Part shown: one piece after another, positions 1-64,000 of the stretch
How positions within the stretch are numbered: the first letter of the stretch is position 1
Layout: each line of letters begins with the position of its first letter
Origin: an uncultured Gammaproteobacteria bacterium
GTDB lineage: Bacteria; Patescibacteriota; Patescibacteriia; Magasanikbacterales; GWA2-37-8
Assembly: GCA_964535515.1 (NCBI GenBank)
Contig: CAZHTA010000002.1
Coordinates: forward strand, 684 to 64,683
Length of the DNA stretch: 64,000 nucleotides
Reading direction: 5' to 3'
Position numbers and translations under genes: made by a program
The notes under the pieces: model-generated
What the model was told of the DNA's origin: nothing
The model's database searches: none
The model's input: the letters and a program-made list of their open reading frames with translations, nothing else

Positions 1-105
1 TAAATTAATTATTTGTGGCTAATAACTCCCAAATATGATTATTTACTAAACAGAGCTAAGATTAGCCAAAAATATCACTTATCCACTTAAAATACTACCA
101 CTATA

Positions 106-134
106 TTGACAAAAAGGCAAGTTTATGATAATAT
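106..134 (+). promoter_or_regulatory. sigma70-like promoter TTGACA(106-111)-17nt-TAATAT(129-134) upstream of GC-rich non-coding transcript
   Basis: Canonical -35/-10 hexamers with 17-nt spacer read directly; sits about 35 nt upstream of the abrupt switch to GC-rich sequence. Confidence 0.4.
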
Positions 135-140
135 ATTTAG

Positions 141-806
141 TCATTTAGATAATCGTCCGATATCTGCATAGATTTCTATCTATATAGATACCGCTCGGTT
201 ACCGCGCACCGAGGGGGGCCCTCCATCTGGGCTTTGGTATCAAGCGCGTCCTTTCTTTGGATCATCCCATACCTTGGCAGCGTTCGCTGTATGGGAGGTC
301 GGCCAGCTACGTGTGTAAGCTGGGCCACGCAAGTGGTTACTCGAACGCTCTCCTGCCTATTGCCACGCTCTCCAGGCAATCGGTGTACGACGACTTCGGT
401 CGTTGAGTAGGGAGAAACCAACGGAATCGTTGGGAGCAAAAATGGATCAGCACACTGATCCGACTCGTGGTTGGGCAAGCTTCGTCCGACCAACGAGAAC
501 ACTGGGTTCCTGCAAGCAGGGAGCAATTCTGCTTCAGGACGGGCCAGACGATTCTGGCAGTTTCCACCCTGACCTCGGGGGCATGCTCGCGACTACCGCG
601 TCGTGTAGACCATCGGTCGGAATGGCCAACCCCTCCTCTCTCGAGGAGGACACGCCGTCGACACGGTCTAGGGAACTCTAAAGCTCGAGGTAGGGACAAC
701 TACGGGTCCCGGGCCGACGTGTGAGTCGGTCTCTGCGTACGACTGGGATCGGAGGGGGCGCCGACAGCGCCCCCTCCATCCCCAAATTCTCATTGTTTTT
801 TTCTTG
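141..806 (+). ncRNA. candidate large structured ncRNA (unclassified), GC-rich, no credible ORF
   Basis: GC-rich block in an AT-rich genome with many local hairpins, including ACGAC-UUCG-GUCGU, CCUCCUC-ucuc-GAGGAGG and an 11-bp GGAGGGGGCGC/GCGCCCCCUCC stem. All six-frame ORFs overlap each other and are low-complexity. Promoter upstream and T-run/terminators downstream. Confidence 0.4.
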
Positions 807-829
807 AAAGAGAATAGTGAAAAATAAAA

Positions 830-858
830 AATTCCGTTAATAGCGGAATTTTTTGTTT
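830..858 (+). terminator. intrinsic terminator (AATTCCG-loop-CGGAATT then TTTTGTTT)
   Basis: Perfect 7-bp stem directly followed by a T-run; lies downstream of the GC-rich transcript and of an earlier GC hairpin (745-783) plus T7 run (796-802). Confidence 0.5.
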
Positions 859-906
859 CAAATTAATAACCTACTTTTTTACCAGCTAAAAAATTAAAAA
901 CAGATA

Positions 907-935
907 TTGACTCTCAAATATTTTTTTGTTACTAT
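907..935 (+). promoter_or_regulatory. sigma70-like promoter TTGACT-17nt-TACTAT for GC-rich small ORF
   Basis: Hexamers read directly; AGGGGA Shine-Dalgarno about 8 nt upstream of ATG at 968. Confidence 0.4.
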
Positions 936-967
936 CATACCCGGAAGAAAAATCTAGGGGACTCCAC

Positions 968-1297
968 ATGGCATTCGCTGACGCCAAATCCTTGATAAAG
1001 CCACTCACACTGCAAGATGCAGAGCTGTACGTCGGCAACCACAGACCGACAAAGGGTCGGATCGTGAGCCACTCAGAAAACACCAGAGGGCCGCTGTCTG
1101 GCATCATCGCCATTCAGTTGAAACTCCCAAACGGTGACTCCTACCACTGCGCCCCACTGACCGATCCGCTTGGCCTGAGGAAAGTCAACGAAGAGTTCTC
1201 GGTGACCCTGGAACTACGGGGCCGAACCATCCACCTAGAAATCAGCTCAGAACGGTACAACCGGCATGGCGCCAACAAGTCCAGCCACACCTTCTGA
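968..1297 (+). CDS. hypothetical protein (109 aa), GC-rich, foreign-looking composition
   Basis: ORF track frame (track start TTG 926; ATG at 968 has an SD). GC-rich codons. No recognisable domain. Followed by a terminator. Confidence 0.45.
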   Translation: MAFADAKSLIKPLTLQDAELYVGNHRPTKGRIVSHSENTRGPLSGIIAIQLKLPNGDSYHCAPLTDPLGLRKVNEEFSVTLELRGRTIHLEISSERYNRHGANKSSHTF

Positions 1298-1322
1298 TCT
1301 TCTTCCACTTCGGAGGACACAC

Positions 1323-1360
1323 CCCACGCTAGCGAATTCGCCCGTGGGGTTCGCTATTTT
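1323..1360 (+). terminator. intrinsic terminator (CCCCACG...CGTGGGG stem with inner GCG-AATT-CGC, then T-rich tail)
   Basis: Inverted repeat read directly, followed by ttcgctatttt. Confidence 0.5.
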
Positions 1361-1367
1361 CACTCAA

Positions 1368-2465
1368 CTAATATCTTTTTTCAATTACACTCTGTACCAT
1401 ACCAACCATTAAAAGATTAACAATTAAAGACGAACCACCATAACTAACAAAAGGCAATGTCACACCCGTAACTGGTAATACTCCCAAGTTAGCACCGACG
1501 TTAATAACCAACTGACTAAAAAATACAATCGTCACACCACTAACAACTACAGCAGCAAAATCATTATCGGAATGTTTGATAATTCGAATTAATCGCCAAA
1601 ACAAAAAACCAAACAGACCTAAAACTGCAGCTGCACCCGCGAAACCCAATTCTTCACCAATTACTGAAAAGACAAAGTCCGTTTGTGCTTCTGGTAAAAA
1701 TCGTAATTGACTCTGCGAGCCAAAGCCCAGTCCCCGACCAAAAAACTTACCTGAACCAATAGCAATTGCTGCTTGATTAGTATTGTAACCAGCACCTAGT
1801 GGATCTGACTCAGGATAAATAAAAGTTAACACCCGATCTTTTTGATAATCTTGTAAAAGAAAAAACCAACCAAAAACTGCCGCGGCTGTTACTGCAACCA
1901 TCAAACCAACAAGATACAAACGACGCGCCCCAACCAAACACATAATACCAAACCAAACTAGACCCAGTATTACTGCCGATCCAAGGTCGGGTTGCAACAT
2001 CACCAAACCAATTGCTGATAAAGTAACGGCCCCAGTACCAAAGAAAAAAAGCGGACGCTCAAAACGTCGACCAAAACGATACACAATGTAAGCTAAAACA
2101 AGAATCAAACCCCACTTTGCCAATTCCACCGGTTGAAAAGAAAAACCCGCAATAGCAAACCAACCGCGCGTGCCACGAATAGTCGCACCAAAAAACAAAA
2201 CTGCTAATAGTAAAATTAAACAAAGAAGAAAAAACCATTTTGCATAGGAACGAAAAAAACCGCTTTGTCGACTCGAAGCCCAAAACATTAAAACCGTACC
2301 AATTAACAATGCGATTGATTGCTTGCGAAAATATACCAATTCCTGACCGCGTGAGAGATCTACACTGTAGATAGCCGCCAAACCGATCAAAATCAAAAAA
2401 AACACGGCCCCAGTTAATCCCCAATCAAAATTGCGCCATGAAAACTTAGAAAAAAATCCCGACAT
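1368..2465 (-). CDS. SEDS-family peptidoglycan glycosyltransferase (RodA/FtsW)
   Basis: About 10 TM segments. Motifs GTRGW, FQPVELAK, PEAQTDFVFSVIGEELG and PFVSYGGSS are typical of FtsW/RodA. Confidence 0.85.
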   Translation of the reverse strand: MSGFFSKFSWRNFDWGLTGAVFFLILIGLAAIYSVDLSRGQELVYFRKQSIALLIGTVLMFWASSRQSGFFRSYAKWFFLLCLILLLAVLFFGATIRGTRGWFAIAGFSFQPVELAKWGLILVLAYIVYRFGRRFERPLFFFGTGAVTLSAIGLVMLQPDLGSAVILGLVWFGIMCLVGARRLYLVGLMVAVTAAAVFGWFFLLQDYQKDRVLTFIYPESDPLGAGYNTNQAAIAIGSGKFFGRGLGFGSQSQLRFLPEAQTDFVFSVIGEELGFAGAAAVLGLFGFLFWRLIRIIKHSDNDFAAVVVSGVTIVFFSQLVINVGANLGVLPVTGVTLPFVSYGGSSLIVNLLMVGMVQSVIEKRY

Positions 2466-2470
2466 AGTTT

Positions 2471-3433
2471 TTAGCTTTCCGGGGGAAGATATACCGAATT
2501 GTTATAAATGTCAATTAGAGGAAGCACTTTTACATCAGTCACATTTAAACCAACCACAAAACTTCGTAAATCAACCGCCCGTGTCTCGCCTGATTTAAAA
2601 CGTGGTAAATTCAAAGACAGAATACCGACTAACGAGTCACCCTGATACAAACCAACCTGAAAATTAGTATCTGCAAAAGAATATGAACTAGCATTACTTA
2701 GATTGAATTTTATAATATTCGCCGCCGCCCCTTCTGGCCCACCCGAACGTAAAAAAGAAAAATCACTAACTTTAAAATTCAAACGCTCTGCCTGCCACGT
2801 TGCCACATCAACAATATCGTGATTGGAAATACGGCGCCATTGCCAATTACTGATCACCAGCTCTCCCCCACTCGGATAATCTGATTGATCAAAACCTAAA
2901 TATGTAACCATCCTGGTTTCTCCTGGCAAAAGAAAAGAGTGCTTGGCTGGAGTCGGTGTACCATCAATTACAAAATAGTAATCAAAAGAAATATAAAAAC
3001 GACTATTAGGATTAGTTACCTCTCCTATCAAATCATATTTTTTTACCCCTCCAGGCAAAATCTGTGTACCCGCAATTAAAAGTGGTGCCGGAGAATATGC
3101 GGGATGAAAAACAGTGTAATCATAAAAATATGATAAATCACGATCTAACTTACTTCCACTTTCCAAACTATACAAAGCTAGGCTAGCACCCTTAACCAGA
3201 ACAAACAACCAAAAAATAACAGACAACCCAATTAAAACCCCAACAGCTACGCGATACAAAAGAACTCTGTTGCGTGCGAACCAAAAACCCCACTTAAATT
3301 CACTTGTCGTAAACTCAGACGTCGGATCAGTATAACGAGTAAAACTAGGCTTAGGTAACTTAGAAGTATTATCCGAAGTTGGTGTACCAGCACTGGAACG
3401 ATCACCGTTTTGTTGACTATAAATATTGAGCAT
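2471..3433 (-). CDS. hypothetical membrane-anchored protein (single N-terminal TM, extracytoplasmic domain)
   Basis: ORF track. One hydrophobic helix near the N-terminus. Appears co-transcribed with the SEDS gene. No recognisable domain. Confidence 0.5.
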   Translation of the reverse strand: MLNIYSQQNGDRSSAGTPTSDNTSKLPKPSFTRYTDPTSEFTTSEFKWGFWFARNRVLLYRVAVGVLIGLSVIFWLFVLVKGASLALYSLESGSKLDRDLSYFYDYTVFHPAYSPAPLLIAGTQILPGGVKKYDLIGEVTNPNSRFYISFDYYFVIDGTPTPAKHSFLLPGETRMVTYLGFDQSDYPSGGELVISNWQWRRISNHDIVDVATWQAERLNFKVSDFSFLRSGGPEGAAANIIKFNLSNASSYSFADTNFQVGLYQGDSLVGILSLNLPRFKSGETRAVDLRSFVVGLNVTDVKVLPLIDIYNNSVYLPPES

Positions 3434-3558
3434 AAAATTAGTTAAATTGTTCCCTGTTATTATACCCTAAAAAACGTTTTTCTTAAATACTCCCGGCCTT
3501 GCCCACCTAAGATATTTATGGTAAAATTAACTCGTTATTAAAACCAAAATTTCCATTT

Positions 3559-6500
3559 ATGCCTATTCGAAGAATAATAAGGGGGAAGATAAAAGCAGAA
3601 AAACCAACTAAACCGGTAGAAGAAAAAGAGGAAAAAATTGAGATTGAACCAGAAATAATAAAAGCTACAATAACCCATAAAGGAACTAAGGAAAGTAAAA
3701 CTTCCTCAGAATACAGCGCTAAGAATATTACGGTTTTGGAAGGATTAGAAGCGGTACGTCGCCGACCTGGCATGTATATTGGTTCTACTGGTCCAGCTGG
3801 TTTACACCATCTTATCTGGGAAGTTGTCGACAACTCAGTCGACGAAGCTATGGCTGGCCACTGCGATCGTATTGAAGTAACTCTGCTCCCCGACCACATG
3901 GTAGAAGTACGTGATAATGGTCGTGGTATCCCAGTTGATATCCACCCTCAACAAGGCGTAAGTGCCTTGGAAGTTATTTTAACCAAACTACATGCTGGTG
4001 GTAAATTTGGTAATGGTGGCTATAAAATTTCTGGCGGTTTGCACGGTGTAGGTGTTACAGTTGTAAACGCTCTCTCTTCTTACTTAAAAGCTGAGGTTCA
4101 CCTTGGTGGAAAAATTTGGGAACAAGAATACACAGCTGGTAATCCACAAAAAAAAGTTAGGGCCGTTGGTACTTGTAAAGATACAGGTACCACTATTACC
4201 TTCCGAGCCGATGACACTATTTTTGAAACAACTAATTATGAATGGAAGGCGATCGTTGACCACCTACGTCAATATGCTTACCTTTCTAAAGGATTACATT
4301 TCATAATCTCCGATAAACGTAGTCCAGAAGAAAAAGCCGTTGATAAAACAGCAATCAGTTTCCCTAATCCAACTTACCAGTTTTACTTTGAAGGTGGTGT
4401 GGCTTCTTATGTTCGTTATATCAATCACAACAAAGAAGCTAAAGGAGAAAACATCTTTTACGCTGACAAAGAAGCGGACGACGTTAATGTCGAAATTGCT
4501 TTACAGTACAGCGAGGATTACACTGAATCACTTTTTGCTTTTACCAACAATATTCATAATCCTGATGGCGGTACCCACGTTCAAGGTTTCCGCACTGCTC
4601 TAACACGCGTCTTAAACAGTTATGCTCGTAACAAAAATATTTTAAAAGAGAAAGACGCCAACCTAACCGGCGAAGACGTACGCGAGGGTTTGAATGCTGT
4701 CATTTCCATTAAAATACGCGAACCACAATTTGAAGGACAAACAAAATCCAAATTAGGCAATACTGAAGCTAAAACAGCAGTTGAAACAATCATGGGTGAA
4801 GAATTTACCATCTTCTTGGAAGAACATCCTAAGGATGCCGAGGCCATTATTGGTAAATGTTTACTCGCCAGCCGTGCTCGCAATGCTGCCAAAATCGCGC
4901 GTGATGCCATTTTGCGCAAAGGTGCTCTAGAAGGATTTACTCTACCAGGCAAACTAGCGGACTGCTCTTCGCGTGATGCTGAAATTTCTGAATTGTACAT
5001 TGTTGAGGGCGACAGTGCGGGCGGATGTTTTGATGGAAATACCAAAGTTGCGTTGACTGATGGACGTAGCTTGTCATTTATAAAATTAGCAGAAGAATGG
5101 GAACAAGGTAAAACAAACTACTGTTACACAATAAAAAACAATGGCGAAATTGGTATTGAAAAAATATTACACCCACGCATTACCAAGAAAAACGCCACCG
5201 TAATTAAAATCACACTAGATAATGATGAAGAATTGATTTGTACCCCAGATCACAAATTTATGTTACGTGACGGTAGTTACGTCCAAGCTAAAGATCTAAA
5301 ATCCGACATTAGCTTGATGCCTCTCTACCGAAAAACTTCTGTTATAGGAGGTCGTATTACAATAGATGGATACGAGATGGTTCTAAACACAAATAGTAGA
5401 TGGAAATTTACTCATCTTCTTGCTGACGAATATAATTTAACACAAAATGTATATCCTCAAATTGAGAACGGACATAAACATCACAAAGATTTTAATAAAC
5501 TGAACAACAACCCAGATAACATAATCCGTTTGTCTAAAGAAGACCATTTACAAATTCACCGCGAACAGGCGCACAAAACTCTCCATCGTCCAGATTCTAT
5601 TGCTAAATGTAACGAAATTAAACGTTCGGCAATTTATAGAAAAAAAATCTCCGACACGATGAAAAATCTTGGTCCGATGTTAAGTGCCCGAGCCAAAAAA
5701 CAATGGCAAAACGAGGAATATAAAAAATTCATGACGCATAAATTTTTGGAATTTTATAATAACAACGCTGAATACCGAGAAAAAAATAACGAGCTGTTAA
5801 ATAAAATACAAAAAGAGTATTGGGGCAACCTAAACAACCGGACAACACAAGCTGAGCGTGTTAAGGAATCTTTTAAGAACCACCCCGACAGAAAAAAATG
5901 GTTAAGTGAATTAGCAAAAAACCAGTGGAGCAGTGCCGAACTCTTAAATTGGCGCGCACAACAAACCACCAAACAATGGACACCTGAATTTCGCACTAAA
6001 CGTCAACAAGCTTACGCCAAAACATATCTTCAACACAGCTTGTCCTTCGCTAAAACACTAGCCGAACGTGGATTAAATTTCATTTCCACTTACAACCAAG
6101 AAAGAAGCGCTTTGCCAAAACGTAATAATAACATTGTAAAATTTGAAACATTATTAAATCGTTTTTTTGCTGGCGACCAAAATCGATTAGTCGAAGCAGT
6201 GAACAACTTCAACCATAAAATTGTCAGAATAGAAAAAGTCACCAAAAAAGTTGACGTATACGATATTGAGGTGCCACACACCCACAACTTCGCTCTAGCA
6301 AGTGGCATTTTCGTACACAACAGCGCCAAACAAGGCCGCAACCGCGAATTTCAAGCCATTCTCCCACTACGCGGTAAAGTATTAAACGTAGAACGCGCAC
6401 GTCTGGACAAGATCTTAGCTAACAACGAATTGAAATCTCTAATTATTGCAATCGGCACTAATATTGGTGAACAATTCGATATTACTAAGTTACGTTATCA

Positions 6501-7053
6501 TCGTATCATTATCATGACCGATGCGGACGTTGATGGTGCCCACATCCGTACTTTACTTTTAACTTTCTTTTACCGCCATTTCCCTGAACTAGTAAACAAT
6601 GGTCATATATATATTGCCCAACCACCACTTTACAGTGTTAAAACTGGTAAAGAAATAAAATATGCTTACAATGATGAAGAAAAAGAATTGCTCCTAGCCG
6701 AATTAAGTAAAAACAAATCTGCTAAGGCTGAAGCAAAACAGAAAAAAGAAGAAGCTGAGGAAGAAGTACCAGCTGAAGAAAACGGTGAAGAAGGCGGAGA
6801 TGCCCAAGCTGAGTCAATTTTAGTGGGTGGAGTAAAAGTTAACATCCAACGTTACAAAGGTTTGGGAGAAATGAACCCGGAACAACTCTGGGAAACTACG
6901 ATGAATCCAGAAAAACGTTTGATGAAACAAGTAACAGTAGAAGACGCCGGACTAGCTAATGAAACCTTTGAAATTTTAATGGGCGAAGATGTCGAGCAAA
7001 GAAAAAAATTCATCCAGACCAACGCCAAATCCGTAAGTAATTTGGATGTATAA
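3559..7053 (+). CDS. gyrB: DNA gyrase subunit B, interrupted in-frame by an intein (extein plus intein = 1164 aa); about 45-aa N-terminal extension
   Basis: GHKL ATPase motifs (LEGLEAVRRRPGMYIGS, GLHHLIWEVVDNSVDE), the TOPRIM motif EGDSAGG split from SAKQGRNREFQAILPLRGKVLNVE, and the C-terminal tail. Confidence 0.9.
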   Translation: MPIRRIIRGKIKAEKPTKPVEEKEEKIEIEPEIIKATITHKGTKESKTSSEYSAKNITVLEGLEAVRRRPGMYIGSTGPAGLHHLIWEVVDNSVDEAMAGHCDRIEVTLLPDHMVEVRDNGRGIPVDIHPQQGVSALEVILTKLHAGGKFGNGGYKISGGLHGVGVTVVNALSSYLKAEVHLGGKIWEQEYTAGNPQKKVRAVGTCKDTGTTITFRADDTIFETTNYEWKAIVDHLRQYAYLSKGLHFIISDKRSPEEKAVDKTAISFPNPTYQFYFEGGVASYVRYINHNKEAKGENIFYADKEADDVNVEIALQYSEDYTESLFAFTNNIHNPDGGTHVQGFRTALTRVLNSYARNKNILKEKDANLTGEDVREGLNAVISIKIREPQFEGQTKSKLGNTEAKTAVETIMGEEFTIFLEEHPKDAEAIIGKCLLASRARNAAKIARDAILRKGALEGFTLPGKLADCSSRDAEISELYIVEGDSAGGCFDGNTKVALTDGRSLSFIKLAEEWEQGKTNYCYTIKNNGEIGIEKILHPRITKKNATVIKITLDNDEELICTPDHKFMLRDGSYVQAKDLKSDISLMPLYRKTSVIGGRITIDGYEMVLNTNSRWKFTHLLADEYNLTQNVYPQIENGHKHHKDFNKLNNNPDNIIRLSKEDHLQIHREQAHKTLHRPDSIAKCNEIKRSAIYRKKISDTMKNLGPMLSARAKKQWQNEEYKKFMTHKFLEFYNNNAEYREKNNELLNKIQKEYWGNLNNRTTQAERVKESFKNHPDRKKWLSELAKNQWSSAELLNWRAQQTTKQWTPEFRTKRQQAYAKTYLQHSLSFAKTLAERGLNFISTYNQERSALPKRNNNIVKFETLLNRFFAGDQNRLVEAVNNFNHKIVRIEKVTKKVDVYDIEVPHTHNFALASGIFVHNSAKQGRNREFQAILPLRGKVLNVERARLDKILANNELKSLIIAIGTNIGEQFDITKLRYHRIIIMTDADVDGAHIRTLLLTFFYRHFPELVNNGHIYIAQPPLYSVKTGKEIKYAYNDEEKELLLAELSKNKSAKAEAKQKKEEAEEEVPAEENGEEGGDAQAESILVGGVKVNIQRYKGLGEMNPEQLWETTMNPEKRLMKQVTVEDAGLANETFEILMGEDVEQRKKFIQTNAKSVSNLDV
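5026..6321 (+). other. intein (432 aa) inside gyrB with HNH-type homing endonuclease domain
   Basis: Starts with Cys directly after GDSAGG. Block B TPDH. Ends VHN followed by extein Ser (SAKQGR). Internal NGHKHHKDFNKLNNNPDNIIRLSKEDHLQIH resembles an HNH motif. Frame verified (5026-3559 and 6322-3559 both divisible by 3). Confidence 0.8.
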
Positions 7054-7090
7054 GAAACAATTAAACATAATAAAAAACCACCTCGCAAAA

Positions 7091-7122
7091 GATGGTTTTT
7101 TATTTCCTTCTATTTTGAACTA
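7091..7122 (+). terminator. intrinsic terminator after gyrB (AACCACC...GATGGTT then T6)
   Basis: Hairpin with one G-U pair followed by a T-run. Confidence 0.5.
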
Positions 7123-7180
7123 ATTCAAAACAAAAGGGACTTGGCGGTCCAGCTGTGCCCGTAAAGGGAGCTGGACCGCC
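7122..7180 (-). terminator. intrinsic terminator for minus-strand GC-rich operon (12-bp GGCGGTCCAGCT/AGCTGGACCGCC stem then T-run on minus strand)
   Basis: Perfect 12-bp inverted repeat at 7143-7180; the minus strand continues as aagtcccttttgtttt. Confidence 0.55.
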
Positions 7181-7264
7181 GAGATAGGAATGACGAGACG
7201 AACGACTCACCCCGATCATCCGACAGCCGCGAAGGCCGAGCAGACGAATCGAGGGGTGTGACGT

Positions 7265-7750
7265 TTAGTTTAGATCGGGGAGATCGAAAAGGCCGAGGAG
7301 CACACCGAATCCGTAAGCGACCCCATTGGTGACAATGGCGGCGCATAACCCCCACCAGATGGCCTCGAGGAAGTATCCGCACGAGAACCATGCGGAGTAG
7401 TCCTTCCCGTCTCCAGCCGCGAGCGCCCAGCGCCACCCATAGTTAGCGGCGAGGAGATGGAGCAACACCGCAACCACAGTGACCACCACCGCCAACGGCC
7501 GGCGGGCGTCGCTGTCCAAGTTGCTGCGGAGGACCAGTGCCCAAACAACCAGGGACACCACTGGCCCGATTGCGAAGGCCATGACCACGCCGAACCAATC
7601 GACTCCATCCAGCTTCGCGCTGCACCAGACGGAATCATCGTACCCGCCACCACCGGCCAACGCAAGGCCGGGGAGAAGGAACATTACCGTGAAGGCCACG
7701 GCGACCATCGACACCAGCAAGCAGGTTTTCCAGGACCTGTTCAAGTTCAC
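7265..7750 (-). CDS. small integral membrane protein (about 4 TM), GC-rich, holin-like by size and topology
   Basis: ORF track. Hydrophobic segments. ATGA start/stop overlap with the upstream CHAP gene (translational coupling). High-GC codon usage. Confidence 0.55.
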   Translation of the reverse strand: MNLNRSWKTCLLVSMVAVAFTVMFLLPGLALAGGGGYDDSVWCSAKLDGVDWFGVVMAFAIGPVVSLVVWALVLRSNLDSDARRPLAVVVTVVAVLLHLLAANYGWRWALAAGDGKDYSAWFSCGYFLEAIWWGLCAAIVTNGVAYGFGVLLGLFDLPDLN

Positions 7751-9159
7751 CTCCTAGACCAGCCCACGCAGGGCAAGTCTTCGATTGTTCCGCGAACCCA
7801 CCAGAACCCTCCGACGAATTCCTGGAGGGTGGCGCACTCGTACCAGCGTGAGGTATTTTGCTGAACGACACACACGGCATCGTCCTTCACCTCAACGACA
7901 ATCGCGACATGCCCAGGGGCACGATGGCTGTTAGCCGCCACACTCTCCCGACCGTCACGATCAAAGATCAGGATATCATTCACCGCCGGCTTCACCGGCG
8001 AACCGTTCAGGAGCACCGACAAGCCCTTAGCGTTTCCGCTATAGAAATAGCTGTCAGCGTGACCGGTGCGCTCCATGTTCCTATGACCCAGGACGGTGGC
8101 GTAGAACCGATTGACCAGCTCCACACACTGCCACCGTTGGCCATAGCCAGACCGCTCCGATTCACCTTCACCGCGGGGGTGCTGATGAATCTCCGCCCCA
8201 CGATAAAGGCCAACGACCGCTCCCTGCTCCGCTTTGATACCAGGCGGAACAAGGACCACCACACCATTCTTGTCTCCGATACGTGGGAACTGCTCCCCAC
8301 GACCAAAGATAAACGACATGACGGTATCGGTGTAATACCCGAACCGACCGTTGCCGGCCAATCCGAGCCACCCACTTGCCTCCCCGAAGGTCGGCCGATA
8401 GTGAGTGAACACCGACGCGGCACTCGACTTTTCCTCATTGTCCATCTGGATGCCCGAGAGCTCCCAGATGTAAACGAGATCGAAGCCAAGCAACGATATA
8501 TCGGACAATTTTTCCACCCGGAACGGATCCGTGCCGAAGCGCTTACCGTTCAAGTGAAAAAAGTGATAACCCCACCACTCGCCCTGATACTCGAAAGCCA
8601 GAACGAGGTGTGTGTTGATTCCAGCCTTTGCCGCAAGAACTTGCGGGTCCATGCGACTCTGCTGAAAGTGATAGCCGGCCACGTAAAGCCGACTCGAGGA
8701 CAACACCTTGGAGAGATCACTGTCGAACGGGACCAATTCCTTAATCTTGTCCTCAGTTGAGGTTGAGAAATCCTTGGTCCGATCAAAAACTTTGCGGAGG
8801 TCGTCCGCATTGTCCTGACCGAACCGCCAAGCCACCGTCACCTCGAGCTTTTGTCTGCCCAAAATGAAGTTAGCAGCCTGGATCACGGCCGAAGCGCAAC
8901 GCTCGTTGTCCCACATCGACTGCGGGATAAACGCCGGCACCGGGCCGTTACCCGGACGGTCCACAAGACTATCCAGGAGTGATCGCACTTCTACCGGTGC
9001 GCGCGGGCTAAGGGGGAACTTACTCCCCCATTCTTCTTCCACATGGTGACGAGCCACGCAGAAGATCGTTACGAGAACCATCACGACCGAAGTCGCAAAA
9101 ATCCCCGTCACAAAAATCGCGTTGCGCACTCGTCTGCGCTCGGTCCGGCTCAGTCTCAC
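7747..9159 (-). CDS. membrane-anchored protein with C-terminal CHAP-domain peptidoglycan amidase/peptidase, GC-rich (GTG start)
   Basis: N-terminal TM (IFVTGIFATSVVMVLVTIFCV). C-terminal QCVELVNRFY...GHVAIVVEV matches the CHAP catalytic Cys/His pattern. GAGGTGA SD before GTG. About 60% GC by eye. Confidence 0.6.
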   Translation of the reverse strand: MRLSRTERRRVRNAIFVTGIFATSVVMVLVTIFCVARHHVEEEWGSKFPLSPRAPVEVRSLLDSLVDRPGNGPVPAFIPQSMWDNERCASAVIQAANFILGRQKLEVTVAWRFGQDNADDLRKVFDRTKDFSTSTEDKIKELVPFDSDLSKVLSSSRLYVAGYHFQQSRMDPQVLAAKAGINTHLVLAFEYQGEWWGYHFFHLNGKRFGTDPFRVEKLSDISLLGFDLVYIWELSGIQMDNEEKSSAASVFTHYRPTFGEASGWLGLAGNGRFGYYTDTVMSFIFGRGEQFPRIGDKNGVVVLVPPGIKAEQGAVVGLYRGAEIHQHPRGEGESERSGYGQRWQCVELVNRFYATVLGHRNMERTGHADSYFYSGNAKGLSVLLNGSPVKPAVNDILIFDRDGRESVAANSHRAPGHVAIVVEVKDDAVCVVQQNTSRWYECATLQEFVGGFWWVRGTIEDLPCVGWSRR

Positions 9160-9370
9160 CTGTCACCTCGTGATTGTGTGGGTTGTTGACGTTTAGCAAA
9201 TATCTCCACAGCGATTGGCATCGCTGTCATTCCTATCAATTGTCAAAGATCTGTTTCCAAACAGCTAAAAGCCTCAGCTTCCGGCTATTCAAAGAAACAG
9301 ATAATAATAGCATAAATTAGCGAAAAAGTCAATATCCTGTCGTCTGTTATTACTATCCCCATTGAATATG

Positions 9371-9399
9371 TTGACAACCTAGCGGAAATATGGTAATAT
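9371..9399 (+). promoter_or_regulatory. sigma70-like promoter TTGACA-17nt-TAATAT for secE-nusG-rplK
   Basis: Hexamers read directly; a small hairpin CGGCC-ctg-GGCCG plus T5 (9416-9433) lies in the 5'UTR. Confidence 0.4.
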
Positions 9400-9449
9400 T
9401 AAATTGTTAATAAATCGGCCCTGGGCCGTTTTTAAATACTTAAAAAAAT

Positions 9450-9644
9450 ATGAGTATATTTACTGCAGTTAAGAATTACTTCGTTGATTCTTACGCGGAG
9501 ATGAAAAAAGTCTCTTGGCCAACCAAAAAACAAACTACTAATTACAGTTTGTTGGTTATTGGCCTATCAATCGGAATGGCAGTTTTCTTTGCTGTTCTAG
9601 ATTACGTTTTCAACCTTGGTATCGCACAAATGATTGCTCGCTAA
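9450..9644 (+). CDS. secE: preprotein translocase subunit SecE
   Basis: 64 aa, single C-terminal TM, directly upstream of nusG in the conserved secE-nusG-rplK order. Confidence 0.8.
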   Translation: MSIFTAVKNYFVDSYAEMKKVSWPTKKQTTNYSLLVIGLSIGMAVFFAVLDYVFNLGIAQMIAR

Positions 9645-9667
9645 ACCCAATATAAAAATTAAACAAT

Positions 9668-10213
9668 ATGGCAAAACAAACACTTGACCTCGGACGACGC
9701 TGGTATGTATTACACACATACTCTGGCTACGAGGAAAATGTAAAACACAATCTAGAACAACGCGTTGAATCATTTGACATGCGCGATAAGATATTTGGTG
9801 TAATCGTTCCTAAAGAAAAAAGAATTAAAATTAAAAACGGTAAACGTACTACGGTGGAAGAAAAGATTTTCCCTGGTTATGTCTTAGTAGAAATGATTGT
9901 AACTGATGATTCTTGGTACGTAGTCCGCAACACTCCTAACGTTACTGGTTTCGTTGGTTCTGGTACTACTCCAACTCCAATTGACCAAAAAGAAGTTGAC
10001 CAGCTTTTAAAACGTGTTAACGCTACTGAACCACAGCACAAGATTGATATTAACACTGGTGATATCGTACGTATCTCTGACGGTCCATTTAAAAACTTTG
10101 AAGGTAAGGTTTCAGCAGTTGATCCAGAACGTGGAAAAATCAAAGTTATGGTTACTATGTTCGGTCGTGAGACCCCAGTAGAATTAGACGCTTTACAAGT
10201 TAAGAAAATTTAG
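9668..10213 (+). CDS. nusG: transcription termination/antitermination factor NusG
   Basis: NGN domain (WYVLHTYSGYEENV) and KOW motif (GDIVRISDGPFKNFEGKV). Confidence 0.9.
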   Translation: MAKQTLDLGRRWYVLHTYSGYEENVKHNLEQRVESFDMRDKIFGVIVPKEKRIKIKNGKRTTVEEKIFPGYVLVEMIVTDDSWYVVRNTPNVTGFVGSGTTPTPIDQKEVDQLLKRVNATEPQHKIDINTGDIVRISDGPFKNFEGKVSAVDPERGKIKVMVTMFGRETPVELDALQVKKI

Positions 10214-10274
10214 TTAATATGTTAAACGCGACTGGTCCCTTTAGGGACGCTTCTCAGTTGCACTAAAAAAATAT

Positions 10275-10697
10275 ATGGCAAAAAAATTATTGACCCAAAT
10301 CAAATTACAAATCGTCGGTGGTGCTGCTAACCCAGCTCCTCCAGTCGGTCCAGCCCTTGGTCAACACGGTTTGAACATCCAAGGTTTCTGTAAAGAGTTC
10401 AACGACAAGACCCAAGATAAAAAAGGCGAAGTCGTACCAGTAATTATCAACGTTTACGCCGATCGCAGTTTTGACTTCATCATGAAGACTGCTCCAACTG
10501 CTGAGCTTATCAAAAAAGCCGCTAACATCAAAAAAGGTTCTGCTAAACCTCTACAAGAAAAGGTTGGCAAAATCACTAAAGCACAAGTCAAAGAAATCGC
10601 TGAAAAGAAAATGAGCGACTTGAACGCCAAAGATTTAGCCGGTGCAATGAGCATGGTTGAGGGTACTGCTAAACAAATGGGTGTGACGATTGAATAA
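10275..10697 (+). CDS. rplK: 50S ribosomal protein L11
   Basis: [26 protein letters not shown] is the hallmark L11 N-terminus. Confidence 0.9.
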
Positions 10698-10710
10698 AAG
10701 ACAATATTAA

Positions 10711-10750
10711 AAAAACACTCCGAACATAAAACGGAGTGTTTTTGTTTTAT
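10711..10750. terminator. bidirectional intrinsic terminator between rplK(+) and queA(-)
   Basis: AACACTCCG-loop-CGGAGTGTT hairpin flanked by A-run upstream and TTTTGTTTT downstream. Confidence 0.55.
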
Positions 10751-10759
10751 TTACTTTTT

Positions 10760-11860
10760 TTAAACAATTAACATCGCATCCCCAAAACTATAGAACCGAT
10801 ACTTGGCTTCAACTGCTTTTTGATAACATTCTAAAGTAAATTCCCTATCACCAACAAAAGCCGACACCAACATTATCAAGGTTGATTCAGGTAAATGAAA
10901 ATTGGTAATTAAAGCATCCACCACCTTAAATTCAAACCCTGGCTTAATAAAAATATTAATATCTCCACTAAACGCTTCCAACCGTCCGCGCGTAACAAAA
11001 ACCCCTTCCAACGACCGGACAGCGGTTGTACCAACCACCACCACTCGTCTACCCTCTTCCTTGGCGATGTTTATCAACTGTGCATTTTTATCACTCAACT
11101 CCACCCATTCCGGATGCATTTTATGTTCTTCAACATTCTCGGTTTTAACTGGTAAAAATGTTCCTAAACCAACATGCAAAGTAACCTCTGCAAATTCTAC
11201 CCCCTGTTTTTTTAATTGTTCAATTAACTCAGGAGTGAAATGAAAACCCGCTGTTGGTGCCGCTACTGATCCTTCAACTTTAGCATAAACGGTTTGATAA
11301 CGCTCATCCAAATTCAACCCTGATACCTTACCAGCCATTTCTTTAATATATGGTGGCGTTGGCACCTCGCCATACTTATTAGCCTTTGCTCTCACTGTTA
11401 TATCATCATCTTTAAATTGTACTAGCACTGTACCATCCTCTTCTTTGGCAATCACTTCTGCAGAAAAATCTTCGGCAAAAACCACCTTCATTCCTAAGCG
11501 CAATTTCTTTCCTGGTTTAGCCAACACTTTCCACACCCCAAAATTTTCCATTGGCCGAACTAAAAATATTTCAATACTTGGTGCATTAAAAATTCGATCG
11601 GTTAAATCCTTCTTTTTAAAATCAAAAACATCTTCATCTAAAACTAACACTCCTTTTAGGCGTGCCTTAAATACTTTGGAGTTGTTCCAAACCAACAAAT
11701 CACCCGGACGTAAATATTCGCCAATATTAAAAAACTGACGATGGCTAATTTCTTTTGTTGAACGATTAATTACCAACAAACGTGATTGATCGCGTCTTTC
11801 TGCTGGTGTTTGGGCGATTAATTCTTTCGGTAAATTGTAATTAAAATCCGATGTTAACAT
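10760..11860 (-). CDS. queA: S-adenosylmethionine:tRNA ribosyltransferase-isomerase
   Basis: N-terminal FNYNLPKELIAQTPAERRDQSRLLV and overall length typical of QueA. Confidence 0.85.
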   Translation of the reverse strand: MLTSDFNYNLPKELIAQTPAERRDQSRLLVINRSTKEISHRQFFNIGEYLRPGDLLVWNNSKVFKARLKGVLVLDEDVFDFKKKDLTDRIFNAPSIEIFLVRPMENFGVWKVLAKPGKKLRLGMKVVFAEDFSAEVIAKEEDGTVLVQFKDDDITVRAKANKYGEVPTPPYIKEMAGKVSGLNLDERYQTVYAKVEGSVAAPTAGFHFTPELIEQLKKQGVEFAEVTLHVGLGTFLPVKTENVEEHKMHPEWVELSDKNAQLINIAKEEGRRVVVVGTTAVRSLEGVFVTRGRLEAFSGDINIFIKPGFEFKVVDALITNFHLPESTLIMLVSAFVGDREFTLECYQKAVEAKYRFYSFGDAMLIV

Positions 11861-11863
11861 ATA

Positions 11864-12721
11864 TTAACGCAAATACTTAGCCACATTACGGTTGTGCTCA
11901 TCTAATGTTTTAGCATAGTGCATACCACCCTCTGTGTCGCTCATAAAATACCAATAATCATTTTTCGTTGGGTAAATAGTGGCCTCAATTGCTTTTAAAC
12001 TTGGATTACCAATTGGCCCAAGTGGTAGACCAGGATATTTATAGGTGTTATAAAAAGAATCCAACTGACGATCTGCAGCGTTAATCGCTGGATCATTTTT
12101 ACCGGTAACATAATTTACTGTAGCACAAGATTGCAGTGCCCACCTCATTTTATTACGTCGCCAAAAAATATCTGCTACCAACCTCATATCCTCTGTCGTT
12201 GGCGCTTCCTTTTCTACCACTGATGCCATAGTGAGTACTTCAAAAAAATTCTTGTTTTGTTTTTTTATATCCGCTCGCATTTCTAGAGTAATTCGATCAT
12301 CTAAAACAGCAAATATTTTTTTAATAACTTCTTCTGGTTTGGCATCAGCATAAACACGATAAGTTTCCGGTAAAAAATATCCTTCATATGAAACATTACT
12401 AGTTTTACTATCAAACAACTCTGCCAAAGTACCAGTTGCTGCCCAACTTAATTCTGGCGCTACCACCCCTGATGCACGATAGTTTTTAGCTGGTTCACCT
12501 ACTAAAGAATACAACTCGTTATCATTTTTTATCAATCCTTTTTTAACCCAATCCGCTGCAATCTGACGCAAATTCCACCCCGGAATTATTGTGATGTTGA
12601 TTTCCTCTCGTGGTGGTGGTGGAATATACTTAGGACGGCTAAAGTAGCGATAACCAAAAAAACTCAATACTATTAATATGATTATTGCAAACAAAAAAGA
12701 ATTAATTCTTTTGATATTCAT
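11864..12721 (-). CDS. mltG: endolytic murein transglycosylase MltG (YceG family)
   Basis: N-terminal TM. YNTYKYPGLPLGPIGNPS motif is characteristic of MltG. Confidence 0.8.
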   Translation of the reverse strand: MNIKRINSFLFAIIILIVLSFFGYRYFSRPKYIPPPPREEINITIIPGWNLRQIAADWVKKGLIKNDNELYSLVGEPAKNYRASGVVAPELSWAATGTLAELFDSKTSNVSYEGYFLPETYRVYADAKPEEVIKKIFAVLDDRITLEMRADIKKQNKNFFEVLTMASVVEKEAPTTEDMRLVADIFWRRNKMRWALQSCATVNYVTGKNDPAINAADRQLDSFYNTYKYPGLPLGPIGNPSLKAIEATIYPTKNDYWYFMSDTEGGMHYAKTLDEHNRNVAKYLR

Positions 12722-13419
12722 TATACTAATGGGTTAAACCCTTCTTCTGCCCGATAATATTTTTCTAGCGTATCAGTCGGAAACCATTGTCCGCTATGAC
12801 AATGAGAATACACCACGCCTTGTGGCGACATTTTTTCAAAACAATCTCGCTCAATCATACAAAAACCCGGTGGTAAAATATCTAACACCTCTTTTTCCAT
12901 TACATAGCCACCCGCATTGTTTAAATTAGAAGGCGCTTCTTCTAACTTTGGTTTTTCAATAAACCGCTTAATCTTCTCCCCTTCCAGTTCAGCAATACCA
13001 TATTGTGTTACATCCTCAACCGGGAAAAGAGCCAAAGTAATTTTGGCTTGATTACGAACGTGCGTAGCAATTAATTCTTGCCAATTAAAATCTGCCAAGT
13101 TATCACCATTAATTACTAAAAATGTTTCCGTCATATGTTCAGCCGCCTTACGAATTGCCCCACCCGTACCAAGTGGTTCGTCCTCAACACAATACTCAAT
13201 ATTTACTCCCCATTTACTACCATCACCAAAATATTCTTTGATTAAATCGGCCCGATAACCAATAGACAAAACAACATCGGTAATACCGTGTTTTTTAAAA
13301 TTCAGCAGCGCGTGCTCAATAATCGGAATACCTTTAATCGGTAAAAGCGGCTTCGGGGTATTTTCCGTTAATGGACGCAAACGTGTACCCAAACCACCTG
13401 CTAAAATGATTGCCTTCAT
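12721..13419 (-). CDS. sugar-phosphate nucleotidyltransferase (NDP-sugar pyrophosphorylase family)
   Basis: MKAIILAGGLGTRLRPLTENTPKPLLPI signature; start moved to the conserved Met rather than the track start (13437). Confidence 0.75.
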   Translation of the reverse strand: MKAIILAGGLGTRLRPLTENTPKPLLPIKGIPIIEHALLNFKKHGITDVVLSIGYRADLIKEYFGDGSKWGVNIEYCVEDEPLGTGGAIRKAAEHMTETFLVINGDNLADFNWQELIATHVRNQAKITLALFPVEDVTQYGIAELEGEKIKRFIEKPKLEEAPSNLNNAGGYVMEKEVLDILPPGFCMIERDCFEKMSPQGVVYSHCHSGQWFPTDTLEKYYRAEEGFNPLV

Positions 13420-13420
13420 A

Positions 13421-13951
13421 TTACAAATCAATAACAATACGTAACCAATACATTATTACCGTAACCAAACCAGCCAAAGAAAGTCCGCCAACAAGATCAA
13501 AGGGATAATGTACGCCCGCATACACTCGCCCCCAACAGACCCACAGAGCCATCGGTAACAACGCCCAAGCAGCTGGCAAACCAAGTAATAACCCTAAGAA
13601 AAAAAGTAAGAAAGCAGAAAAAGCATGATCTGATGGGAATGACTTCCAATTACTTAAAGGATAAAATAAAAGATGGCTCTCTGGATGTTTTACATGCGGA
13701 CGAGATTCTTTCACAATCATACCAATCAACAAGCTCAGCATTATGCCCAGTGCCCAAGCACTGCCTAAAATCATTACTCCGATAAACATCGCTTTTCTCT
13801 CTGGCATACGCACCATCCACAAACCAACTAAAAACCAAGCCGCCATACCAAAAATCACCCACTCCGCACCCGCACGGCCAAAGGCATCAAACCAACGATT
13901 TTTGCCAACTAAGCTGTTAATTTTAAGAAAAAGACGTGTATTCCAATCCAT
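13421..13951 (-). CDS. PAP2-family membrane phosphatase (e.g. undecaprenyl-diphosphatase-like)
   Basis: PAP2 motifs KESRPH, PSDHA and GVHYPFD within a polytopic membrane protein. Confidence 0.7.
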   Translation of the reverse strand: MDWNTRLFLKINSLVGKNRWFDAFGRAGAEWVIFGMAAWFLVGLWMVRMPERKAMFIGVMILGSAWALGIMLSLLIGMIVKESRPHVKHPESHLLFYPLSNWKSFPSDHAFSAFLLFFLGLLLGLPAAWALLPMALWVCWGRVYAGVHYPFDLVGGLSLAGLVTVIMYWLRIVIDL

Positions 13952-14047
13952 ATGAGATATATATTAACAAAAAGAACAGCTAAAAGCAACCATGCCTCAA
14001 GCCTTGAATTTTTTTGATTTAGTGATATAATTCACCCCATCAAACCT

Positions 14048-14120
14048 GCGCCTGTAGCTCAGGGGTTAGAGCACTGCCCTTATAAGGCAGGGGTCGATGG
14101 TTCGAAGCCATCCAGGCGCA
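14048..14120 (+). tRNA. tRNA-Ile with anticodon UAU (reads AUA)
   Basis: Cloverleaf folded by hand: acceptor GCGCCUG/CAGGCGC, D-arm GCUC..GAGC, anticodon stem CUGCC/GGCAG with loop cuUAUaa, T-arm GAUGG-UUCGAAG-CCAUC. No encoded CCA. Confidence 0.7.
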
Positions 14121-14128
14121 CTAAACAT

Positions 14129-15109
14129 ATGAAAAAACCAATCCCAAACATTAAAGACTTCCCAAAAACTCCGATCCAACGGCTTGATATTTTTTTAACC
14201 GAAACACTAAAAATTACCCGCTCTCAAGCCCAAAAGATGCTTGAACGCGGAGAAGTTTTGGTAAACGGCGAACCATATTTTAAAACCGGACAAAAAATCG
14301 GCGACAAAGATAAAGTTACCTTCGTAAAACCGACACCTAAGAAGAGTGACAAGCAGGAAACAAAGGTGGTTGTAGAAAAAACAAAAAAATTTACTTTCAA
14401 AGATTTAAAAATTGTTAAAAAAACCGCTGACTTTTTTATCGTCGATAAACCAACTGGCATGCTCTCGCATTCGACTTTAAAAAAAGAACCGGATTCTTTA
14501 GCAGAACTAATGGTAAAAAAATTCCCAGAAATAAAAAAAGTGGGAGATGATCCAGTCCGTCCCGGTATTGTTCATCGCCTAGACAAAGAAGCCTCCGGAC
14601 TTCTAGTTGTCGCTCGGACACCAGAAATGTTTGAACATCTAAAAAAGCAATTTAAAAAACGTACTATCCAAAAAGAATACCTAGTTTTAGTGCACGACAA
14701 AGTCGCCAAAGATTGGGCAGAAATAAACTTTCGCATTGATCGTTCGGAAACATCGGATCGCATGGCGGCTCGTCCCACTTCCGAAAAAGGTGAACCATCC
14801 GAAATCGGCAAAGAGGCGCTAACGGAATTTTGGGTAGAGAAAAGATTTGTAAATTTTACTCTTCTTCGGGTAAAAATTCACACCGGCCGAATGCATCAAA
14901 TCCGTGCACACATGCTAGCCTATGACCATCCGGTAGTTGGTGACCCATTGTATTTCCAGAAAAAACAAAAACGCACTTGGGACGACCGTCTCGGCCGACT
15001 ATTTTTGCATTGCAATAAAATTGCTTTCAAAAATTTAGATGGAAAAATGGTTGAGGCAGAATCACCCTTGCCAGAACAACTAGAAAACTTTCTTAAAACC
15101 TTGTCGTAA
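14129..15109 (+). CDS. RluA-family 23S rRNA pseudouridine synthase (RluD/RluC-like) with N-terminal S4 domain
   Basis: HRLDKEASGLLVVAR and GRMHQIRAHM catalytic motifs. Confidence 0.8.
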   Translation: MKKPIPNIKDFPKTPIQRLDIFLTETLKITRSQAQKMLERGEVLVNGEPYFKTGQKIGDKDKVTFVKPTPKKSDKQETKVVVEKTKKFTFKDLKIVKKTADFFIVDKPTGMLSHSTLKKEPDSLAELMVKKFPEIKKVGDDPVRPGIVHRLDKEASGLLVVARTPEMFEHLKKQFKKRTIQKEYLVLVHDKVAKDWAEINFRIDRSETSDRMAARPTSEKGEPSEIGKEALTEFWVEKRFVNFTLLRVKIHTGRMHQIRAHMLAYDHPVVGDPLYFQKKQKRTWDDRLGRLFLHCNKIAFKNLDGKMVEAESPLPEQLENFLKTLS

Positions 15110-15110
15110 T

Positions 15111-15734
15111 ATGGACACTGATAAACAAAACCCAATTATCATTATCAGTGGACCCGCTGGTGTAGGAAAAACCACGGTTGCTAAAGCATTACAACGTGAT
15201 TATCCAAATCTAGAAACTAGCGTTACATATACTACTCGCCAACCACGCGCCGAAGCACCAGAAGACAAAAAAATATATTACATTACCATCCCTGAATTTG
15301 AAGACATGATTACTCAGGGTGAATTTTTAGAATGGGCAAAGGTACATGGACAATACTACGGTACTCATAAAAACAAAACTCTAGAAAAATTAAAAACTCA
15401 TCCGGTAATTTTCAACATTGATATCCAAGGGGCAAAACAAGTAATGGAGAATACCGCTGGTCACCCGTTAATTAGCATCTTTCTTGTACCAGAATCAATC
15501 GATCAAATAAAAGAAAGAATTATCAAACGTGGGCATTCTGATCCTAGCGACCTAGCCCTACGCCTTGAATCAGCTGAAAAAGAACTAAAAGAACAGGGTA
15601 TTTACCAGTACCAAATTATAAACAGCGAAGGACGACTAAAAGAAACCATCGCTCAGGTAGAAAAAATCCTTGCTCCGTATTTAATCAAAAAAACCTCAAT
15701 ACTTAGCCAAATTAGCTCTTTTTTCAATTTTTAA
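15111..15734 (+). CDS. gmk: guanylate kinase
   Basis: P-loop SGPAGVGKTT and guanylate-kinase signature TTRQPR. Confidence 0.85.
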   Translation: MDTDKQNPIIIISGPAGVGKTTVAKALQRDYPNLETSVTYTTRQPRAEAPEDKKIYYITIPEFEDMITQGEFLEWAKVHGQYYGTHKNKTLEKLKTHPVIFNIDIQGAKQVMENTAGHPLISIFLVPESIDQIKERIIKRGHSDPSDLALRLESAEKELKEQGIYQYQIINSEGRLKETIAQVEKILAPYLIKKTSILSQISSFFNF

Positions 15735-15799
15735 ATTTGAGCCTTGACAAAAAACCAAAAATTGGCTAAAATATGGCAACATCTATCTTAATTTGAAAT

Positions 15800-16156
15800 A
15801 TGACTGAAACAAAAACCAACGAAATTTACAAGCCAGGTATGGTGGTAAAAGTCCACCAAAAAATTAAGGAAACTAATACTAAAGGTGAAGAAAAAGAACG
15901 TATCCAGATTTTTGAAGGAACGATTCTCGCTGCCAAACACGGACAAGAAATTGGCGCCACTATCACCGTACGTAAAGTTTCTGAAGGCATTGGTGTAGAA
16001 AAAATCTACCCAATCCATTCGCCGGTAATCGCTAAGATTGAAATCGTAAAACAATTCCGCGTCCGCCGTGCTAAATTACATCACTTACGTGATCCAAAGT
16101 TCAAACGAAGATTAAAGGAAGTTAAGAAGGCAAAGACAACGACAACAAAAAAGTAA
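15800..16156 (+). CDS. rplS: 50S ribosomal protein L19
   Basis: Length and [11 protein letters not shown] motif; own TTGACA-17-TAAAAT promoter at about 15745-15773. Confidence 0.8.
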
Positions 16157-16162
16157 CTAACT

Positions 16163-16196
16163 AAAAAATCCCGACTCAATCGGGATTTTTTGTTTG
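16163..16196. terminator. bidirectional intrinsic terminator (AAAAAATCCCGA-loop-TCGGGATTTTTT) between rplS(+) and uvrA(-)
   Basis: Hairpin with A-run and T-run on either side. Confidence 0.55.
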
Positions 16197-16222
16197 TCCT
16201 AAATAACTAAATTATTCACTTC

Positions 16223-19006
16223 CTACAAATACTTTCCTGTTTGGCTCTTTTTGTTTTTCTTTATATCACTCGGAGTTCCTTCGGCAATTAATGATCCACC
16301 GCCCTTGCCACCTTCTGGCCCAAGTTCGATCACCCAATCAGAACAATTAATCACATCCACATTGTGCTCAATTACCATAACAGTATTCCCCTTCTCTACC
16401 AAACGTTCGAGAACACCCAAAAGATTTTGAATATCAGCAAAATGTAAACCAGTAGTAGGCTCATCTAAGATATACAACGTCTTACCCGTAGCCGAACGAA
16501 CTAATTCAGTAGCCAATTTAATTCTCTGTGCTTCACCACCAGATAGAGTGGTAGCAGGTTGACCAAGGCGCACATAACTCAAACCAACTGCTCGCAATAA
16601 ATCTAACTTATCCGATAAAGCCGGAACATCATGAAAAAACTTATACGCTTCTTCTACCGTCATCTGCAAAACATCAGCAATGTTTTTGTTATGATAATGC
16701 ACCTCTAGCGCTTCTTGATTGTAGCGCGAACCATTACATTCGTTACACACCACAAATACATCAGCTAAAAATTGCATTGGAATGCGAACATACCCTTCGC
16801 CGGCACAGGCCTCACAACGGCCACCGCCTTTAACGTTAAAACTAAACTTACCGGCGTCGTAACCGCGTAATCGTGCTTCTGGCAAATTGGAAAACAAATC
16901 ACGAATAAGAGTGAAGATACCTGTATAGGTAGCAGGATTAGAACGTGGTGTTCTACCAATCGGTGCTTGATCCACCGAAATTACCTTATCAATATGATCA
17001 ACCCCTTTTATCTGCTTGTGTTCTCCTGGTTCATCTTTAGCACGATAAAATTTCTTGAGCAATGCCTTAGCTAAAACTTCTACTACCAAAGTAGACTTAC
17101 CTGAACCAGAAACACCTGTCACACAAACTAATCTTCCTAACGGAATATTAACAGTAATATTTTTCAAATTAAATGCCTTTGCACCAACCACTGTTAGACT
17201 ATTCTTGTTTGTCTTTTTTACCACCTTCTCTAACTTAACCTTTTCTTTACCAGACAAATACAAACCTGTTAAAGATTCTTTCACTTTTTTAACTTCTGCT
17301 ACTGTACCTTGAGCGACAATCTCACCACCATACACACCTGCTCCTGGACCAACATCAATTAAATAATCAGCTGCTTCCATCATAGCGGAATCATGTTCAA
17401 CCACGATTACTGAGTTGCCCAAATCACGTAAAAATTTCAAAGTACCAATCAGCTGCTGATTATCACGTGGATGTAAACCCATGGACGGTTCATCAAGTAT
17501 ATATATTACCCCAGTTAATCCAGAAGACAGCTGAGAAGACAACCGAACACGCGTAACTTCACCGCCAGACAAAGTGTTTAACGATCGATCTAAACTTAAG
17601 TATCCCAAACCTACTTTCTCTAAGTTAGACAAACGCGGTAATAATTCTTTAATAATTGGCGCAGTAATGACTGGCTTAATTTTAGCCGCCCCAATCTTTT
17701 TTAATGCTGCCTGATTCTCTTCTACACTCATACAAGACAAATCAGCAATGGTATAACCTCCCAACTTAACCGCTAACGACTCCGGGCGCAAACGTTTTCC
17801 TTGACACTTCGGACAAACCATTTCACGCATGTATTGCTCGATTTCTTTACGTACATACTCAGAAGTAGTTTGAAGATGGCGCTCACACAAATCATTAACC
17901 ACACCAACAAAAGTAGTAGTCTTGTTTTCTACTGTGTATGTCTCATTACCTGTGCCGTACAAAATGACCTCGCGAACATTTTCGGCTAAATTCTCCCAAG
18001 AAATATTTAAAGAAAAATGATGTTCTTCCGCTACTACCGCCAACATCTTTTGATACCAGCTCTGATTACCAGTAATTCTGGTCCAAGGCTGGATAGCACC
18101 TTCCGCTAAAGTCAAACGTGGATTAGGAATAATCAAATTTACATCTACTTCCATTGTCAACCCTAAACCCGTACAACGCTGACAAGCCCCATATGGACTG
18201 TTAAAACTAAAACTACGGACATCTAATACTGGTAAAGTACGATCACATTTAGGACACAAACCGACGATAGAAAAAAGTTCTTCGCTTAAATTACTTTTAG
18301 CAATTAGTAAACCATTGCTAAAATCCAATGCTAAATCAACCAAACGCATTGGATCGTCTTTTTTAATATCTTCGATCTTACCAACCATCACCGCAACATC
18401 ATGAATCATTCCGGGCTTGAATGAATACTTCGCAAACTCTGGCAATTTCATTACTTCCCCATTAACCATTACCCATTCATACCCCGACTTTTCAATCTTG
18501 TCTAAAATCGCTCGATGCTCAATCTGACTATGACGTACGATTGGAGAAAATATTGAAACCGCGCTACCACGACGCGCCATTTTACGTACATTCTCGGAAA
18601 TTTCACCGGGAGTATTCGCTAGTACACGAACACCGCATTCTGGACAATACTGTTCACCAGCACGCGCAAACAAGAGACGTAAATAATCATATATCTCCGT
18701 AACCGTACCCACAGTAGAACGTGGATTCTGGGCAAATACCTTTTGATCAATCGCGATTGTTGGTGACAAACCATCAATACCATCAATATCTGGTTTGTCA
18801 CGTACTTCCATAAACTGACGCGCATAAGCAGACAAAGATTCCGCATAGCGTCTTTGCCCTTCAGCATAAATTGTATCAAATGCTAACGAAGATTTGCCTG
18901 AACCAGACAAACCAGTGATTACCACGAGTTTGTTTTTCGGAATTTCGATATTAACATTTTTAAGATTGTGTACTCTTGCCCCCCTAATAATTATCTTGTC
19001 TGGCAT
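16223..19006 (-). CDS. uvrA: excinuclease ABC subunit A
   Basis: Two ABC ATPase modules ([23 protein letters not shown]) and zinc-finger Cys clusters. Start placed at [11 protein letters not shown] (the track start at 19039 would overlap the upstream gene). Confidence 0.9.
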
Positions 19007-19019
19007 AATTTTTAAAATA

Positions 19020-20474
19020 TTATAGGCTATTTTGATCATCCCAACAGTCAGTGTTATCGTCGCCTGAACAATTTTGTATGGGATTCCACTTCGAATCGTT
19101 ATTTAAACCAGGAAAATTTGAGCGCATAATGGTAATATTACAAACAAAACCTTTCTGTAACTCCTCTAAACTAATAAGAGACTTAACAAACTCTGAATTA
19201 CTCGCTAAAATTTTTATATTAGGTTCATCAGATATCGCAGCACAAGAACATCTCTTACCATAGTCTGCTTCACAATCTGGTGCAACAGAATTTAATATTT
19301 TATAACCCAATGTCCCTAAATTAACCACACACTCACCGCCTGTATTTTTACCAATCGCGTGCCAATCATCACAACCAGACGAGGCTGGATTAGCTGGACA
19401 ACTACTCCCATAAAAACCACCACCTTCATCATTCGTTTCACCCCCAAGATAAAACCCTGCCAAATTATCTTTTCCACCACACACACCAGACAAGTTGTTC
19501 GGCTCAAACATATAATTACGTGCTTTATCCGGCAAATCCAAATCATCAACTCTTTCAAGATCTCCATCTTTGCACATTGCAATCAACATTAAATTATTAT
19601 CAAAAATATTATCATCCAAATCGGAACAAAAAAAACCAGGATCACCTTTTATTGTACCAGCCAACATCCCTACTACACATTTAGGAAATTCTTCTTTTAG
19701 ATCCTTGTTTTGATAACAGACATTCCCTGGATCACAAACATCTCCCTTACAAATAGCTCCACCACTTTTTTTAACATAATATTGTTTACCACAAATAAAA
19801 TCTTTTGGGTTGTAAGACAAACTAAAATCAGCTGCCTCAGATTTAGTTTTATCAACTTTTACCCCTGGTTCTCCAGCAAATGCAAAAACACTAGACGACG
19901 CTGCCTGTGAACAGAACTCCGGCGTCAACGAATTTGTTTTAATCATAAACGTCTGTGGCAGACGTAAATTTACCAAAGCTGGATTAATCGTATTTAAAAT
20001 TACATAGGAAAGGTATGCAATCAGTAAGCCTATTAACGCCCCACCAATTCTCTTCTTGGCGCTACTAATTGCTTCGCTATTACCACCCGATGTTACATAT
20101 TGCGCTCCGGCAATAATTATCATTACCGCCGCTAAGATGCCAGCAATGCTAAGAGCATAGTTATAGTTTACTAAAATAAACTGTCCAACATCTTTAAATT
20201 GAGTTTGTCCACCAAATTTAACTTCTGTTTCAATAACCCCAGCCGGCAAACATTTTCCCCAACCTTCTTTATCGCAAGGGGCTTCGTTCTTTAAAAAACC
20301 CTTTGGTGCATCCGCGCTAGAAGCACCAAAATCTTTTCTTACTTTTAGACACTCTGCCTCTTCCCAACATATTGGATTAAATTCGGGAATCAAACTAGAG
20401 TCTGCTGAACGTGCCGGCAATACTGGTAATAAAAACATCCCTACCAATAAAACTAAAAATATTTTTCTCTTCAT
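19020..20474 (-). CDS. secreted Cys-rich protein with signal peptide and central two-TM VirB2/TrbC-like module (TINPALV motif)
   Basis: Signal peptide. [61 protein letters not shown] is paralogous to modules in the ORFs at 51560 and 53131. C-terminal domain very Cys-rich. Confidence 0.6.
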
Positions 20475-20477
20475 ATA

Positions 20478-21248
20478 CTATTTATTTAATTTAGAAAAGA
20501 AAGATTCCCAAACCTCCCATGGTACTACGCCTTGAATTTTTTCACCGTTTACAAAAAAAGTAGGAGTACCATTGATACCTAATTTAAAACCATCGGCATA
20601 ATCACGATTTACTTCCGTTGCCATGGTATGATTATTAAAACACTCACTTAATTTTTTAAAATCTAATCCAGTTAAATCTGCCATCTCTTTCAAATCTTTC
20701 GCTGTAACACTCACCGGCAAACTATCCTGGTTCTCATATAACCAATCATGCACTGGCCAGAACAACCCCTGTTGATAAGCACACCCCGCTAATTCAGCAA
20801 TCTTACTCGTACCTGGGTACAGAGACTCTAATGGGAAATCACGAACAATCAATTTAACCTTTTGTCCGTATTTGCTCAAAACCTTCTTTAAAATCGGCAT
20901 AGCGGCCTTAGAATTAGGACACTTAAAATCAACAAACTCAACAATTACAATCTCCGCATTCGCATTACCCAAAAACGGGTCATCCGTAGTTTCTATCTCA
21001 GTTCTCTGCACAAAGTCTGGTCCAGAATTACTGCCCGAAGCGCTAAACTCACCATAAATCTTCTGGGTTAGCGCTTCCCCTCGACCAGCTCTAATCTCGC
21101 TCCAATAGTAGATCGTTAGCCCGCCAAAACCCAAAATACTTGCCACAATCAACGCTAAAAGGCCAACCAAGGCCACTTTCCAACCACTATGATACCAATG
21201 TTTAAGAGGAATTGATTGATTTTCCATAGATATTTTATAGTTAGACAA
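20478..21248 (-). CDS. DsbA-like thioredoxin-fold protein (active site CPNS, CxxS variant), membrane-anchored
   Basis: N-terminal TM, VEFVDFKCPNSKAAMP at the expected active-site position, DsbA-like C-terminal half (GINGTPTFFVNG). Confidence 0.6.
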   Translation of the reverse strand: MSNYKISMENQSIPLKHWYHSGWKVALVGLLALIVASILGFGGLTIYYWSEIRAGRGEALTQKIYGEFSASGSNSGPDFVQRTEIETTDDPFLGNANAEIVIVEFVDFKCPNSKAAMPILKKVLSKYGQKVKLIVRDFPLESLYPGTSKIAELAGCAYQQGLFWPVHDWLYENQDSLPVSVTAKDLKEMADLTGLDFKKLSECFNNHTMATEVNRDYADGFKLGINGTPTFFVNGEKIQGVVPWEVWESFFSKLNK

Positions 21249-21349
21249 GCATAGTATACCATAAAAAGGTTTTTTGCAATACCCCAGCCCTTAACACACA
21301 ATTGACAAAAATGAGTTAAACTGGTATCATATTAAGTACTTAAAACTCT

Positions 21350-21568
21350 ATGACTCAAACTATTTTTAACATCGTTCAAATAATCTTAGCAGTTGTCCTG
21401 ATTCTAATCGTGCTATTACAACAAAAAGGCACTGGCTTAAGCGGCGTTTTTGGAGGTTCTTCTAATATATACAGCACCAAACGTGGGGTTGATAAAATTC
21501 TTCATTACTCTACGATTGTCGTTTCAATCGTCTTCTTTGCTCTTTCTTTGCTTCGTTTAGTTTTCTAA
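21350..21568 (+). CDS. secG: preprotein translocase subunit SecG
   Basis: 72 aa, two TM segments, LLQQKGTGLSGVFGG motif; TTGACA-17-TATCAT promoter at about 21303-21331. Confidence 0.75.
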   Translation: MTQTIFNIVQIILAVVLILIVLLQQKGTGLSGVFGGSSNIYSTKRGVDKILHYSTIVVSIVFFALSLLRLVF

Positions 21569-21605
21569 AACTAACCCTAACTCTTAGGTTAAGCAACCTA
21601 CTCCC

Positions 21606-23564
21606 ATGAATTGGAAAGTACTTTTTTCACGCTTTAAAAAACCGGACCACACTGTCACCCGGAAAAATTTGGATAGTAAATTAATCAAAAGAATTAATTT
21701 ACGCCAATTACCTAAATTATCACAATTAAAATACGTGGGAAGTTTTTTAAGTACCGTAGAAAAAAAGGTAGTAATTGGCGGTTTAATTGTTTCCCTAGTC
21801 GGTTTACTCGGTTGGACAACAGTCTTTTTGTCACGCCACTATGAACGTGCGCCTAAAGTTGGCGGCGAATATATCGAGGGTCTTATTGGACAACCAAAAT
21901 ATATTAACCCAATCTTTTCTACTACTAATGATGTTGACGCTGACATTGTCGGATTAGTCTACGCTGGATTATTTAAATACAGTAAAGAAGGTACAATCGA
22001 ATCAGAACTAGCCGAAAGCTATGAACTGAGCAAAGATAAAAAAACCTATACCGTAAAATTAAAACCAAATTTAAAATGGCCTGATGGCCAACCAATTACC
22101 GGCCAAGATGTATCATATACTTTTGAAACTATCCAAAACCCAGAAGTAGGCAGCCCGCTATTTGCTGCCATGCAAGGAGTAAAAATTGAAACACCGGATG
22201 AACTAACAATTAGTTTTACTCTTAAAGAATCCTTTTCTCCTTTCTTGGGTGTATTAACTACCGGAATATTACCAAGTCATCTTTGGTCAGAAATTCCACC
22301 CGCTAGTATAAAACTAGCTAAACTAAATTCCCAACCCGTTGGCGCTGGTGTTTGGAAATTTTCTAAATTAATAAAAGACGAAGGAGGAAATATCCAAACT
22401 TTAACACTTGCTCCCAACGATCTGTATTACGGGCAACACCCATACCTAAAAATTATTACTTTCAAATTTTATAATAACTACACCGAAGCAATTAACGGCT
22501 TACGCGGACAAAACATTAATGGCATTGCCTTTGTTCCACAAAAATTAAAAGATAAAGTAGGAGGAAAAAATATTAACCTCTATGAATTTACTTTACCTCA
22601 ATACAGCGCAATGTTTTTTAACCAAAATCAATCTACTGAACTAAAAGATAAAGACTTACGTTTGGCTCTAAATTTAGCAATTGATAAAGAAAGAATCATC
22701 CGTGAAGCACTAGATGGTGCCGGGGTAACGATCGACTCTCCGATTTTACCAGGCATGCTTGGATATGACGCAACCATTAAAGATGCTGAATTTAATCCTG
22801 AGTTAGCAAACAAAACATTAGATAAAAAATGGACACGTATTCAACCGGAAGAATACTTTAGTATCAAACAAACAGTCGAATTAAAAAACTACCAAACTGA
22901 AATTGAAGAAGTAAAAAAGAACGCTAGTTCTACTCCTGAAATGGTTTCTTCTACCTTAGAAAAAATTACTAACGATGCAAAACGTACGGTACGCCAGACC
23001 ATGGATGCCGGACAATCATTCTACCGCAAAGATAGTAAAGGTAACATTCTGGCTCTAACCATTACCACTGCTGATACTCCAGAATATTTAAAAACCGCTC
23101 AAACAATTGCGACTTTCTGGCGAGCGTTAGGTATCCAAACCAATATTCAATCTCTTAGTGGATACCAACTAAACAAAGACATTGTCCGTGATCGCAATTA
23201 CCAAATCTTTTTGTATGGTGAAATTGTTGGTGCGGATCCTGACCCATATTCTTTCTGGCATTCTTCACAAGGAGATTACCCTGGCATGAATTTAGCAATG
23301 TTTTCTGATCGCAATGCTGATAAAGTTTTAGAAGAAGCCCGTACTACTTTCTCTAGCGCTGACCGAGTAAAATTGTATAAAAAATTCCAAGAAATAGTAA
23401 CGGCTGAGATCCCAGCAATATTTCTTTATACCCCCAAACATTTAATGGCTATTAGCCAAGATATCAAGGGAGCCAGAATAGAAAACCCTACAACCCCCGC
23501 TAATCGCTTCCAATATCTAAGCGAGTGGTACACTAAAACCACTTGGCGTTGGAAGAGCAACTAA
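21606..23564 (+). CDS. ABC transporter substrate-binding protein, family 5 (oligopeptide/nickel type), membrane-anchored
   Basis: N-terminal TM anchor then SBP_bac_5-like body (KYINPIFSTTNDVDADIVGLVYAGLFKY, PDGQPITGQDVSYTFE). Confidence 0.7.
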   Translation: MNWKVLFSRFKKPDHTVTRKNLDSKLIKRINLRQLPKLSQLKYVGSFLSTVEKKVVIGGLIVSLVGLLGWTTVFLSRHYERAPKVGGEYIEGLIGQPKYINPIFSTTNDVDADIVGLVYAGLFKYSKEGTIESELAESYELSKDKKTYTVKLKPNLKWPDGQPITGQDVSYTFETIQNPEVGSPLFAAMQGVKIETPDELTISFTLKESFSPFLGVLTTGILPSHLWSEIPPASIKLAKLNSQPVGAGVWKFSKLIKDEGGNIQTLTLAPNDLYYGQHPYLKIITFKFYNNYTEAINGLRGQNINGIAFVPQKLKDKVGGKNINLYEFTLPQYSAMFFNQNQSTELKDKDLRLALNLAIDKERIIREALDGAGVTIDSPILPGMLGYDATIKDAEFNPELANKTLDKKWTRIQPEEYFSIKQTVELKNYQTEIEEVKKNASSTPEMVSSTLEKITNDAKRTVRQTMDAGQSFYRKDSKGNILALTITTADTPEYLKTAQTIATFWRALGIQTNIQSLSGYQLNKDIVRDRNYQIFLYGEIVGADPDPYSFWHSSQGDYPGMNLAMFSDRNADKVLEEARTTFSSADRVKLYKKFQEIVTAEIPAIFLYTPKHLMAISQDIKGARIENPTTPANRFQYLSEWYTKTTWRWKSN

Positions 23565-23589
23565 AGCAATTTAAGTTTTAAAAAATCTC

Positions 23590-23674
23590 GGGCAAGTGGC
23601 GGAATTGGTATACGCGTACGTCTCAGAAGCGTATGGGGAAACCCACAGGAGTTCGACTCTCCTCTTGCCCACCA
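23590..23674 (+). tRNA. tRNA-Leu (anticodon CAG), class II with long variable arm, CCA encoded
   Basis: Hand fold: acceptor GGGCAAG/CUUGCCC, anticodon loop cuCAGaa, long variable arm, T-arm GGAG-UUCGACU-CUCC, 3' ACCA present. Confidence 0.7.
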
Positions 23675-23746
23675 AATTTATCTCTCGACCAGTCGAGATG
23701 AGAGAAAAATCTTCTTTTATTTATTTTATTTAATTCATAAAAAATT

Positions 23747-25528
23747 ATGATTACAACTAACACGCAACGTGAACCGAAAAAAACTTTCGGAACACGTCAA
23801 AATACTCGCGCCCCGCAAAGGCGCACTAACTATCAACCCTCTTTTTCTCGTTTCCGAAACGATGACACCAAATTAAAAGTTATGGTCGTCGGCGGATTAG
23901 AAGAAGTTGGGCGTAACTGTACCTTCTTGGAATACAATAATGACATTATCATTATTGACATGGGATTACAATTCCCAGAAGAAGACATGCCTGGTATTGA
24001 TTACATCATCCCTAACATGGGATACCTAAAAGGCAAAGAAAAAAATATCCGTGGCGTAATTATCACCCATGCTCATTACGACCACATCGGTGGTATCCCC
24101 CATCTTATCCCAATGCTTGGCTATCCTCCGATCTATGGCTTACCATTAACTAACGCCATCATCAAAAAAAGACAAGAGGACTACAAAGGATTAAAGCCGC
24201 TTAACATTCACAATCTAAAAATTGAAGACAAACTAAGGCTCGGTAGTTTTGAAGTAGAATTTTTCCACTTAAACCACAACATTCCCGATACTATGGGTGT
24301 GGTAATTAATACTCCAGAAGGAACAGTGGTCCATACGGGTGACTGGAAATTCGACTATCAACCTGTCGCTGGTGATCAACCCGCTGACTTACAAAGAATC
24401 GCCCAAATCGGTGCTAAAGGAGTAATGGCCCTTTTGACTGACTCAACTAATGCTTCCCAGCCTGGCCATCAAATGTCTGAATCAGAAATCGGAACAAACT
24501 TAGATGACATTATCGCCAAAGCTCCTGGCCGATTGATTATTGGCACCTTTGCTTCTCTGCTCTCGCGTATTAAACAAATTGTTGATATTGCAGAAAAAAC
24601 TGGCAAAGTTGTGGCGCTCGACGGTTACTCAATGAAAAACAACGTTGAAATTGCTAAAGAATTGGGATACATGAAATTTCATCCCAAAACTTTTGTTGAC
24701 TTAACCAAAGTGAAAGATTATCCCGACGACAAAGTCATCATCATCTGTACAGGTGCCCAAGGAGAAAAAACTGCTTCTTTGATGCGTATCGCTAATGGCG
24801 AACATCGCATAATTAACTTAAGCAAAGGTGACACAGTCGTATTCTCTTCTTCTGTTATCCCAGGTAACGAACGCACAGTACAACGTTTAAAAGACACGCT
24901 GTTTAGAAAAGGTGCCAATGTTATCCATTATCAAATGATGGACGTTCATGCTGGTGGCCACGCCAAAGCAGATGACGTTAAATTAATGATCCGTCTTTTG
25001 AATCCAAAATATTTTGTACCAATCGAAGGCAACCACTTCTTGCTACATTACAACGCACGTGTTGCTGAATCAATTGGCTTTGATAAAGAAAAGATTTTTA
25101 TCGCTGACAATGGACAGGTAATGGAATTCAAAGCCGGTGTTGGAAAACTAACCAAAGAAAAAATTCCCGCTGACTATGTATTCGTTGACGGCTTAGGCGT
25201 GTCCGATGAAACCAACGTGGTTTTGCGCGATCGCCAAGTTTTAGCCGAAGATGGAATGGTTGTGGTAATTGTTACGGTTGATTCTAAAACTGGAAAATTA
25301 ATCCAAAACCCTGACATCATTTCCCGTGGTTTTGTCTTCCTAAAAGAGCACAAAGAACTAATCGAAGACTTACGTCACCGTGTCAAAAAAACCGTTGTCG
25401 ATTCTGACCCACTATCTTGGGCAGACACCAACAATATCCGCAACAAAATCCGTGACTATGTTGGCCAATTCCTGTTTACCAAGACAGAAAAAAGACCAAT
25501 GATTTTACCAGTGGTGATTGAAGTGTAA
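23747..25528 (+). CDS. rnj: ribonuclease J (metallo-beta-lactamase/beta-CASP RNase)
   Basis: HAHYDHIGG and DGTVVHTGDWKFD motifs; Arg-rich about 40-aa N-terminal extension. Confidence 0.85.
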   Translation: MITTNTQREPKKTFGTRQNTRAPQRRTNYQPSFSRFRNDDTKLKVMVVGGLEEVGRNCTFLEYNNDIIIIDMGLQFPEEDMPGIDYIIPNMGYLKGKEKNIRGVIITHAHYDHIGGIPHLIPMLGYPPIYGLPLTNAIIKKRQEDYKGLKPLNIHNLKIEDKLRLGSFEVEFFHLNHNIPDTMGVVINTPEGTVVHTGDWKFDYQPVAGDQPADLQRIAQIGAKGVMALLTDSTNASQPGHQMSESEIGTNLDDIIAKAPGRLIIGTFASLLSRIKQIVDIAEKTGKVVALDGYSMKNNVEIAKELGYMKFHPKTFVDLTKVKDYPDDKVIIICTGAQGEKTASLMRIANGEHRIINLSKGDTVVFSSSVIPGNERTVQRLKDTLFRKGANVIHYQMMDVHAGGHAKADDVKLMIRLLNPKYFVPIEGNHFLLHYNARVAESIGFDKEKIFIADNGQVMEFKAGVGKLTKEKIPADYVFVDGLGVSDETNVVLRDRQVLAEDGMVVVIVTVDSKTGKLIQNPDIISRGFVFLKEHKELIEDLRHRVKKTVVDSDPLSWADTNNIRNKIRDYVGQFLFTKTEKRPMILPVVIEV

Positions 25529-25573
25529 AAAACAAAATTTGACAAAAAACTACCCTTACGGTAAATTAAAGAT

Positions 25574-25633
25574 ATGAACAAAATCCACTTACAATTAAAC
25601 GCTTGGTGGACTGCTCCTAACTGCGGGCAGTGA
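25574..25633 (+). CDS. trp leader peptide (19 aa, MNKIHLQLNAWWTAPNCGQ) with tandem Trp codons
   Basis: Small ORF read directly; the UGG-UGG pair sits immediately before overlapping antiterminator/terminator alternatives upstream of trpB. Confidence 0.5.
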   Translation: MNKIHLQLNAWWTAPNCGQ

Positions 25634-25661
25634 TTTTGATTTTTTAATTTACTTTCACTAA

Positions 25662-25687
25662 CTGCCCGCTGTGGGCAGTTTTTGTTT
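25662..25687 (+). terminator. attenuator terminator (CUGCCC-gcugu-GGGCAG then T5GT3) in trpB leader
   Basis: Perfect 6-bp GC stem plus T-run. Upstream segment GCGGGCAGTGA (25623-25633) can alternatively pair with TCACT-AA-CTGCCCGC (25656-25670) as an antiterminator. Confidence 0.55.
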
Positions 25688-25794
25688 ATCTAAAAATTCT
25701 ATGAAATCACTCTATCACAATTACTCACGATTTAGCTGGCAAAAGATTAATACCGGGTGACTTTTATATTATTCAATATTCTAATTTTAAACAT

Positions 25795-27003
25795 ATGAAC
25801 TCACAAACAATTAACTACAAAACACTACCTAACACCGAAGGATACTTCGGTGAATATGGCGGACAATTAGTTCCGCCCCAACTCAAACCCGCTTTAGATG
25901 AAGTGGCGAAAGCCTACGAAGAAGCAAAAAATGATCCAACCTTCCAAAAAGAATATGAAGATCTCTTAAAGAATTATGTTGGCCGGCCGTCACCTCTCTA
26001 CTTCGCCAAAAACCTAACAGCCAAACTTGGTGGAGCCAAAATATATCTAAAACGTGAAGACCTAAATCACACGGGCGCACACAAAATAAACCACACATTA
26101 GGTGAGGCACTTCTCGCTAAACGTATGGGTAAGAAAAAACTCTTAGCGGAAACTGGTGCTGGACAACATGGTGTAGCACTAGCAACTGCCGCAGCAATAG
26201 TTGGACTAGAATGTGAAATACACATGGGCGCAATCGACGTAGCTAAACAACATCCTAATGTTATAAGGATGAAGCTGCTCGGAGCAACAGTAGTAGAAGT
26301 AACTACTGGCGGACGTTGTTTAAAAGATGCTGTAGACAGTGCCTTTGGCGTATACATGCAAGACTACAAAAACGTCTTCTTCGCAATTGGCTCGGTGGTT
26401 GGTCCTCATCCCTACCCTCAAATGGTACGCGATTTCCAATCAATCGTTGGCAAAGAAGCCAAGGAACAAATATTGGAACTAGAAAAACGTTTACCTGATT
26501 ATCTCATCGCTTGCGTTGGTGGCGGTTCTAACGCTATCGGACTATTTAATGAATTCCTAAACGACGAACAGGTAAAAATGATTGGTGTTGAACCAGCAGG
26601 AAAAAGTTTCAAACCTGGTGAACACGCCGCCACACTCACTTTAGGCACACCTGGCGCTATCCACGGAATGATGACTTATCTTTTACAAGACGACAAAGGC
26701 GAACCACTACCCGTACACTCAATTGCTTCCGGCCTTGACTACCCTGGTGTTGGCCCAGAACATTCTTATCTCAAAGATACGGGCAGAGTTGAATATACCA
26801 ATGCGAACGATGAAGACGCACTAAAAGCATTTTTGGAACTTTCAAAAGTTGAAGGTATTATCCCAGCACTAGAAAGTTCACATGCTATCGCCCAAGCGAT
26901 AAAATTTGCACCCACACTAGATAAAGACAAAATAATTATTGTTAACCTATCTGGTCGAGGCGACAAAGATGTCGATTACGTGGCGGAAAAATTAGGTATG
27001 TAA
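25795..27003 (+). CDS. trpB: tryptophan synthase beta chain (TrpB1 type), apparently solitary
   Basis: PLP-lysine motif [27 protein letters not shown]-terminal motif. No trpA or other trp genes adjacent. Confidence 0.9.
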
Positions 27004-27014
27004 TATAAACAAAA

Positions 27015-27048
27015 ATACCTCCGAAAAAAACTCGGAGGTATTTTATTT
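27015..27048 (+). terminator. intrinsic terminator after trpB (ACCTCCG-aaaaaaa-CGGAGGT then T-run)
   Basis: Read directly. Confidence 0.55.
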
Positions 27049-27162
27049 CTTGTTCCAAGACCTCCACAACAGTAAAAATTTTACTGCTCTGGAGGTTCGG
27101 TCTTGAAACAGGTGTAGTGCCTGAGAAAGGCGGCGTGCGAATGCACAACCGAACCGACGGGA

Positions 27163-27504
27163 CTAGCCCTCAGAGAAGACCACATCATACTCATCCACGT
27201 CACGATCAGGGATGTCGAAGAAGGCGATGGTCTCCGAGAACAGCCGCTTCAAGGTGAAACGGTCGCTGGACAAGACCGGCTCCCAGTTCAACAGCGAAAA
27301 AGTGGTCGTCCTCCTGAACCGATAATCGCTGTCATGATGCCAACGCAGAGTCAGGCCCGCCGGATCAAACCCTGACCCACCCTCCACTCGACCGCTGCTT
27401 ATCGTCCCATCGGAGCGATACCCAACGATCCTGGCACGAAGCGCGAGATCATCTTCGTGCTCTTCGCAAAACCTGCGCACTTCCCCCCAAGTGGACATCT
27501 CCAT
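27163..27504 (-). CDS. hypothetical protein (113 aa), GC-rich island C
   Basis: ORF track. GC-rich codons unlike neighbours. No TM and no recognisable domain. Confidence 0.45.
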   Translation of the reverse strand: MEMSTWGEVRRFCEEHEDDLALRARIVGYRSDGTISSGRVEGGSGFDPAGLTLRWHHDSDYRFRRTTTFSLLNWEPVLSSDRFTLKRLFSETIAFFDIPDRDVDEYDVVFSEG

Positions 27505-27641
27505 GCCCCCTTCTACGGTTGCATTAACAATTCCACCCTAACAAAAAAATGGGGGGGGGGTGTCAACTACCCATACCACCCTCTTTGCTCTTATTCCTTT
27601 TCTTCTGTATAATATTGATAGTTAAGTTAATTTAAAAAAAT

Positions 27642-28676
27642 ATGCCCAAAACAAAAAAATTACACGTCGTCTTCTATGGCATCTGGCCAGAGATGAAAGA
27701 ATATATCCGTTCTCATATGAGCGGCTTTGGTTGCTCAATTTTAGAAGAAAAAGATATTACGGAAAAAAATATTAAAAAAGACACTGACGTATTAGTGGTA
27801 TTTGTTGAATCCCCAGTCACCAAAAAAACCATTGCCCAAATGCCTAACTTAAAAATGATCGCCACCATGAGTACTGGTTATGACCACATCGACACCAAAG
27901 CTGCCAAAGCAAAAAAAATCCCAGTATGCACTGTCCCTTTCTATGGCGAAAATACCGTCGCCGAACATGCTCTCGCTTTAATACTAGGATTAACACGTAA
28001 ACTCTTTCAGTCAGTTAAAAGAGTAAAAGAAGGTGTATATGATTATCATGGTCTACGCGGAGTTGATTTAAAAGGAAAAACTTTAGGTGTAATCGGTACC
28101 GGCCGCATTGGCATTCATTTGATTCGCATGGCTAAAGGGTTAGAAATGAATGTGATCGGTTACGATCCATACCCAAACAAAGATGTGGCCGAAGAGATGG
28201 GCTTTACTTATACTACCTTAGATAAACTTCTCGCCACCTCTGATGTAATTAGTTTACATGTTCCTCTTTTCCCTGAGACATATCACATGATAAACAAAAA
28301 AAATATTAAGAAAGTCAAAAAAGGCGCTTACATTATCAACACTGCACGCGGTGGTTTAATTGACCCAGAAGCATTAGTCTGGGCTTTACAAAAAGAACAA
28401 ATTTCCGGTGCTGGCCTAGATGTTTTAGAAGACGAAGGATTTGTCCAAGAGGAAGACAAGTTCCTCTCTGGTGGGTGCACTGAGTGTCAGATCAAAACTA
28501 ATTTGATGAACAACATAATCATTGATCATCCTAATACGATCGTAACTCCTCACAACGCATTCAATAGTACTGAGGCTTTACAAAGAATAATCGATACGAC
28601 TATTGAGAACATCCGTTCATTTGCTAAAGGCGAAATAAAAAACGACGCCACCGCACCTAAGCCAAAGAAAAAATAG
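27642..28676 (+). CDS. D-isomer-specific 2-hydroxyacid dehydrogenase family (NAD-binding)
   Basis: Rossmann motif GVIGTGRIGIHLIRMA and the catalytic Arg/Glu/His arrangement typical of D-LDH/PGDH-like enzymes. Confidence 0.75.
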   Translation: MPKTKKLHVVFYGIWPEMKEYIRSHMSGFGCSILEEKDITEKNIKKDTDVLVVFVESPVTKKTIAQMPNLKMIATMSTGYDHIDTKAAKAKKIPVCTVPFYGENTVAEHALALILGLTRKLFQSVKRVKEGVYDYHGLRGVDLKGKTLGVIGTGRIGIHLIRMAKGLEMNVIGYDPYPNKDVAEEMGFTYTTLDKLLATSDVISLHVPLFPETYHMINKKNIKKVKKGAYIINTARGGLIDPEALVWALQKEQISGAGLDVLEDEGFVQEEDKFLSGGCTECQIKTNLMNNIIIDHPNTIVTPHNAFNSTEALQRIIDTTIENIRSFAKGEIKNDATAPKPKKK

Positions 28677-28774
28677 ACAGAAAAACACAAAAAATCCCCA
28701 TAAAATATGGGGATTTTTGATATCCAACCTTGACAAGCACTAAATTTTATGATACTCTAAATTTGTTCATTATT

Positions 28775-29115
28775 GGTAATCGCCCCAACCTAGTTGGGAG
28801 AGGAAAGTCCGAACATCTTCCAATGCAAATTGGAAAAAAGGATAGTGGGTAACACCCACCCCCCGATCCGCAAGGTACCGGGGCGGGAAAGCGGCACAGA
28901 GACTATACTATCCCGGCTTACCCGGGAGAAAGGTGAAAAGCGCATGGGGGTTTTGGTTCTAGATCAAAGCTACTATGCCCCATCCACAGCAATGTGGAAT
29001 GGTGCCAAGCCCTATCTGATGCAAGAGCAGCCTTGTGACTGGAATACCTAGTCGCTTGGAAAAGTTCGCTCGCAATGATTCTGATGGTAACATCAGGACT
29101 AGATAAATGATTACC
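28775..29115 (+). ncRNA. rnpB: RNase P RNA (bacterial type)
   Basis: P4 signature GAGGAAAGUCCGAACA near the 5' end and CCCGGCUUACCCGGG further on. P1 formed by GGUAAUC (28775-28781) with GAUUACC (29109-29115). Promoter-like TTGACA at about 28731. The overlapping 85-aa ORF is spurious. Confidence 0.7.
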
Positions 29116-29230
29116 TCCTGTTAAAAAGACTTAGGCCAAAATATACTGAAAAATCCAATACGCGGAAAGTATCAGTGTAATATGGTTCGGTCTTACAACA
29201 GAAGACAAAATTCGGCTTATAATAATGAAC

Positions 29231-29263
29231 AACAAAAATCCCGATTTATTCGGGATTTTTGTT
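29231..29263. terminator. bidirectional intrinsic terminator (AAAAATCCCGA-ttta-TTCGGGATTTTTG)
   Basis: Near-copy of the rplS/uvrA terminator motif; overlaps the stop codon of the minus-strand ORF 29246-29557. Confidence 0.5.
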
Positions 29264-29557
29264 TAACATACTTTTTATCCTTTCTCCTTCTCTCTCCACC
29301 ACATCACCGTCTTTTTCTCCCGCATGTGCTTTTACCCCGGCATAGACTGGAGCGCGCTGATCTAAATGCAAATCAAACGACCAATTTTCTCCTTTGTCTT
29401 CAATGTATACATGAAACCTAGGATACAACATCGTTCGATCGGGGTGGCGCGTGTAACTCTTACCCCCACCATGGCGATCTACTTTTAAACCATAGCCACA
29501 ACGACGAATATATTGCTCAGAATCAGGTACCTGACTTTTTGGTAATAATATTTTCAT
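29246..29557 (-). CDS. hypothetical protein (103 aa)
   Basis: ORF track. Moderately elevated GC. No recognised domain. Confidence 0.4.
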   Translation of the reverse strand: MKILLPKSQVPDSEQYIRRCGYGLKVDRHGGGKSYTRHPDRTMLYPRFHVYIEDKGENWSFDLHLDQRAPVYAGVKAHAGEKDGDVVEREGERIKSMLNKNPE

Positions 29558-29559
29558 AT

Positions 29560-30588
29560 TTATATTTTTTTAATAATCCCCTTATTCGCATCTACTTCTA
29601 TTAAGTCACCATCTTTAAAAACTTCCGTCGCGATTTTTACATCAATTATACATGGAATCTTCAGCTCCCGTGCAATAATGGACGCATGACACACAATACC
29701 ACCCTCGTCAGTAATGATCGCTGCTGCTAACTTTAGCGCTGACATTAAATCAAAATTCGTCATGGGCGCCACAACAATATCACCCTTCTTTACTTTCTTA
29801 ATATCATTAACTGACTTTACTATCTTAACTCTACCTATTACTTTTCCTTTACTTGACACCCGGCCTTTAAAAACTTTCTGTCCTTTTTTTATGACCACCT
29901 TATCTAAAACAATTTTGTTATCAATTTTCTTCACACAACTTTCTAAACTCCCCAAACAAATATTCCCGTTAGAAGTAACAACAAAACCACGCCACCTTTT
30001 CTTTAACTCGGGCAACGGCGGAATCTTGCCAAACACTTCGTCCTTCCTTACACAAACGACATACTTTTTTAAAGCTGGTTTAAAACGTAGCAACCCATCG
30101 ATAATCTTCTTGTTGTTGTCAACAAAGTAAGTGTCCTTATCTCTTAGCTGCTTAGCTATAATTCGCGCCCAACCAGGAATCGCACGTTGTTCCACGGCCA
30201 AATAATACATTATCGGATAACTAGCCATATAACACTCAACCGCCTCGACGTAGCTCTTAAATTCTGTCCAAGAATTAAACTCCCACGCCTTTAATTTCTT
30301 AGCCCCTACGCGACATTGTTTAAGAATTTCCTTAATTTTATCGGGTTCTTTTTTACACATTACAACTATTTTTTTCTTTATCAATTTAATCATCTCCTCA
30401 TTCTCCCAAATCTCTACAGCACCATCATGTAGATAATCTAAACAAATCAAAGGTGATGAAAAAACAGCGCTAGAAGGCTTGAGAGATATCCGATCTAGTG
30501 TTTTTAACCACGTCTCTTGAATGATAAGAGAACTATCGCGAGTATAGTTTTTTGTTAACAATATATTTTTCTCAAGCTTCTTTTTCAT
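29560..30588 (-). CDS. protein with C-terminal PEP-utilising-enzyme mobile (phosphohistidine swivel) domain, N-terminal domain of unknown function
   Basis: C-terminal GDIVVAPMTNFDLMSALKLAAAIITDEGGIVCHASIIARELKIPCII matches the PEP-utiliser swivel domain with its catalytic His. Confidence 0.6.
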   Translation of the reverse strand: MKKKLEKNILLTKNYTRDSSLIIQETWLKTLDRISLKPSSAVFSSPLICLDYLHDGAVEIWENEEMIKLIKKKIVVMCKKEPDKIKEILKQCRVGAKKLKAWEFNSWTEFKSYVEAVECYMASYPIMYYLAVEQRAIPGWARIIAKQLRDKDTYFVDNNKKIIDGLLRFKPALKKYVVCVRKDEVFGKIPPLPELKKRWRGFVVTSNGNICLGSLESCVKKIDNKIVLDKVVIKKGQKVFKGRVSSKGKVIGRVKIVKSVNDIKKVKKGDIVVAPMTNFDLMSALKLAAAIITDEGGIVCHASIIARELKIPCIIDVKIATEVFKDGDLIEVDANKGIIKKI

Positions 30589-32024
30589 ATCTTTTTTACC
30601 ACTCCGTTTATAGCATCAACTTCAATTAAATCACCATCCTTAATTTTTTTAGTTACACCTACCACTCCAATCACTGCGGGAATTTTTAACTCTCGACTAA
30701 TAACAGAAGCGTGGCTGAGCACACTACCCTCTTCCGCCACAATCGCCTTGATCTTTCTCATATACGGTACCATATCAGGTAAAGTTGAGTCTGTTACCAA
30801 AATATCCGTGCCCTCAATTTTCTTATAGTCACTTTTAGACAAAACCAAAACTGCCCTACCACGAACTAAACCACGAAACGCCGGCCTTCCTTGCAAAGCA
30901 ATATTATCATCCACCTCACTAAACTTTAATTTACTTAACAACTTGTTTACAGCTTGACCTTCTATCTGATACCCTCGACTACCAATTCTAAAAAATGCAA
31001 AACCACGACGTCTCTCTAAAATCAGTCTACGCAAACTAACATCTTTAATTAAACCTTTTAATCCATTTTTTACCTCTTCTGGATAGAGATACAAAACATC
31101 CTGAGCTTTGTTAAGCTTTAAAACTCTCGCTACGGCAGCAAATAAATTTTGAACATAATAGGACGACTGATCCATCGCCTCTGAACGCCAACTACGAAAA
31201 TATATTGCCTCATTTAAAGTACGAACTTCTACCCTTTCATCTGGAGACAATTTCTCCAACAACTTATCAAAATCTTTCTTAGATTTTAGATAAGAAGACA
31301 AAAGTTTTTTGTACTCTTTTGCTGGAGTAAACACCGACCTAAGCTCGTGTAAAAAATACTCTTTACTATGAAAATCAAAAAACATCCCTTTGCTTTTTAA
31401 AAAAGAAAATAACTCAGTGTGTTTCTCTAATTGTCGTTTAAATTGTAGTGAGTCCAGACCTGCGTTTTTAGCAACAATAGCTAAATTTAACAAACTCAAA
31501 CGTTCTTCTGCGGTCGCGGTCTGACGCAACGGCGTCATCACTAAATTTTCATATTTCTCCCAATCTCGAAAATGTTTTTTTAATATTCCCAAAACTGATT
31601 GCGCCAATTGTTTCTCAATCATGAATGGCACAAACGCATAAACACCATATTTAACTACTGCGTCTACATATTTTTGATATTCCTTTAACAACTCCGCTGG
31701 TTGCACTTTGTCATATTTGTTAGATAACAATTTTCGCCAAGTTATCTGATCTTTGGTGTTAACTGCATAGGCCTGCTGCATGTATTTCAACATTACTCGC
31801 GGTTTTTTTCGATATGCAACCCACAAATTATTACTGAAAAGATCCCAATCCTTTTTTGCCCCAATCATATTACCAGCACAGCTAGCGATAGTTTTCATTG
31901 TCGGAGCATATACCGAATTAGGAGAAACCAAACTACCATGAACAAAAAAATATACCAACAGTGGTGTACGTTCACGTTTGTGGTACAAAAGCCATTCAAT
32001 TTTAGTAAGCTCCGAATAGTTCAT
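30585..32024 (-). CDS. paralogous protein with C-terminal PEP-utilising-enzyme mobile domain, larger unknown N-terminal region
   Basis: C-terminal DILVTDSTLPDMVPYMRKIKAIVAEEGSVLSHASVISRELKIPAVIG. 4-nt overlap with the downstream paralogue. Confidence 0.6.
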   Translation of the reverse strand: MNYSELTKIEWLLYHKRERTPLLVYFFVHGSLVSPNSVYAPTMKTIASCAGNMIGAKKDWDLFSNNLWVAYRKKPRVMLKYMQQAYAVNTKDQITWRKLLSNKYDKVQPAELLKEYQKYVDAVVKYGVYAFVPFMIEKQLAQSVLGILKKHFRDWEKYENLVMTPLRQTATAEERLSLLNLAIVAKNAGLDSLQFKRQLEKHTELFSFLKSKGMFFDFHSKEYFLHELRSVFTPAKEYKKLLSSYLKSKKDFDKLLEKLSPDERVEVRTLNEAIYFRSWRSEAMDQSSYYVQNLFAAVARVLKLNKAQDVLYLYPEEVKNGLKGLIKDVSLRRLILERRRGFAFFRIGSRGYQIEGQAVNKLLSKLKFSEVDDNIALQGRPAFRGLVRGRAVLVLSKSDYKKIEGTDILVTDSTLPDMVPYMRKIKAIVAEEGSVLSHASVISRELKIPAVIGVVGVTKKIKDGDLIEVDAINGVVKKI

Positions 32025-32125
32025 ACTTCGAAATAGTAACAGAAAAGACCGAGAATTTCAACCCAAAATCTAATTGACCAAAACCATCCTTTAGCGTAAA
32101 ATGGAAGAAAATACTAATTATCCCT

Positions 32126-33544
32126 ATGAAACGCTTTGAACTAATATTTACCTTTCTCCAATTACCTTTGGATTACCTAGCCATAATCCTCGCTGGTTTT
32201 GCTGCCTATGGATTACGTTTTTCTAATATCGTCACTTCAATCCGACCAGTAATCTTTAACCTTGGTTGGGATAAATATTGGCCATTGGTTCTAGTGGTTG
32301 GTATTGGTTGGCTGGTGATATTTGCTTTAAATGGGCTATACAAAATCGACCCAAACCGTAAATTCGCTGCCGACATCTCCCGTATCTTCATGGCCTGCTC
32401 TACTGGCTTTGCCGCCATTACCATTTATGTATTTTTTACCTTACAAAAATTTGATTCTCGCTTCTTGGTATTAGTTAGTGGAGTTTTAGCGATAATCTTT
32501 GTTATATTAGAACGAATGACCGTCCGTGGTATCAAAGCCATTCTTTACCACCAAGGAATCGGACTACGCAAATTAGTAATTGTTGGCAATGAAAATATCT
32601 CCCAAATTATCGCCGATTCATTTAAACAAAAAAAATATCTAGGATATTCTGTGGTTGGTGTTTTTAACCACTTTAGCGAAGAAGTAAAAAAGCAGATAAA
32701 AGAACTCCGCCCTGACGAAATGCTTTTTACTGATCCAAAAGCATCTGAAGAAGAGGCCTTACAAGCCGTAGATTTTGCTAATGAAAATCACCTAACTTTT
32801 CAATATTCAGCTGATCTTTTTGCAACCATTTCCACTAACATGACGGTCTATGCAGTCGCGGGCATACCGATAATCGAACTCCGTCGTGCTCGAATTGGTG
32901 CTTGGGGAAGAATTGCCAAACGTCTGTTTGATATTGTTGTTAGCCTGATTTTGATTATTATCCTCTCCCCGATCTATTTCCTAATTGCCCTGGGTATTTT
33001 AATTGAAACCGGCCGACCGATAATCTACAAAAACGAACGTGTCGGCCAAAAAGGTAAAAAGTTCACCACTTTAAAATTCCGTTCAATGTACCAAAAATAT
33101 TGCACTGGCACACAGTTTGATTCTCAAAACCAAGCGGCACTAACGGAAGAAGAAAAACTAATCGCTAATCAAAATGTTAAGGATGGTCCAGTGTACAAGA
33201 TAAAAGACGACCCAAGAGTTACAAAGTTTGGTCATATCATCCGCGCTTGGAGTTTGGATGAGCTACCACAATTCTGGAATATCTTAAAAGGTGAAATGAG
33301 TTTGGTTGGCCCTCGCCCACACCAACCACGTGAAGTAGAGAAATATGAAAAATGGCACAAGATCGTCATGGTGGTAAAACCCGGTTTAACTGGTATGGCC
33401 CAAGTATCTGGTAGAAGCAACCTCACCTTTGACGAAGAAGTTAAGCTCGACACTTTCTATATTGAAAACTGGTCCTGGTTGTTAGATTTAATAATCTTAA
33501 TCAAAACTCCCTTTGTCGTAATTAAACGCAAAGGTGCTTGGTAA
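32126..33544 (+). CDS. polyprenyl-phosphate glycosyl-1-phosphate transferase (bacterial sugar transferase, WbaP/CpsE-like)
   Basis: N-terminal TM bundle and C-terminal sugar-transferase domain ([22 protein letters not shown]). Confidence 0.8.
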
Positions 33545-33548
33545 AAAT

Positions 33549-34670
33549 ATGCGGATCGCCCTAGTACACGACTACCTCGCGCAAGATGGAGGGGCGGAGC
33601 GCGTCTTAAAAGCTCTCCAAGAAATTTGGCCTAGTGCGCCAATTTTTGTATTATTCCATGATCCTAAGAAAATCAATTACATCCCAACAGAAAAAATCAT
33701 TGAATCATTTCTCGCAAAAATGCCATTTATCCGCTCGTCATTCCCTTGGTATTTACCGCTAATGCCCGTGGCTACTGAACGTCACGACTTAAGCAAATTT
33801 GACATTGTCATTTCTTCCTCCAGTGTCTTCGCTAAAGGCGTTATTACCCCGCCCCATGCTCTCCACGTGTCATATTGCCATACACCCGCACGGTTCCTCT
33901 GGGCAGACAGTCATGATTACCTATCTGATCTAAAAAGAAGCCGACTGATAAAAATAATACTACCACCTTTGATGCATCGCTTACGCCTTTGGGACCAAAT
34001 GAGCACTGAGCGAGTAGACCAGTTTATCGCTAACTCACGCACAGTTCGTCAACGTATTTTAAAATATTACCGTCGTGAAAGTGTCGTTATCCACCCGCCA
34101 GTAACAATCCAGCCAACGACTAACAACAGAGTTGGGCAATATTTTGTTGCCGGCGGAAGACTGGTACCTTACAAACGATTAGATATCGCCATCAAAGTAT
34201 TTAATCGTTTAGGTTGGAATTTAAAAATATTTGGTACTGGTCCAGAGTTAAATTATCTTAAAAAAATCGCTAAACCAAATATTGAATTCTTAGGAAAAAT
34301 CTCTGAAGAAGAAAAAGCCAATATCCTTTCTGGTGCCCGCGCTTTTATCCACCCCCAATTAGAAGATTTTGGCATCACCCCGATTGAAAGCATGGCTGCT
34401 GGTCGCCCGGTTATTGCCTATGGCCAAGGCGGTGCTACAGAAACTATTCGCCACAACATCACCGGCATATTTTTTCCTGAACAAACCTGGGAATCACTAT
34501 ACGAAGCATTAATAAAATTCAAACCTTTTGAATGGGATACCCAGAAGATAAAAGAACACGCGGCTGAATTCAGCGCCGAAAAATTCAAAACTGAAATCAA
34601 AAAGCAAGTTGAGGACTACTATGAAGAATTTAAAAAAGGTTGGAACCAATGTCAATTAAAAGTAAACTAA
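33549..34670 (+). CDS. glycosyltransferase family 4
   Basis: EDFGITPIESMAAGRPVIAYGQGGATETI (the GT4 E-x7-E region). Start placed at MRIALV. Confidence 0.75.
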   Translation: MRIALVHDYLAQDGGAERVLKALQEIWPSAPIFVLFHDPKKINYIPTEKIIESFLAKMPFIRSSFPWYLPLMPVATERHDLSKFDIVISSSSVFAKGVITPPHALHVSYCHTPARFLWADSHDYLSDLKRSRLIKIILPPLMHRLRLWDQMSTERVDQFIANSRTVRQRILKYYRRESVVIHPPVTIQPTTNNRVGQYFVAGGRLVPYKRLDIAIKVFNRLGWNLKIFGTGPELNYLKKIAKPNIEFLGKISEEEKANILSGARAFIHPQLEDFGITPIESMAAGRPVIAYGQGGATETIRHNITGIFFPEQTWESLYEALIKFKPFEWDTQKIKEHAAEFSAEKFKTEIKKQVEDYYEEFKKGWNQCQLKVN

Positions 34671-34713
34671 AACCCCGGTTGTTACCGGGGTTTTAAAATA
34701 TCTCAAAAACAAT

Positions 34714-35961
34714 TTAATTAAAACCGATAAAAGAAGAAACAACCAAAGCAACTGTCGCAGCAATAATACCAGCAATTGTTAACCAAGCAATCGCATTTCC
34801 AATTGGCTTGTTGGTGTACTCACCCATGATACGTTTGTTGTTTATTATCTTCATCACAAAAATCAAGATAAACGGCAAAAGAATACCGTTGATATCTTGT
34901 GACCAGATCATTATTTTAATCAAAGAAATACCTGGAATCAAAACCATCAAAGCCGGAACAAAAATAGTAAGGAGAATAATGCTGTAAAACACTCTACCAT
35001 TCTCCCAAGTAGTATCAAACCCTGATTCCCAACCAAACGCTTCACAAATCGCATAGGCAGTGGCAGTTGGTAAAATAAAAGCGCCAAGCATTGAAGCAAT
35101 GAACAAACCAAAAGCAAACAAAAATTGTGCAAGTTCTCCGGCTAACGGACGCAGTGATTGAGCAGCATCAGCGGCGCTCTCAATGCGAATACCATGTTTG
35201 TACAAAGTAGCGGCCGTACCAATAATGATAAAAAAACTAACAATGTCAGTGATAAAAGCACCAATATATACTTCTACTTTTTCCGCCTTGTAGTGCTTAA
35301 TCTCTAGCCCCTTATCAACCACATAGGACTGAATAAAAAATTGCCCCCAAGGCGTGATGGTCGTACCAATCAAAGCAATCATGGTTAAAAGAAACGGCGC
35401 ATTCCACTCTAAAGTAGGTTTAAACATGTCCTTTACGGCCGCACCGAAATCTGGTCCGATAACAAAGCCGTTGATGATATAAACAATGTAGAAAAAAGAA
35501 AACAACAAAAATATTTTTTGCGTGGTTCTAAACGATCCTTTGTAAAGGATAAACCAAACCACTAAAGCTGAAATTGGTACTGACAAATATTTACTAATTC
35601 CAATTAAAGAAAAAGAGGAAGCGACACCAGCAAACTCAGCGGTTACTGTGCCAACATTAGCAACTAACATAAGCAACATCGCTAGTGCTGTCAGTTTTAC
35701 ACCAAAAGTCTCACGAATAATACCGGCTAAACCCTGACGGGTGACTAAACCAATACGCACCCCCATCTCCTGGGTAATCGCCAAAGAAAAAGTAATTAAA
35801 AGTAGTACCCACAACATTTTAGTTCCAAAGTGGGCACCAGCAATTGAATAAGTAGTAATACCACCCGCATCATTGTCAGCATTAGCCGCAATAATACCAG
35901 GACCAATTACTCCCAAGAAAAAAACAATTTTAATCCACCAATGTCGCAATCTACCTTGCAT
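34714..35961 (-). CDS. Nramp-family divalent metal transporter (MntH-like)
   Basis: About 11 TM segments. N-terminal GPGIIAANADNDAGGITTYS resembles the Nramp DPGN region. Confidence 0.65.
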   Translation of the reverse strand: MQGRLRHWWIKIVFFLGVIGPGIIAANADNDAGGITTYSIAGAHFGTKMLWVLLLITFSLAITQEMGVRIGLVTRQGLAGIIRETFGVKLTALAMLLMLVANVGTVTAEFAGVASSFSLIGISKYLSVPISALVVWFILYKGSFRTTQKIFLLFSFFYIVYIINGFVIGPDFGAAVKDMFKPTLEWNAPFLLTMIALIGTTITPWGQFFIQSYVVDKGLEIKHYKAEKVEVYIGAFITDIVSFFIIIGTAATLYKHGIRIESAADAAQSLRPLAGELAQFLFAFGLFIASMLGAFILPTATAYAICEAFGWESGFDTTWENGRVFYSIILLTIFVPALMVLIPGISLIKIMIWSQDINGILLPFILIFVMKIINNKRIMGEYTNKPIGNAIAWLTIAGIIAATVALVVSSFIGFN

Positions 35962-35966
35962 ACATT

Positions 35967-37205
35967 TTAAGCTTGCGGCACCAAATGGCGCATCACATCG
36001 TCGATTGTTACTACCCCTAACATTCTCTGCTCTTTGTCCAACACCACAGCTGTATACAGATCATATTTGGTCATAACCTTAATTACGTCTTCCACATCTT
36101 GATCAACTTGTAAAACCGAACTAATTGGAAAAGTTTTAACTAACTCTTTAATATTTTTATCAGGATCAGAAATTAATAACCAACGCAAAGAAACTGACCC
36201 TAAAAACTTATCATCTTCGCCTAAAACGTAAACATAAACAATGGAACGCAAAGTAGCAGATACTTTTTTAATTTCCGCAATCACCTCTCTCACTGTCCAA
36301 TCTGGTTTAACACGAATATACTCAGACGTCATCAAACCACCAGCGGTATCATCTTCATATTTAATCAATTTCTCAATTTTTCTTGCCTTTTGATTTTGAA
36401 TATATGACAAGAAAATACGTGCCTCTTCTTTGGGCATAGTTTTAAGCAAGTCCACGATTTCGTCAGTAGACATCTGTCCTAAAATACTAGACATTTTTTC
36501 TGGACCCAAATATTTAACCAACACTTTCTGCAAATGTGGATCTACTTCTTCCAAAACCTTTGCTGCTGATTTAGCGTCCAAACTAACCACCAATTGACTA
36601 CCGGCTTTAACATTCAAATCTTCAATAACATTAGCCAAATCAGCTGGGTGAAGCCGATTCAAATTTTTAGCGGCTGTATCTAATTTTAAAATGCCTCTCA
36701 CTGGCTGGGTGTGACGCCAATCAATCAAATTAACCTTTAGCCAATCACGAAAATCTAGCCACTCCAAACCCATTCGACGTAACAACCCTTTGGTGCTTAC
36801 ATCAATCCCCACCACGCTCATCTTGTCTTTAAAAATATTAAGACGTAAATCATTAACCCGCACTAACCGTGCACCCTCCACATCCACAATCTGTTCGTCC
36901 ATCACATCACGCTTTAAATATACCCAACCAGCGTTCTCAACCTCAGGTGTAGTAGATATTTTTTTAATTGGTGTTTTAAGAAAAATAAAACGCCGGCTAA
37001 AATTGCCGACGAAAGAATATGGTACTAAAATATTTTCCCCACTCTCTTTGCTTTCTATTACCAAAAATTCTAAAGGTTGATATTCTGACGCTTTGGAACT
37101 AATTAAAATATCTTTTAACCTCCCCACAACCTCATCAGCACTGTCTTTAACCTTATGATTTAGTAATTCACTTAAGTATGGCATATGGTAATAGTTAGAC
37201 GCCAA
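35967..37205 (-). CDS. MgtE-N domain plus tandem CBS domain protein lacking the MgtE channel TM domain
   Basis: MgtE intracellular N-domain-like region and CBS pair. No C-terminal hydrophobic segments. Sits immediately upstream of the Nramp gene on the same strand. Confidence 0.6.
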   Translation of the reverse strand: MASNYYHMPYLSELLNHKVKDSADEVVGRLKDILISSKASEYQPLEFLVIESKESGENILVPYSFVGNFSRRFIFLKTPIKKISTTPEVENAGWVYLKRDVMDEQIVDVEGARLVRVNDLRLNIFKDKMSVVGIDVSTKGLLRRMGLEWLDFRDWLKVNLIDWRHTQPVRGILKLDTAAKNLNRLHPADLANVIEDLNVKAGSQLVVSLDAKSAAKVLEEVDPHLQKVLVKYLGPEKMSSILGQMSTDEIVDLLKTMPKEEARIFLSYIQNQKARKIEKLIKYEDDTAGGLMTSEYIRVKPDWTVREVIAEIKKVSATLRSIVYVYVLGEDDKFLGSVSLRWLLISDPDKNIKELVKTFPISSVLQVDQDVEDVIKVMTKYDLYTAVVLDKEQRMLGVVTIDDVMRHLVPQA

Positions 37206-37230
37206 TATTATATCCTAAAAAAGAGAAAAA

Positions 37231-37315
37231 AACAACCATAAACAAAAACACCATCCGCAAAAACCTCCTCGCTATATCTACAAATATTTGTAAACATAGC
37301 GGGAAGCGGATGGTG
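37231..37315 (-). terminator. intrinsic terminator for GC-rich island D gene (CACCAUCCGC...GCGGAUGGUG 10-bp stem, then T-run on minus strand)
   Basis: Inverted repeat 37249-37258 with 37306-37315; the minus strand continues tttttgtttatgg. Confidence 0.5.
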
Positions 37316-37342
37316 TCTTGTTGTCTCCTCTCCCCGGGCGCT

Positions 37343-37921
37343 TCATGAAATTAGCGCCTCCTCGATGGCGGCCAAGAAACGGGAGTGCTCGGTCCACAAA
37401 GGGCCGTTGTCGTAGGTTTGTCCTTCTTTTGATACACGACCGAGTGTGTGGTAGTAGCCGCGTTCTTCGAACAGAGAAGCCACGAATTCGATCTCGTCAT
37501 CAGACCAAGCTGAGCCGAGTTCGATGACATCGACTCCACGTTGGACTTCGGGATAGTCAGCCCCGAACGCGAGCAGCTCGCGGAAGGTCGCGGGACGAAG
37601 GTGTCTCCGCCTGAAGCGCGCGAGAATTTCTTCGGTGCGCGCTTTTCTCTTCATGTCAACGAGCACCAAGTCTGTGGTGCTCGCGACACCCCTTTCTTCA
37701 GCACTGTCGAAGCGGGCCATATTCACTCTGATATCGCAGCTGCTGTAGTCCCCAGCGCGTACCAACTCCGCGGTAGGCTTGCGGGGATCGTTGTCGATCC
37801 GGTAGATCCCCTTTTCTTCGACGAGGCGTCGCCTTAGAAATCGGCGAACCTCATCCGGGCACTTCGTTAGTAGTGCCTGGTCTTTCTCCGAGAACAGCTG
37901 AAAGTACGCTTCGGGTTCCAT
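37343..37921 (-). CDS. hypothetical protein (192 aa), GC-rich island D
   Basis: ORF track. High-GC codons. No TM and no recognisable domain. Confidence 0.45.
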   Translation of the reverse strand: MEPEAYFQLFSEKDQALLTKCPDEVRRFLRRRLVEEKGIYRIDNDPRKPTAELVRAGDYSSCDIRVNMARFDSAEERGVASTTDLVLVDMKRKARTEEILARFRRRHLRPATFRELLAFGADYPEVQRGVDVIELGSAWSDDEIEFVASLFEERGYYHTLGRVSKEGQTYDNGPLWTEHSRFLAAIEEALIS

Positions 37922-38131
37922 TTGGCCGTTCCTTTCGTTCTAGGGGTTAACTTGGCCATCTTGGCCGAAGGGAAGTTGGGATTTTCGGTCCCAGCCTTCT
38001 TTTGTGAATATTTAATTAAAATTAAACATACCAAAAGAAAGCAGGGACACATTTTTAAAGAACAACGTAAAATATCACGTTTCATTGATTTTGTCAAGAA
38101 TACCTGTTAAAGTATGGTGGTATTTATACCT

Positions 38132-39235
38132 ATGAAAATCGGCATTGACGCGCGCATGTACGGCCCTAACCAAGGTGGCATTGGACGATACATTGAGCAA
38201 TTAATAAAACAACTACAAAAGATTGATCTAAATAATCAGTATGTTTTGTTTTTACGTTCTGATAACTTTACTGACTGTGAAATCACTAACCCAAACTTTA
38301 AAAAAATATTAGCTGACATTAAGTGGTATAGCCTAAAAGAACAAACTAGTTTTAGCGGAATCATTAAAAAAGAGTCTGTTGACCTAATGCACTTCCCCCA
38401 CTGGAACATACCTTTGTTTTACCGCGGTAAGTTTATCATCACTATCCATGATTTAATCATGTATCACTTTCCTCGCACTGAGGCCTCTACTCACGGACCT
38501 TTGATATATTGGGTAAAAGACAAGCTGCATCGCTTGATCTTATCATCTGCTGCCAAACGCGCTATTGCCATTATTGCCACCAGCGAATTTACCAAAAACG
38601 ATATCGTAAAAGAGTTGGGGGTTAGTCCCGAAAAAATCACCGTTACCTACCAAGCTCCTTTTTCTAAAAATACTTCAACTGAACCACTGCCTAGTGAAAT
38701 AAAAAAACCATACGCTTTGTATGTTGGAACTAGCTACCCCCATAAAAATCTTTCACGACTGCTACGTGCCTGGAAGAAAATCGAAGAAAGAAGCCCCGAG
38801 CTTAACCTGGTACTAGCGGGAAGAAAAAACTTTTTTTATGACCAATTGATTGGCTCACCAGAATTTAAAAACTGTGAAAGAATAATATATATACCTAACC
38901 CAACTGACGGGCTATTAGAGACACTCTACCAAAATGCTTACCTTTTTGTCTTTCCTTCACTTTATGAAGGTTTTGGTCTACCCCCACTAGAAGCAATGTT
39001 GCGTGATATTCCCGTTGCCTCATCTAACGGATCCTGCTTACCAGAAGTCTTAGGTAACGCCGCCTGGTATTTTGACCCCAACGACACCGAAGACATGGCT
39101 CGTAAAATTTTAATGACTTCTGACAACCCTGATCTTCGTATTACTCTACAAAAATCCGGTGCTGAACTACTAAAAAAATACTCTTGGGAAGAGCTGACCC
39201 ACAAGACACTTCGGCTCTACCAAAAAAGTGGATAA
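38132..39235 (+). CDS. glycosyltransferase family 4/1
   Basis: EGFGLPPLEAM motif. Start at MKIGIDARMY. Confidence 0.75.
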   Translation: MKIGIDARMYGPNQGGIGRYIEQLIKQLQKIDLNNQYVLFLRSDNFTDCEITNPNFKKILADIKWYSLKEQTSFSGIIKKESVDLMHFPHWNIPLFYRGKFIITIHDLIMYHFPRTEASTHGPLIYWVKDKLHRLILSSAAKRAIAIIATSEFTKNDIVKELGVSPEKITVTYQAPFSKNTSTEPLPSEIKKPYALYVGTSYPHKNLSRLLRAWKKIEERSPELNLVLAGRKNFFYDQLIGSPEFKNCERIIYIPNPTDGLLETLYQNAYLFVFPSLYEGFGLPPLEAMLRDIPVASSNGSCLPEVLGNAAWYFDPNDTEDMARKILMTSDNPDLRITLQKSGAELLKKYSWEELTHKTLRLYQKSG

Positions 39236-39304
39236 CTTCCTAAAAAAACAATGCCAAAAGTTGTAAATTGATGTATAATATAGAAGAGAAAAATCAATTT
39301 AAAC

Positions 39305-41833
39305 TTGGTTCAAATGGCAAAGGCAAAAAAACGCCTACAAGTAAGGCGTTGTGCGGTTTGTAACAAGGCAGGACACAACAAAACTACCTGCTCGCAATAC
39401 CTCGCAACCTTAAAACCGGCAGATCATCCCCGCACGGTGAATTTTTTTGTTCACCATGTTGCACACAGCCCAACTCAATCACCTCATGTGATTGATCTTA
39501 AGAACAATAATGCAAACCACTGGAGTAAGGTGGAAAGCGTCTCCCCTACTGAATCAACTAACCCACTTTATCATTTCTACCACGAGGCAAAATCAAATGT
39601 TGCCACCCCGAACCAAAGTCTTTTCGCGGCGCCGTTAGCAAACGCTCAACGACCAGGAACATTTAATCAAGAGGTAGAAAAAGATTTTGAACCAACACCA
39701 CAAAAAAGTAAACGTACTTCTGTAAATCCATTTAAAACAATTGGGGAAAAAATTAACAACACAAAAGAAAAAATTTCTAGCACGATAACAAACAGTATTG
39801 CCAATACTGCTAGATCAATAGCCAACACAAAAAACAATATTAAAACATCGCTTCGCCCTAACCTAAAGAAAATGATTTGGGCAGGAGCGCTTATGATCTT
39901 CGTAACAATCGTGCCCGGACCAACTTGGGGATATTATCAAAACCTTAAAAGCACTACTGCCAATATCGCCTCTAACGGAACCGCTGGCTTTTTAGCTTTG
40001 CAAGATGCTACCACTGCTTTAATGCAGGCCAACATGCCAGCAGCCCAAGAATCAATGACCACAGCATTAAATCGTTTCGATAATGCGGTCACTACCATGG
40101 AGACTAAACACAAATTCTTACAAAATCTAGCTTCCGCCTTACCGGTAATTGGCGACGAAGTAACTAGCCGACAAAAATTAGTCTTGGCTGGACAACAACT
40201 AACTCTAGGTAACACCTACCTTCTTAAAGGATTAACCGAAAGCCAGAACGCCCCGTCATCCACTCTGACCGCTCGTGCTAATACTATCATCACCCACCTA
40301 CGCGCTGCTTTACCTAATTATGAAAAAGCTTTAGGAAATTTGCAGGCCGTAAAAACCGATGTCCTGCCTTTGCAATATCAAGGTGCGTTTAAAGATTACC
40401 GCACTCTTTTTGCTTCTATCTTTTCTGATTTAAAAAACTTGGACAATCTCGGTGACTCTATTCAAGAAGCATTTGGTGGTAAAGGATTACGACGTTACTT
40501 ACTCGTCTTTCAAAACACACACGAGATCCGCCCTACTGGTGGTTTTATGGGAAGCTTCGCTATTCTCACCGTTAAAGATGGTGAAATTGTAAATTTGGAA
40601 GTACCGCCTAATGGTACCTATGATTTAGAAAAAAAACTTGACACATATCTTGAACCACCCCGCCCAATGCTCTTAGCCAACAACCGTTGGGAATTCCAAG
40701 ATGCCAATTGGTTCCCAGATTTTCCAGCTAGTGCAGAAAAAGCACTCTGGTTCTATCAGCACAGCCGCAACGAAACGGCTGATGGTGTAATCGCTATTAA
40801 CTCTACTGTCTTAGAAAGAATCTTAGGAATAATCGGTCCGGTAAAAGATGAAAAACGTGGGCTGGTTTTAACCCAAGAAAATGCCCTTGGTACCATTCAA
40901 CAAAAAGTTGAAACCTGGGACGAAGAAAAGAAGGATTACCGACCAAAACAAATCATCACTGACCTCTCTCAAACCTTCTTAGAATATTTTAAGAACATCG
41001 AACCAGCAAATCTTTTGCCACTCTTGGTTAACCTGGAAGAGTCACTACAACAAAAAGAAATTCAAGCCTACTTTACTGATTATAAAACTGAGGCAGCGGC
41101 CAAAGAATTTGGTTGGGCCGGACAAATCCTTAACACTAATTCTGACCAAGATTATCTCTTGGTGGTAAACACAAACATTCGTAGTCAAAAATCTGACGCA
41201 AACATCAAACAAACAGTTAGCCACCAAGCAGTAATTAATTCTGACGGCTCAATCACTGACACTGCTACTATCACCCGTACCCATACTGGAACTAATGACG
41301 GCAGCTTGTACGGCGCAATCAATATCGACTACATTCGCCTGTATGTTCCAGAAGGCAGCGAACTAATCTCTGCCAACGGCTTTACTTGGCCAGAAGAAAA
41401 GTCTTTCAAAGTACCGGATAGCTGGGCTAAAAAAGACACATTTTTAGCTGGACTAGAAAAAGAAATTAAAATTGATGCGCAAAGTGGTACCCGTATCACT
41501 AATGAATTTAACAAAACTGCTTTTGCTAATTGGATTATAACCGAACCAGGACAAACCTCACAGGTTGAATTTGTCTATCGATTGCCCAACAACGTCTTCA
41601 CTGGAGAAAAACCATCTGTTATGTCAAAAGAAAAAACCGCTCACTATCAACTAGTCGCCCAAAGACAATCTGGCTCAGAGACTAGTTTTGAAAGTCAAAT
41701 AATTTTACCAAATAATTTAACACCGGTTTGGAAAGATGGAAACGAAATCGAAGTTGCTGCTAATGGCATGGTAATTACACCCCAACAATTAAAGACTGAC
41801 CGTATTTGGAGTTTGGTAGCTAAGGAGAAATAA
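39305..41833 (+). CDS. large membrane-anchored extracytoplasmic protein (842 aa), N-terminal CCHC zinc-knuckle-like motif
   Basis: CAVCNKAGHNKTTC near the N-terminus, one TM (MIWAGALMIFVTIVPGP), long extracellular region with a DUF4012-like segment (LLVFQNTHEIRPTGGFMGSF). Confidence 0.5.
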   Translation: MVQMAKAKKRLQVRRCAVCNKAGHNKTTCSQYLATLKPADHPRTVNFFVHHVAHSPTQSPHVIDLKNNNANHWSKVESVSPTESTNPLYHFYHEAKSNVATPNQSLFAAPLANAQRPGTFNQEVEKDFEPTPQKSKRTSVNPFKTIGEKINNTKEKISSTITNSIANTARSIANTKNNIKTSLRPNLKKMIWAGALMIFVTIVPGPTWGYYQNLKSTTANIASNGTAGFLALQDATTALMQANMPAAQESMTTALNRFDNAVTTMETKHKFLQNLASALPVIGDEVTSRQKLVLAGQQLTLGNTYLLKGLTESQNAPSSTLTARANTIITHLRAALPNYEKALGNLQAVKTDVLPLQYQGAFKDYRTLFASIFSDLKNLDNLGDSIQEAFGGKGLRRYLLVFQNTHEIRPTGGFMGSFAILTVKDGEIVNLEVPPNGTYDLEKKLDTYLEPPRPMLLANNRWEFQDANWFPDFPASAEKALWFYQHSRNETADGVIAINSTVLERILGIIGPVKDEKRGLVLTQENALGTIQQKVETWDEEKKDYRPKQIITDLSQTFLEYFKNIEPANLLPLLVNLEESLQQKEIQAYFTDYKTEAAAKEFGWAGQILNTNSDQDYLLVVNTNIRSQKSDANIKQTVSHQAVINSDGSITDTATITRTHTGTNDGSLYGAINIDYIRLYVPEGSELISANGFTWPEEKSFKVPDSWAKKDTFLAGLEKEIKIDAQSGTRITNEFNKTAFANWIITEPGQTSQVEFVYRLPNNVFTGEKPSVMSKEKTAHYQLVAQRQSGSETSFESQIILPNNLTPVWKDGNEIEVAANGMVITPQQLKTDRIWSLVAKEK

Positions 41834-41867
41834 TACAAATTTAAAATTAAAATATATTAATTAAAAT

Positions 41868-43802
41868 ATGGCTAAAGAAACCCCTTCTTTTTTTACTCAA
41901 CCTTTACCCGAAGAACCCGCTAAACCAAAACGACGGGTAGTACGTAAAAAACCCACCACTCCAACTACAACACGCCCACGCCGTTCTTTTGTAACAAAAG
42001 AACAGGCTATTAACACCCAAAAAATTAACCAACAATTAAACAGTATTTATCGTGATGAAAGTGGTAAAATTCCTGATATGAGCAGAATCAAAATCAAAAA
42101 AGAAGGGTCAGCATTTAAAAAGTTTTTCATATTCCTAATCGTAGTCGGACTCTTGGCAGCGGCAGCTTGGACTGGTTTTTTCATGATGCCAAAAAAGAAT
42201 TTATCCGGAGAACAAGTCACTGTCACTGTTGAAGGACCAGAAAATGTTGTCTTTGGCGCCACTACTACCTATGATCTCGTAATTTCTAACCAACAAAAAG
42301 TGGGAATAAAAAACATTAACCTGACCATCCGCTATCCGGAAAGTTTTGTTTTTGCTACTAGTTCAATTACCCCTACTAACCAAGGTAATAGTGAATGGAA
42401 CTTGGGTGATCTGGCAGGAAGTAAAAACAAAAAACTACAAATTAGTGGCATTTACTATGGTGCTCTAAACCAAGATCAATCCTGGAGGGTGTCAGCTCGT
42501 TACAAACCAGAAAATTTTAATTCCGAAATGCAGCGCAGCACGGTTAAAACCACCCGCATCACCCGCTCCCCTTTTACTTTAACTGTCACTGGCCCAGATA
42601 AGATAGCGATTGGAAACGAGGTAGAATATACTGTCACTTTAGAAGATCGCGAGGGTAAAGCCGGACAAAAGTTTGTTGTTCAAAACGAATGGCCAAATAA
42701 TTTCTATCCAACTTCTTCTACTCCTGCTTTAGAAAAAAACAACAGCTGGGGTTTTGCCTATGCTCCACCTACTTCTACCACAACTTTAGTATTACCAATT
42801 AAACAAGAATTTAAGGTTATCGGCAAATTTAGTGACAGCGAGCAAAAAGACGCTTCCCTAAAATCTTCCCTGCTCTTTGTATACAACAAAACAAATTACA
42901 AAATCGGTGAAACCTCAATCACAACTGAATTAATTAAAAACTCCGTTTCCCTTCAAATGGCAATCAACGGATCATTAGAAAAAATTTCCACTCGTCCAGG
43001 TGAAGGACTAAACGTAACTGTTTCAGCAAAAAATGAAAGTAAAGAAAAATTAACCAAAGCAACAGTCAGTGTATATTTTGATGCCCCCGCTTACCAAAAA
43101 GCAAGCGTGCTTGATTGGGCAAAAATTACTGACAAACTAGACGGCGACGTGGTTGGTAAACAAATATCTGATACTATCCGCCAAGGAAAAATCACTTGGA
43201 ACAGTTCTAAATTAAGCACTCTAGGTAGTTGGAAAACTGACCAAGAAGTACAATTTGAATTCCAGGTACCACTTAAAGATATTAAGACTGTTGATTGGAG
43301 CGCAGTTAAAGAAAACAAAATCATTGCTACACCAGAAATTGTATTTACCGACTCTGCTGGCGCTGTTCAGATCATTACCGGTAAGCCGTTAGAGATAACA
43401 ATCAACTCTGACCTTGGTTTGGAAGTTAGAGACGAAATTGAAAACTCTGCTGGAAAAGAAATACATAATATTACCTGGGTAATCAACAATACTGTCCACC
43501 CCCTTAAAAATATCACCCTAAGTGCTGACCTATATGGTGACATCACTGTTACCGAGCCAATAGTTGCTCCGGCTGGCAAAGTTACTTATGACCAAAAAGA
43601 AAAAAGATTGACCTGGGAAATACCCCAGATGGGAAGTGAGACCGACGTCTTAGCGCTCCCCTTCACAATTACACTTAACAAGAAAAACCCTACTCAAAAT
43701 CTCTTAGTTAGCAAAGTCCGAGTTCAAGCTGAAGACGCAACCACTAACGAAACACTAGATTTAATGGGTGAAGAAGTACCATTGATAACAGAACAGCTAT
43801 AA
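41868..43802 (+). CDS. hypothetical membrane-anchored surface protein (644 aa)
   Basis: Basic N-terminus, one TM, long beta-rich extracellular region; terminator at 43807-43836. Confidence 0.5.
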   Translation: MAKETPSFFTQPLPEEPAKPKRRVVRKKPTTPTTTRPRRSFVTKEQAINTQKINQQLNSIYRDESGKIPDMSRIKIKKEGSAFKKFFIFLIVVGLLAAAAWTGFFMMPKKNLSGEQVTVTVEGPENVVFGATTTYDLVISNQQKVGIKNINLTIRYPESFVFATSSITPTNQGNSEWNLGDLAGSKNKKLQISGIYYGALNQDQSWRVSARYKPENFNSEMQRSTVKTTRITRSPFTLTVTGPDKIAIGNEVEYTVTLEDREGKAGQKFVVQNEWPNNFYPTSSTPALEKNNSWGFAYAPPTSTTTLVLPIKQEFKVIGKFSDSEQKDASLKSSLLFVYNKTNYKIGETSITTELIKNSVSLQMAINGSLEKISTRPGEGLNVTVSAKNESKEKLTKATVSVYFDAPAYQKASVLDWAKITDKLDGDVVGKQISDTIRQGKITWNSSKLSTLGSWKTDQEVQFEFQVPLKDIKTVDWSAVKENKIIATPEIVFTDSAGAVQIITGKPLEITINSDLGLEVRDEIENSAGKEIHNITWVINNTVHPLKNITLSADLYGDITVTEPIVAPAGKVTYDQKEKRLTWEIPQMGSETDVLALPFTITLNKKNPTQNLLVSKVRVQAEDATTNETLDLMGEEVPLITEQL

Positions 43803-43973
43803 AGCAAAATCCTCCGAAAAACGGAGGATTTTTTTATATTTAAAAATCGCTTAGAAACAACTTACCACCAGCTGAAAGCCGGTGGTAAGAGTTGGCGTTA
43901 AAGGTTTAACCCTCTAGCATCACAATTACTAGTATATCACAAAATATCAATTTTGTCAAGTTTTTTGGCCAAA

Positions 43974-45338
43974 TTATGCTAAAATTACTTGTTCTACTTC
44001 TTTTGTTTTTTCAACTAACAACTCCTTAAACCGAGTTTCTAAATTAAGCCGCAATAACGGCTCGGTATTGCTCCCTCGCACATTAAACCACCAATCTTGG
44101 TAAGTAAAAGTTAAACCATCCAAATCATTAACTACTGCATCACCATATTTTTCTTTTAAACGAGCAAAGGCAGACGCCTTGTCTTCGACGGTATAGTTAA
44201 TCTCACCCGAATGAAAATATTTTCGTAACGGCTTAACATATTCTGCCGCTACTAAACCTGATTCCGACAACTCTTGCAAAAAGTCTGCCACTACAACAAG
44301 TGGCGCCTCAAAAGTACCATAAGGAAATTGTACAAAAAAATGACCAGAAGATTCTCCACCAAAAACTGCGCCAGTTTTTAACATTTGTTCTTTTATTAAA
44401 GAATGCCCAACACGTGTAACCGATGGCTTACCACCACCCTCTAAAATCAAATCTTCAGTTATCTTCCCGGGACGAATGTCATAACAAATCACTGCCCCAG
44501 GATTAGTACGCAAAAATATTCTGGCCATAATCCCCCGAACCATTGCTGGCTCAACCAACTCGCCTTCATTATCAATAAAAAATATCCGATCACCATCACC
44601 ATCAGTCGCAATACCAAGATCAGCTTTTTCTACTCTTACTCTTTCCTTTAAATCTTTAATATTCTCTTCTTGAAATGGATCAGGCTGATGACTAGGGAAG
44701 CTACCATCCAACTCATTGTTCATTTTTATCACCTCAATTTGGGGCAACAAAGAAAAAAATGGTTCAAGATACGTAATTCCCATAGAATTGGCAGTATCCA
44801 AGACAACCTTAAACGGTTTAATTTTAGAAAAATCCGCCCACTTTTTAATAGTTTCCACCTCTTCTTTACCAATATCATTATGTTCCGTCACTTTTCCTTT
44901 TATTGTTACTTCTACCAAGGTATTTGCTCGTACTAATTCCTTTAACTCTTCCATTCCCATTCCCTTACCAACTGGCTTTGACCCATCTCGTACCAATTTT
45001 AACCCATTGTATTCCTTCGGATTATGTGAAGCTGTCACCAATATGCCACCGTCATATTTAAAATATGCCACAGCAAAGTAAAAAGTTGGGGTAGAAGACA
45101 AACCAATATCAACTACATCTCCCCCTTGATCAACTATCCCATTTTTTAAGGCTAAAAAAAGTGGCGGCGAGGAAAGACGCATATCGTGCCCTACCACCAA
45201 CTTAACATCCTGTCTCCCTATCTCTTTTTGACGCATCGAAACAAACGCGCGACCGACTCGATAGGCCAAATCCTCGTCTAATTCACTGGGGTATAACCCA
45301 CGAATATCATAGGCCTTAAAAATGTTCTCAGGAAACAT
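43974..45338 (-). CDS. phosphoglucomutase/phosphomannomutase (alpha-D-phosphohexomutase)
   Basis: Active-site TASHNPKEYNGLK and metal-binding DGDGDR motifs. Confidence 0.85.
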   Translation of the reverse strand: MFPENIFKAYDIRGLYPSELDEDLAYRVGRAFVSMRQKEIGRQDVKLVVGHDMRLSSPPLFLALKNGIVDQGGDVVDIGLSSTPTFYFAVAYFKYDGGILVTASHNPKEYNGLKLVRDGSKPVGKGMGMEELKELVRANTLVEVTIKGKVTEHNDIGKEEVETIKKWADFSKIKPFKVVLDTANSMGITYLEPFFSLLPQIEVIKMNNELDGSFPSHQPDPFQEENIKDLKERVRVEKADLGIATDGDGDRIFFIDNEGELVEPAMVRGIMARIFLRTNPGAVICYDIRPGKITEDLILEGGGKPSVTRVGHSLIKEQMLKTGAVFGGESSGHFFVQFPYGTFEAPLVVVADFLQELSESGLVAAEYVKPLRKYFHSGEINYTVEDKASAFARLKEKYGDAVVNDLDGLTFTYQDWWFNVRGSNTEPLLRLNLETRFKELLVEKTKEVEQVILA

Positions 45339-45430
45339 AAAAATATTGAATTTTAAGATAAAATTAGCTTTGACGGACAGCTAAAAACATTATATAATAC
45401 AATCGCCTTGTAGGCAAACTTTTTTCGTAT

Positions 45431-47926
45431 ATGAATATTTTAGATCGCTTCTCCACTCACTTAAAAAACACCATAACTAAGGCCATAAAAGTGGCCACGG
45501 ATTTAAAAAACCCAAGTGTTGAACCAATCCACTTACTGTATGTTTTGTTTGGTGAAAAAGGGTCGGTCGGAACAGAAGTTTTAACCCGTTTAAAAATTGG
45601 CCAACGCGAAACCGAGAATATCATCCTCACCCTACCAATCGAACCCGACGCAAAGGTGCAAGAGCCACCAACTATTGTAATTCCCCCACTTTCAACTTTA
45701 ACTAGAAGTGCCTTAGAAAAAGCCATGCTCGTAGCAGAAGAAAATCGCCACAATTACGTCGGCACCGAGCACCTTCTCTATGCCCTAGTTAACCTAGGTG
45801 ATCAAAATATTTTAACCCTCCTAAAAAACTGTCACATTAAATTAGAAGAGGTTAACAAACAACTTGAAACCGTAATTAACAACGCCACCCAATTCCCTGA
45901 AATTACCGAAGCCATGGACGTCTTAGATAAATTTGCTGGAAATTTAGATAGCCAAGAAAACACAAGCCCTGCTCCCCAGAAAAACAAAAAGAACAATCGA
46001 AACAAAGAAACTGCTCTAGATTTTTTTGCTACCAATCTAACTACCAAAGAAAATCAAAAAAATATCGACCCGGTAATCGGTCGAGAAAAAGAAATCGAAC
46101 GGGTAATTCAAATAATCTGCCGCCGCACTAAAAACAACCCAGTATTACTTGGTGATCCTGGTGTTGGTAAAACTGCCATTATCGAAGGATTAGCCCGCCG
46201 TATCACCCTAGGCGAAGTTCCAGACTTACTACTCAACAAAAAAATATATTCCCTTGATATGGGCCTGCTTATCGCCGGTACAATCTATCGCGGTGAATTT
46301 GAAGGCCGGCTTAAGCAAGTAATCGATGAAGTAATACAAGATCCAAACATTATTCTTTTTATCGATGAGATACACAATATTGTTGGTGCTGGTTCTAATC
46401 AAGGTACGATGGACGCGGCCAATATCCTAAAACCCGTATTAGCCCGTGGCCAAATTCGTTGTATTGGCGCGACCACTCCCGGTGAATTTAAAAAACATAT
46501 TGAGAATGATGCTGCTCTAGAACGTCGTTTCCAAGCAGTCATGGTAAAAGAACCATCACCGGAAGAAACAATACAAATCATTGAAGGAATAAAGAAAAAT
46601 TACGAACTCTATCACCTTATCAAAATCGAACCCGATGCAATCGAAGCGGCCGTACGTTTGTCTATCCGACACATTGCCAACAAATTCTTGCCTGATAAGG
46701 CGATCGACTTAATCGACGAAACATCAGCTGCTAAAAGGATAAAATTAAAACCACTGGCCTGGCAGAATAAACTAATGCACCTACGTCAAAAACTAGAAAA
46801 AACAATACGGGACAAAGAAAACGCTGCGCGAACAGACAAATTTGACGACGCAGTAAAATACAAAAAAGAAGAAGAGGAAATCAAAAAAGAAATTAAACTA
46901 TTAGAAAAGAAAGCGGAAGAAAAACAGCCGAAAATGATTGGCTCAATTAACGCCCAAGATATTGCTGAGCAGCTATCTAAAATTACTGGTGCTAAATTAA
47001 ACGACCTTAACAAAGAAGAAAAAATCTCAATCGCCGACAAATTAAAAATGCAAATTATCGGCCAAGACGAAACCATTAGTAGTGTGGCCAAGCAAATTCG
47101 CCGAGCAGAACTAGAGCTATCACACCCCGACCGACCACTCGCCTCTTTCCTCTTCGTTGGTCAAAGCGGTGTGGGAAAAACTGAACTGGCTAAAGCCCTG
47201 GCTGAGACCCTCTATCCCGGTCGTGATGCCCTCATTAAATTAGACATGAGCGAATTTAATGAGGCCTTTGGGGTATCTAAATTACTTGGTTCACCAGCTG
47301 GATATATTGGCTATCGTGAATCAAACCAATTTACTGACAAACTCAAATTAAATCCTTACTCAGTAATATTATTTGACGAAATTGATAAAGCCCACAAAGA
47401 TGTAACTAAACTACTACTACAAATTTTAGAAAATGGCGAAATTACCGATTCTACCGGCAAGAAAATTTCTTTAAGACATGGTATAATAATACTAACAACT
47501 ACTGTCGGAGCCGAAGAGCTAAGTCGGGGAAATTTTGGTTTTAATGAAATTAACAACCTGACAAAAGAAAAATTAAATAAGGTTACCGAAGCACTCAAAC
47601 AACATTTTAGTCCGGAGGTGATAAACCGCCTTGATCAAATTTGTTTATTTAACTCCTTAACACCAAAAGATTTAGTAAAAATTGCTGAATTAGAAATCAA
47701 CCGCCTTAATACTCGCCTCTTGCATTACCAAACTAATGTGGTTGCTAAAGAAGAAATACTAAAGAAACTACTAGAACAACTACCAAAAGAAAAAAACAGT
47801 GCTCGAGACTTACGACGTGAAGTTCGTGGGCAGATTGAAGAATTGATTGCTGAAGAAATAATGAAAGAAAAAGTAAAAAGTAAATATCAGTTAACTTTTA
47901 AAGATAACCAGTTAGCTTTAAAATAA
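45431..47926 (+). CDS. clpC: ATP-dependent Clp protease ATP-binding subunit (ClpC-like, two AAA+ modules)
   Basis: Clp-N repeats, [10 protein letters not shown] and [10 protein letters not shown] Walker A motifs, short M-domain. Confidence 0.85.
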
Positions 47927-47927
47927 T

Positions 47928-49595
47928 ATGCCGGACGAATCGGCACCGGTGCCAACACAACCAACACCCGTGCCAGCCGACAACAACCAAAAACCAGAAA
48001 CAATAAACTTACCAATCGAAGGTAATGTTGTTAGTGCTATAGGAACCGGCGGAGCAACGGCTAAATTAGAAAATGGCAAGGTAAATATTAAATTTGATCT
48101 TCCAAAAGAAGTTAAGCCAACTACCACACAACCAACAAACAAAACAACAGATGAGCCCGAGGCACCCGCCTCAGAAGAAATAGCCACTGGCGGTGATGAC
48201 GAAACAGAAACCCCGCCTAATGCTCCAACAACTAATACAGAACCTACCCCACCACCCCCTCCTTTGCCAGCTCCAGAAAAAACAGGACAACCAACGGATG
48301 AACAAAATACACCGGCTAAGCCATTAGCACCACTACCTTCATCACCTGCTCCAGAACCAGGTACCCCAACTACTGAAAAAGCACCTCAAGGAACACCTAA
48401 CCAAAACGATCAAACTCCACCACCAACCAGTGATGCTTCTTTGCCACCACCAGGCGGACAAACACCAAACAGCGAAGAAGGTGCTCCTCCTACTAACCCA
48501 AATGAACCAACGCAACCAGTTCCTGGACAAGGACAGCCACCAACACCAGGTGCACAACCACCAGGCACGCCAACCACTCCAAATCCAACCAAACCAGGAA
48601 ACCCGGTTACTGGGGGTTTAAAAAATGCTCAAGCCTTAGCCAGAGGCGCCAAGAAAGGTCTTGGCGGTGCAAAGAAGCTTGCTGGCGGCGCAAAAAATTT
48701 AGTAACCAAACCAAAAGAAACAATGAAAAAAGCTGGCCAAAAATTGGCTAATGCTGGAAAAGATGGTTTAAATAAAATGGGCGCAGCAGCAAAACAAGGA
48801 GTTAAAAACAAAGCTTCTGATCTTGCTAATAGTTTGCGTACAACAAAATCAAAAAAAAGAAGACTACTTAAAGATATAGACAAGATTTCAAAAGAAATCA
48901 CTGCGCTTCAGGGCGGTCTTGATAACCTAAAATCATCTCATGCTCTAATGCTGCTTAAATTCTTCTTCCCAGGACTGTATAGCAAGATAGCTGGAATAAC
49001 AGAAATAAAAGGAAACGTTTCACAAAAAGCAAAAGTAAAAGCTCTCGGCGCACAACTAACCGCTCTTAAAACAGCTAGAGGGGCACTACAATCAGCGCGA
49101 TCGGCCGCAGCGGTATTAGATGCTTTAGTACTTTTGGTAGAAATGATAACATCAACACTAGGAACTGTAATATTCCCAATTTTAATAATATTGTTATCAC
49201 CATTAATCGTCCTAGCGCTAACGATAGTATTTTTTGCAGTTGGTGGAACATTTTCCCGAGCTTTTAAACAACTAGTAAGCCAGATTAGCAAACTAATCGA
49301 ACCGCTAGAAAAAACATTGGATAAGGAAAAGAATATATTGGGGAAGATGGAAACGAAAAAAGGTAAACGAGCAGAATTAGAAAACCTAGATAAAGAAGAG
49401 GCTCAACAACAAAAACCACAACAACAACCACCTCCTGGACAACAACCCACTCCAGCACAACCACAACCAGATACTGTTCCTCCACAACCCTCTCCTAGTG
49501 CTCAACCCACACCACCGCAGCCCGCTTCTGAACAATCACCCGGACCACAAGCACAACCAACGCCGCCAGCAGAAAACAATCCTTCAACTACATAA
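47928..49595 (+). CDS. Pro/Thr/Gln-rich low-complexity membrane protein (555 aa)
   Basis: Pro-rich N- and C-terminal tails (PTPPPPPLPAPE..., QQPPPGQQPTPAQPQP) flanking a hydrophobic helix (IFPILIILLSPLIVLALTIVFFAV); start 2 nt after the clpC stop. Confidence 0.5.
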   Translation: MPDESAPVPTQPTPVPADNNQKPETINLPIEGNVVSAIGTGGATAKLENGKVNIKFDLPKEVKPTTTQPTNKTTDEPEAPASEEIATGGDDETETPPNAPTTNTEPTPPPPPLPAPEKTGQPTDEQNTPAKPLAPLPSSPAPEPGTPTTEKAPQGTPNQNDQTPPPTSDASLPPPGGQTPNSEEGAPPTNPNEPTQPVPGQGQPPTPGAQPPGTPTTPNPTKPGNPVTGGLKNAQALARGAKKGLGGAKKLAGGAKNLVTKPKETMKKAGQKLANAGKDGLNKMGAAAKQGVKNKASDLANSLRTTKSKKRRLLKDIDKISKEITALQGGLDNLKSSHALMLLKFFFPGLYSKIAGITEIKGNVSQKAKVKALGAQLTALKTARGALQSARSAAAVLDALVLLVEMITSTLGTVIFPILIILLSPLIVLALTIVFFAVGGTFSRAFKQLVSQISKLIEPLEKTLDKEKNILGKMETKKGKRAELENLDKEEAQQQKPQQQPPPGQQPTPAQPQPDTVPPQPSPSAQPTPPQPASEQSPGPQAQPTPPAENNPSTT

Positions 49596-49621
49596 ACTAT
49601 ACTAAAAAATAACAAAAACAT

Positions 49622-50857
49622 ATGTCCCCAAACCTAAAACGTATTCTCTTAATCATCGGCTTGCTCGTTGTGACCGCGCTCATTGGCTTCGGCCTCTATA
49701 CCATGTTTAAGCGCAGCGCACCCGGAAGAGTAACACCTGGACAAATTGCTACAACTACACCAGGTAGATTACCAGCTGCTGGCGAAAGATTACCTGACGC
49801 CACCACCACCCCTGGCGTTTTAGTTCCTGGCGGACAAGTGTTACCAACTGCCGGATATATCCCCCAAACAACTCCGGGGTATTACAAACCAACACCAGTA
49901 ACCAAAGTAACTTCTGACTATGCCACCTTCCCTTCTTTAAGCAAAGGTGGAATATTACGCTATCACAATGCTGCTGATGGCAAATTCTATCGTGTTTCAT
50001 CAGACGGGACAATCAGAGAATTAACTGACCAAATATTTTACAACGTACAAAAAGTTACCTGGGCAAATACTAAAGACGAAGCTGTCCTAGAATACCCCGA
50101 TGGTGCAAAAACTATCTACAATTTTGAAACAAAAACACAAGTGTCAATTCCCAAACACTGGGAAGAGTTTTCCTTTTCTCCTGATAGCAACGAATTGGCA
50201 GCTAAAAGTGTTGGTCTCTCACCAGAGAATCGCTGGCTAATTACTTTTAATGATGATGGCACAGGCACAAAATTAATTGAACCAATGGGTAACAACGCTG
50301 ACAAAGTACAAGTAAGCTGGTCGCCAAGTCGCCAAGTTGTCGCCTTCTCTCAAACCGGTGAACCTTTAGGAGCAGATCGTAAAGAAATTTTGTTTGTTGG
50401 TTTAAATGGTGAAAACTTTAAATCCACAGTAGTAGAAGGAAATGATTTCCGCCCTCAATGGTCACCTACTGGCAACCGTCTTCTTTATAGTGTCTACAGT
50501 GCTAGAAGTAACTACCAACCAGAACTCTGGGTGGTTGACGCCTATGGCGAAGATATCGGATCGAATCGTCAGATGTTAAAAATTAACACCTGGGCAGACA
50601 AGTGTGCTTTCCAAAATAACACTACCATATATTGTGCAGTACCACGCGACCTACCAGAAGGATCAGGCATGCTGCCAGAGTTAGCCGCTGGAACATATGA
50701 TGATTTTTACAAGATCGACTTAAAAACTGGATTAAAAACTGGTATACCATTAGGTGGAGATTATGAGATTGCGAATGTTTCTTTTGACACTGCGGGTGAA
50801 AAAGTATTTTTTACTGCCAAAAGTCAAACTGGTATTTTTGAAGTAAAATTAAAGTAA
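49622..50857 (+). CDS. membrane-anchored TolB-like beta-propeller protein
   Basis: N-terminal TM, TTTPG repeats, PD40/WD40-like repeats (WSPSRQVVAFS, PQWSPTGNRLLYS). Confidence 0.5.
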   Translation: MSPNLKRILLIIGLLVVTALIGFGLYTMFKRSAPGRVTPGQIATTTPGRLPAAGERLPDATTTPGVLVPGGQVLPTAGYIPQTTPGYYKPTPVTKVTSDYATFPSLSKGGILRYHNAADGKFYRVSSDGTIRELTDQIFYNVQKVTWANTKDEAVLEYPDGAKTIYNFETKTQVSIPKHWEEFSFSPDSNELAAKSVGLSPENRWLITFNDDGTGTKLIEPMGNNADKVQVSWSPSRQVVAFSQTGEPLGADRKEILFVGLNGENFKSTVVEGNDFRPQWSPTGNRLLYSVYSARSNYQPELWVVDAYGEDIGSNRQMLKINTWADKCAFQNNTTIYCAVPRDLPEGSGMLPELAAGTYDDFYKIDLKTGLKTGIPLGGDYEIANVSFDTAGEKVFFTAKSQTGIFEVKLK

Positions 50858-50865
50858 AAAAATAT

Positions 50866-51519
50866 ATGGAACATTCAAAAAAATTCTATCTCATATTCGG
50901 ACTAGCGGTATTATTGTTCGCTAGTATTTTTGCTTGGCAAGTAAGAAAAACAATGAATATTGATGTTACTCAAAATACCGAACCACTAATTAGTGAACAG
51001 ATATATAACATATCAATAACCGATGAGGAGACCCCCCTAGGTAATCCTGGGGCAGCAATTACAATTACAGAATATTTAGATTTAAATTGTTCTGATTGTG
51101 TAAACAAATACAACGAAATCAACAAAATTGTTAATGACAACCCAACTAAGTTAAGATTGTTTTTAAAACTAGCTGATACTAGTGGGTTGTTTTCGCACGA
51201 CTCTACCTACGCCAACACTGCCGCCTATTGTGCTAACCAACAAAAACGTTACTGGCCATTTTTAGATTCTCTGATGAGTAAAGAAAAACGCTGGAGCGAG
51301 GATTCACTTAATGCCGCAGCGGGTGAAGCAAAGATAAACCTAACAGCTTGGAATCGTTGTCGCGAAAACGATAATACCGTAGCTGCTGTAAACCTGTCTT
51401 TACAACTAGCCAAAGATTTAGGTGTTACTATTTCACCAACAATATTTGTTAACAACAAACGAATTGATCCAAAAGCAGAAATCAGCTTGACGGAGATAAT
51501 CAACAAATTTATTGAGTAA
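50866..51519 (+). CDS. DsbA-like thiol:disulfide oxidoreductase (CSDC active site), membrane-anchored
   Basis: N-terminal TM, EYLDLNCSDC CxxC motif, DsbA-like C-terminal half (TISPTIFVNN). Confidence 0.65.
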   Translation: MEHSKKFYLIFGLAVLLFASIFAWQVRKTMNIDVTQNTEPLISEQIYNISITDEETPLGNPGAAITITEYLDLNCSDCVNKYNEINKIVNDNPTKLRLFLKLADTSGLFSHDSTYANTAAYCANQQKRYWPFLDSLMSKEKRWSEDSLNAAAGEAKINLTAWNRCRENDNTVAAVNLSLQLAKDLGVTISPTIFVNNKRIDPKAEISLTEIINKFIE

Positions 51520-51559
51520 ACAATTATTTTAAACTAACACACATCGACTACTAAAAAAT

Positions 51560-53125
51560 ATGGTAAAAAAAATAAGACTAAAAATTCTCCTAATTGGATT
51601 AACTGCCGTCTTATTGTTTTTGCCACAAACCACTCTTTTCGCCGCTACTAAAAGTCACATTGGCGATCCTTGTATAAACGATATCACTAATGCTGATTGC
51701 GAAGTTGATGGTGCGGATTTAGATTGTGAAAAAAGTAATAAAAAAGACGCTACAAAATATTGCACTGCAAACAGTGACTCCGACTGCATTGCTGAATACG
51801 GTACCCCCGCCAAAGGAAGTTGGGTGCGCAGTAGTGGAACAGATTATACTTATAATCTTGCCTATTGTTATAACTCCGCCACTAAAGAAGTAAAAACCGC
51901 CGCTGGAATAAACACCGACGTCAGCCCAATAGGCAACTTAGTGGGCGCTGTATTTGATTCCCCCGCTACTCAGGCTGCATTATTAGAAGAAGTAAAATCT
52001 TTTAAACCAGGATTAGAAATTCGTTTGCCCGGTTTAACATTTAGTGACCTATCTAACACTATCGACGAGGAAGGATACCTTCATATCCCTTGGATTGGCG
52101 AGTTTATCAAAGCCCTATACAATTTTGGCTTAGTAATTGTTAGTATCGTGGCAGTGGTGATGATCATAATGCAAGGAGCAAAGATTGTTGTTTCGGGTGG
52201 AGAATCAAAGGTAGAGGGATACAAAAAGATTGGACAAATAGCAATTGGTTTGGTTATTGCTTGGGGATCGTATGCCATACTCTATACTATCAATCCAGCG
52301 TTGGTTGAATTTGAGAGCTTGAAAGTTCGCTATATCCAACCAGACAAATTAGAACAATATAATGAATATGTTAACCCATCCGATGCTAGCCCGATTATAA
52401 CTGGCGGAGCATCCACTTTTGGCGCTAATGGTATTCCTGATTTTAAACAATGCGACTCACGTTGGAAAGATTTACCTTACGATGGTGTATACAAAGGGAA
52501 AAAACTAGGATGTTTTAGACAAGTAAAAAACAAAAAAAACCAATATGAAGGCTCGATCTGTACCAGTGGTTGTGGCGTCACTTCTTTAGCTGATGTATTG
52601 GTATATTATGGCTACAGTAATATTACCCCAGTAGACACAGCCCGATATGCCGTAGAAATTGGCGCACGGTCTGGTTGTAATGGCTCAATCGGATCATTGC
52701 TTTGCAATAAAATCGCTACTAAGTGGCCTGACCTCAAATGCAACAACATCAATCCCCAAAAAGAAATAAGCAAAATAGTTTCGCTGCTGCGAGAAAAAAA
52801 ACCCGTAGTATTTTCCTGCCACGATTGTCACGGCTTCACCAAAACCGAACAAGACATCACCTTTGAGGCACACTACCTGGTATTAACCGGAGTAGACGAT
52901 AGTGGTAACTGGTTTTCAGTAAATGATCCAGGAAGGCAAAGTGGAATGGTAAGAATATCCGCTAAGGAATTCGCTGAAGGAAGAGTGGCAACTACTTTCG
53001 CAGTAGAAAAAAAAGACGGCAGCACTGCAAATACTACTAATGGTGAATGTGTTACAATAAGTGCAACATTTAGCGCCACCCAAGCTGACTGCTTAGCACA
53101 AGACGGCACTTGGCAACCACAATAA
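51560..53125 (+). CDS. secreted Cys-rich protein: signal peptide, Cys-rich N-domain, two-TM VirB2/TrbC-like module, C-terminal C39-like cysteine peptidase domain
   Basis: QCDSRWKD...GCGVTSLADVLVYYG...HYLVLTGVDD resembles the C39/papain-like peptidase Cys and His. Central module near-identical to the downstream paralogue. Confidence 0.6.
   Translation: MVKKIRLKILLIGLTAVLLFLPQTTLFAATKSHIGDPCINDITNADCEVDGADLDCEKSNKKDATKYCTANSDSDCIAEYGTPAKGSWVRSSGTDYTYNLAYCYNSATKEVKTAAGINTDVSPIGNLVGAVFDSPATQAALLEEVKSFKPGLEIRLPGLTFSDLSNTIDEEGYLHIPWIGEFIKALYNFGLVIVSIVAVVMIIMQGAKIVVSGGESKVEGYKKIGQIAIGLVIAWGSYAILYTINPALVEFESLKVRYIQPDKLEQYNEYVNPSDASPIITGGASTFGANGIPDFKQCDSRWKDLPYDGVYKGKKLGCFRQVKNKKNQYEGSICTSGCGVTSLADVLVYYGYSNITPVDTARYAVEIGARSGCNGSIGSLLCNKIATKWPDLKCNNINPQKEISKIVSLLREKKPVVFSCHDCHGFTKTEQDITFEAHYLVLTGVDDSGNWFSVNDPGRQSGMVRISAKEFAEGRVATTFAVEKKDGSTANTTNGECVTISATFSATQADCLAQDGTWQPQ
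51985..52327 (+). repeat. about 340-bp near-identical (about 90% by eye) direct repeat, copy 1 of 2, encoding the two-TM module
   Basis: Direct alignment with 53707-54047 shows long identical runs (for example ttacaattttggcttagtaattgttag, caaaggtagagggatacaaaaagattggacaaat). Confidence 0.8.
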
Positions 53126-53130
53126 TTATT

Positions 53131-54747
53131 ATGAAAAAAATATTAATAACGACCTTCATAATATTAACAACCATAATCCCACAGGCTACACTAGCCAGTG
53201 TTAGTTGTGGTGCAGTCTACTGCCAATCTGACCAGATTTGCAACAACGATCCAGCTAGCCCTGCTTGCTTATCTAAAACAAACCAGGATTGCACTCAGAG
53301 CAGCGACTGTGGATCAGGTGTTTGTACTATTCCAGCTGGTGAATCAAAAAACAAATGTTTTGTCCAATTATCAACCGGCCTACCCATCGGTTCTGTTTGC
53401 AATGTTAATTCTGAGTGTCTATCAAATGATTGCGAAGGTAGTCAGAAAAAAAATGGGGCAGGAAATGCAACTAGCTATTGCGATTGCAATGACGCTGGCG
53501 ACTGTCAACAAAAATGGGGGGCACCCGCTAGTGGAGAATGGGAATGTGTTGATGGCGCGTCAGTCACTTTTGATTTAGACTATTGTGTAAACGAAGCAAA
53601 CAAAAGGATAGAGCCCACCCTACCAGAATACAAAAATGATGCCAGCATGTTTGGTAAACTGTCTGATGCTCTTTTTGACACAAAGGCTTTACAAGCCAAC
53701 CTGCTCCAAGAAGTTAAATCATTTAAACCTGGATTAGAAATCCGCTTACCCGGTTTAACATTTAGTGATTTAGCCAAAACCGTTGATTCTGAAGGATATA
53801 TCCAAATTCCTTGGATTGGAGAATTCATCAGAGCATTATACAATTTTGGCTTAGTAATTGTTAGCATCGTGGCCGTGGTAATGATCATCATGCAGGGAGC
53901 GAAGATTGTTGTATCGGGCGGAGAATCAAAGGTAGAGGGATACAAAAAGATTGGACAAATTGCAGTTGGTTTGGTTATTGCTTGGGGATCATATGCTATA
54001 CTCTACACTATTAACCCAGCATTAGTTGAATTTAAAAGTTTAAAAATAAAATACATTGAAACTATCCCCTTGGATGTTTTTGATAAAGGAGAAGCCCCGA
54101 CCCCATCTCACCCTAAAGCACTAAATGCTACCAACTTTGATGCTTTGTTCCAATCATACGGCAACTGCATCTCCGTTGATTGGCATGTTATCAAAGCCAT
54201 GGCATATATAGAATCATCACTAGATTCTAGTGTAGTTAATAGTTTAGGATTCGCTGGGCTTTTCCAAACAAAAACAAACTTCTGCCAAAGCTCTTTAAAA
54301 AGATACGGCTTAGATAACAAATGTACAGAACTAACAAATCCCGAGCTCAGCACTGCTGTCGGAACAAGCATGATACGCGACTCTATCAACCAAATTAAAA
54401 AGAAATGCCCTAATATTGATGGTGACTCATTAGCATATTTTATCTACATCGGACACCAAAGCGGACAAGGAACACTTTCCAATGTTATTGCCCAAACTTG
54501 TACATACACCAACGCATATACTTATATCCATAGTTCTTGGGAAAAACAAAGTGGCGGTAAATATGCTGACTCTACCGGCAAAAAAAGAACAGCTGTACAT
54601 ATTGCTACCGAAGCAGATAAAGGTGCAAAAAAAATGATTGGCTTGGTACAAGGAATGGGTGTAACAAATGCTTTAACTACTGTCGATAAAAACAAATGTC
54701 CACTCGACACCGCTAGCCTTAGATTTATCCTTACTGTAACACCGTAA
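53131..54747 (+). CDS. secreted Cys-rich protein: signal peptide, Cys-rich N-domain, two-TM VirB2/TrbC-like module, C-terminal lytic transglycosylase (SLT) domain
   Basis: AMAYIESSLDSSVVNSLGFAGLFQ matches the SLT catalytic-Glu and GLxQ motifs. Start placed at MKKILITT. Confidence 0.6.
   Translation: MKKILITTFIILTTIIPQATLASVSCGAVYCQSDQICNNDPASPACLSKTNQDCTQSSDCGSGVCTIPAGESKNKCFVQLSTGLPIGSVCNVNSECLSNDCEGSQKKNGAGNATSYCDCNDAGDCQQKWGAPASGEWECVDGASVTFDLDYCVNEANKRIEPTLPEYKNDASMFGKLSDALFDTKALQANLLQEVKSFKPGLEIRLPGLTFSDLAKTVDSEGYIQIPWIGEFIRALYNFGLVIVSIVAVVMIIMQGAKIVVSGGESKVEGYKKIGQIAVGLVIAWGSYAILYTINPALVEFKSLKIKYIETIPLDVFDKGEAPTPSHPKALNATNFDALFQSYGNCISVDWHVIKAMAYIESSLDSSVVNSLGFAGLFQTKTNFCQSSLKRYGLDNKCTELTNPELSTAVGTSMIRDSINQIKKKCPNIDGDSLAYFIYIGHQSGQGTLSNVIAQTCTYTNAYTYIHSSWEKQSGGKYADSTGKKRTAVHIATEADKGAKKMIGLVQGMGVTNALTTVDKNKCPLDTASLRFILTVTP
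53707..54047 (+). repeat. copy 2 of 2 of the two-TM-module repeat
   Basis: As for copy 1; divergence is far lower than in the flanking N- and C-domains. Confidence 0.8.
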
Positions 54748-54767
54748 AATTTGTTAAATGACTAACT

Positions 54768-56108
54768 ATGAATAAAAATACCATCATCTTCTCTTGTTCT
54801 CATTGCGGCGCCCAATTCCAAAAATGGATTGGACGATGTTTGGAGTGTGGCCAGTGGGGAACAATTGAAAAAGCACAACTAACTGGCGATAAGTCTGATA
54901 AAAAAGAAGACGTTGAATACGCACCAGTTAAAACAGTAAGTTTAAAAAATGTTGAAGGGAAAAACACTTTAAGGATAAAAACCAACACCGAAGAATTGGA
55001 CCGAGTTTTAGGCGGCGGAATTGTCCCGGGCAGTTTAATTCTTCTAGGCGGCGAACCAGGCATTGGCAAATCTACTTTAGCTCTTCAAATCGCCACCCTC
55101 TTGTCCCCTACCTTGTACTTTTCCGGTGAAGAATCAATTGAACAAATAAAATTACGCGCTGACCGATTAAAAATTACCGGCGCTGGCTTGGAAGTTGGCA
55201 ACACCACATCAGTAGAAAATATTATCGCCACCATAAAAACAAAAAAGCCAAAACTTGCGATTATTGATTCAATCCAAACTGCTCGTTCCAATGAAGCTGA
55301 CGGCGAAAGCGGCAGCATTACCCAGGTTCGTGCCGCTACAGTTAAGTTTATGGAAACCGCCAAAGCAACTGGCACAACAATTGTCCTAATCGGACAAGTA
55401 ACTAAAGAAGGTGCGGTAGCTGGACCAAAAACACTAGAACACCTAGTCGATGTAGTGATGTATCTTGAAGGTGACAAATACCACCAATATCGAATCTTGC
55501 GAGCAGCTAAAAATCGCTTTGGTTCTACTGACGAAATCGGCGTATTCTCAATGACTGAAAAAGGGTTAGAAGAAGTTAAAAATCCTTCAGCAGCATTCCT
55601 AGCTGGCCGTGGTGAACCAGTACCAGGTACCGCCATCACTTGTCTTATGGAAGGCAGCCGACCAATTCTGGTAGAAATTCAAGCGCTAGTAACAAAAACA
55701 AATTTTGGCTTCCCCCAACGCCGTGCCTCAGGATTTGATTTAAACCGTTTGCAAGTTTTAATTGGTGTCTTATCCAAACGCGCTAAATTACCACTTGAAT
55801 CATATGATGTCTTTTTAAATGTTGTCGGCGGTGTAAATGCTGAGGAACCAGCCGCTGATCTCGCTGTCATCCTCGCTCTCGCCTCAGCTTTAAAAGAAAA
55901 AACATTACCCGCTGATTTAGCAGCATTCGGTGAAGTCGGACTAGGCGGCGAAGTACGACCAGTATCACAACAAAAAAGACGACTAGAAGAAATTAAAAAA
56001 ATGGGGTTAAAATTTGCCGTAACGCCAGTAACAAACGAAAAAATTAGTGACATGAAAATTGCACCAATAAAAAACGTCCAAGAAGTAGTAGAGAAAATAG
56101 TGAAGTAA
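54768..56108 (+). CDS. radA: DNA repair protein RadA (Sms)
   Basis: N-terminal C4 zinc finger (CSHCGAQFQKWIGRCLECGQWG), RecA-like P-loop GEPGIGKST, KNRFG motif, Lon-like C-terminal domain. Confidence 0.9.
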   Translation: MNKNTIIFSCSHCGAQFQKWIGRCLECGQWGTIEKAQLTGDKSDKKEDVEYAPVKTVSLKNVEGKNTLRIKTNTEELDRVLGGGIVPGSLILLGGEPGIGKSTLALQIATLLSPTLYFSGEESIEQIKLRADRLKITGAGLEVGNTTSVENIIATIKTKKPKLAIIDSIQTARSNEADGESGSITQVRAATVKFMETAKATGTTIVLIGQVTKEGAVAGPKTLEHLVDVVMYLEGDKYHQYRILRAAKNRFGSTDEIGVFSMTEKGLEEVKNPSAAFLAGRGEPVPGTAITCLMEGSRPILVEIQALVTKTNFGFPQRRASGFDLNRLQVLIGVLSKRAKLPLESYDVFLNVVGGVNAEEPAADLAVILALASALKEKTLPADLAAFGEVGLGGEVRPVSQQKRRLEEIKKMGLKFAVTPVTNEKISDMKIAPIKNVQEVVEKIVK

Positions 56109-56126
56109 AAAAGAAAAACAAAAAGT

Positions 56127-56163
56127 AAAAAAATCCACCTGCCAAATTAGGCAGGTGGTTTAA
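56127..56163. terminator. bidirectional intrinsic terminator (CCACCTGCC-aaatta-GGCAGGTGG) shared by radA(+) and the island E genes(-)
   Basis: A-run upstream gives a T7 run on the minus strand; TTTAATT on the plus strand. Confidence 0.55.
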
Positions 56164-56282
56164 TTCCAGGGAGGCCGACGACGGACACATCCAGTTCGTC
56201 GCGTACATGTACGCATTGAACCTTCAGCATCCGTCGCCGGCTATGAGGAGGGAGAACCGTAGAACCTAAGGCCAAAGACGCC

Positions 56283-56540
56283 TCAGGCAGTCTCGTCGGT
56301 CGGAGCGACGACAGCCTGAGCAGCGGCCTGCTGCTCAATCTCGTACTCGTACACCGCTCTGTGTACGACGCTGACCGGAATCAGCGCCAAGGGCGGTGTC
56401 TCATCATGACCCCGCTTCACGAGCGCGCACACGAAGTGTTGCTCACGAAACGTTCCTCCTATTTTGGGAGGCGGGCCCGGGCGCGTCACATCGACAGCCC
56501 ACTTGTCACCTTTCTTGGTCGTGAAGAACTTATCGCCCAT
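56283..56540 (-). CDS. small hypothetical protein (85 aa), GC-rich island E, downstream member of an overlapping pair
   Basis: ORF track. ATG with GAGG 6 nt upstream. Overlaps the upstream gene by 11 nt. N-terminus KKGDKWAVDV is faintly DUF2188-like. Confidence 0.45.
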   Translation of the reverse strand: MGDKFFTTKKGDKWAVDVTRPGPPPKIGGTFREQHFVCALVKRGHDETPPLALIPVSVVHRAVYEYEIEQQAAAQAVVAPTDETA

Positions 56541-56763
56541 CTCGAGCCTCTTTCGCGGCAGGTGGCACCGGAACCACCAAGTTCATGGCGTTCATGCGTC
56601 CGAAACGCGCCCCGTTTTTGGGGTTGAACACCAAGACCTCGACCGCCTGCTGACCCTCGACGAAGTCGACGTGTGCTGCTGCGACGAGGAGCTTCTGCTC
56701 CCGGTCGCTGCGCTTATACACAACGACCTTCCCGTCGAGTCGCGGATCTCTATTCTTCGCCAC
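56530..56763 (-). CDS. small hypothetical protein (about 77 aa, GTG start), GC-rich island E, upstream member of an overlapping pair
   Basis: Start moved to GTG at 56763, which has a strong GAGGAGG SD 5 nt upstream (the track Met at 56883 lies in AT-rich sequence). Candidate TTGACT-17-TACGAT promoter on the minus strand at about 56850-56880. Confidence 0.4.
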   Translation of the reverse strand: MAKNRDPRLDGKVVVYKRSDREQKLLVAAAHVDFVEGQQAVEVLVFNPKNGARFGRMNAMNLVVPVPPAAKEARDGR

Positions 56764-56932
56764 TTCTTCCTCCTCGGAAATCCAACCCAGCCAAAATGGC
56801 GGGAAAAGCGAGGCGTCGTGCCTCTCAGTTCCACATGGGTTAAAAACAGAAATAATCGTATCAAAAAACCAGCAAAAAGTCAATGCTTTGCCGGTTTTAA
56901 TGGAAAAAATATATTTTAAAATTTTTGTCTCA

Positions 56933-59011
56933 TTATTCCCAATGTACCCTGTCCATCTTCTTGAAGCCTTTTAAAATCTGTGGGTAATTTTTGGGATTTT
57001 CCACTATCTTTAATGCCCAAACTCTTGCGTCTTTTATTATCTCCCGATCTCCTAAAGTCGCCAACTTTAAATCCATCTGTCCACTTTGCTCAATACCATA
57101 TACTACACCCGGACCACGTTTAGATAGATCGTATTCTGCTAATTTAAAACCATCTAAGTTCTTTTCAAAAAAATTCAATCTTTCTAATACACTACTACTA
57201 CCATTTTCAGAAAAAACTAAACAATATGATTGATGAATACTTCTCCCAACACGACCACGAAATTGATGCAGCTGTGCTAAACCAAATCGCTCCGCGCTTT
57301 CAATCATCATCACGCTAGCATTTGGAATATCTACCCCCACTTCCACCACCGCAGTTGAAACCAAAATATCAATCGTGCCATTTTTAAACTTACTCATTAC
57401 CTCTTCTTTTTCTTTACCTAACATCTTGCCGTGTAAATATCCAACCCTTAAATCTGGAAAGATTTGTTTTGATAATTTTTCATATTCTGTCAATACACTC
57501 TTCTTTTCGCTCCCTAAATTTGTATCCTCAATTAATGGACAAACCACAAATGCCTGACGGCCGCTTTTAACTTGCGCCCGGATAAAATCATACGCCTTAA
57601 CACGATTAGAAGATTCAACAACACGAGTGATAATCGATTTTCTACCGACTGGTAATTCATTAATTACTGACAAATCTAAATCACCATAGACAGTTAAAGC
57701 CAAAGAACGCGGAATTGGTGTCGCCGTCATACTTAAAAAATGTGGTTTTGTTTTAACCGCCGTTTTTTCCTTTAACGCTTTTCTTTGTTCTACTCCGAAA
57801 CGATGCTGCTCATCTACTACAACTAATCCTAAATTTCTAAAGCTAATATTCTCACTCAACAGAGCATGCGTGCCAACTACCAAAGTAACCCTGCCGTTAT
57901 TAATATTTTCAAACACTTGCTTTTTTTGTTTAGCAAAACTAATGTCCTCGTCGCCCACCTCACCACTAATCTTTGCCTGACTCCTGGTTAACAAACCAAT
58001 TTTAACAGGTGTGCCAGAAAACAGCTGATTTAAAGAATTAAAATGTTGGCTGGCCAGAATCTCGGTTGGAACCATAAAAACTGTCTGCAGACCATTTAAA
58101 GCGGTATTGTACCCTGCCAGAGCCGCGACCACGGTTTTGCCCGAACCAACATCACCTGACAACAAACGATTCATTGGATGACCTTTCCCTAAATCACCTA
58201 AAATCTCCCAAGCAGAAATTTTCTGTGATTTAGTTAAAGTGAACGGCAAGCGATCAACAAATTCTTTAATCTCCTTTTCTTGAAATTTGATCACTGGCGC
58301 TTTTTCCTTTTCTCGACGTGATCGTTCAATAGCAGAATGTATCTGCAAAGAAAGAAGTTCGTCAAATTTGAGACGACGCAAACACTCAGCCAAATCTTTT
58401 TCGTCAGTAGGAAAATGCAGCCCTTTAATCGCATTACCAATTGGTATCAAATCTTCACCTTCTAAAATATCGTTTGGCAACCACTCTGGGATCTTACTGA
58501 CTAAAGGCAACACCTGACTAATTAGGAAACGTAATTGCTTTTCCGTTAAACCTGCAGTCAATGGATACACTGGTACTAATCGAGCAGTGTGAGTTGTTTC
58601 TTTTTTCCCAATCTTTTCATACACTGGGCTAACAAATTGTGCTCCCAACATATCAAGTGATACTTTGCCAGACAAAGAAATACCATCGCCAATTTTTAAC
58701 ACGCGTGTTATGTATGGTTGGTTAAACCAAACCACTCGAACCGCACCGGTCTCATCTTCGATCAAAGCTTCAGTAATAATCTTCCGAGTTTTAAAACTAC
58801 GTCGGCTAGCAATCAAATTTACTCGGCCGCTAACAGTAACGGTTTCATCTGATTTCAAATCTTTAATCATTACCACCTTACGAAAATCGTCATAACGAAA
58901 AGGAAAGTAATACAAAAGATCCTGGGCAGTTTTAATACCCAGATTGTTCAATTTTTTTACCAGCACTTTACCTACACGATTGAGTTGTGAAACCGAAGTA
59001 GAAAGATCCAT
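56933..59011 (-). CDS. recG: ATP-dependent DNA helicase RecG
   Basis: Wedge domain plus helicase motifs (GDVGSGKT, DEQHRFG, C-terminal helicase domain). Confidence 0.9.
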   Translation of the reverse strand: MDLSTSVSQLNRVGKVLVKKLNNLGIKTAQDLLYYFPFRYDDFRKVVMIKDLKSDETVTVSGRVNLIASRRSFKTRKIITEALIEDETGAVRVVWFNQPYITRVLKIGDGISLSGKVSLDMLGAQFVSPVYEKIGKKETTHTARLVPVYPLTAGLTEKQLRFLISQVLPLVSKIPEWLPNDILEGEDLIPIGNAIKGLHFPTDEKDLAECLRRLKFDELLSLQIHSAIERSRREKEKAPVIKFQEKEIKEFVDRLPFTLTKSQKISAWEILGDLGKGHPMNRLLSGDVGSGKTVVAALAGYNTALNGLQTVFMVPTEILASQHFNSLNQLFSGTPVKIGLLTRSQAKISGEVGDEDISFAKQKKQVFENINNGRVTLVVGTHALLSENISFRNLGLVVVDEQHRFGVEQRKALKEKTAVKTKPHFLSMTATPIPRSLALTVYGDLDLSVINELPVGRKSIITRVVESSNRVKAYDFIRAQVKSGRQAFVVCPLIEDTNLGSEKKSVLTEYEKLSKQIFPDLRVGYLHGKMLGKEKEEVMSKFKNGTIDILVSTAVVEVGVDIPNASVMMIESAERFGLAQLHQFRGRVGRSIHQSYCLVFSENGSSSVLERLNFFEKNLDGFKLAEYDLSKRGPGVVYGIEQSGQMDLKLATLGDREIIKDARVWALKIVENPKNYPQILKGFKKMDRVHWE

Positions 59012-59334
59012 ACGTTTGTTAGTCCATTATATCAAATACCGAACAAATTGGGGAGACAAAAATATCCTGGCTTATGGCCAGGATATTTAAGTTCCACACA
59101 ACAGAGAAACGGCTTCCTCCCACCCCTTTCTCTCTCTAAAAGAGGCGAGAGGAAGGGGGACATATTCCCCACTTCCAAGTTCTTTAACTAAATACCTGCG
59201 AACAGATAGTCAATCAAAGACCCGTCACTTTATCATTTTACTTGCAGATTGTCAATCTGAAATGGATAACTCTACGCACAGTTTTCAATTTCTTTTTTAA
59301 GATGAACCTAAATTTGGCTAAAATATACCTATTT

Positions 59335-59378
59335 ACTGTCAAAATATATTTGACAGTTGTTCAGTTTTGTGATATATT
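59335..59378 (+). promoter_or_regulatory. promoter TTGACA(59350-59355)-17nt-TATATT(59373-59378) overlapped by a perfect palindrome ACTGTCAAA-atatat-TTGACAGT (59335-59357): candidate autoregulatory operator
   Basis: 9-bp arms read directly; the -35 element is embedded in the right arm. A second palindrome CAGATTG-t-CAATCTG lies at 59245-59259. Confidence 0.45.
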
Positions 59379-59400
59379 GCCATTAATAACAAACAATAAC

Positions 59401-60168
59401 ATGTATAAAAAACTACTATCCAGCCTAGGGTTAAATGATAATGAGTCTACCTTATACGAAATTTTACTATCCCAAGGCCCTCAAACCGCCAAACAGCTCT
59501 TAGGTAAAATTGCTCTAACTAGGAGCAACATCTACAACGTGATGGGCAATTTAACTAAATTGGGCTTAATCACTGAAGCTAAAGATCGGTCAGGAAGAAC
59601 AATCTTCCGTGCCGAACCGCCAGCAAAACTAGAAAGCATCCTCACTGAAAAAGAACAAGAACTAACTCTTGCCAAACGAGAATTAAACACTTGCCTACCG
59701 TCATTAGAGCAAATGTTTGTTTACACCCAAGATCGACCGGTTGTAAAATATTATGAAGGATACGAAAAAGTAAAAAAGATTTATGAAGAAACTTTGCTTG
59801 ATAAACCCGAAGAAATTTGGGCGATTGTCTCAATGTATAGCTTTAAATTAATGGATGGATATTTATCAGAGTATTCAAAAAAAAGAAAAAATTTAAATAT
59901 TAAAACAAAAATAATCTCCAGTCGCGAAATCACACCAGAAATGTTGGAACAAGATGTAAAACTAAACAAAGAACGTCGTTTTTATCAAACATCATTTCCG
60001 ACGGAAATAAATATCTTTAAAAACAAAGTAGCGCTAATTTCTTATCGAGAAAAAGTGTTAGGCATGATAATTGAAGATAAGGACTACGCTGACACTATGC
60101 GTATTTTGTTTATGGGCCTTTGGTCAACAGCAGAAAATCCTTACTTGGGTAAAACAAAAAATAACTAA
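59401..60168 (+). CDS. TrmB-family-like HTH transcriptional regulator
   Basis: N-terminal winged-helix region (STLYEILLSQGPQTAKQLLGKIALTRSNIYNVMGNLTKLGLI). Start at MYKKLL (the track start at 59242 reads through the promoter). Confidence 0.55.
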   Translation: MYKKLLSSLGLNDNESTLYEILLSQGPQTAKQLLGKIALTRSNIYNVMGNLTKLGLITEAKDRSGRTIFRAEPPAKLESILTEKEQELTLAKRELNTCLPSLEQMFVYTQDRPVVKYYEGYEKVKKIYEETLLDKPEEIWAIVSMYSFKLMDGYLSEYSKKRKNLNIKTKIISSREITPEMLEQDVKLNKERRFYQTSFPTEINIFKNKVALISYREKVLGMIIEDKDYADTMRILFMGLWSTAENPYLGKTKNN

Positions 60169-60178
60169 AATCTAAAAT

Positions 60179-61042
60179 ATGCTAGACCAAACAAGAGAAC
60201 TGCCAACAGACGCAACCAAAGAATTTAAAAAACCCAACTACACTTTGGAAATAAACCAGGAATTCTTAAATTTTCGTGAAATGAAAACCACCAAAGAAGA
60301 AGATCGGCCATGGAAAAAAATACCCATAGAATTAAGTGTTACCAAAGCAGACGGCACGATAGTTGAAAAACTAAACGCCAATACACCCTTCTTTACTTTT
60401 CATGATGCCAACGGTAATTTTATTACCGTCCCTGCTGACGTTGCTGGACATATCAACGAACTACATATTCAAGGCAAAGATGATGGTAGTAAATTTAACG
60501 AACCTTCCCTCGTTGATTTGTTCAATGATGCAGCCGCTAAAATGCCCGAGGGAATTGCTGATCGACCAGGAATTTTTTCTTTGGACGTTGAAATGGGTAA
60601 ATCAATGGGCAAAGAAGGGGTGGCATCCACACAAGAATTACTATCCGACGGTATTTTAAACGAATCCGATATTACCACCGCTAATAAAATGAAGGATGAG
60701 GTTAAACAACTTAACCAATATGGCGACGAAGAAGCCAAACGAATTTTTATAGAAATATTTAAAAAAGAAAATCCTAATTGCAAAATTCAATTTCAACTCA
60801 TACGTAATTTAGTTCTAGTTCCAACCGTCTCTACGCCCAAACGAAGCACAACTAAATTATTTATGATGTTTGGACCAAATGCACATGAACAAAACAAATC
60901 TCTTTATACTGCCGCACCCGGACGCAACATGCCAAGGCACCCAAACCCAGGAGAACATACAACTCACGAAGGTGTGTTTAACCAAGAAACTTTTGACGAA
61001 TCAGCCGACGCTTGGTTTGATACAGTACTATTAATTGGATAA
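60179..61042 (+). CDS. hypothetical protein (287 aa)
   Basis: ORF track. No recognised domain. Confidence 0.45.
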   Translation: MLDQTRELPTDATKEFKKPNYTLEINQEFLNFREMKTTKEEDRPWKKIPIELSVTKADGTIVEKLNANTPFFTFHDANGNFITVPADVAGHINELHIQGKDDGSKFNEPSLVDLFNDAAAKMPEGIADRPGIFSLDVEMGKSMGKEGVASTQELLSDGILNESDITTANKMKDEVKQLNQYGDEEAKRIFIEIFKKENPNCKIQFQLIRNLVLVPTVSTPKRSTTKLFMMFGPNAHEQNKSLYTAAPGRNMPRHPNPGEHTTHEGVFNQETFDESADAWFDTVLLIG

Positions 61043-61075
61043 CAAAAAACCACCTTAATGGTGGTCTTAAAAAAA

Positions 61076-61531
61076 CTAATCCATTGGTCTCATCACATCT
61101 GGCGGTATTTTTTTGGCTGCATCATTAATCAGATCTTGAATATCGCTCATGTCTATTCTTTCGCTCGAATTACCTTGTGCCCGATTAATTTCTGCTTGCG
61201 TCAACTTCTGCCCAATTGAAGCATCGATCACATTCCACTCTGTCTGATTGCCTTTGAATACCCCCTCTTCACCATCAGCAGCAAACTCCCGAATCTTCTT
61301 TTGCATCCCATTCCAAAAACCACCAAGATACGCCCGTTTTTGTTCGCTATCTTCGGGCACGCCCGGAATACCAAGAAATTCACCTCCCGGTTGTACAATT
61401 TTTATCATTTCTTGTCCCCCAACAAACTTGCCCTGTTCTCTAACGGAATATAAATCCTCCGGAGAACTAATAGCTTCGGTTGATGGTGGAGGTGGTTGAT
61501 ACCCTCTATTATCTACATGACCAAAAGCCAT
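61076..61531 (-). CDS. hypothetical protein (151 aa)
   Basis: ORF track. No recognised domain. Confidence 0.45.
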   Translation of the reverse strand: MAFGHVDNRGYQPPPPSTEAISSPEDLYSVREQGKFVGGQEMIKIVQPGGEFLGIPGVPEDSEQKRAYLGGFWNGMQKKIREFAADGEEGVFKGNQTEWNVIDASIGQKLTQAEINRAQGNSSERIDMSDIQDLINDAAKKIPPDVMRPMD

Positions 61532-61547
61532 ATATAAATATTATGTG

Positions 61548-61619
61548 TGCGCCCATTAGGAGTCGAACCTAAATTTTCGGCTTCGCAGGCCAATGTCCTA
61601 TCCATTGAACGAAGAGCGC
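61548..61619 (-). tRNA. tRNA-Arg (anticodon GCG)
   Basis: Hand fold of the reverse complement: acceptor GCGCUCU/UGGGCGC (one mismatch at 7:66), D-arm GUUC-AAUGGAUA-GGAC, anticodon stem UUGGC/GCCGA with loop cuGCGaa, T-arm UUAGG-UUCGACU-CCUAA. Confidence 0.6.
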
Positions 61620-61690
61620 TTGAAAAAATTAACCCCGCTCCACCAACCAGCTAAACTAGTTTAAGTAGAGCGGAGTTAATTTTATTGGTT

Positions 61691-62194
61691 TTATAATTTA
61701 AATAAACGACTAATACGATCACTTAATGGTTCCTCTTCTTGTTCTAGATCTTCTTCGATAAACTGATTTAGGTGGTCACGAATTGGGCGAGGGTCATTTT
61801 CTAACAATGGTACCTGTACCCGATGACGCACCACTCCATTTAAACCAAAATACAAATTTTTTATTGCTGGTGGATCATAGATCATCCAAAAACTAGTAAA
61901 CTCACTAAACCGATAAAACTTCTTACCAATAACAACGCCTGTTTCTGTAATCACTACTGGAACCTCCATCGGTTCCACCATATCATGCATGAACAAAATT
62001 ATTCCAAACAACACTAGCACCAAAGCAAACAAGTAGTTGCCGCTGATAAGAGCATAGCCTACCAAAGACACACCAATGATACCCATTAAAGTATACCAAC
62101 GACGGTCACGCTCATGCTGCTCATACTCTTTCACAGTCCATTCAAAGACAACGTCGCCGATGTCTATTTCATTTTTAATTATGTCTTGAGGCAT
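61691..62194 (-). CDS. two-TM membrane protein with bacterial PH-like C-terminal domain (YdbS/YdbT-like), start uncertain
   Basis: Two hydrophobic helices (LMGIIGVSLVGYALISG, FALVLVLFGIILF) followed by a soluble domain. The track start at 62245 abuts the tRNA, so the ATG at 62194 (MPQDIIK) is preferred. Confidence 0.4.
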   Translation of the reverse strand: MPQDIIKNEIDIGDVVFEWTVKEYEQHERDRRWYTLMGIIGVSLVGYALISGNYLFALVLVLFGIILFMHDMVEPMEVPVVITETGVVIGKKFYRFSEFTSFWMIYDPPAIKNLYFGLNGVVRHRVQVPLLENDPRPIRDHLNQFIEEDLEQEEEPLSDRISRLFKL

Positions 62195-62254
62195 ATTATT
62201 ATTAAAGATGAGAAAAATTGAGGCCCCAGACGAAAATCCCTCCACTCATCTTTG

Positions 62255-62328
62255 TGGACAATACAGGACTCGAACCTGTGACCTCTTGAATGTGAATCAA
62301 GCGCTCTAACCAGCTGAGCTAATTATCC
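62255..62328 (-). tRNA. tRNA-Val (anticodon CAC)
   Basis: Hand fold of the reverse complement: acceptor GGAUAAU/AUUGUCC (one G-U pair), D-arm GCUC..GAGC, anticodon loop uuCACau, T-arm ACAGG-UUCGAGU-CCUGU. Confidence 0.65.
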
Positions 62329-62406
62329 CTATTTTATCAAAACAGTGGCGGGTATAGCAAGAACATTGTAACATAATATATTTAAAAAATCAAGATATCC
62401 GCCAAT

Positions 62407-63915
62407 TTGAACCATTTTACAATCTATGATACAATGATCAGTGTTATGGATACTGAAAATCGCATCAATTTCTTGCAACCACAACCACTAACCCCAACCC
62501 CTGAACCGCGCCGTCCCAAAAAGGCCGGGTTATTTTTTATTTTCCTCATAATCGCCTTCTTTTTGGTAGGTTATGGCTATCGCCAATACTCCTTAAACGA
62601 ATGGCCAAAAGAGGCGAACGGCTATGATCCAGTCACCTTAAAACCTAAAAAGACTAGCGTTTTCCAAGTAGTAAAAAACTTTGTTTTCCACTCTGACAAC
62701 CTTTTGGTAGGACAAGACAAAGACAGAGTCAATATTCTACTTTTAGGCATGGGCGGCGCTGGGCATGACGGACCGTATTTGACTGATACCAATATCATCT
62801 TAAGCGTCCAACCTAGCACTAAACAACTTGCCATGGTTTCTGTACCACGTGATTTGGGGGTTAATATTAGTGATGGAATTAGAAAAATTAACTACGCTAA
62901 CGCTTTTGGCGAAGCCAACAATCCTGGAACCGGCGGTGAATACGCTCGCCAAATATTTCAAAAAACCTTTAATCTGGACATCCCCTACTATGTCCGGGTG
63001 GATTTTAAAGCCTTTGAAGAATTAATCAACGAAGTAGGTGGGGTAACTGTTGATGTCACTCGCGCCTTTACTGATTCACAATTCCCTGGCCCTAACCATT
63101 CTTATCAAACAATCATCTTCGAAGCCGGTAACCAATCAATGAACGGCGAACGTGCGTTACAATACGCTCGCAGTCGACACGGTAATAACGGTGAGGGATC
63201 AGATTTTGCTCGCGCTCGTCGTCAACAACAAATCTTAACTGCCCTTAAAGAAAAACTTTTATCTTTTGGCACTTACACCAACCCAATCCGAGTACAAAAT
63301 ATTTTACAAACACTTTCAGAACACATCACCACTAATTTAGATTTTGGCCAATTAATGTATTTAGCAAATTTAGGGCGTGAAGCCAATGAAGGAATCAAGA
63401 TGTTAGTGTTAGACAATGGCAACACAGGTTTCCTAAACTCTTCAATCGCCCCCTCCGGCGCTTTTATTCTTTCTCCTCGCACTGGTAATTACGACAACAT
63501 TAAATTAGCAAAAAAAAACATTTTTAGTGATGAAATTGCCCAGACTGCTCCACCAACTCCAATCGAAAATCAATCAATTTTCCCAACCGCTAAAATTGAA
63601 ATTCAAAATGGCACCTGGATCCCTGGGTTGGCCGCTTTAGTACAAAAGAAACTACAAGACACTGGCTTCACTGTTTTAGCACCCGGCAATAGTGCACAGC
63701 GTCCTTGGGATAAGACTTACATTTACGTCATAAAAAAGAACATCGCGCCAGAAATCACCAACGCGATTGCTAATGAATTAAGCGCCGAGGTAAAAACCGG
63801 CCTGCCAAGTTGGTTGCCGTTGGTTAACACTAGCACCATATCCGCAACGGAAAATATCGGGTATAATAAAGAAGCAGACATTCTAATTATTTTAGGAACT
63901 GATACTAAACAATAA
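62407..63915 (+). CDS. LytR-CpsA-Psr (LCP) family cell-wall polymer transferase, membrane-anchored
   Basis: TM anchor, LCP core (VNILLLGMGGAGHDGPYLTDTNIILSV, PRDLGVNI, NYANAFGE, RALQYARSRHG), C-terminal LytR_C-like domain. Confidence 0.8.
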   Translation: MNHFTIYDTMISVMDTENRINFLQPQPLTPTPEPRRPKKAGLFFIFLIIAFFLVGYGYRQYSLNEWPKEANGYDPVTLKPKKTSVFQVVKNFVFHSDNLLVGQDKDRVNILLLGMGGAGHDGPYLTDTNIILSVQPSTKQLAMVSVPRDLGVNISDGIRKINYANAFGEANNPGTGGEYARQIFQKTFNLDIPYYVRVDFKAFEELINEVGGVTVDVTRAFTDSQFPGPNHSYQTIIFEAGNQSMNGERALQYARSRHGNNGEGSDFARARRQQQILTALKEKLLSFGTYTNPIRVQNILQTLSEHITTNLDFGQLMYLANLGREANEGIKMLVLDNGNTGFLNSSIAPSGAFILSPRTGNYDNIKLAKKNIFSDEIAQTAPPTPIENQSIFPTAKIEIQNGTWIPGLAALVQKKLQDTGFTVLAPGNSAQRPWDKTYIYVIKKNIAPEITNAIANELSAEVKTGLPSWLPLVNTSTISATENIGYNKEADILIILGTDTKQ

Positions 63916-63916
63916 T

Positions 63917-64000
63917 ATGCCTACACCAGCTAAAATTATCGAGACTACCCTCCCGACAGTAGCAATTGTCGGCCGAGTCAATGTGGGAAAATCCACTCTG
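63917..64000 (+). CDS. der: ribosome-biogenesis GTPase Der (EngA), 5' partial; runs off the window
   Basis: MPTPAKIIETTLPTVAIVGRVNVGKST matches the Der N-terminal G1 P-loop. Confidence 0.7.
   Translation, partial: MPTPAKIIETTLPTVAIVGRVNVGKSTL

What the first reader, a model, noticed from the sequence alone, without database searches (positions are those of the whole stretch)
141..858. Roughly 650-nt GC-rich, heavily structured non-coding transcript with its own promoter and terminators: candidate large ncRNA of unknown class
Seen in sequence: a TTGACA-17-TAATAT promoter at 106-134 is followed about 7 nt later by an abrupt switch from AT-rich to GC-rich sequence lasting about 640 nt. It ends in an 11-bp GC hairpin (745-783) plus a T7 run, and then a textbook intrinsic terminator (830-858). 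Inside, every six-frame ORF overlaps the others and translates to low-complexity peptide, while the nucleotide sequence is full of local helices (ACGAC-UUCG-GUCGU with a UUCG tetraloop, CCUCCUC-ucuc-GAGGAGG, CCAGCU..AGCUGG, AAGCAG..CUGCUU, GGAUCA..UGAUCC, GAUACC..GGUAUC). Inference: a stable structured RNA, not a protein gene. I checked by eye for tmRNA (GGGG 5' end, tag ORF, T-arm/CCA 3' end), SRP RNA domain IV, RNase P P4 (found elsewhere at 28775), cobalamin B12-box and group II domain V; none fit. It may therefore be a large ncRNA not in the common classes, and it co-resides with a small GC-rich ORF in the same compositional island.
Basis: partly seen in the sequence, partly recalled or inferred. 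Interest (0 to 1): 0.75.

Follow-up and report, generated by a model that had tools for sequence, protein, structure and literature searches.

The report
Orphan 650-nt structured RNA cassette
A GC-rich stretch of about 650 bases in an AT-rich Magasanikbacteria (CPR) genome looks like a separately transcribed, non-coding RNA gene: compensating mutations keep its fold in the one relative found, it matches no known RNA family, and related bacteria have nothing or unrelated inserts at the same site.

Summary
Window 141-785 is a sharply bounded island of 53-63% GC in a genome of about 40% GC. A TTGACA-17-TAATAT promoter precedes it, and a GC hairpin and a bidirectional terminator follow it.

It is not coding. 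It has no period-3 signal, negative codon-usage scores in all six frames, and no ORF kept in the homologue. No Rfam family matches at E<=10.

One homologue was recovered: Logan ERR14064755, locus L088, 92% identical, with the same uvrB-RNA-ORF order. Its substitutions include 4 compensatory double changes (random placement gives a mean of 0.68; 0 of 120 permutations reach 4). About 6 more one-sided changes pass through G-U pairs. The GNRA loop stays GNRA, and a 121-nt block is invariant. Only the + strand shows this signal.

Relatives show the RNA is a lineage-specific insert in a conserved slot between the uvrB promoter and the ftsW/rodA terminator. That slot is absent, empty, or holds unrelated cassettes elsewhere, including a different 340-nt structured non-coding element in L086.

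Caveats: there is only one homologue and no expression data. Fold z-scores are no better than those of neighbouring GC-rich coding cassettes. The function is unknown.

Verdict: a credible new orphan structured ncRNA.

The parts
106..134 (+). Sigma-70-type promoter of the RNA: -35 TTGACA 106-111, TG 126-127, -10 TAATAT 129-134. The inferred transcription start is about 140-142.
   Evidence: 10 of 12 matches, TG present. It is conserved in L088, with one change in the -10 (TAATTT). L086 has it at 80% identity over 46 nt, as TTGACA-17-TATTAT.
92..120 (-). Overlapping divergent promoter for the gene left of the window (uvrB): -35 TTGCCT (120-115) and -10 TAGTAT (97-92). It is part of the conserved left flank of the slot.
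   Evidence: Inferred from homology with TTGACT-17-TAGTAT upstream of uvrB in L081, L082, L083 and L086. L088 shows that uvrB starts just left of window position 1. It falls below the threshold of the scan.
141..785 (+). Body of the non-coding RNA cassette, about 645 nt. This is the insert relative to the empty slot seen in relatives.
   Evidence: Boundaries come from the flank alignments A2 and A3. Non-coding. No Rfam family. Consensus fold of 201 pairs, compatible with both sequences.
150..201 (+). AT-rich 5' hairpin of about 20 bp with loop UUCU. The loop changes in L088.
   Evidence: Both substitutions in L088 (175, 176) fall in the loop.
177..297 (+). Invariant core: 121 nt with no change between the window and L088.
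   Evidence: The probability of so long a change-free run under uniform placement is 0.008.
303..323 (+). Hairpin CCAGCU/AGCUGG. The pair 308/318 changes from U-A to C-G.
324..337 (+). Hairpin with a GNRA tetraloop: GCAA here, GUAA in L088.
   Evidence: position 330 C to U, in the loop.
357..383 (+). Helix 357-364/375-383. The pair 358/382 changes from U.G to G.U. Both changes are transversions, and the pair is valid only on the + strand.
388..405 (+). Hairpin CGACGAC-UUCG-GUCGUUG (cUUCGg tetraloop), invariant in L088.
502..547 (+). Domain closed by helix 502-505/544-547. The pair 502/547 changes from C-G to U-A.
   Evidence: The consensus prefers this helix to the single-sequence hairpin 543-558, which G547A would break.
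607..669 (+). Three-tier stem ending in CCUCCUC-UCUC-GAGGAGG. The pair 610/666 changes from C-G to U-A, and 632 changes from C-G to U-G.
745..783 (+). 3' GC hairpin (5 + 11 bp). It is 24% diverged in L088 yet is still a perfect 14-bp hairpin there.
786..825 (+). Conserved right flank of the slot, including the U-run at 795-801.
   Evidence: Alignment A3 with L081, L082, L083 and L086.
826..854 (.). Bidirectional intrinsic terminator AAAAAAUUCCG-UUAAUAG-CGGAAUUUUUU. It is homologous to the ftsW/rodA terminator of relatives.
   Evidence: L088 keeps the stem through paired changes.
907..1356 (+). A second GC-rich cassette, separately inserted. It has a promoter TTGACT-17-TACTAT (907-935), a 109-aa orphan ORF (968-1297) and a terminator (1330-1356). 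It lies between the ancestral terminator and the ftsW/rodA stop codon at 1368.
   Evidence: The ORF looks coding: period-3 signal 7.0 and codon score +0.15 bits per codon. It has no Pfam, PHROG or PADLOC match and no homologue. Its promoter and first 9 codons are present in L088.

Best explanation
Window 141 to about 800 or 855 (+ strand) is a stand-alone gene for a structured non-coding RNA of about 650-710 nt that belongs to no described family. It lies on a small lineage-specific GC-rich cassette in a Candidatus Magasanikbacteria (Patescibacteria/CPR) genome. The cassette occupies a conserved intergenic slot between the divergent uvrB promoter region and the ftsW/rodA terminator.

Shown:
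- It is non-coding.
- It is an insert relative to close relatives.
- It is conserved, with the same gene order, in an independent assembly.
- Its substitutions preferentially keep a multi-domain secondary structure on the + strand.

Inferred:
- It is transcribed from the TTGACA-17-TAATAT promoter.
- It ends at the 3' hairpin plus U-run, or at the bidirectional terminator.

Most likely mode of action (a weak inference, about 0.35 given that it is an RNA gene): it acts in trans as a stable folded RNA, a scaffold or binding platform like other large 'ornate' bacterial RNAs, with the invariant 5' domain (177-297) as its functional core. It is less likely to act as an antisense regulator or a cis-acting leader.
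For: Non-coding:
- The period-3 GC signal is 1.5 for 190-780, against 5.8-28 for every ORF of the other GC islands.
- Codon-usage log-odds, trained on the island genes, are negative for every ORF and for every 150-nt window in all six frames. Real island ORFs score +0.12 to +0.18.
- There are no Pfam hits.

No known family.

Homologue: a phmmer search with a spurious ORF from the region found P0142. This led to L088, a Logan contig that is 92.3% identical over 992 nt, with uvrB on one side and the start of the ORF cassette on the other. An independent assembly also rules out a chimeric contig.

No ORF is conserved: there are frame-breaking indels and a premature stop, and non-synonymous to synonymous changes are 12:3, 12:4 and 5:1.

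Structure is conserved:
- The RNAalifold consensus has 201 pairs and 4 compensatory double changes.
- Running the same pipeline on 120 alignments with the same substitutions placed at random gave a mean of 0.68 doubles and a maximum of 3 (0 of 120 reached 4). Consensus energy was -220.8 +/- 6.5, against -238.1 observed.
- Slid-partner controls gave 0, 0, 1 | 4 | 0, 0, 0.
- The minus strand gives only 1 double change (P = 0.48).
- The GNRA loop stays GNRA, and the 3' hairpin stays perfect despite 24% divergence.
- There is a 121-nt change-free block (P = 0.008).

Promoter and terminators.

Fold z-scores are -8.55 (window) and -5.18 (L088).
Against: - There is only one homologue, and it is close (93%). 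All comparative statistics rest on 34 substitutions.
- The RNA body as a whole is barely more conserved (7.0% diverged) than the right flank (9.9%), and less conserved than the promoter flank (1.0%).
- About 10 changes break helices of the single-sequence MFE fold. These include a 5-nt deletion that removes one strand of the long-range helix 341-348/735-742.
- Thermodynamic stability is no greater than in neighbouring GC-rich coding cassettes.
- The two closest relatives by RodA identity (L001 and L087) lack the element entirely, so it is dispensable.
- No related sequence turned up in any other search: INPHARED phage genomes, PLSDB plasmids, IMG/VR viral contigs, JGI metagenome pattern scans, or 65 related loci.
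- There are no expression data.
Confidence: 0.62

Rival explanations
1. It is recently acquired, functionless GC-rich DNA. A foreign fragment was inserted in a recombination-prone intergenic slot and is transcribed, if at all, only because it landed after a resident promoter. On this view the apparent conservation of structure is noise from a short divergence time.
For: - The slot turns over. It is absent in L001 and L087 and empty in L083-L085. It holds a membrane-protein cassette in L081 and L082 and an unrelated non-coding element in L086.
- The RNA body diverges about as fast as the right flank.
- The sequence is an orphan in every search.
- The 53-63% GC matches the neighbouring coding cassettes, so it could simply reflect the source gene pool.
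Against: - A random 645-nt fragment from a gene-dense donor would rarely lack any coding signal in all six frames.
- The insert runs exactly from the promoter to a hairpin.
- Compensatory changes exceed the permutation control and are strand-specific.
- There is a 121-nt invariant block.
- Neutral GC-rich sequence should decay in a genome whose intergenic DNA is 22-30% GC.
Confidence: 0.2
2. It is the RNA partner or regulator of the adjacent 109-aa ORF. That could mean a two-gene module such as a type III toxin-antitoxin-like pair or a small RNP, or a long leader whose terminators control read-through into the ORF.
For: - The layout is RNA gene, terminators, then a small orphan ORF on the same strand.
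- Both are present in the window and in L088, and both are absent from all other relatives.
Against: - The window and L088 are close relatives, so the co-occurrence is a single observation.
- The ORF has its own conserved promoter.
- The flank alignments show the two cassettes lie on opposite sides of the ancestral ftsW/rodA terminator. That implies two separate insertions.
- The RNA has no tandem repeats.
- The ORF matches no toxin or defence family.
- L086 carries a non-coding element in this slot with no ORF beside it.
Confidence: 0.1
3. It is a protein-coding gene or a decayed pseudogene from the GC-rich cassette gene pool.
For: - Overlapping ORFs of 85-120 aa are present.
- A gene caller called a 138-aa ORF on the homologue.
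- The other GC islands in the window are coding.
Against: - There is no period-3 signal and no codon bias, either locally or globally.
- No protein family matches.
- Reading frames are not kept between the two copies, and non-synonymous to synonymous changes run about 3:1.
Confidence: 0.03
4. It is a DNA-level element, such as a recombination or attachment site, a replication- or transfer-related structured region, or the end of an unrecognised mobile element. On this view the hairpins matter in DNA, not in RNA.
For: - It sits in a site of repeated insertion and deletion.
- The L086 element folds equally well on both strands (z = -9.0 and -10.4).
Against: - In this element the signal is strand-specific. 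z is -8.55 against -4.47, there are 4 compensatory pairs against 1, and several changes pass through G-U pairs, which are mismatches in DNA and on the other strand.
- No terminal repeats, target duplications or recombinase gene were seen.
Confidence: 0.05

Closest known systems
ROOL and GOLLD RNAs (large ornate RNAs of phages and prophages; Rfam families; cryo-EM nanocages, PMC12286853)
   Same: Like them, it is a large (580-800+ nt), multi-domain, independently transcribed bacterial RNA. It has no known protein partner or function, a patchy distribution, and a place in variable, horizontally moving DNA.
   Different: Neither covariance model matches. The context here is not a prophage or tRNA island: the nearest tRNA is 13 kb away, and there are no phage hits. 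Only two copies are known. Oligomerisation was not tested.
OLE RNA (about 600 nt, Bacillota extremophiles)
   Same: The size is similar, and both are highly structured, stand-alone RNAs.
   Different: There is no match to the OLE model. No oapA-type neighbour was seen. The host phylum is different. OLE is widely conserved within its lineage, whereas this RNA is missing from the closest relatives.
Type III toxin-antitoxin loci (ToxIN-like)
   Same: The order is the same: promoter, RNA gene, terminator, small protein gene, all on one strand.
   Different: The RNA is not a tandem-repeat array. The protein has no ToxN/CptN/TenpN or other PADLOC or Pfam match. The ORF also has its own promoter.
Integron gene cassettes
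   Same: A fixed genomic site next to a resident promoter holds different, unrelated inserts in related genomes, including an empty state.
   Different: No integrase and no attC-like shared recombination site were seen at the cassette ends. The cassettes carry their own terminator hairpins and, in part, their own promoters. One insert is an RNA gene.
GC-rich intergenic regions of AT-rich genomes used to find structured RNAs (GC-IGR approach, Breaker laboratory; cited from my own knowledge)
   Same: The discovery signature is identical: a long GC-rich intergenic region in an AT-rich genome.
   Different: GC-richness is not specific to RNA here. Coding cassettes in the same genome are equally GC-rich, while this genome's RNase P RNA is only 45% GC.

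Membership tests
Any Rfam 15 family (including OLE, ROOL, GOLLD, HEARO, raiA, group I/II introns, tmRNA, RNase P, 6S, SRP RNA, cobalamin and other riboswitches) | A match to the family covariance model at or near its gathering score | tested here: not met
   cmscan of the whole window at gathering score found only RNase P and four tRNAs, all elsewhere. cmscan of 1-1500 at E<=10 with relaxed filters found nothing inside 141-744. All hits lie on the terminator region and are far below gathering score. The homologue gave the same result.
tmRNA | A tRNA-like domain plus a tag reading frame | tested here: not met
   ARAGORN finds no tmRNA in the window, and there is no RF00023 hit.
Structured non-coding RNA gene (generic) | No protein-coding signal | tested here: met
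   Period-3 signal, codon usage, Pfam, and the lack of any conserved frame or synonymous bias in the homologue.
Structured non-coding RNA gene (generic) | Base pairs kept by compensatory substitutions among homologues | tested here: met
   There are 4 double changes against 0.68 expected (0 of 120 permutations), plus one-sided changes through G-U pairs, on the + strand only. With only two sequences this is suggestive, not of R-scape grade.
Structured non-coding RNA gene (generic) | A discrete transcript | not testable with these tools
   The promoter and terminators are predicted and conserved. No RNA-seq data were available.
Type III toxin-antitoxin | The antitoxin RNA is made of tandem direct repeats | tested here: not met
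   Tandem Repeats Finder found 0 arrays in 1-1500 at score >= 30.
Type III toxin-antitoxin | The adjacent protein is a ToxN/CptN/TenpN-type endoribonuclease | tested here: not met
   The 109-aa ORF has no Pfam, PADLOC or PHROG match. The AlphaFold2 model has pLDDT 38 and is uninformative.
Integron cassette | An IntI integrase with attI nearby, and an attC at the cassette end | tested here: not met
   The neighbours are uvrB and ftsW/rodA. The cassette ends in the window, L081 and L086 share no motif beyond the slot flanks. Only about 1.4 kb to the right of the element and about 1 kb to its left (through L088) were inspected for an integrase.
ROOL/GOLLD-type ornate RNA | Location in a prophage or phage, often beside tRNA arrays (PMC12286853) | tested here: not met
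   There is no tRNA within 13 kb, no phage similarity, and no phage-like neighbours.
ROOL/GOLLD-type ornate RNA | Homo-oligomeric RNA-only assembly | not testable with these tools
   This needs in vitro transcription followed by native gels or cryo-EM.

The most novel reading that the evidence does not exclude
This RNA would be the first described member of a set of large structured RNAs of CPR bacteria. They would be carried, together with small orphan protein genes, on exchangeable GC-rich promoter-to-terminator cassettes that occupy conserved intergenic slots. A relative (L086) has an unrelated, equally structured 340-nt non-coding element in the same slot under the same promoter. That would make the slot a swap site for accessory RNAs, a form of accessory-gene turnover not described for RNA genes.
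Probability: 0.3. Interest if true: 0.75.

Novelty: new member of a known kind. Interest (0 to 1): 0.55.

Why it matters
Bacterial non-coding RNAs longer than 500 nt are rare, and those studied so far (ribosomal RNAs, RNase P, group II introns, OLE, ROOL, GOLLD) have repaid the effort with ribozymes or unprecedented RNA architectures. To my knowledge, no such large RNA has been described from the Candidate Phyla Radiation, whose reduced genomes leave little room for non-functional DNA. A GC-rich, structure-conserving 650-nt RNA there is a concrete target for transcriptomics and structure probing. Its setting, a slot that holds different GC-rich cassettes in near relatives, may also show how these ultra-small bacteria exchange accessory functions.

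Tried and rejected
- **Known families:** Rfam at gathering and relaxed thresholds gave nothing.
- **Direct similarity:** blastn (distant mode) against phage and plasmid collections gave nothing. blastn, nhmmer and tblastx against 80 RodA-anchored loci gave nothing beyond the terminator flank.
- **Pattern scans:** ORF translations of the region were used as degenerate DNA probes against IMG/VR and JGI metagenome contigs. Five scans found nothing. Exact conserved 20-mer and 26-mer patterns in IMG/VR also found nothing.
- **Exact look-ups:** look-ups of window proteins and spurious ORFs found nothing on record.
- **Covariance model:** a model of the 5' domain (146-340) searched over 1.07 Mb of related loci found only its two training sequences.
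- **L086 as a diverged homologue:** rejected. The Smith-Waterman score was 21, against 19.5 +/- 2 for shuffles.
- **Remnant of the L081/L082 membrane-protein gene:** rejected by tblastn.
- **Antisense targeting within the window:** the longest complementarity was 14 nt (E = 0.13).
- **Fold z-score as proof of an RNA gene:** rejected as non-discriminating, because coding cassettes score the same.
- **Structure of the 109-aa ORF:** the model has pLDDT 38, so no fold search was made.
- **Literature:** no report was found of GC-rich cassettes or large ncRNAs in Patescibacteria.
- the ATG ORF starts at 442, not 443. The '443-681' query therefore tested the 467-724 frame. The 403-681 frame was tested against Pfam only.
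Full report
**1. What is in the sequence**

The window is a genome of about 40% GC. RodA/FtsW (1368-2465, minus strand) is 91% identical to that of an uncultured MAG (L001). It is 60-68% identical to many Candidatus Magasanikbacteria MAGs, so the organism is a Magasanikbacteria-like member of the Patescibacteria (CPR).

At the finding's coordinates the following hold:
- GC content in 100-nt windows climbs from 0.30 to 0.53-0.63 between about 190 and 800, then falls to 0.22.
- The best sigma-70-like site in the first 1.5 kb is TTGACA-17-TAATAT at 106-134, with an extended -10 TG.
- The island ends in a 5 + 11 bp GC hairpin (745-783). A conserved U-rich spacer follows, and then a bidirectional terminator hairpin at 826-854.

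Four corrections apply:
- The first 50 nt of the putative transcript are AT-rich and form a long hairpin.
- The T-run lies 12 nt after the first hairpin, so that hairpin is not a canonical terminator.
- The GAUACC/GGUAUC pairing is not used in the fold.
- The element is not unique in composition. Five more GC-rich islands lie in the window: 941-1370, 7111-9230, 27081-27590, 37291-37990 and 56131-56850.

**2. It is not coding**

- The period-3 signal of GC content is 1.5 times noise for 190-780. It is 5.8-28 for every ORF of the other islands and 7.0 for the neighbouring ORF 968-1297.
- A codon-usage log-odds score trained on the island genes gives +0.12 to +0.18 bits per codon for real island ORFs (leave-one-out) and +0.15 for ORF 968-1297. 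It gives -0.14 to -0.45 for every ORF in 141-800. No 150-nt window in any of the six frames is positive.
- Local frame plots show only the scatter expected by chance.
- None of the ORF translations hits Pfam.

**3. It is no known RNA**

cmscan against all 4227 Rfam 15 families finds only RNase P RNA and four tRNAs elsewhere in the window. With E<=10 and relaxed filters on 1-1500, every hit lies on the terminator region, far below gathering score. Nothing falls inside 141-744. ARAGORN finds no tmRNA.

**4. Thermodynamics alone does not decide**

The + strand folds at z = -8.55 against dinucleotide shuffles, and the - strand at -4.47. However, GC-rich coding cassettes of the same window reach z = -8.3 and -8.05 on their coding strands. 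In 150-nt windows the RNA region (z -0.8 to -5.3) is no more structured than the CHAP gene mRNA. I therefore give this argument little weight.

**5. Genomic context: a variable slot**

Loci anchored on RodA show the following order in relatives: secE-nusG-L11 | GC-rich CHAP-domain gene plus membrane protein | gyrB | 320-aa gene | rodA | slot | uvrB.

The rodA|uvrB slot takes five different states:

| Locus or loci | RodA identity to window | State of the slot |
|---|---|---|
| L001, L087 (nearest relatives) | >=90% | No intergenic region; uvrB starts 2-32 nt after rodA |
| L083, L084, L085 | same 90% RodA cluster as L081/L082 | Empty: terminator, about 60 nt, divergent promoter |
| L081, L082 | same 90% RodA cluster | GC-richer cassette with a 194/172-aa membrane protein |
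| L086 | 82% | About 340-nt GC-rich element with no called gene |
| Window | - | RNA cassette, plus a separate ORF cassette on the far side of the ancestral terminator |

The L086 element has no period-3 signal and no Rfam match, and it folds at z about -9 on both strands. It shows no similarity to the window RNA.

The flanks are homologous in all these loci. The left flank holds the palindromic TTGAC-N5-GTCAA region with the uvrB promoter. The right flank is a CTTTGTTTT...TTGAAAATAGAGG spacer followed by the AAAAAATCC...GGATTTTTT terminator (alignments A2 and A3). This fixes the RNA cassette at about 141-785. It also shows that the ORF cassette (about 855-1360) is a separate insertion, lying between the rodA stop codon and the ancestral terminator.

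The window and L086 also share the -10 region of the cassette-ward promoter (80% identity over 46 nt).

**6. A homologue, found indirectly**

Direct DNA searches failed. Gene callers often call spurious ORFs on GC-rich RNA genes, so I searched the 120-aa ORF 337-699(-) against 1.84 billion protein representatives. One hit, P0142, is 87% identical over 67 residues (E = 7e-32).

Its contig is L088 (Logan, run ERR14064755, 1943 bp). Its reverse complement aligns to window 7-994 at 92.3% identity over 992 nt. L088 carries:
- the 5' part of uvrB to the left, confirming that uvrB adjoins the window start;
- the same promoter, with one change in the -10;
- the whole RNA and both hairpins;
- the ORF-cassette promoter and the first nine codons of the ORF.

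An independent assembly with the same junctions also rules out a chimeric contig.

**7. What the substitutions say**

Divergence by region:

| Region | Divergence |
|---|---|
| Promoter flank, 36-140 | 1.0% |
| RNA body, 141-744 | 7.0% (37 events, including deletions of 1, 1 and 5 nt) |
| 3' hairpin, 745-785 | 24% |
| Right flank, 786-967 | 9.9% |

The 3' hairpin is nonetheless still a perfect 14-bp hairpin in L088.

No reading frame is kept:
- P0142 fuses the window's two minus-strand ORFs across a frame shift.
- The ATG-initiated + strand ORF (442-681, preceded by GGGAG) is cut by a CGA-to-TGA change at codon 16.
- ORFs without indels show non-synonymous to synonymous codon changes of 12:3, 12:4 and 5:1. 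That is about the 3:1 ratio expected without protein-level selection (my estimate, not computed here).

The RNAalifold consensus has 201 pairs, all compatible with both sequences. Four pairs changed on both sides: 308/318 U-A to C-G, 358/382 U.G to G.U, 502/547 C-G to U-A, and 610/666 C-G to U-A. About six more in the body are one-sided changes through G-U pairs.

RNAalifold chooses its structure from the same data, so I ran a matched control. The same 34 substitutions were placed at random positions holding the same base, and the same pipeline was run. This gave:
- a mean of 0.68 double changes and a maximum of 3, with 0 of 120 permutations reaching 4;
- consensus energy of -220.8 +/- 6.5, against -238.1 observed, again 0 of 120.

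Other controls agree. The slid-partner control gives 0, 0, 1 | 4 | 0, 0, 0. On the reverse complement only one double change appears (P = 0.48). Together with the G-U intermediates, this assigns the signal to the + strand, the strand defined by the promoter and terminators.

Two further details fit. The tetraloop at 329-332 changes from GCAA to GUAA and so stays GNRA. A 121-nt stretch (177-297) carries no change at all (P = 0.008).

Against this, roughly ten changes break helices of the window's single-sequence MFE fold, so parts of that fold are not conserved. The sample is also just two sequences.

**8. Interpretation**

Shown:
- The element is a non-coding, lineage-specific insert in a conserved slot.
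- It is present with the same junctions in two independent assemblies.
- It has strand-specific signs of selection on secondary structure and an invariant 5' domain.
- It matches no described family.

Inferred:
- It is transcribed from the conserved promoter to the hairpin plus U-run (about 660 nt) or to the bidirectional terminator (about 715 nt).

Function is not established. I commit, weakly, to a trans-acting folded RNA acting as a scaffold or binding platform, in the manner of the large ornate RNAs. Three observations favour this:
- It has no complementarity to other parts of the window.
- It is separated from the next gene by two hairpins and a promoter.
- It has no repeat structure.

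The rivals are junk DNA of recent foreign origin, a module with the 109-aa ORF, a protein gene, and a DNA-level element. Each is weighed in its own section of this report.

**9. Comparison with known systems**

By size, complexity and residence in variable DNA, it most resembles ROOL, GOLLD and OLE. Those are encoded in phages and prophages near tRNA islands, or in extremophile Bacillota, and form RNA-only assemblies (PMC12286853). It fails the sequence and structure membership test for all three and lacks their genomic contexts. It is therefore not a member of those families, only of the same broad kind.

The order of RNA, terminator and small ORF recalls type III toxin-antitoxin loci, but the defining repeats and toxin fold are absent. 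The slot recalls an integron, but no integrase or attC was seen. Horizontal exchange among Patescibacteria is documented (PMC12455944). I found no report of GC-rich cassettes of this type.

**10. Verdict**

The element is a credible, previously undescribed structured ncRNA with a very narrow known distribution.

Interest is moderate to high for RNA specialists. It is limited by the single homologue, by the lack of expression data, and by the element being dispensable in the nearest relatives.

Noticed in passing
window 941-1370, 7111-9230, 27081-27590, 37291-37990, 56131-56850: Five further sharply bounded islands of 55-60% GC lie in this ~40% GC genome. Each is a small promoter-to-terminator cassette with orphan genes (109, 470+161, 113, 192 and 85/117 aa). 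Only the 470-aa protein has a recognisable domain (CHAP). The cassette at 7054-9446 is missing from the close relative L001. Similar cassettes with small membrane proteins occur in other Magasanikbacteria loci (L001 4791-5170, L013 14520-14920, L014 2111-2720, L020 5511-6280).
   Followed up: partly
L086 7770-8145 (minus strand of the locus): A relative with 82% RodA identity carries a different GC-rich element of about 340 nt in the same rodA|uvrB slot, under the homologous promoter. No gene is called on it, it has no period-3 signal and no Rfam match, and it folds at z = -9.0 and -10.4 on the two strands. It may be a second orphan structured RNA.
   Followed up: partly
window 7900-9100 and 56170-56830, minus strand: The coding strands of the GC-rich protein cassettes fold far better than dinucleotide shuffles (z = -8.3, -5.8 and -8.05). 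This is as strong as RNase P RNA (-7.4). Host genes give z near 0. The cause is unexplained; it may come from period-3 GC patterning or from selection for stable mRNAs.
   Followed up: partly
window 27551-27560: A run of ten G (C10 on the minus strand) sits directly after the TTGACA -35 box of the promoter for the 113-aa cassette gene (27163-27504, minus strand). A homopolymer in a promoter spacer is the classic arrangement for phase-variable expression.
   Followed up: no
window 7265-9159 (minus strand); L081 4977-6822; L082 2936-4765; L083 3109-4786: The secE|gyrB slot is also variable. The window, L081 and L082 hold a GC-rich pair, a CHAP-domain protein plus a multi-pass membrane protein (55% aa identity, against about 88% for RodA). 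L083 and L084 hold four small orphan ORFs instead. L001 has about 170 bp there.
   Followed up: partly
window 14048-14121: There is a tRNA-Ile with anticodon UAU, which is uncommon in bacteria. Most bacteria read AUA with a lysidine-modified CAU tRNA.
   Followed up: no
window 28764-29235: The RNase P RNA (class A, 143.8 bits) is 472 nt long. It has an insertion of about 75 nt near its 3' end (about 29131-29203) and other expansions relative to the 367-position model.
   Followed up: no
window 5012-6321: The 1164-aa ORF (3559-7053) contains about 1.3 kb that is absent from the orthologous genes in L001, L081, L082, L083 and L086. In those relatives the corresponding gene is gyrB. The extra segment could be an intein or another inserted domain.
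   Followed up: no
window 51987-52286 and 53708-54007: A 300-nt direct repeat at 86% identity lies inside two adjacent large ORFs (51560-53125 and 53110-54747). They are probably tandem paralogues.
   Followed up: no

Follow-up and report, generated by a model that had tools for sequence, protein, structure and literature searches.

The window analysed here, a 64-kb (64,000-nucleotide) stretch of chromosome, derives from a genome that resembles Magasanikbacteria, within the Patescibacteria (CPR). On balance, we favor the reading that its GC-rich islands constitute six self-contained accessory cassettes, each comprising a promoter, cargo and a terminator, that lie between core genes. The cargo would consist of a CHAP amidase/peptidase with a membrane partner, five small proteins, and one RNA of ~700 nt without coding signal. 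We propose that the cassettes are gained, lost and swapped at intergenic slots through recombination in the flanks after DNA uptake, and that the high GC content of the CHAP cassette might be maintained by selection on its transcript.

Composition and boundaries of the islands

A sequence-only reading of this DNA had described sharply bounded GC-rich islands in a low-GC chromosome, and both sliding GC and GC3 bear this out. Together the islands cover 5,068 nt (7.9% of the window) and have 57.3% GC, compared to 39.1% in the remainder. All five regions named in that reading are GC-rich; its count rises to six since island 1 consists of two units (186-785, 60.2% GC; 940-1356, 56.1%) with 154 nt of 22% GC between them. 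The other islands span 7125-9230 (57.7%), 27055-27565 (55.0%), 37253-37995 (55.2%) and 56160-56850 (58.6%). At the ten boundaries measured, GC changes by 15-33 points between neighboring 100-nt blocks. GC3 is bimodal: island ORFs range from 0.64 to 0.78, while the core median is 0.33 (MAD 0.025; genes of 150 aa or more) and core genes of at least 600 nt do not exceed 0.39, with no gene between core and island values. Core genes adjoining the islands have ordinary GC3. Overall, the six promoter-to-terminator units hold one ~700-nt ncRNA candidate and seven ORFs (Table 1). Three further GC bumps were rejected as islands: at 48.1-48.7 and 49.4-49.9 kb the ORF is high in GC1/GC2 with a GC3 of only 0.24, and the third, at 28.8-29.1 kb, corresponds to RNase P RNA.

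Table 1. Island units, their transcription signals and neighboring elements, in window coordinates.
Feature	Coordinates	Strand	Details
Promoter-like site, unit I1a	106..134	+	TTGACA-17-TAATAT, TG-extended; 10/12 matches in scan
I1a, candidate ~700-nt GC-rich ncRNA	142..855	+	core 186-785 at 60% GC; 3'-end hairpins 757-783, 826-854
Promoter-like site, unit I1b	907..935	+	TTGACT-17-TACTAT with TG motif
I1b ORF	968..1297	+	109 aa; GC1/2/3 = 0.55/0.44/0.69; proposed frame best with island codon model
Terminator-like hairpin of I1b	1330..1356	+	from scan; convergent with FtsW (1368-2465, minus strand)
3' end of island 2 operon	7069..7181	-	GC hairpin 7141-7181 and bidirectional terminator 7069-7104 common to GyrB
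I2b, membrane partner	7265..7750	-	161 aa; signal peptide, poly-Gly, Cys, then TM segments; GC3 0.78
I2a, CHAP protein	7747..9159	-	470 aa; N-terminal TM helix, conserved middle domain, C-terminal CHAP amidase/peptidase; GC3 0.67
5'-UTR hairpin of island 2	9207..9226	-	ACAGCGAT-n4-ATCGCTGT
Promoter-like site, island 2 operon	9304..9332	-	TTGACT-17-TATTAT with TG; aligns with TTGACA-17-TATAAT in L002
I3 3' hairpin	27055..27095	-	adjoins bidirectional terminator 27012-27044 common to PALP gene
I3 ORF	27163..27504	-	113 aa, acidic; GC3 0.69; best frame with island codon model
I3 upstream region	27530..27566	-	TTGACA, then C10-A-T8 homopolymer spacer (sequence reading)
I4 long-stem 3' hairpin	37253..37316	-	CACCATCCGC...GCGGATGGTG
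I4 ORF	37343..37921	-	192 aa; GC3 0.64
Promoter-like site, I4	38069..38097	-	TTGACA-17-TATTTT with TG
Bidirectional terminator, RadA and island 5 operon	56135..56158	-	from scan
I5b ORF	56283..56540	-	85 aa; GC3 0.69; best frame with island codon model
I5a ORF	56530..56766	-	78 aa; GTG start after GAGGAGG; proposed frame picked by island codon model
Promoter-like site, island 5 operon	56855..56883	-	TTGACT-17-TACGAT with TG

Transcription signals and borders

The description of the islands as autonomous transcription units of foreign-looking composition in intergenic gaps also holds. A consensus scan placed promoter-like sites, in which a 17-nt spacer precedes a TG-extended -10, upstream of five of the six units, and terminator-like hairpins lie at their 3' ends, several of them common to the convergent core gene. 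These promoter-like sites follow the AT-rich consensus native to this genome. Nineteen bases of the I1a promoter are identical to the promoter of another GC-rich cassette in the relative L076, and the T-tract of the island 2 terminator is conserved with L002. In the region upstream of I3 the scan called no promoter; with its homopolymer spacer, this region might be a slipped-strand (phase-variable) promoter.

Palindromes at the island boundaries had been suggested as possible insertion marks, and turn out to be transcript hairpins or terminator elements. One of these is the 5'-UTR hairpin of island 2, which we regard as an element of the transcript and not an att site, since the corresponding alignment position in L002, L071 and L075 is taken by a hairpin of another sequence (AGCGGC-AAAA-GCCGT). 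A search for direct and inverted repeats flanking the islands returned none longer than expected by chance. No tRNA target was found at the units, and the window holds no integrase or transposase, as had been stated from the sequence. Repeats or ends common to the islands were likewise not found, which argues against a single mobile vehicle having scattered its cargo.

Occupancy of the slots in relatives

Comparative data cover islands 1-4. The FtsW|UvrB slot, occupied by island 1 in the window, is empty in L056 and L058 and holds a 194- or 172-aa TM protein in L002 and L071. The SecE|GyrB slot of island 2 is empty in L058 and L060, and in L059 it carries a 3.6-kb GC-rich island of three genes, including a GHKL-type ATPase. 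In GCA_964536725.1, the RNase J|2-HADH slot (island 3) is empty and the MgtE|GT4 slot (island 4) contains a different cassette of 56-74% GC with a GC-rich ORF for a lipoprotein-like protein of 140 aa. Homology to this relative ends at ~37248, at the I4 site; on the promoter side, the -35 box of I4 aligns with the relative's promoter and the sequence downstream of it is unrelated. Across the genomes compared, these alignments demonstrate that the slots are points of gain, loss and swap, being empty or filled by an orthologous cassette or unrelated GC-rich cargo. The earlier view of the islands as acquired pieces is upheld to the extent that islands 1, 3 and 4, on which accessory status rests, are missing or replaced in relatives. 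Since there is no integrase, target duplication or common end, and homology extends to within a few bases of the cassette before it ends, turnover most likely proceeds by homologous recombination in the conserved flanks following DNA uptake.

The CHAP cassette

I2a matches the Pfam CHAP family PF05257 at E = 3.9e-10, which passes the Pfam threshold. Its AlphaFold2 model (pLDDT 85) has Gsp amidase and phage CHAP endolysins as top PDB folds, and within the family Cys345 is invariant and His417 nearly so. In its C-terminal domain, Cys/His pair and predicted fold, I2a appears similar to CHAP hydrolases and Gsp-amidase-type cysteine amidases. Unlike known CHAP hydrolases, it is anchored in the membrane at its N-terminus and contains a conserved middle domain of ~280 residues with no clear structural match, it is always paired with a hypervariable membrane protein, and full-length relatives were found only in Patescibacteria in the searches run. 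The partner gene lies 3' of CHAP in L002, L071, L075, L003 and L016. Its products have a common N-terminal 'AFAGGGGG...C' signature, and the remainder is almost unalignable. Most likely, CHAP and this fast-evolving protein form an extracytoplasmic cell-wall hydrolase module.

The CHAP tree consists of two clades, each corresponding to one chromosomal position, SecE|GyrB or SWIB..LeuRS. CHAP GC3 (0.51-0.84) lies above that of the local core (median 0.28-0.63) in 15 of 15 genomes, by 0.11-0.40. At identical amino acids, CHAP in the window has a third-position identity of 0.36 to that in L008, for which composition alone predicts 0.28, compared to 0.48-0.60 for core genes; on these alignments, the synonymous sites of CHAP are close to saturated between lineages. 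Tree and synteny together establish this cassette as old and vertically inherited at two fixed loci. The sequence-only reading had reckoned that islands ancestral and syntenic across the clade would tell against repeated acquisition, and this is what island 2 proves to be. The agreement of the tree with fixed loci, a GC3 above the core despite near-saturation, and a stable fold of the mRNA indicate a lasting high GC content, which is thus no sign of recent transfer. Polarized synonymous changes in CHAP and its partner number 30 GC-to-AT versus 17 AT-to-GC, implying an equilibrium GC3 of ~0.51, below the current 0.65; since these counts are small, a slow decay of the cassette's GC is still compatible with them. 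For matching core genes, the outgroup is saturated.

Between L002 and L071, CHAP is less diverged than its flanks at synonymous sites (0.83 vs 0.59-0.77). In the comparison of the window with L002, however, its divergence greatly exceeds that of the core (54% vs 82-96% at the amino acid level), a pattern that exchange of alleles within a pool would also fit.

Small ORFs of sparse homology and a candidate non-coding RNA

The remaining ORFs have few or no known relatives. I1b matched nothing in Pfam, PHROG or PADLOC, and neither it nor I5b, which I5a overlaps by 11 nt, has a relative in 5.8 billion protein clusters. For I3, only three weak partial matches (E 3e-4 to 5e-6) were present among 1.84 billion representative proteins. 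I4 has a single homologue of 71% identity; its equal length and freedom from indels indicate that I4 is a real protein, for which the structure model was poor.

I1a shows no codon periodicity, and all six of its frames score negative with the island codon model that picks the proposed frames of I1b, I3, I5a and I5b. Its ORFs have no Pfam match, neither tblastx nor nhmmer detected a relative among the fetched loci, and no Rfam 15 family matched even at E<=10. The latter two results set this candidate apart from OLE, GOLLD, ROOL and HEARO. Like those large structured ncRNAs, it is ~700 nt long, is marked by a local GC maximum in AT-rich surroundings (like RNase P here), has its own promoter and terminator, lacks coding signal and folds with strongly negative z (-7.2 and -6.4). 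These z values alone do not prove a functional RNA, because the CHAP coding mRNA reaches similar ones.

RNA structure of the transcripts

Core coding segments have a mean folding z of -0.50 (sd 1.21, n=41), and sequences from genuinely GC-rich genomes give ~0. By comparison, the CHAP segments reach -2.9, -4.3, -8.7 and -4.3, I5a -3.1, and the first 300 nt of I4 -2.5 (Mann-Whitney p = 8.5e-4). Against synonymous-codon shuffles, core genes lie at ~0, and z for three CHAP orthologues is -4.6, -2.6 and -5.3. Since the CHAP mRNA is far more structured than dinucleotide- or synonymous-codon-shuffled versions in several orthologues, we infer selection on the transcript, which is our preferred explanation for the cassette's GC content. 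Such structure would fit a stable or translationally throttled message for a potentially self-lytic enzyme. Between orthologues, the CHAP structure is not conserved except for one hairpin. Nor is excess structure general: z for I3, I1b, the membrane partner and the final 300 nt of I4 lies within the core distribution.

Origin of the islands

The sequence-only reading had proposed repeated acquisition from a high-GC donor, with an actinobacterial-type host or its phages as the obvious candidate. Taken as recent transfer from a source beyond the CPR, such as the host (for instance an actinobacterium) or its phages, with GC content as the unameliorated signature of the donor, this seems improbable to us. 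Sharp compositional boundaries and the presence or absence of islands 1, 3 and 4 among close relatives would be expected from such transfers; the scarcity of homologues, with 0-1 relatives among billions of proteins for every island protein other than CHAP, would suit a poorly sampled mobile gene pool; and for islands 1, 3, 4 and 5 individually a donor of this kind is viable. However, taxonomic matching of the island proteins recovered no relative outside Patescibacteria (5.8 billion protein clusters; 1.84 billion representatives), none from actinobacteria, and none in 50,697 GenBank phage records and 72,556 plasmids, and three queries of IMG/VR, with CHAP, I3 and I4, were negative. Island 2 is syntenic, vertically inherited and GC-rich despite synonymous sites near saturation, and the promoters are native in type. 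An actinobacterial-type host for an episymbiont fares no better: a Saccharibacterium identity of the genome is unsupported, and, of the named relatives that are syntenic with it, a Ca. Magasanikiibacteriota MAG is the closest. The four cassettes whose relatives are few or absent may nevertheless have been imported recently from a GC-rich pool that has escaped sampling.

GC-biased gene conversion, whereby the slots would be recombination hot spots whose GC rose without selection on function, appears a poor candidate. It would agree with the repeated replacement of cargo, with mosaic stretches of CHAP that are near-identical between lineages and suggest recombination, and with CHAP per-site rates that are about equal in both directions (AT-to-GC 0.066, GC-to-AT 0.063). 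Conversion tracts, however, depend on homology in the flanks, into which a GC gradient should then run, whereas we see drops of 15-33 points within 100 nt next to core genes of ordinary GC3. In bacteria the effect amounts to a few GC3 points according to published literature, not 30-45, and the excess of structure over synonymous shuffles would be left unexplained. That the assembly joined GC-rich fragments of a foreign organism to an AT-rich MAG, a concern raised earlier and natural for what is evidently a metagenome-assembled contig, is very unlikely, since a Logan contig assembled separately matches 37202-39128, including both island 4 junctions, at 100% identity, the junction of AT-rich core and GC-rich CHAP recurs in at least six independent assemblies, the AT-core/GC-CHAP/AT-core arrangement is seen again in independently assembled contigs of different samples (L002, L071, L075, L007, L008, L003, L017, L072, L014), and AT-rich native-type promoters and terminators common to core neighbors frame every island.

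Comparison with known mobile units

Our preferred reading, that of accessory cassettes exchanged at intergenic slots, brings to mind the phage 'morons' of Hendrix and colleagues, which are reportedly autonomous promoter-gene-terminator units of deviant composition between essential genes. The island units similarly have their own consensus promoter and terminator between two conserved genes, contrast sharply in composition, are present or absent in close relatives, and carry small cargo mostly of unknown function. Unlike morons, they reside among housekeeping genes of a cellular chromosome and not in a prophage, they have no phage genes nearby and no phage homologues were found, and one of them, the CHAP unit, has long been vertically inherited.

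DNA gained by transfer usually has a higher AT content than the core genome, whereas the units described here are GC-richer. Genomic islands, hundreds of which have been reported in Patescibacteria (PMC12455944), resemble them in deviant GC and GC3, in accessory status (islands 1, 3 and 4) and in many genes of unknown function. In contrast to classical genomic islands, the units measure 0.4-2.1 kb and not 10-100 kb, lack an integrase, tRNA target and direct repeats, and, in the case of island 2, retain their deviation without amelioration. As a separate observation, the PALP gene and the segment 29560-32024 are both missing from GCA_964536725.1 and are native in composition; accessory genes in this genome are therefore not all GC-rich.

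GC-rich islands stand out sharply from the AT-rich core

Sliding GC analysis gave a mean of 40.5% for the window. The islands add up to 5,068 nt (7.9% of the window) and have a GC content of 57.3%, compared to 39.1% elsewhere, and at each of the ten boundaries measured it steps by 15-33 points from one 100-nt block to the next. Third-position GC (GC3) is 0.64-0.78 in the island ORFs, compared to a median of 0.33 (MAD 0.025) in the AT-rich core genes, and no gene falls in between. The island GC signal resides at synonymous sites. Quantitatively, the GC-deviant islands described in the sequence-only reading are a strong observation. All five stretches are real, but the first consists of two units (I1a and I1b) separated by a 154-nt spacer of 22% GC, which leaves six stretches with 55-60% GC (Table).

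Three weaker GC bumps were rejected as islands. The one at 28.8-29.1 kb is RNase P RNA (Rfam); its match covers 472 nt against a 367-position model and the RNA of a relative measures 525 nt, implying sizeable lineage-specific insertions. Those at 48.1-48.7 and 49.4-49.9 kb reflect the amino-acid composition of an ORF with high GC1 and GC2 but a GC3 of 0.24. This composition-biased protein of 555 aa (GC1 0.59, GC2 0.50, strong AT and GC skew) mimics a weak GC island.

Table. Coordinates of the GC-rich cassettes and of other features discussed in the text. Positions refer to the window unless a locus from a related genome (L numbers) is named; a slot is the intergenic position that holds a cassette.
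Feature	Position	Description	Slot and its state in relatives
I1a	186-785 (promoter 106-134)	Candidate RNA; 600-nt core at 60% GC, two hairpins at the end	FtsW/UvrB (only FtsW side inside window). L056: 12 bp between genes, FtsW 87% identical; L058: empty; L002, L071: unrelated GC-rich TM protein, 194 or 172 aa
I1b	940-1356	109-aa ORF with own putative promoter and terminator	As I1a
Island 2	7125-9230	Minus strand; two-gene operon, 470-aa CHAP protein then 161-aa membrane protein	SecE/GyrB. L058, L060: empty; L059: different 3.6-kb island
I3	27055-27565	Single ORF, 113 aa	RNase J/2-HADH, together with PALP gene. GCA_964536725.1: the two genes abut, ~80% nucleotide identity to window
I4	37253-37995	Single ORF, 192 aa	MgtE/GT4. 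GCA_964536725.1: different ~500-bp cassette, 56-74% GC, 140-aa lipoprotein-like ORF
Island 5	56160-56850	Two ORFs, 78 aa (I5a) and 85 aa (I5b), 11-nt overlap	RadA/RecG. No cluster member on long related contig
Island of L059	L059 793-4421	49.5% GC in 34.5% background	SecE/GyrB. Absent from sister L061
Promoter stretch of I1a	103-135	19 bases identical to L076 promoter	
Promoter in L076	L076 18050-18082	Minus strand	
Upstream element of I3	27530-27566	Minus strand	
GC-rich ORFs seemingly missed or mis-framed	968-1297; 27163-27504; 56283-56766; L076 17443-18042		
PALP-family enzyme	25795-27003		
Genes of 342 and 479 aa	29560-32024		
RNase P RNA	28764-29235		
ORF of 555 aa	47928-49595		
GyrB	3559-7053	Intein at roughly 5029-6321	
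tRNA-Ile	14048-14121	Anticodon UAU (ARAGORN)	
Paralogous genes	51560-54747	521 and 545 aa, adjacent	

The units resemble self-contained expression cassettes

The genes flanking the islands encode FtsW, GyrB, SecE/NusG/L11, RNase J, 2-hydroxyacid dehydrogenase (2-HADH), MgtE, glycosyltransferases (GT4), RadA and RecG. Consensus scans, which report sequence matches only, placed promoter-like sites with a 17-nt spacer and a TG-extended -10 at five of the six units, in the AT-rich DNA immediately outside the GC-rich bodies. Terminator-like hairpins end the units, several of them being bidirectional terminators common to a convergent core gene. The earlier description of autonomous modules in intergenic gaps agrees with this anatomy, and we regard the units as accessory cassettes. 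The palindromes pointed out as possible boundary repeats turned out to be hairpins of transcripts or terminators. In L002, L071 and L075, the position that aligns with 9207-9226 also holds a hairpin, of another sequence.

Trained on those island genes that clearly code for protein, a codon model selects the proposed frame for every proposed island ORF. I1a lacks codon periodicity, every reading frame is negative under this model, and its predicted folding is strong (z = -7.2 with 20 shuffles; -6.4 in a second computation with 40). A decayed gene was considered and rejected: its four ORFs had no Pfam match, and neither tblastx nor nhmmer found anything similar in ~1 Mb of related loci. The I1a core (186-745) has no Rfam match at gathering thresholds or at E<=10, and over the whole window gathering thresholds returned RNase P and tRNAs only. 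The promoter of I1a has 19 identical bases, TATATTGACAAAAAGGCAA, in common with the L076 promoter, which drives an unrelated GC-rich cassette in a different slot. This identity hints that cassettes may travel with a promoter module, or that a regulator may bind there.

Among the small ORFs, I4 has one relative, and because this homologue is 71% identical and of equal length we take I4 to be a real protein; its structure model was unusably poor (pLDDT 43). I5a and I5b are small and overlapping, and neither has a Pfam, PADLOC or PHROG match that would identify a type II toxin-antitoxin pair. Upstream of I3, where the consensus scan made no call, TTGACA is followed by a C10-A-T8 homopolymer in place of the promoter spacer, which looks like a slipped-strand, possibly phase-variable promoter. 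Several island ORFs seem to be missed, or called in the wrong frame, by gene callers adapted to the AT-rich background (Table). In the L076 cassette, a clear 140-aa lipoprotein-like ORF is overlain by called ORFs that show no codon periodicity and seem to be in the wrong frame.

Slots are variably filled and mobility hallmarks are absent

Islands 1, 3 and 4 are sporadic, their sites being empty or otherwise filled in relatives, and island 2 is syntenic in at least six clade genomes with a matching tree. Across the slots compared, cargo is gained, lost or exchanged between genomes. At the MgtE/GT4 slot, homology between the window and GCA_964536725.1 breaks off at ~37248 at one end and within the promoter at the other. 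There is no integrase or transposase in or beside the islands, as had been noted from the sequence, and the tRNAs are located elsewhere, leaving no tRNA target. The proposed search for short direct repeats at island boundaries found flanking direct or inverted repeats no longer than chance, and no sequence is common to different islands. With no inter-island repeats and no shared ends, a single mobile vehicle scattering its cargo is not borne out. Integron gene cassettes were likewise rejected: the units are scattered singly, with no common inverted-repeat element (attC) and no integrase. The simplest mechanism would be cassette replacement via homologous recombination through the conserved flanks.

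Two further observations concern accessory genes at or near these slots. The island in the distant relative L059 holds three GC-rich genes of 365, 208 and 497 aa, the last encoding a GHKL/HATPase_c_3 protein, and is possibly a defence-type module. The PALP-family gene and the two genes of 342 and 479 aa are missing from GCA_964536725.1 and match the native AT-rich composition; GC-richness is thus not a property of every accessory gene here.

The arrangement is unlikely to be an assembly artifact. One Logan contig from a separate assembly matches 37202-39128 at 100% identity, including both island 4 junctions, and the succession of AT-rich core, GC-rich CHAP gene and AT-rich core is repeated in nine other independent assemblies. 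These two results bear on the earlier call to exclude chimerism and contamination. Among named genomes, the best syntenic match is a Candidatus Magasanikiibacteriota MAG (L008), which has core proteins 64-85% identical and the gene order FtsW-p320-GyrB-CHAP-SecE-NusG-L11 in common with the window; it is this synteny and identity that suggest the affiliation of the window. An episymbiont with an actinobacterial-type host had been supposed; our data show neither a Saccharibacterium nor an actinobacterial host.

The CHAP protein and the origin of the cargo

The 470-aa protein of island 2 carries a membrane helix at the N terminus and a CHAP domain at the C terminus (PF05257, residues 338-435, 40.5 bits vs a cut-off of 26, E = 3.9e-10), with a conserved domain between them. 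Across 17 sequences, the Cys of the catalytic pair (C345) never varies and the His (H417) almost never does. The structure model (pLDDT 85) gave as top PDB matches Gsp amidase (E = 1.6e-8) and the CHAP domains of PlyPy, LysK and LysGH15. A profile score above the curated threshold and a conserved Cys/His pair in a modelled papain-like fold place the protein in the CHAP family by prediction. The PHROGs/PADLOC search added weak endolysin-type PHROG matches to the CHAP domain and two marginal ones to its membrane partner.

A search of 5.8 billion protein clusters found only 17 full-length relatives of the CHAP protein. Among GTDB representative genomes, these relatives are confined to Patescibacteria MAGs (Magasanikbacteria, Uhrbacteria and Parcubacteria), and several of the records carry the wrong label 'Gammaproteobacteria'. 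I3 has no substantial relative among 1.84 billion representative proteins. I1b, I5a, I5b and I3, searched as one concatenated query, had zero matches in the 5.8 billion clusters, self matches included; these four ORFs are thus absent from the collection and evidently not annotated anywhere. IMG/VR held no relatives of the three proteins queried (CHAP, I3, I4), GenBank phages and PLSDB plasmids gave no matches to CHAP, I1a or a concatenate of the five small proteins, and PHROGs and PADLOC offered no family for the small island proteins. Since the CHAP relatives are Patescibacteria only, the other proteins have at most one relative each, and phages and plasmids yielded no matches, the high-GC donor once suggested, an actinobacterial-type host or its phages, is not recognisable.

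High GC of the CHAP cassette outlasts synonymous turnover

The CHAP tree consists of two clades, each tied to one chromosomal address: clade A at SecE/GyrB (window, L002, L071, L075, L008, L007) and clade B between SWIB and LeuRS (L003, L017, L072, L014). This pattern is one of vertical inheritance following two placements. GC3 of the CHAP gene (0.51-0.84) is higher than the median of the local core (0.28-0.63) in 15 of 15 genomes, the difference being 0.11-0.40. When the window and L008 are compared at codons for identical amino acids, the identity of third positions is 0.36 in CHAP, where composition alone predicts 0.28, so that synonymous sites have largely turned over and both copies are still GC-rich. 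A donor signature subject to simple amelioration should have been lost over this span. In the one cassette whose relatives are numerous enough, high GC is long-lived and not a scar of transfer. By the refuting condition given with the sequence-only reading, recent acquisition fails for island 2 at least, which is ancestral and syntenic across the clade.

The tempo of CHAP evolution is mixed. Between L002 and L071 the CHAP proteins are 90% identical, their partners 54% and core proteins 91-99%; at synonymous sites CHAP is 0.83 alike vs 0.59-0.77 for the flanking core genes, with long nearly identical stretches. Between the window and L002, CHAP is 54% identical and the partner unalignable, with core proteins at 82-96%. 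The central CHAP coding region (L002 5500-6000 and its equivalents in L071 and L075; alignment columns ~600-1050) is nearly identical at the nucleotide level in the three genomes, and in the core genes that flank CHAP 23-41% of synonymous third positions differ between them. The mixed tempo could result from synonymous constraint combined with a fast-evolving protein, or from an exchange of alleles within a pool. Polarised synonymous changes in the island, a small count of 30 GC-to-AT vs 17 AT-to-GC, correspond to an equilibrium GC3 of ~0.51 vs the current 0.65; the core control of this count is invalid because the outgroup is saturated and AT-richer.

Island coding sequences are partly hyper-structured

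We folded 300-nt coding segments and compared them with dinucleotide shuffles. The 41 core genes gave a mean z of -0.50 (sd 1.21, minimum -3.0), and the island segments differed from them (Mann-Whitney p = 8.5e-4), with z = -2.9, -4.3, -8.7 and -4.3 for the four CHAP segments, -3.1 for I5a and -2.5 for the first 300 nt of I4. Folding was unremarkable in I3, I1b, the last 300 nt of I4 and the membrane partner. The stretch 8180-8520 gave z = -6.45 with 100 shuffles. Against shuffles that keep protein and codon usage, CHAP remained at -4.6 (window), -2.6 (L002) and -5.3 (L003), vs ~0 for core genes. Sequences from genuinely GC-rich genomes have z ~0, so GC alone is not the cause of the CHAP folding excess. 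The most structured part of the window CHAP mRNA (nt 660-960 of the coding sequence, z = -8.7) is orthologous to the near-identical stretch of L002, L071 and L075. A search for conserved structure in the CHAP coding sequence found a single clade A hairpin, over the FDLVYIWE codons, and long stems that are lineage-specific. What is conserved in CHAP is therefore a tendency to fold and not a particular fold.

Discussion

Islands of deviant GC are routinely taken as evidence that DNA was recently transferred horizontally, and DNA gained in this way normally has a lower GC content than the core. The islands described here have the deviant GC and GC3 of a classical genomic island, and neither its mobility hallmarks (integrase or transposase, tRNA target, direct repeats) nor closest homologues that identify a donor lineage. 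The closest known concepts are the phage moron and small genomic islets. Like morons, the units appear to carry their own promoter and terminator around the cargo. They differ in being chromosomal, GC-richer than the core and without an integrase, and one has kept a stable composition over long descent. Unlike those of morons, their flanks are housekeeping genes and not phage, and the PHROGs matches are limited to the weak endolysin-type hits of CHAP. A literature search returned no description of persistently GC-rich cassettes in CPR genomes.

As the explanation of GC-richness we favour selection on the transcripts. The main rival is an unsampled GC-rich donor pool, which applies to the four cassettes with few or no relatives; for CHAP, the persistence of high GC argues against a transfer signature. 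Our broader proposal of selection is a tentative one, and we rate it as rather doubtful: that Magasanikbacteria-like CPR bacteria actively keep small accessory cassettes GC-rich, with partly hyper-structured RNA, and that base composition is here a selected, heritable property of the transcript and not a fossil of transfer. If true, the mRNAs might be long-lived, nuclease-resistant or translationally throttled, accompanied by a large new non-coding RNA, and perhaps tied to an attack or attachment phase of the lifestyle. Both the usual interpretation of GC islands and the rule of AT-richer accessory DNA would then be reversed.

The swappable mini-cassettes of this clade are GC-richer than the core, and at least one stays so under vertical descent until synonymous sites are near saturation. 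If selection on RNA structure or stability maintains this composition, composition-based calls of horizontal transfer would be misleading in CPR genomes, and a layer of post-transcriptional control would be indicated for these organisms, in which hardly any regulators can be recognised. Candidate genes for host interaction also emerge from the cassettes, namely those for a predicted CHAP hydrolase anchored in the membrane, for its hypervariable partner and for small proteins that are secreted or unassigned, and so does a candidate new large RNA (I1a).

Other features of the window

GyrB contains an intein of ~430 residues (Pfam Intein_splicing, residues 512-921) of native AT-rich composition; the protein is intein-free, at ~730 aa, in the close relatives L002, L071 and L058. 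The window also encodes a tRNA-Ile with anticodon UAU, which is uncommon in bacteria, AUA usually being decoded by a lysidine-modified CAU tRNA. Finally, the two adjacent paralogous genes (Table) have a 300-nt stretch at 86% identity in common (repeat D1).

Follow-up and report, generated by a model that had tools for sequence, protein, structure and literature searches.

The phage 'morons', which are said to have been defined by Hendrix and colleagues in the lambdoid phages, are autonomous units of promoter, gene and terminator lying between conserved genes. Small integrative islets associated with tRNA genes, and the cargo cassettes found at insertion hotspots, are exemplified by the tycheposon-type islands of Prochlorococcus. 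About half of the genes in the Patescibacteria phylum are orphans. In the window analysed here (the term is used for the whole stretch of DNA, 64,000 nucleotides), an open reading frame of 109 codons, ORF109, appears to form a single autonomous transcription unit at 907-1360, with a sigma-70 promoter, a short leader carrying a Shine-Dalgarno (SD) sequence, the ORF itself, and a structured 3'UTR that would end in an intrinsic terminator. The most fitting description is that of a horizontally mobile orphan-gene cassette of moron-like character, a known kind of thing. We put the probability that ORF109 is a real gene and is carried by a self-contained, mobile cassette of high GC content at about three in four. 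What was not expected is that its GC-richness persists, for which simple recent transfer is an uneasy explanation.

The resemblance to a moron lies in a single small gene with its own putative promoter and a factor-independent terminator, of deviant composition, present or absent between close relatives, occupying the intergenic space between conserved genes, and with a function unrelated to those of its neighbours. It differs in that it lies in a cellular chromosome, between the housekeeping gene rodA and an inferred uvrB, and not in a prophage; its flanks are rodA, gyrB and the inferred uvrB, and no viral or phage relative of ORF109 was found in phage and viral collections. It also differs in that the contrast in composition persists across deeply diverged copies. 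The unit is moron-like in its working, yet is not classed as a moron. The likeness to tRNA-associated islets comes from elsewhere in the family: in the lineage of the homologues P0001 and P0004, the cassette sits in an array bounded by direct repeats containing a tRNA 3' fragment, beside a tRNA gene and a tyrosine recombinase, and the recurrent slots carry different cargo from one genome to another. By contrast, neither a tRNA, a repeat nor a recombinase was seen near the copy in the window, and the unit is shorter than 0.5 kb and has no mobility gene of its own. Integron cassettes share with it the compact single-ORF form, an imperfect inverted repeat at the end, and stacking at one site downstream of a promoter-like region; here, however, every unit comes with a putative promoter of its own, the inverted repeat at the 3' end is specific to the family, and the stack includes a non-coding RNA. 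The 3' element was found only with the ORF109 family and is not shared among other cassettes in the manner of an attC, and an integron cassette was rejected on this ground. A type III toxin-antitoxin system (ToxIN-like) was also rejected, since TRF found no tandem repeats in 1-1500, and no family member had a match of the ToxN, AbiEii or CptN type in Pfam, PADLOC or PDB. The nearest relatives are the four homologues themselves (P0001-P0004), which have the invariant residues, the promoter layout and a homologous 3'UTR in common with ORF109, but different genomic neighbours, and in the case of P0001 and P0004 a partner protein of 84-90 residues that is absent at the window.

The putative promoter of the unit (P2; 907-935, plus strand) consists of TTGACT at 907-912, a 17-nt spacer and TACTAT at 930-935. 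It has 9 of 12 matches to the consensus, and a TG two bases 5' of TACTAT, as in an extended -10. The SD sequence AGGGGA (956-961, plus strand) lies 6 nt upstream of the ATG at 968, from which ORF109 extends for 109 codons to the TGA at 1295-1297 (968-1297, plus strand). All of these elements, up to the stop at 1297, had been proposed in the original prediction, and the sequence and a consensus scan place them exactly there. We take ATG 968 as the start rather than an upstream TTG, because conservation among the homologues begins at Met1. The stop is followed on the same strand by a segment (1298-1321) with a small hairpin, UCUUCC-ACUUC-GGAGGA (1301-1317), which is kept in the homologue loci, and then by the predicted intrinsic terminator and conserved 3' element (1322-1360), where the hairpin and T-run that had been foreseen were indeed located. 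This has a hairpin of 10 pairs at 1330-1356 followed by TTTT, 33 nt 3' of the stop. Its two stems, CCCCACG/CGTGGGG (an alternative stem at 1322-1349) and TAGCGAATTC/GGGGTTCGCTA, are mutually exclusive. Located 8 nt past the T-run is the stop codon of the core gene rodA/ftsW (1368-2465, minus strand; Pfam FTSW_RODA_SPOVE, E = 1e-88), so that the unit does adjoin a core cell-wall gene as had been claimed. ORF109 would be transcribed convergently with rodA, and its terminator may serve to insulate rodA from antisense read-through.

None of these elements is compelling in isolation. A promoter scan of 3 kb gave 8 promoter-like sites against 4.0 +/- 1.9 expected, and in the adjoining GC-rich non-coding block ORFs as long as 116 and 120 codons occur by chance, so the length of ORF109 is in itself no proof of a gene. 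The separate elements could thus have arisen by chance, but the combination of promoter, SD, ORF and terminator did not, given the 3-base periodicity, the homologues conserved from Met to HTF, and the promoter layout repeated in two homologues.

The periodicity of ORF109 is clear (chi2 14.5, with the GC3 peak in the frame of the ORF), compared to a chi2 of 0.5 for the neighbouring block 190-780. An exhaustive HMMER search of 1.84 billion representative proteins identified three full-length homologues of 107-117 residues and 42-46% identity, with E-values from 3e-15 to 2e-10 (phmmer values 2.9e-15, 2.1e-10 and 2.2e-10, spanning residues 1-109). A profile search, in which the family members score 145-174 bits, added a fourth, and the full-length identity of P0001-P0004 to ORF109 is 39-46%, again with lengths of 107-117 residues. 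P0001 is MFH2136022.1, a 'hypothetical protein' from a Patescibacteria group bacterium. The alignment of the five sequences (A3) has 21 invariant columns, which include M1, H35, SGII at 44-47, C61, L64-T65, G85, T87 and the C-terminal T108-F109, conservation in the family extending from Met1 to the C-terminal His-Thr-Phe (HTF). Pairwise dN/dS is 0.17-0.39 in this family of only five members. The confidence of the AlphaFold (AF2) prediction rose from a pLDDT of 38 with the single sequence to 81, with a pTM of 0.72, when the five-sequence alignment was supplied, and the resulting model suggests a compact mixed alpha/beta fold. The RNA fold z-score of the unit is -2.0 on the plus strand and -1.0 on the minus strand, mildly better than shuffled sequences, as expected for an mRNA carrying a terminator. 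Four independent lines, namely the periodicity, the homologues, the dN/dS values and the AF2 model, show ORF109 to be a real protein-coding gene, and one under purifying selection.

The product has 109 residues (12.1 kDa, pI 9.25) and no hydrophobic segment, and is predicted to be a small, basic, soluble alpha/beta protein of an orphan family. The remark that it has no recognisable motif stands: Pfam, NCBIfam, PHROG, PADLOC and PDB contain no match for ORF109, nor is there a fold match, and Pfam, PADLOC and PDB have nothing for any member of the family. A permuted papain-like or NlpC-P60 Cys-His hydrolase, prompted by the invariant H35 and C61, was considered and rejected, as fold support is absent. 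The family is very rare, consisting of ORF109 and four other clusters among about 15 billion proteins. A word-seeded search with ORF109 alone gave no matches among 5.8 billion protein clusters, the exhaustive HMMER search being required to find the family. Similarly, there were no matches in single-protein scans (confirmed by tblastn) of genome, metagenome and viral contigs or with the family profile in viral contigs, and only noise in phage and plasmid collections, in both protein and DNA modes. The exact ORF109 protein is absent from the collection of 15 billion proteins, which does hold another protein of the same contig; the deposited annotation has therefore apparently omitted ORF109, and seems to have missed a conserved gene under selection. 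As a single gene its importance is modest, being another orphan from an uncharacterised protein family. The patchy distribution, together with loose hints from the neighbourhoods (an HTH-XRE gene in locus L081 and a MORC-like HATPase in L084), leads us to guess at a role in conflict or as an accessory function (defence, anti-defence, or toxin/immunity-like), perhaps acting through His35/Cys61 or by binding nucleic acid, although at best we regard such a role as doubtful.

Homologues of rodA place the host in Candidatus Magasanikbacteria (Patescibacteria). In the closest genome (L001), whose RodA is 91% identical, the order of genes follows that of the window, starting on the secE/nusG/L11 side and running through gyrB, ORF320 and rodA. 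There, uvrB begins 2 nt after the rodA stop, and the counterpart of window positions 1-1366 is absent. Most of 40 relatives show no marked rise in GC in the first few hundred bases past rodA. A second syntenic genome (L159; RodA 88%) has a different cassette in the rodA|uvrB slot, unrelated to ORF109, which encodes a moderately GC-rich membrane protein of 194 residues on the strand opposite to rodA and uvrB. This cassette has its own putative promoter and terminator, and is oriented in the same way as the ORF109 unit. At the homologue locus L087, a GC-rich Zn-ribbon cassette is divergent from uvrB, the UvrB there being about 72% identical to that of several Magasanikbacteria-like loci. Given that different GC-rich cassettes are found there in L159 and L087, the space upstream of uvrB is a recurrent insertion slot, which in the window would be occupied by island A, and the absence of the unit from L001, together with the different cassette in L159, points to a lineage-specific insertion in a hotspot. 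The gene uvrB presumably lies just to the left of the window start. A shared hairpin arm, 'ttagccaaaaa', supports this location, and a TTGACAAAA(A)G motif is found upstream of uvrB in both L159 and L087, in a place equivalent to the promoter (P1) of the neighbouring RNA unit, both observations being suggestive only. The ORF109 unit would thus be an accessory cassette that entered the space between rodA and (probably) uvrB along with an RNA cassette to which it is unrelated. The pattern of a moron, namely presence or absence between close relatives at an intergenic site combined with deviant composition, is seen here: L001 does not have the unit, and the GC content of ORF109 is 55.8%, compared to 39-40% in its flanks. 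The locus is a clean, minimal example of how Patescibacteria gain accessory functions as whole promoter-to-terminator cassettes, in recurrent slots beside core genes.

The promoter layout and the 3'UTR with its terminator move together with the gene. In L081 and L087 the layout (A/T)TATTGACT-17-TAnnnT, which is common to the three solitary copies, is found 56-61 nt 5' of the ATG, and all of the homologues have GGAGG as far from the start codon as AGGGGA is in the window. The 3'UTR is homologous across four family members. The window and L081 have in common TGATCnTCTTC..CTTCGGAG.A after the stop; GGAGGA is common to the window, L087 and L088; and L088 retains the CCACG..CGTGG and GGTTCG parts of the 3' element. 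The clearest case is the terminator region, in which window positions 1321-1360 are identical to L087 positions 5881-5920 at 36 of 40 nucleotides, while the two coding sequences are 53% identical. By our own binomial estimate, the probability of such an excess by chance is about 5e-7, and the two differences in the stem (T.G to C-G and G-C to G.U) preserve pairing. A common fold for the 3'UTR across the four members was unsupported, the homology being one of sequence only. When metagenomes were scanned for the terminator pattern CCACGCN{8,12}CCCGTGGGGTTCG, the 66 matches were all due to chance, in contigs of 47-77% GC, and none was a family member; three matches in viral contigs were likewise due to chance. 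Consensus scans and conservation in the homologues thus both point to a single gene with its own promoter 5' and its own intrinsic terminator 3', and so favour the claim that promoter, SD and terminator all belong to the unit itself.

It is worth adding that the four homologue clusters are found in four different neighbourhoods. P0001 is beside an HTH-XRE/DUF2178 pair and two tRNAs; P0004 has a 473-aa protein on one side and an 82-aa gene on the other, and a tyrosine recombinase lies at a distance of 1 kb; P0002 belongs to a run of small membrane proteins, after which come a 494-aa protein and a MORC-like HATPase; and P0003 is flanked by a 476-aa membrane protein and an ArsP-like permease, with uvrB 2.8 kb away. 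There is no synteny of flanking genes among the homologue loci, nor are the flanks homologous to one another, and the occurrence of family members in unrelated neighbourhoods indicates that the gene moves. For three of the four other clusters the host could be placed, and all three are Patescibacteria. A GC-rich protein of 84-90 residues, ending in ..DYPC.., accompanies P0001 and P0004; neither this nor the 76-aa and 96-aa partner proteins of other loci was found in the window by tblastn. Adjoining 117-aa genes in L083/L084 looked like tandem paralogues but are unrelated membrane proteins. The cassette in L088 is bracketed by direct repeats of about 80 nt, each consisting of a terminator hairpin and a degenerate tRNA 3' end, with a genuine tRNA after the repeats, this tRNA and a tyrosine recombinase both lying within 2 kb. 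The same repeat is found in L081 upstream of its copy. These repeats and the genuine tRNA are the signature of serial integration at a tRNA gene. The unit would spread by recombination as a moron-like cassette, and in the P0001/P0004 lineage this may take place where a tRNA provides the integration site and a tyrosine recombinase is close by. No repeats of this type and no recombinase were seen at the window copy, where the nearest tRNA is at 14048, and no target-site duplication or recombination site was found at the insertion, the left border of which runs past the window start.

The composition of ORF109 is distinct from that of its surroundings. It is 55.8% GC (GC1/2/3 0.545/0.436/0.691), compared to 39-40% GC and a GC3 of 0.29-0.32 for rodA, ORF320 and gyrB, and its CAI is 0.48, compared to 0.61-0.74 for core genes (the reference being 29 core genes of the window). 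By codon preference it falls into one group with four further genes from GC-rich islets in the window. The original prediction had described an ORF of more than 55% GC, with codon choice unlike that of its neighbours and foreign in composition; these points are all confirmed, GC3 being 0.69 against about 0.30 in the neighbouring genes, and the unit is absent from L001. The homologues are not uniformly AT-rich: all four are GC-rich (51.6-57.2% GC, GC3 0.53-0.73) in AT-rich contexts, the flanking genes having 34-44% GC. This is striking because synonymous sites are saturated between the members (pS 0.64-0.74), with the exception of the P0001/P0004 pair. Island B of the window (7116-9225), which encodes a 470-aa CHAP-domain protein and a membrane protein, has homologues that are GC-rich in all four of the genomes examined (the window, L159, L160 and L020). 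In L159 it is in the same secE|gyrB slot as in the window, with conserved junction sequences. The core genes of the window and L159 are near synonymous saturation (pS 0.57-0.76), and the GC3 of the CHAP gene is 0.67 in the window and 0.59 in L159, compared to 0.29-0.43 for core genes.

A rough survey of GC3 was made on 648 coding-like ORFs, including some artefacts of ORF calling, from about 1 Mb of Patescibacteria loci. A GC3 excess of at least 0.20 was found in 56 of the 648. These 56 form 32 cross-genome homologue pairs, in which 78% of the homologues have an excess of at least 0.15 and none was measured below 0.05; the remaining 22% are either intermediate (0.13) or in short loci without a computable baseline. 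An excess of at least 0.15 was seen in 0 of 5139 control pairs. Among the members of the GC-rich pool are OPT and POT peptide transporters. These accessory families are thus GC-rich as a stable trait, and this is not obviously the fading mark of a recent transfer. A literature search for persistently GC-rich cassettes found nothing.

The most obvious alternative is that ORF109 was transferred recently from a GC-rich donor outside the Patescibacteria, such as a host bacterium, and has not yet ameliorated, its GC-richness being a transient scar. Such a transfer would account for the GC3 of 0.69 against 0.30 in the host, the low CAI, and the absence of the unit from the closest relative, and both horizontal transfer and genomic islands have been described for Patescibacteria (PMC12455944). 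It is nevertheless unlikely, in that neither 1.84 billion representatives nor 5.8 billion clusters yielded a homologue from a GC-rich genome, those homologues that can be placed are from Patescibacteria, the ORF109 promoter is AT-rich and host-like, and the members stay GC-rich despite synonymous saturation, as does the CHAP cassette in its shared slot. Less probable by far is that ORF109 is not a gene at all, being either a reading frame that arose by chance in a second non-coding RNA rich in GC, or the product of a chimeric assembly or of a vector scar. The long chance ORFs next door, the mildly negative fold z-score and the fact that ORF109 is not called in the deposited record could be read in this way, as could the adjoining NheI and EcoRI sites (GCTAGC+GAATTC) at 1329-1340 in the terminator loop. 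However, the periodicity, the homologues, dN/dS below 1 and the confident AF2 model have already largely refuted this explanation. A cloning scar in the terminator loop was rejected, because the homologous terminator in L087 (GCAAGCGAACTC) has neither restriction site. Assembly chimerism is very unlikely, because homologous GC-rich units with AT-rich Patescibacteria genes on both sides are present in independent assemblies (NCBI, JGI, ENA, Logan). We therefore retain the reading of ORF109 as a real gene on a mobile GC-rich cassette. It could be taken further, by regarding ORF109 as one member of a compositionally distinct pool of accessory cassettes in Magasanikbacteria-like Patescibacteria, the GC-richness of which is actively maintained; we put this forward tentatively, at odds well short of even. 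The pool would be made up of self-contained cassettes with small orphan proteins, the CHAP hydrolase and its membrane partner, the OPT/POT transporters, and possibly structured RNAs, and its cassettes may keep about 52-60% GC (GC3 0.55-0.75) past synonymous saturation, in hosts of 35-44% GC. The GC content might be kept up by selection acting on the mRNA or its codons, by gene conversion biased towards GC at exchange hotspots, or by continual re-seeding from a GC-rich replicon as yet unseen. If such a pool exists, its GC-richness is not the fading scar of transfer, which goes against the standard picture of amelioration. If the persistence of GC is general, compositional foreignness could not serve to date recent transfers in Patescibacteria, and the persistence would point either to a mobile reservoir of GC-rich DNA yet to be discovered or to selection acting on GC-rich transcripts.

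The remaining alternative concerns the DNA to the left of the unit, where a promoter scan identified a putative promoter (P1; TTGACA-17-TAATAT, 106-134, plus strand), followed by a candidate structured non-coding RNA of about 60% GC (141-790, plus strand), with its own terminator hairpin at 744-784. The fold z-score of this block is -7.0 on the plus strand and -5.4 on the minus strand, and 3-base periodicity is absent. Between it and the ORF109 unit there is an AT-rich hairpin resembling a bidirectional terminator (822-858), with 18-nt arms that are 89% complementary, flanked by an A-run and a T-run. The original prediction had joined the two units into an RNA and protein module. In such a module, the RNA of 600 nt and ORF109 would work together (as a pair resembling a type III toxin-antitoxin, or as a small RNP) and would have been acquired as one element. 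They are indeed adjacent, on one strand, of similar GC content, and both missing from L001; the RNA is strongly structured; and a 12-nt motif, GGAGGACAC(G/A)CC, follows a hairpin both in the RNA (645-656) and in the 3'UTR of ORF109 (1312-1323). However, nhmmer found no counterpart of the RNA in the fetched loci, including all four homologue loci, and each unit has its own putative promoter and terminator, with the AT-rich hairpin between them. The RNA does not have the tandem repeats of type III antitoxins, the partner that recurs in two family members is instead the GC-rich 84-90-aa protein, and the shared 12-mer is within chance for a region of 1.5 kb. The module is accordingly improbable, more so than recent transfer, and beyond adjacency there is nothing to link the RNA to ORF109 in function. 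Given that the RNA is absent from the homologue loci, that the signals are separate, and that an unrelated cassette is found in the L159 slot, the RNA and ORF109 are more plausibly two independent cassettes that have accumulated side by side in a single insertion hotspot. A search of Rfam over 100-1450, both at the gathering threshold and at E<=10, gave no credible family for either the RNA or the 3'UTR. The RNA block at 141-790 is worth a separate study.

ORF109 is not the only GC-rich gene in the window. Three further GC-rich islets (27077-27565, 37285-38005 and 56130-56852) have 55-58% GC and coding-type periodicity, and contain respectively a 113-aa ORF, a 192-aa ORF on the minus strand, and two overlapping small ORFs, also on the minus strand, whose layout is toxin-antitoxin-like. 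The codon usage of these ORFs agrees with that of ORF109. A Pfam scan of the 113-aa and 192-aa ORFs gave no match.

The window also contains a two-gene GC-rich cassette on the minus strand (7116-9225; genes 9159-7747 and 7750-7265), which encodes a 470-aa protein with an N-terminal transmembrane segment and a C-terminal CHAP domain, together with a 161-aa membrane protein. It occupies the slot between secE and gyrB both here and in the syntenic relative L159, is found at other sites in L160 and L020, and is missing from the closest relative, L001. In each of the four genomes examined (the window, L159, L160 and L020) the cassette is GC-rich.

The locus L087, which carries the ORF109 homologue P0003, has a self-contained GC-rich cassette (2870-3400) divergent from uvrB. 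It is made up of a promoter (TTGACA-17-TATAAT), a leader of some 130 nt, a Cys-rich ORF of 88 aa (Zn-ribbon-like) and a GC hairpin terminator. In L030, another Magasanikbacteria-like genome, a GC-rich 133-aa ORF has at its start a type III hammerhead ribozyme (1455-1508; 52 bits, above the Rfam threshold), with several GC-rich islets around them. Large GC-rich genes with a GC3 excess of 0.26-0.40 are present in L023 (16376-18586), L031 (13304-15409), L032 (14322-16133 and 16589-18793), L052 (18007-19755) and L036 (7860-9536). Their products are OPT and POT/PTR2 peptide transporters, and therefore the persistently GC-rich pool extends beyond small orphan proteins.

Adjoining ORF109 is a GC-rich, 600-nt non-coding RNA candidate (141-790, plus strand), with a promoter at 106-134 and hairpins at 744-784 and 822-858. 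Its predicted structure is very strong (fold z-score -7.0), it lacks codon periodicity, an Rfam search at E<=10 gave no match, and no homologue was found among the fetched loci. It is probably an independent cassette sharing the hotspot of ORF109.

ORF109 itself seems to have been left uncalled by the deposited annotation. Neither the exact 109-aa protein (968-1297) nor its 123-aa TTG-start extension was found in a collection of 15 billion proteins, and the CHAP protein from the same 111-kb NCBI contig is present there.

At L088, the cassette comprising a 90-aa gene and the ORF109 homologue P0004 is bracketed by direct repeats of about 80 nt (9480-9560 and 10430-10520), each consisting of a terminator hairpin and a degenerate tRNA 3' end; L081 has this repeat too, at 1420-1497. 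Near the L088 cassette are a genuine tRNA (around 10975) and a tyrosine recombinase (11328-12245), an arrangement suggesting that a tRNA gene served as the site of serial integration. In the window, ARAGORN identified a tRNA-Ile with anticodon TAT (UAU) at 14048-14121.

Finally, L159 and L001 have a GyrB of 731-742 aa, compared to 1164 aa encoded by the window gyrB (3559-7053). The additional segment of about 437 aa (5012-6321) looks from its sequence like an intein, since it starts with CFDG and ends with VHNS, and its middle part appears homing-endonuclease-like.
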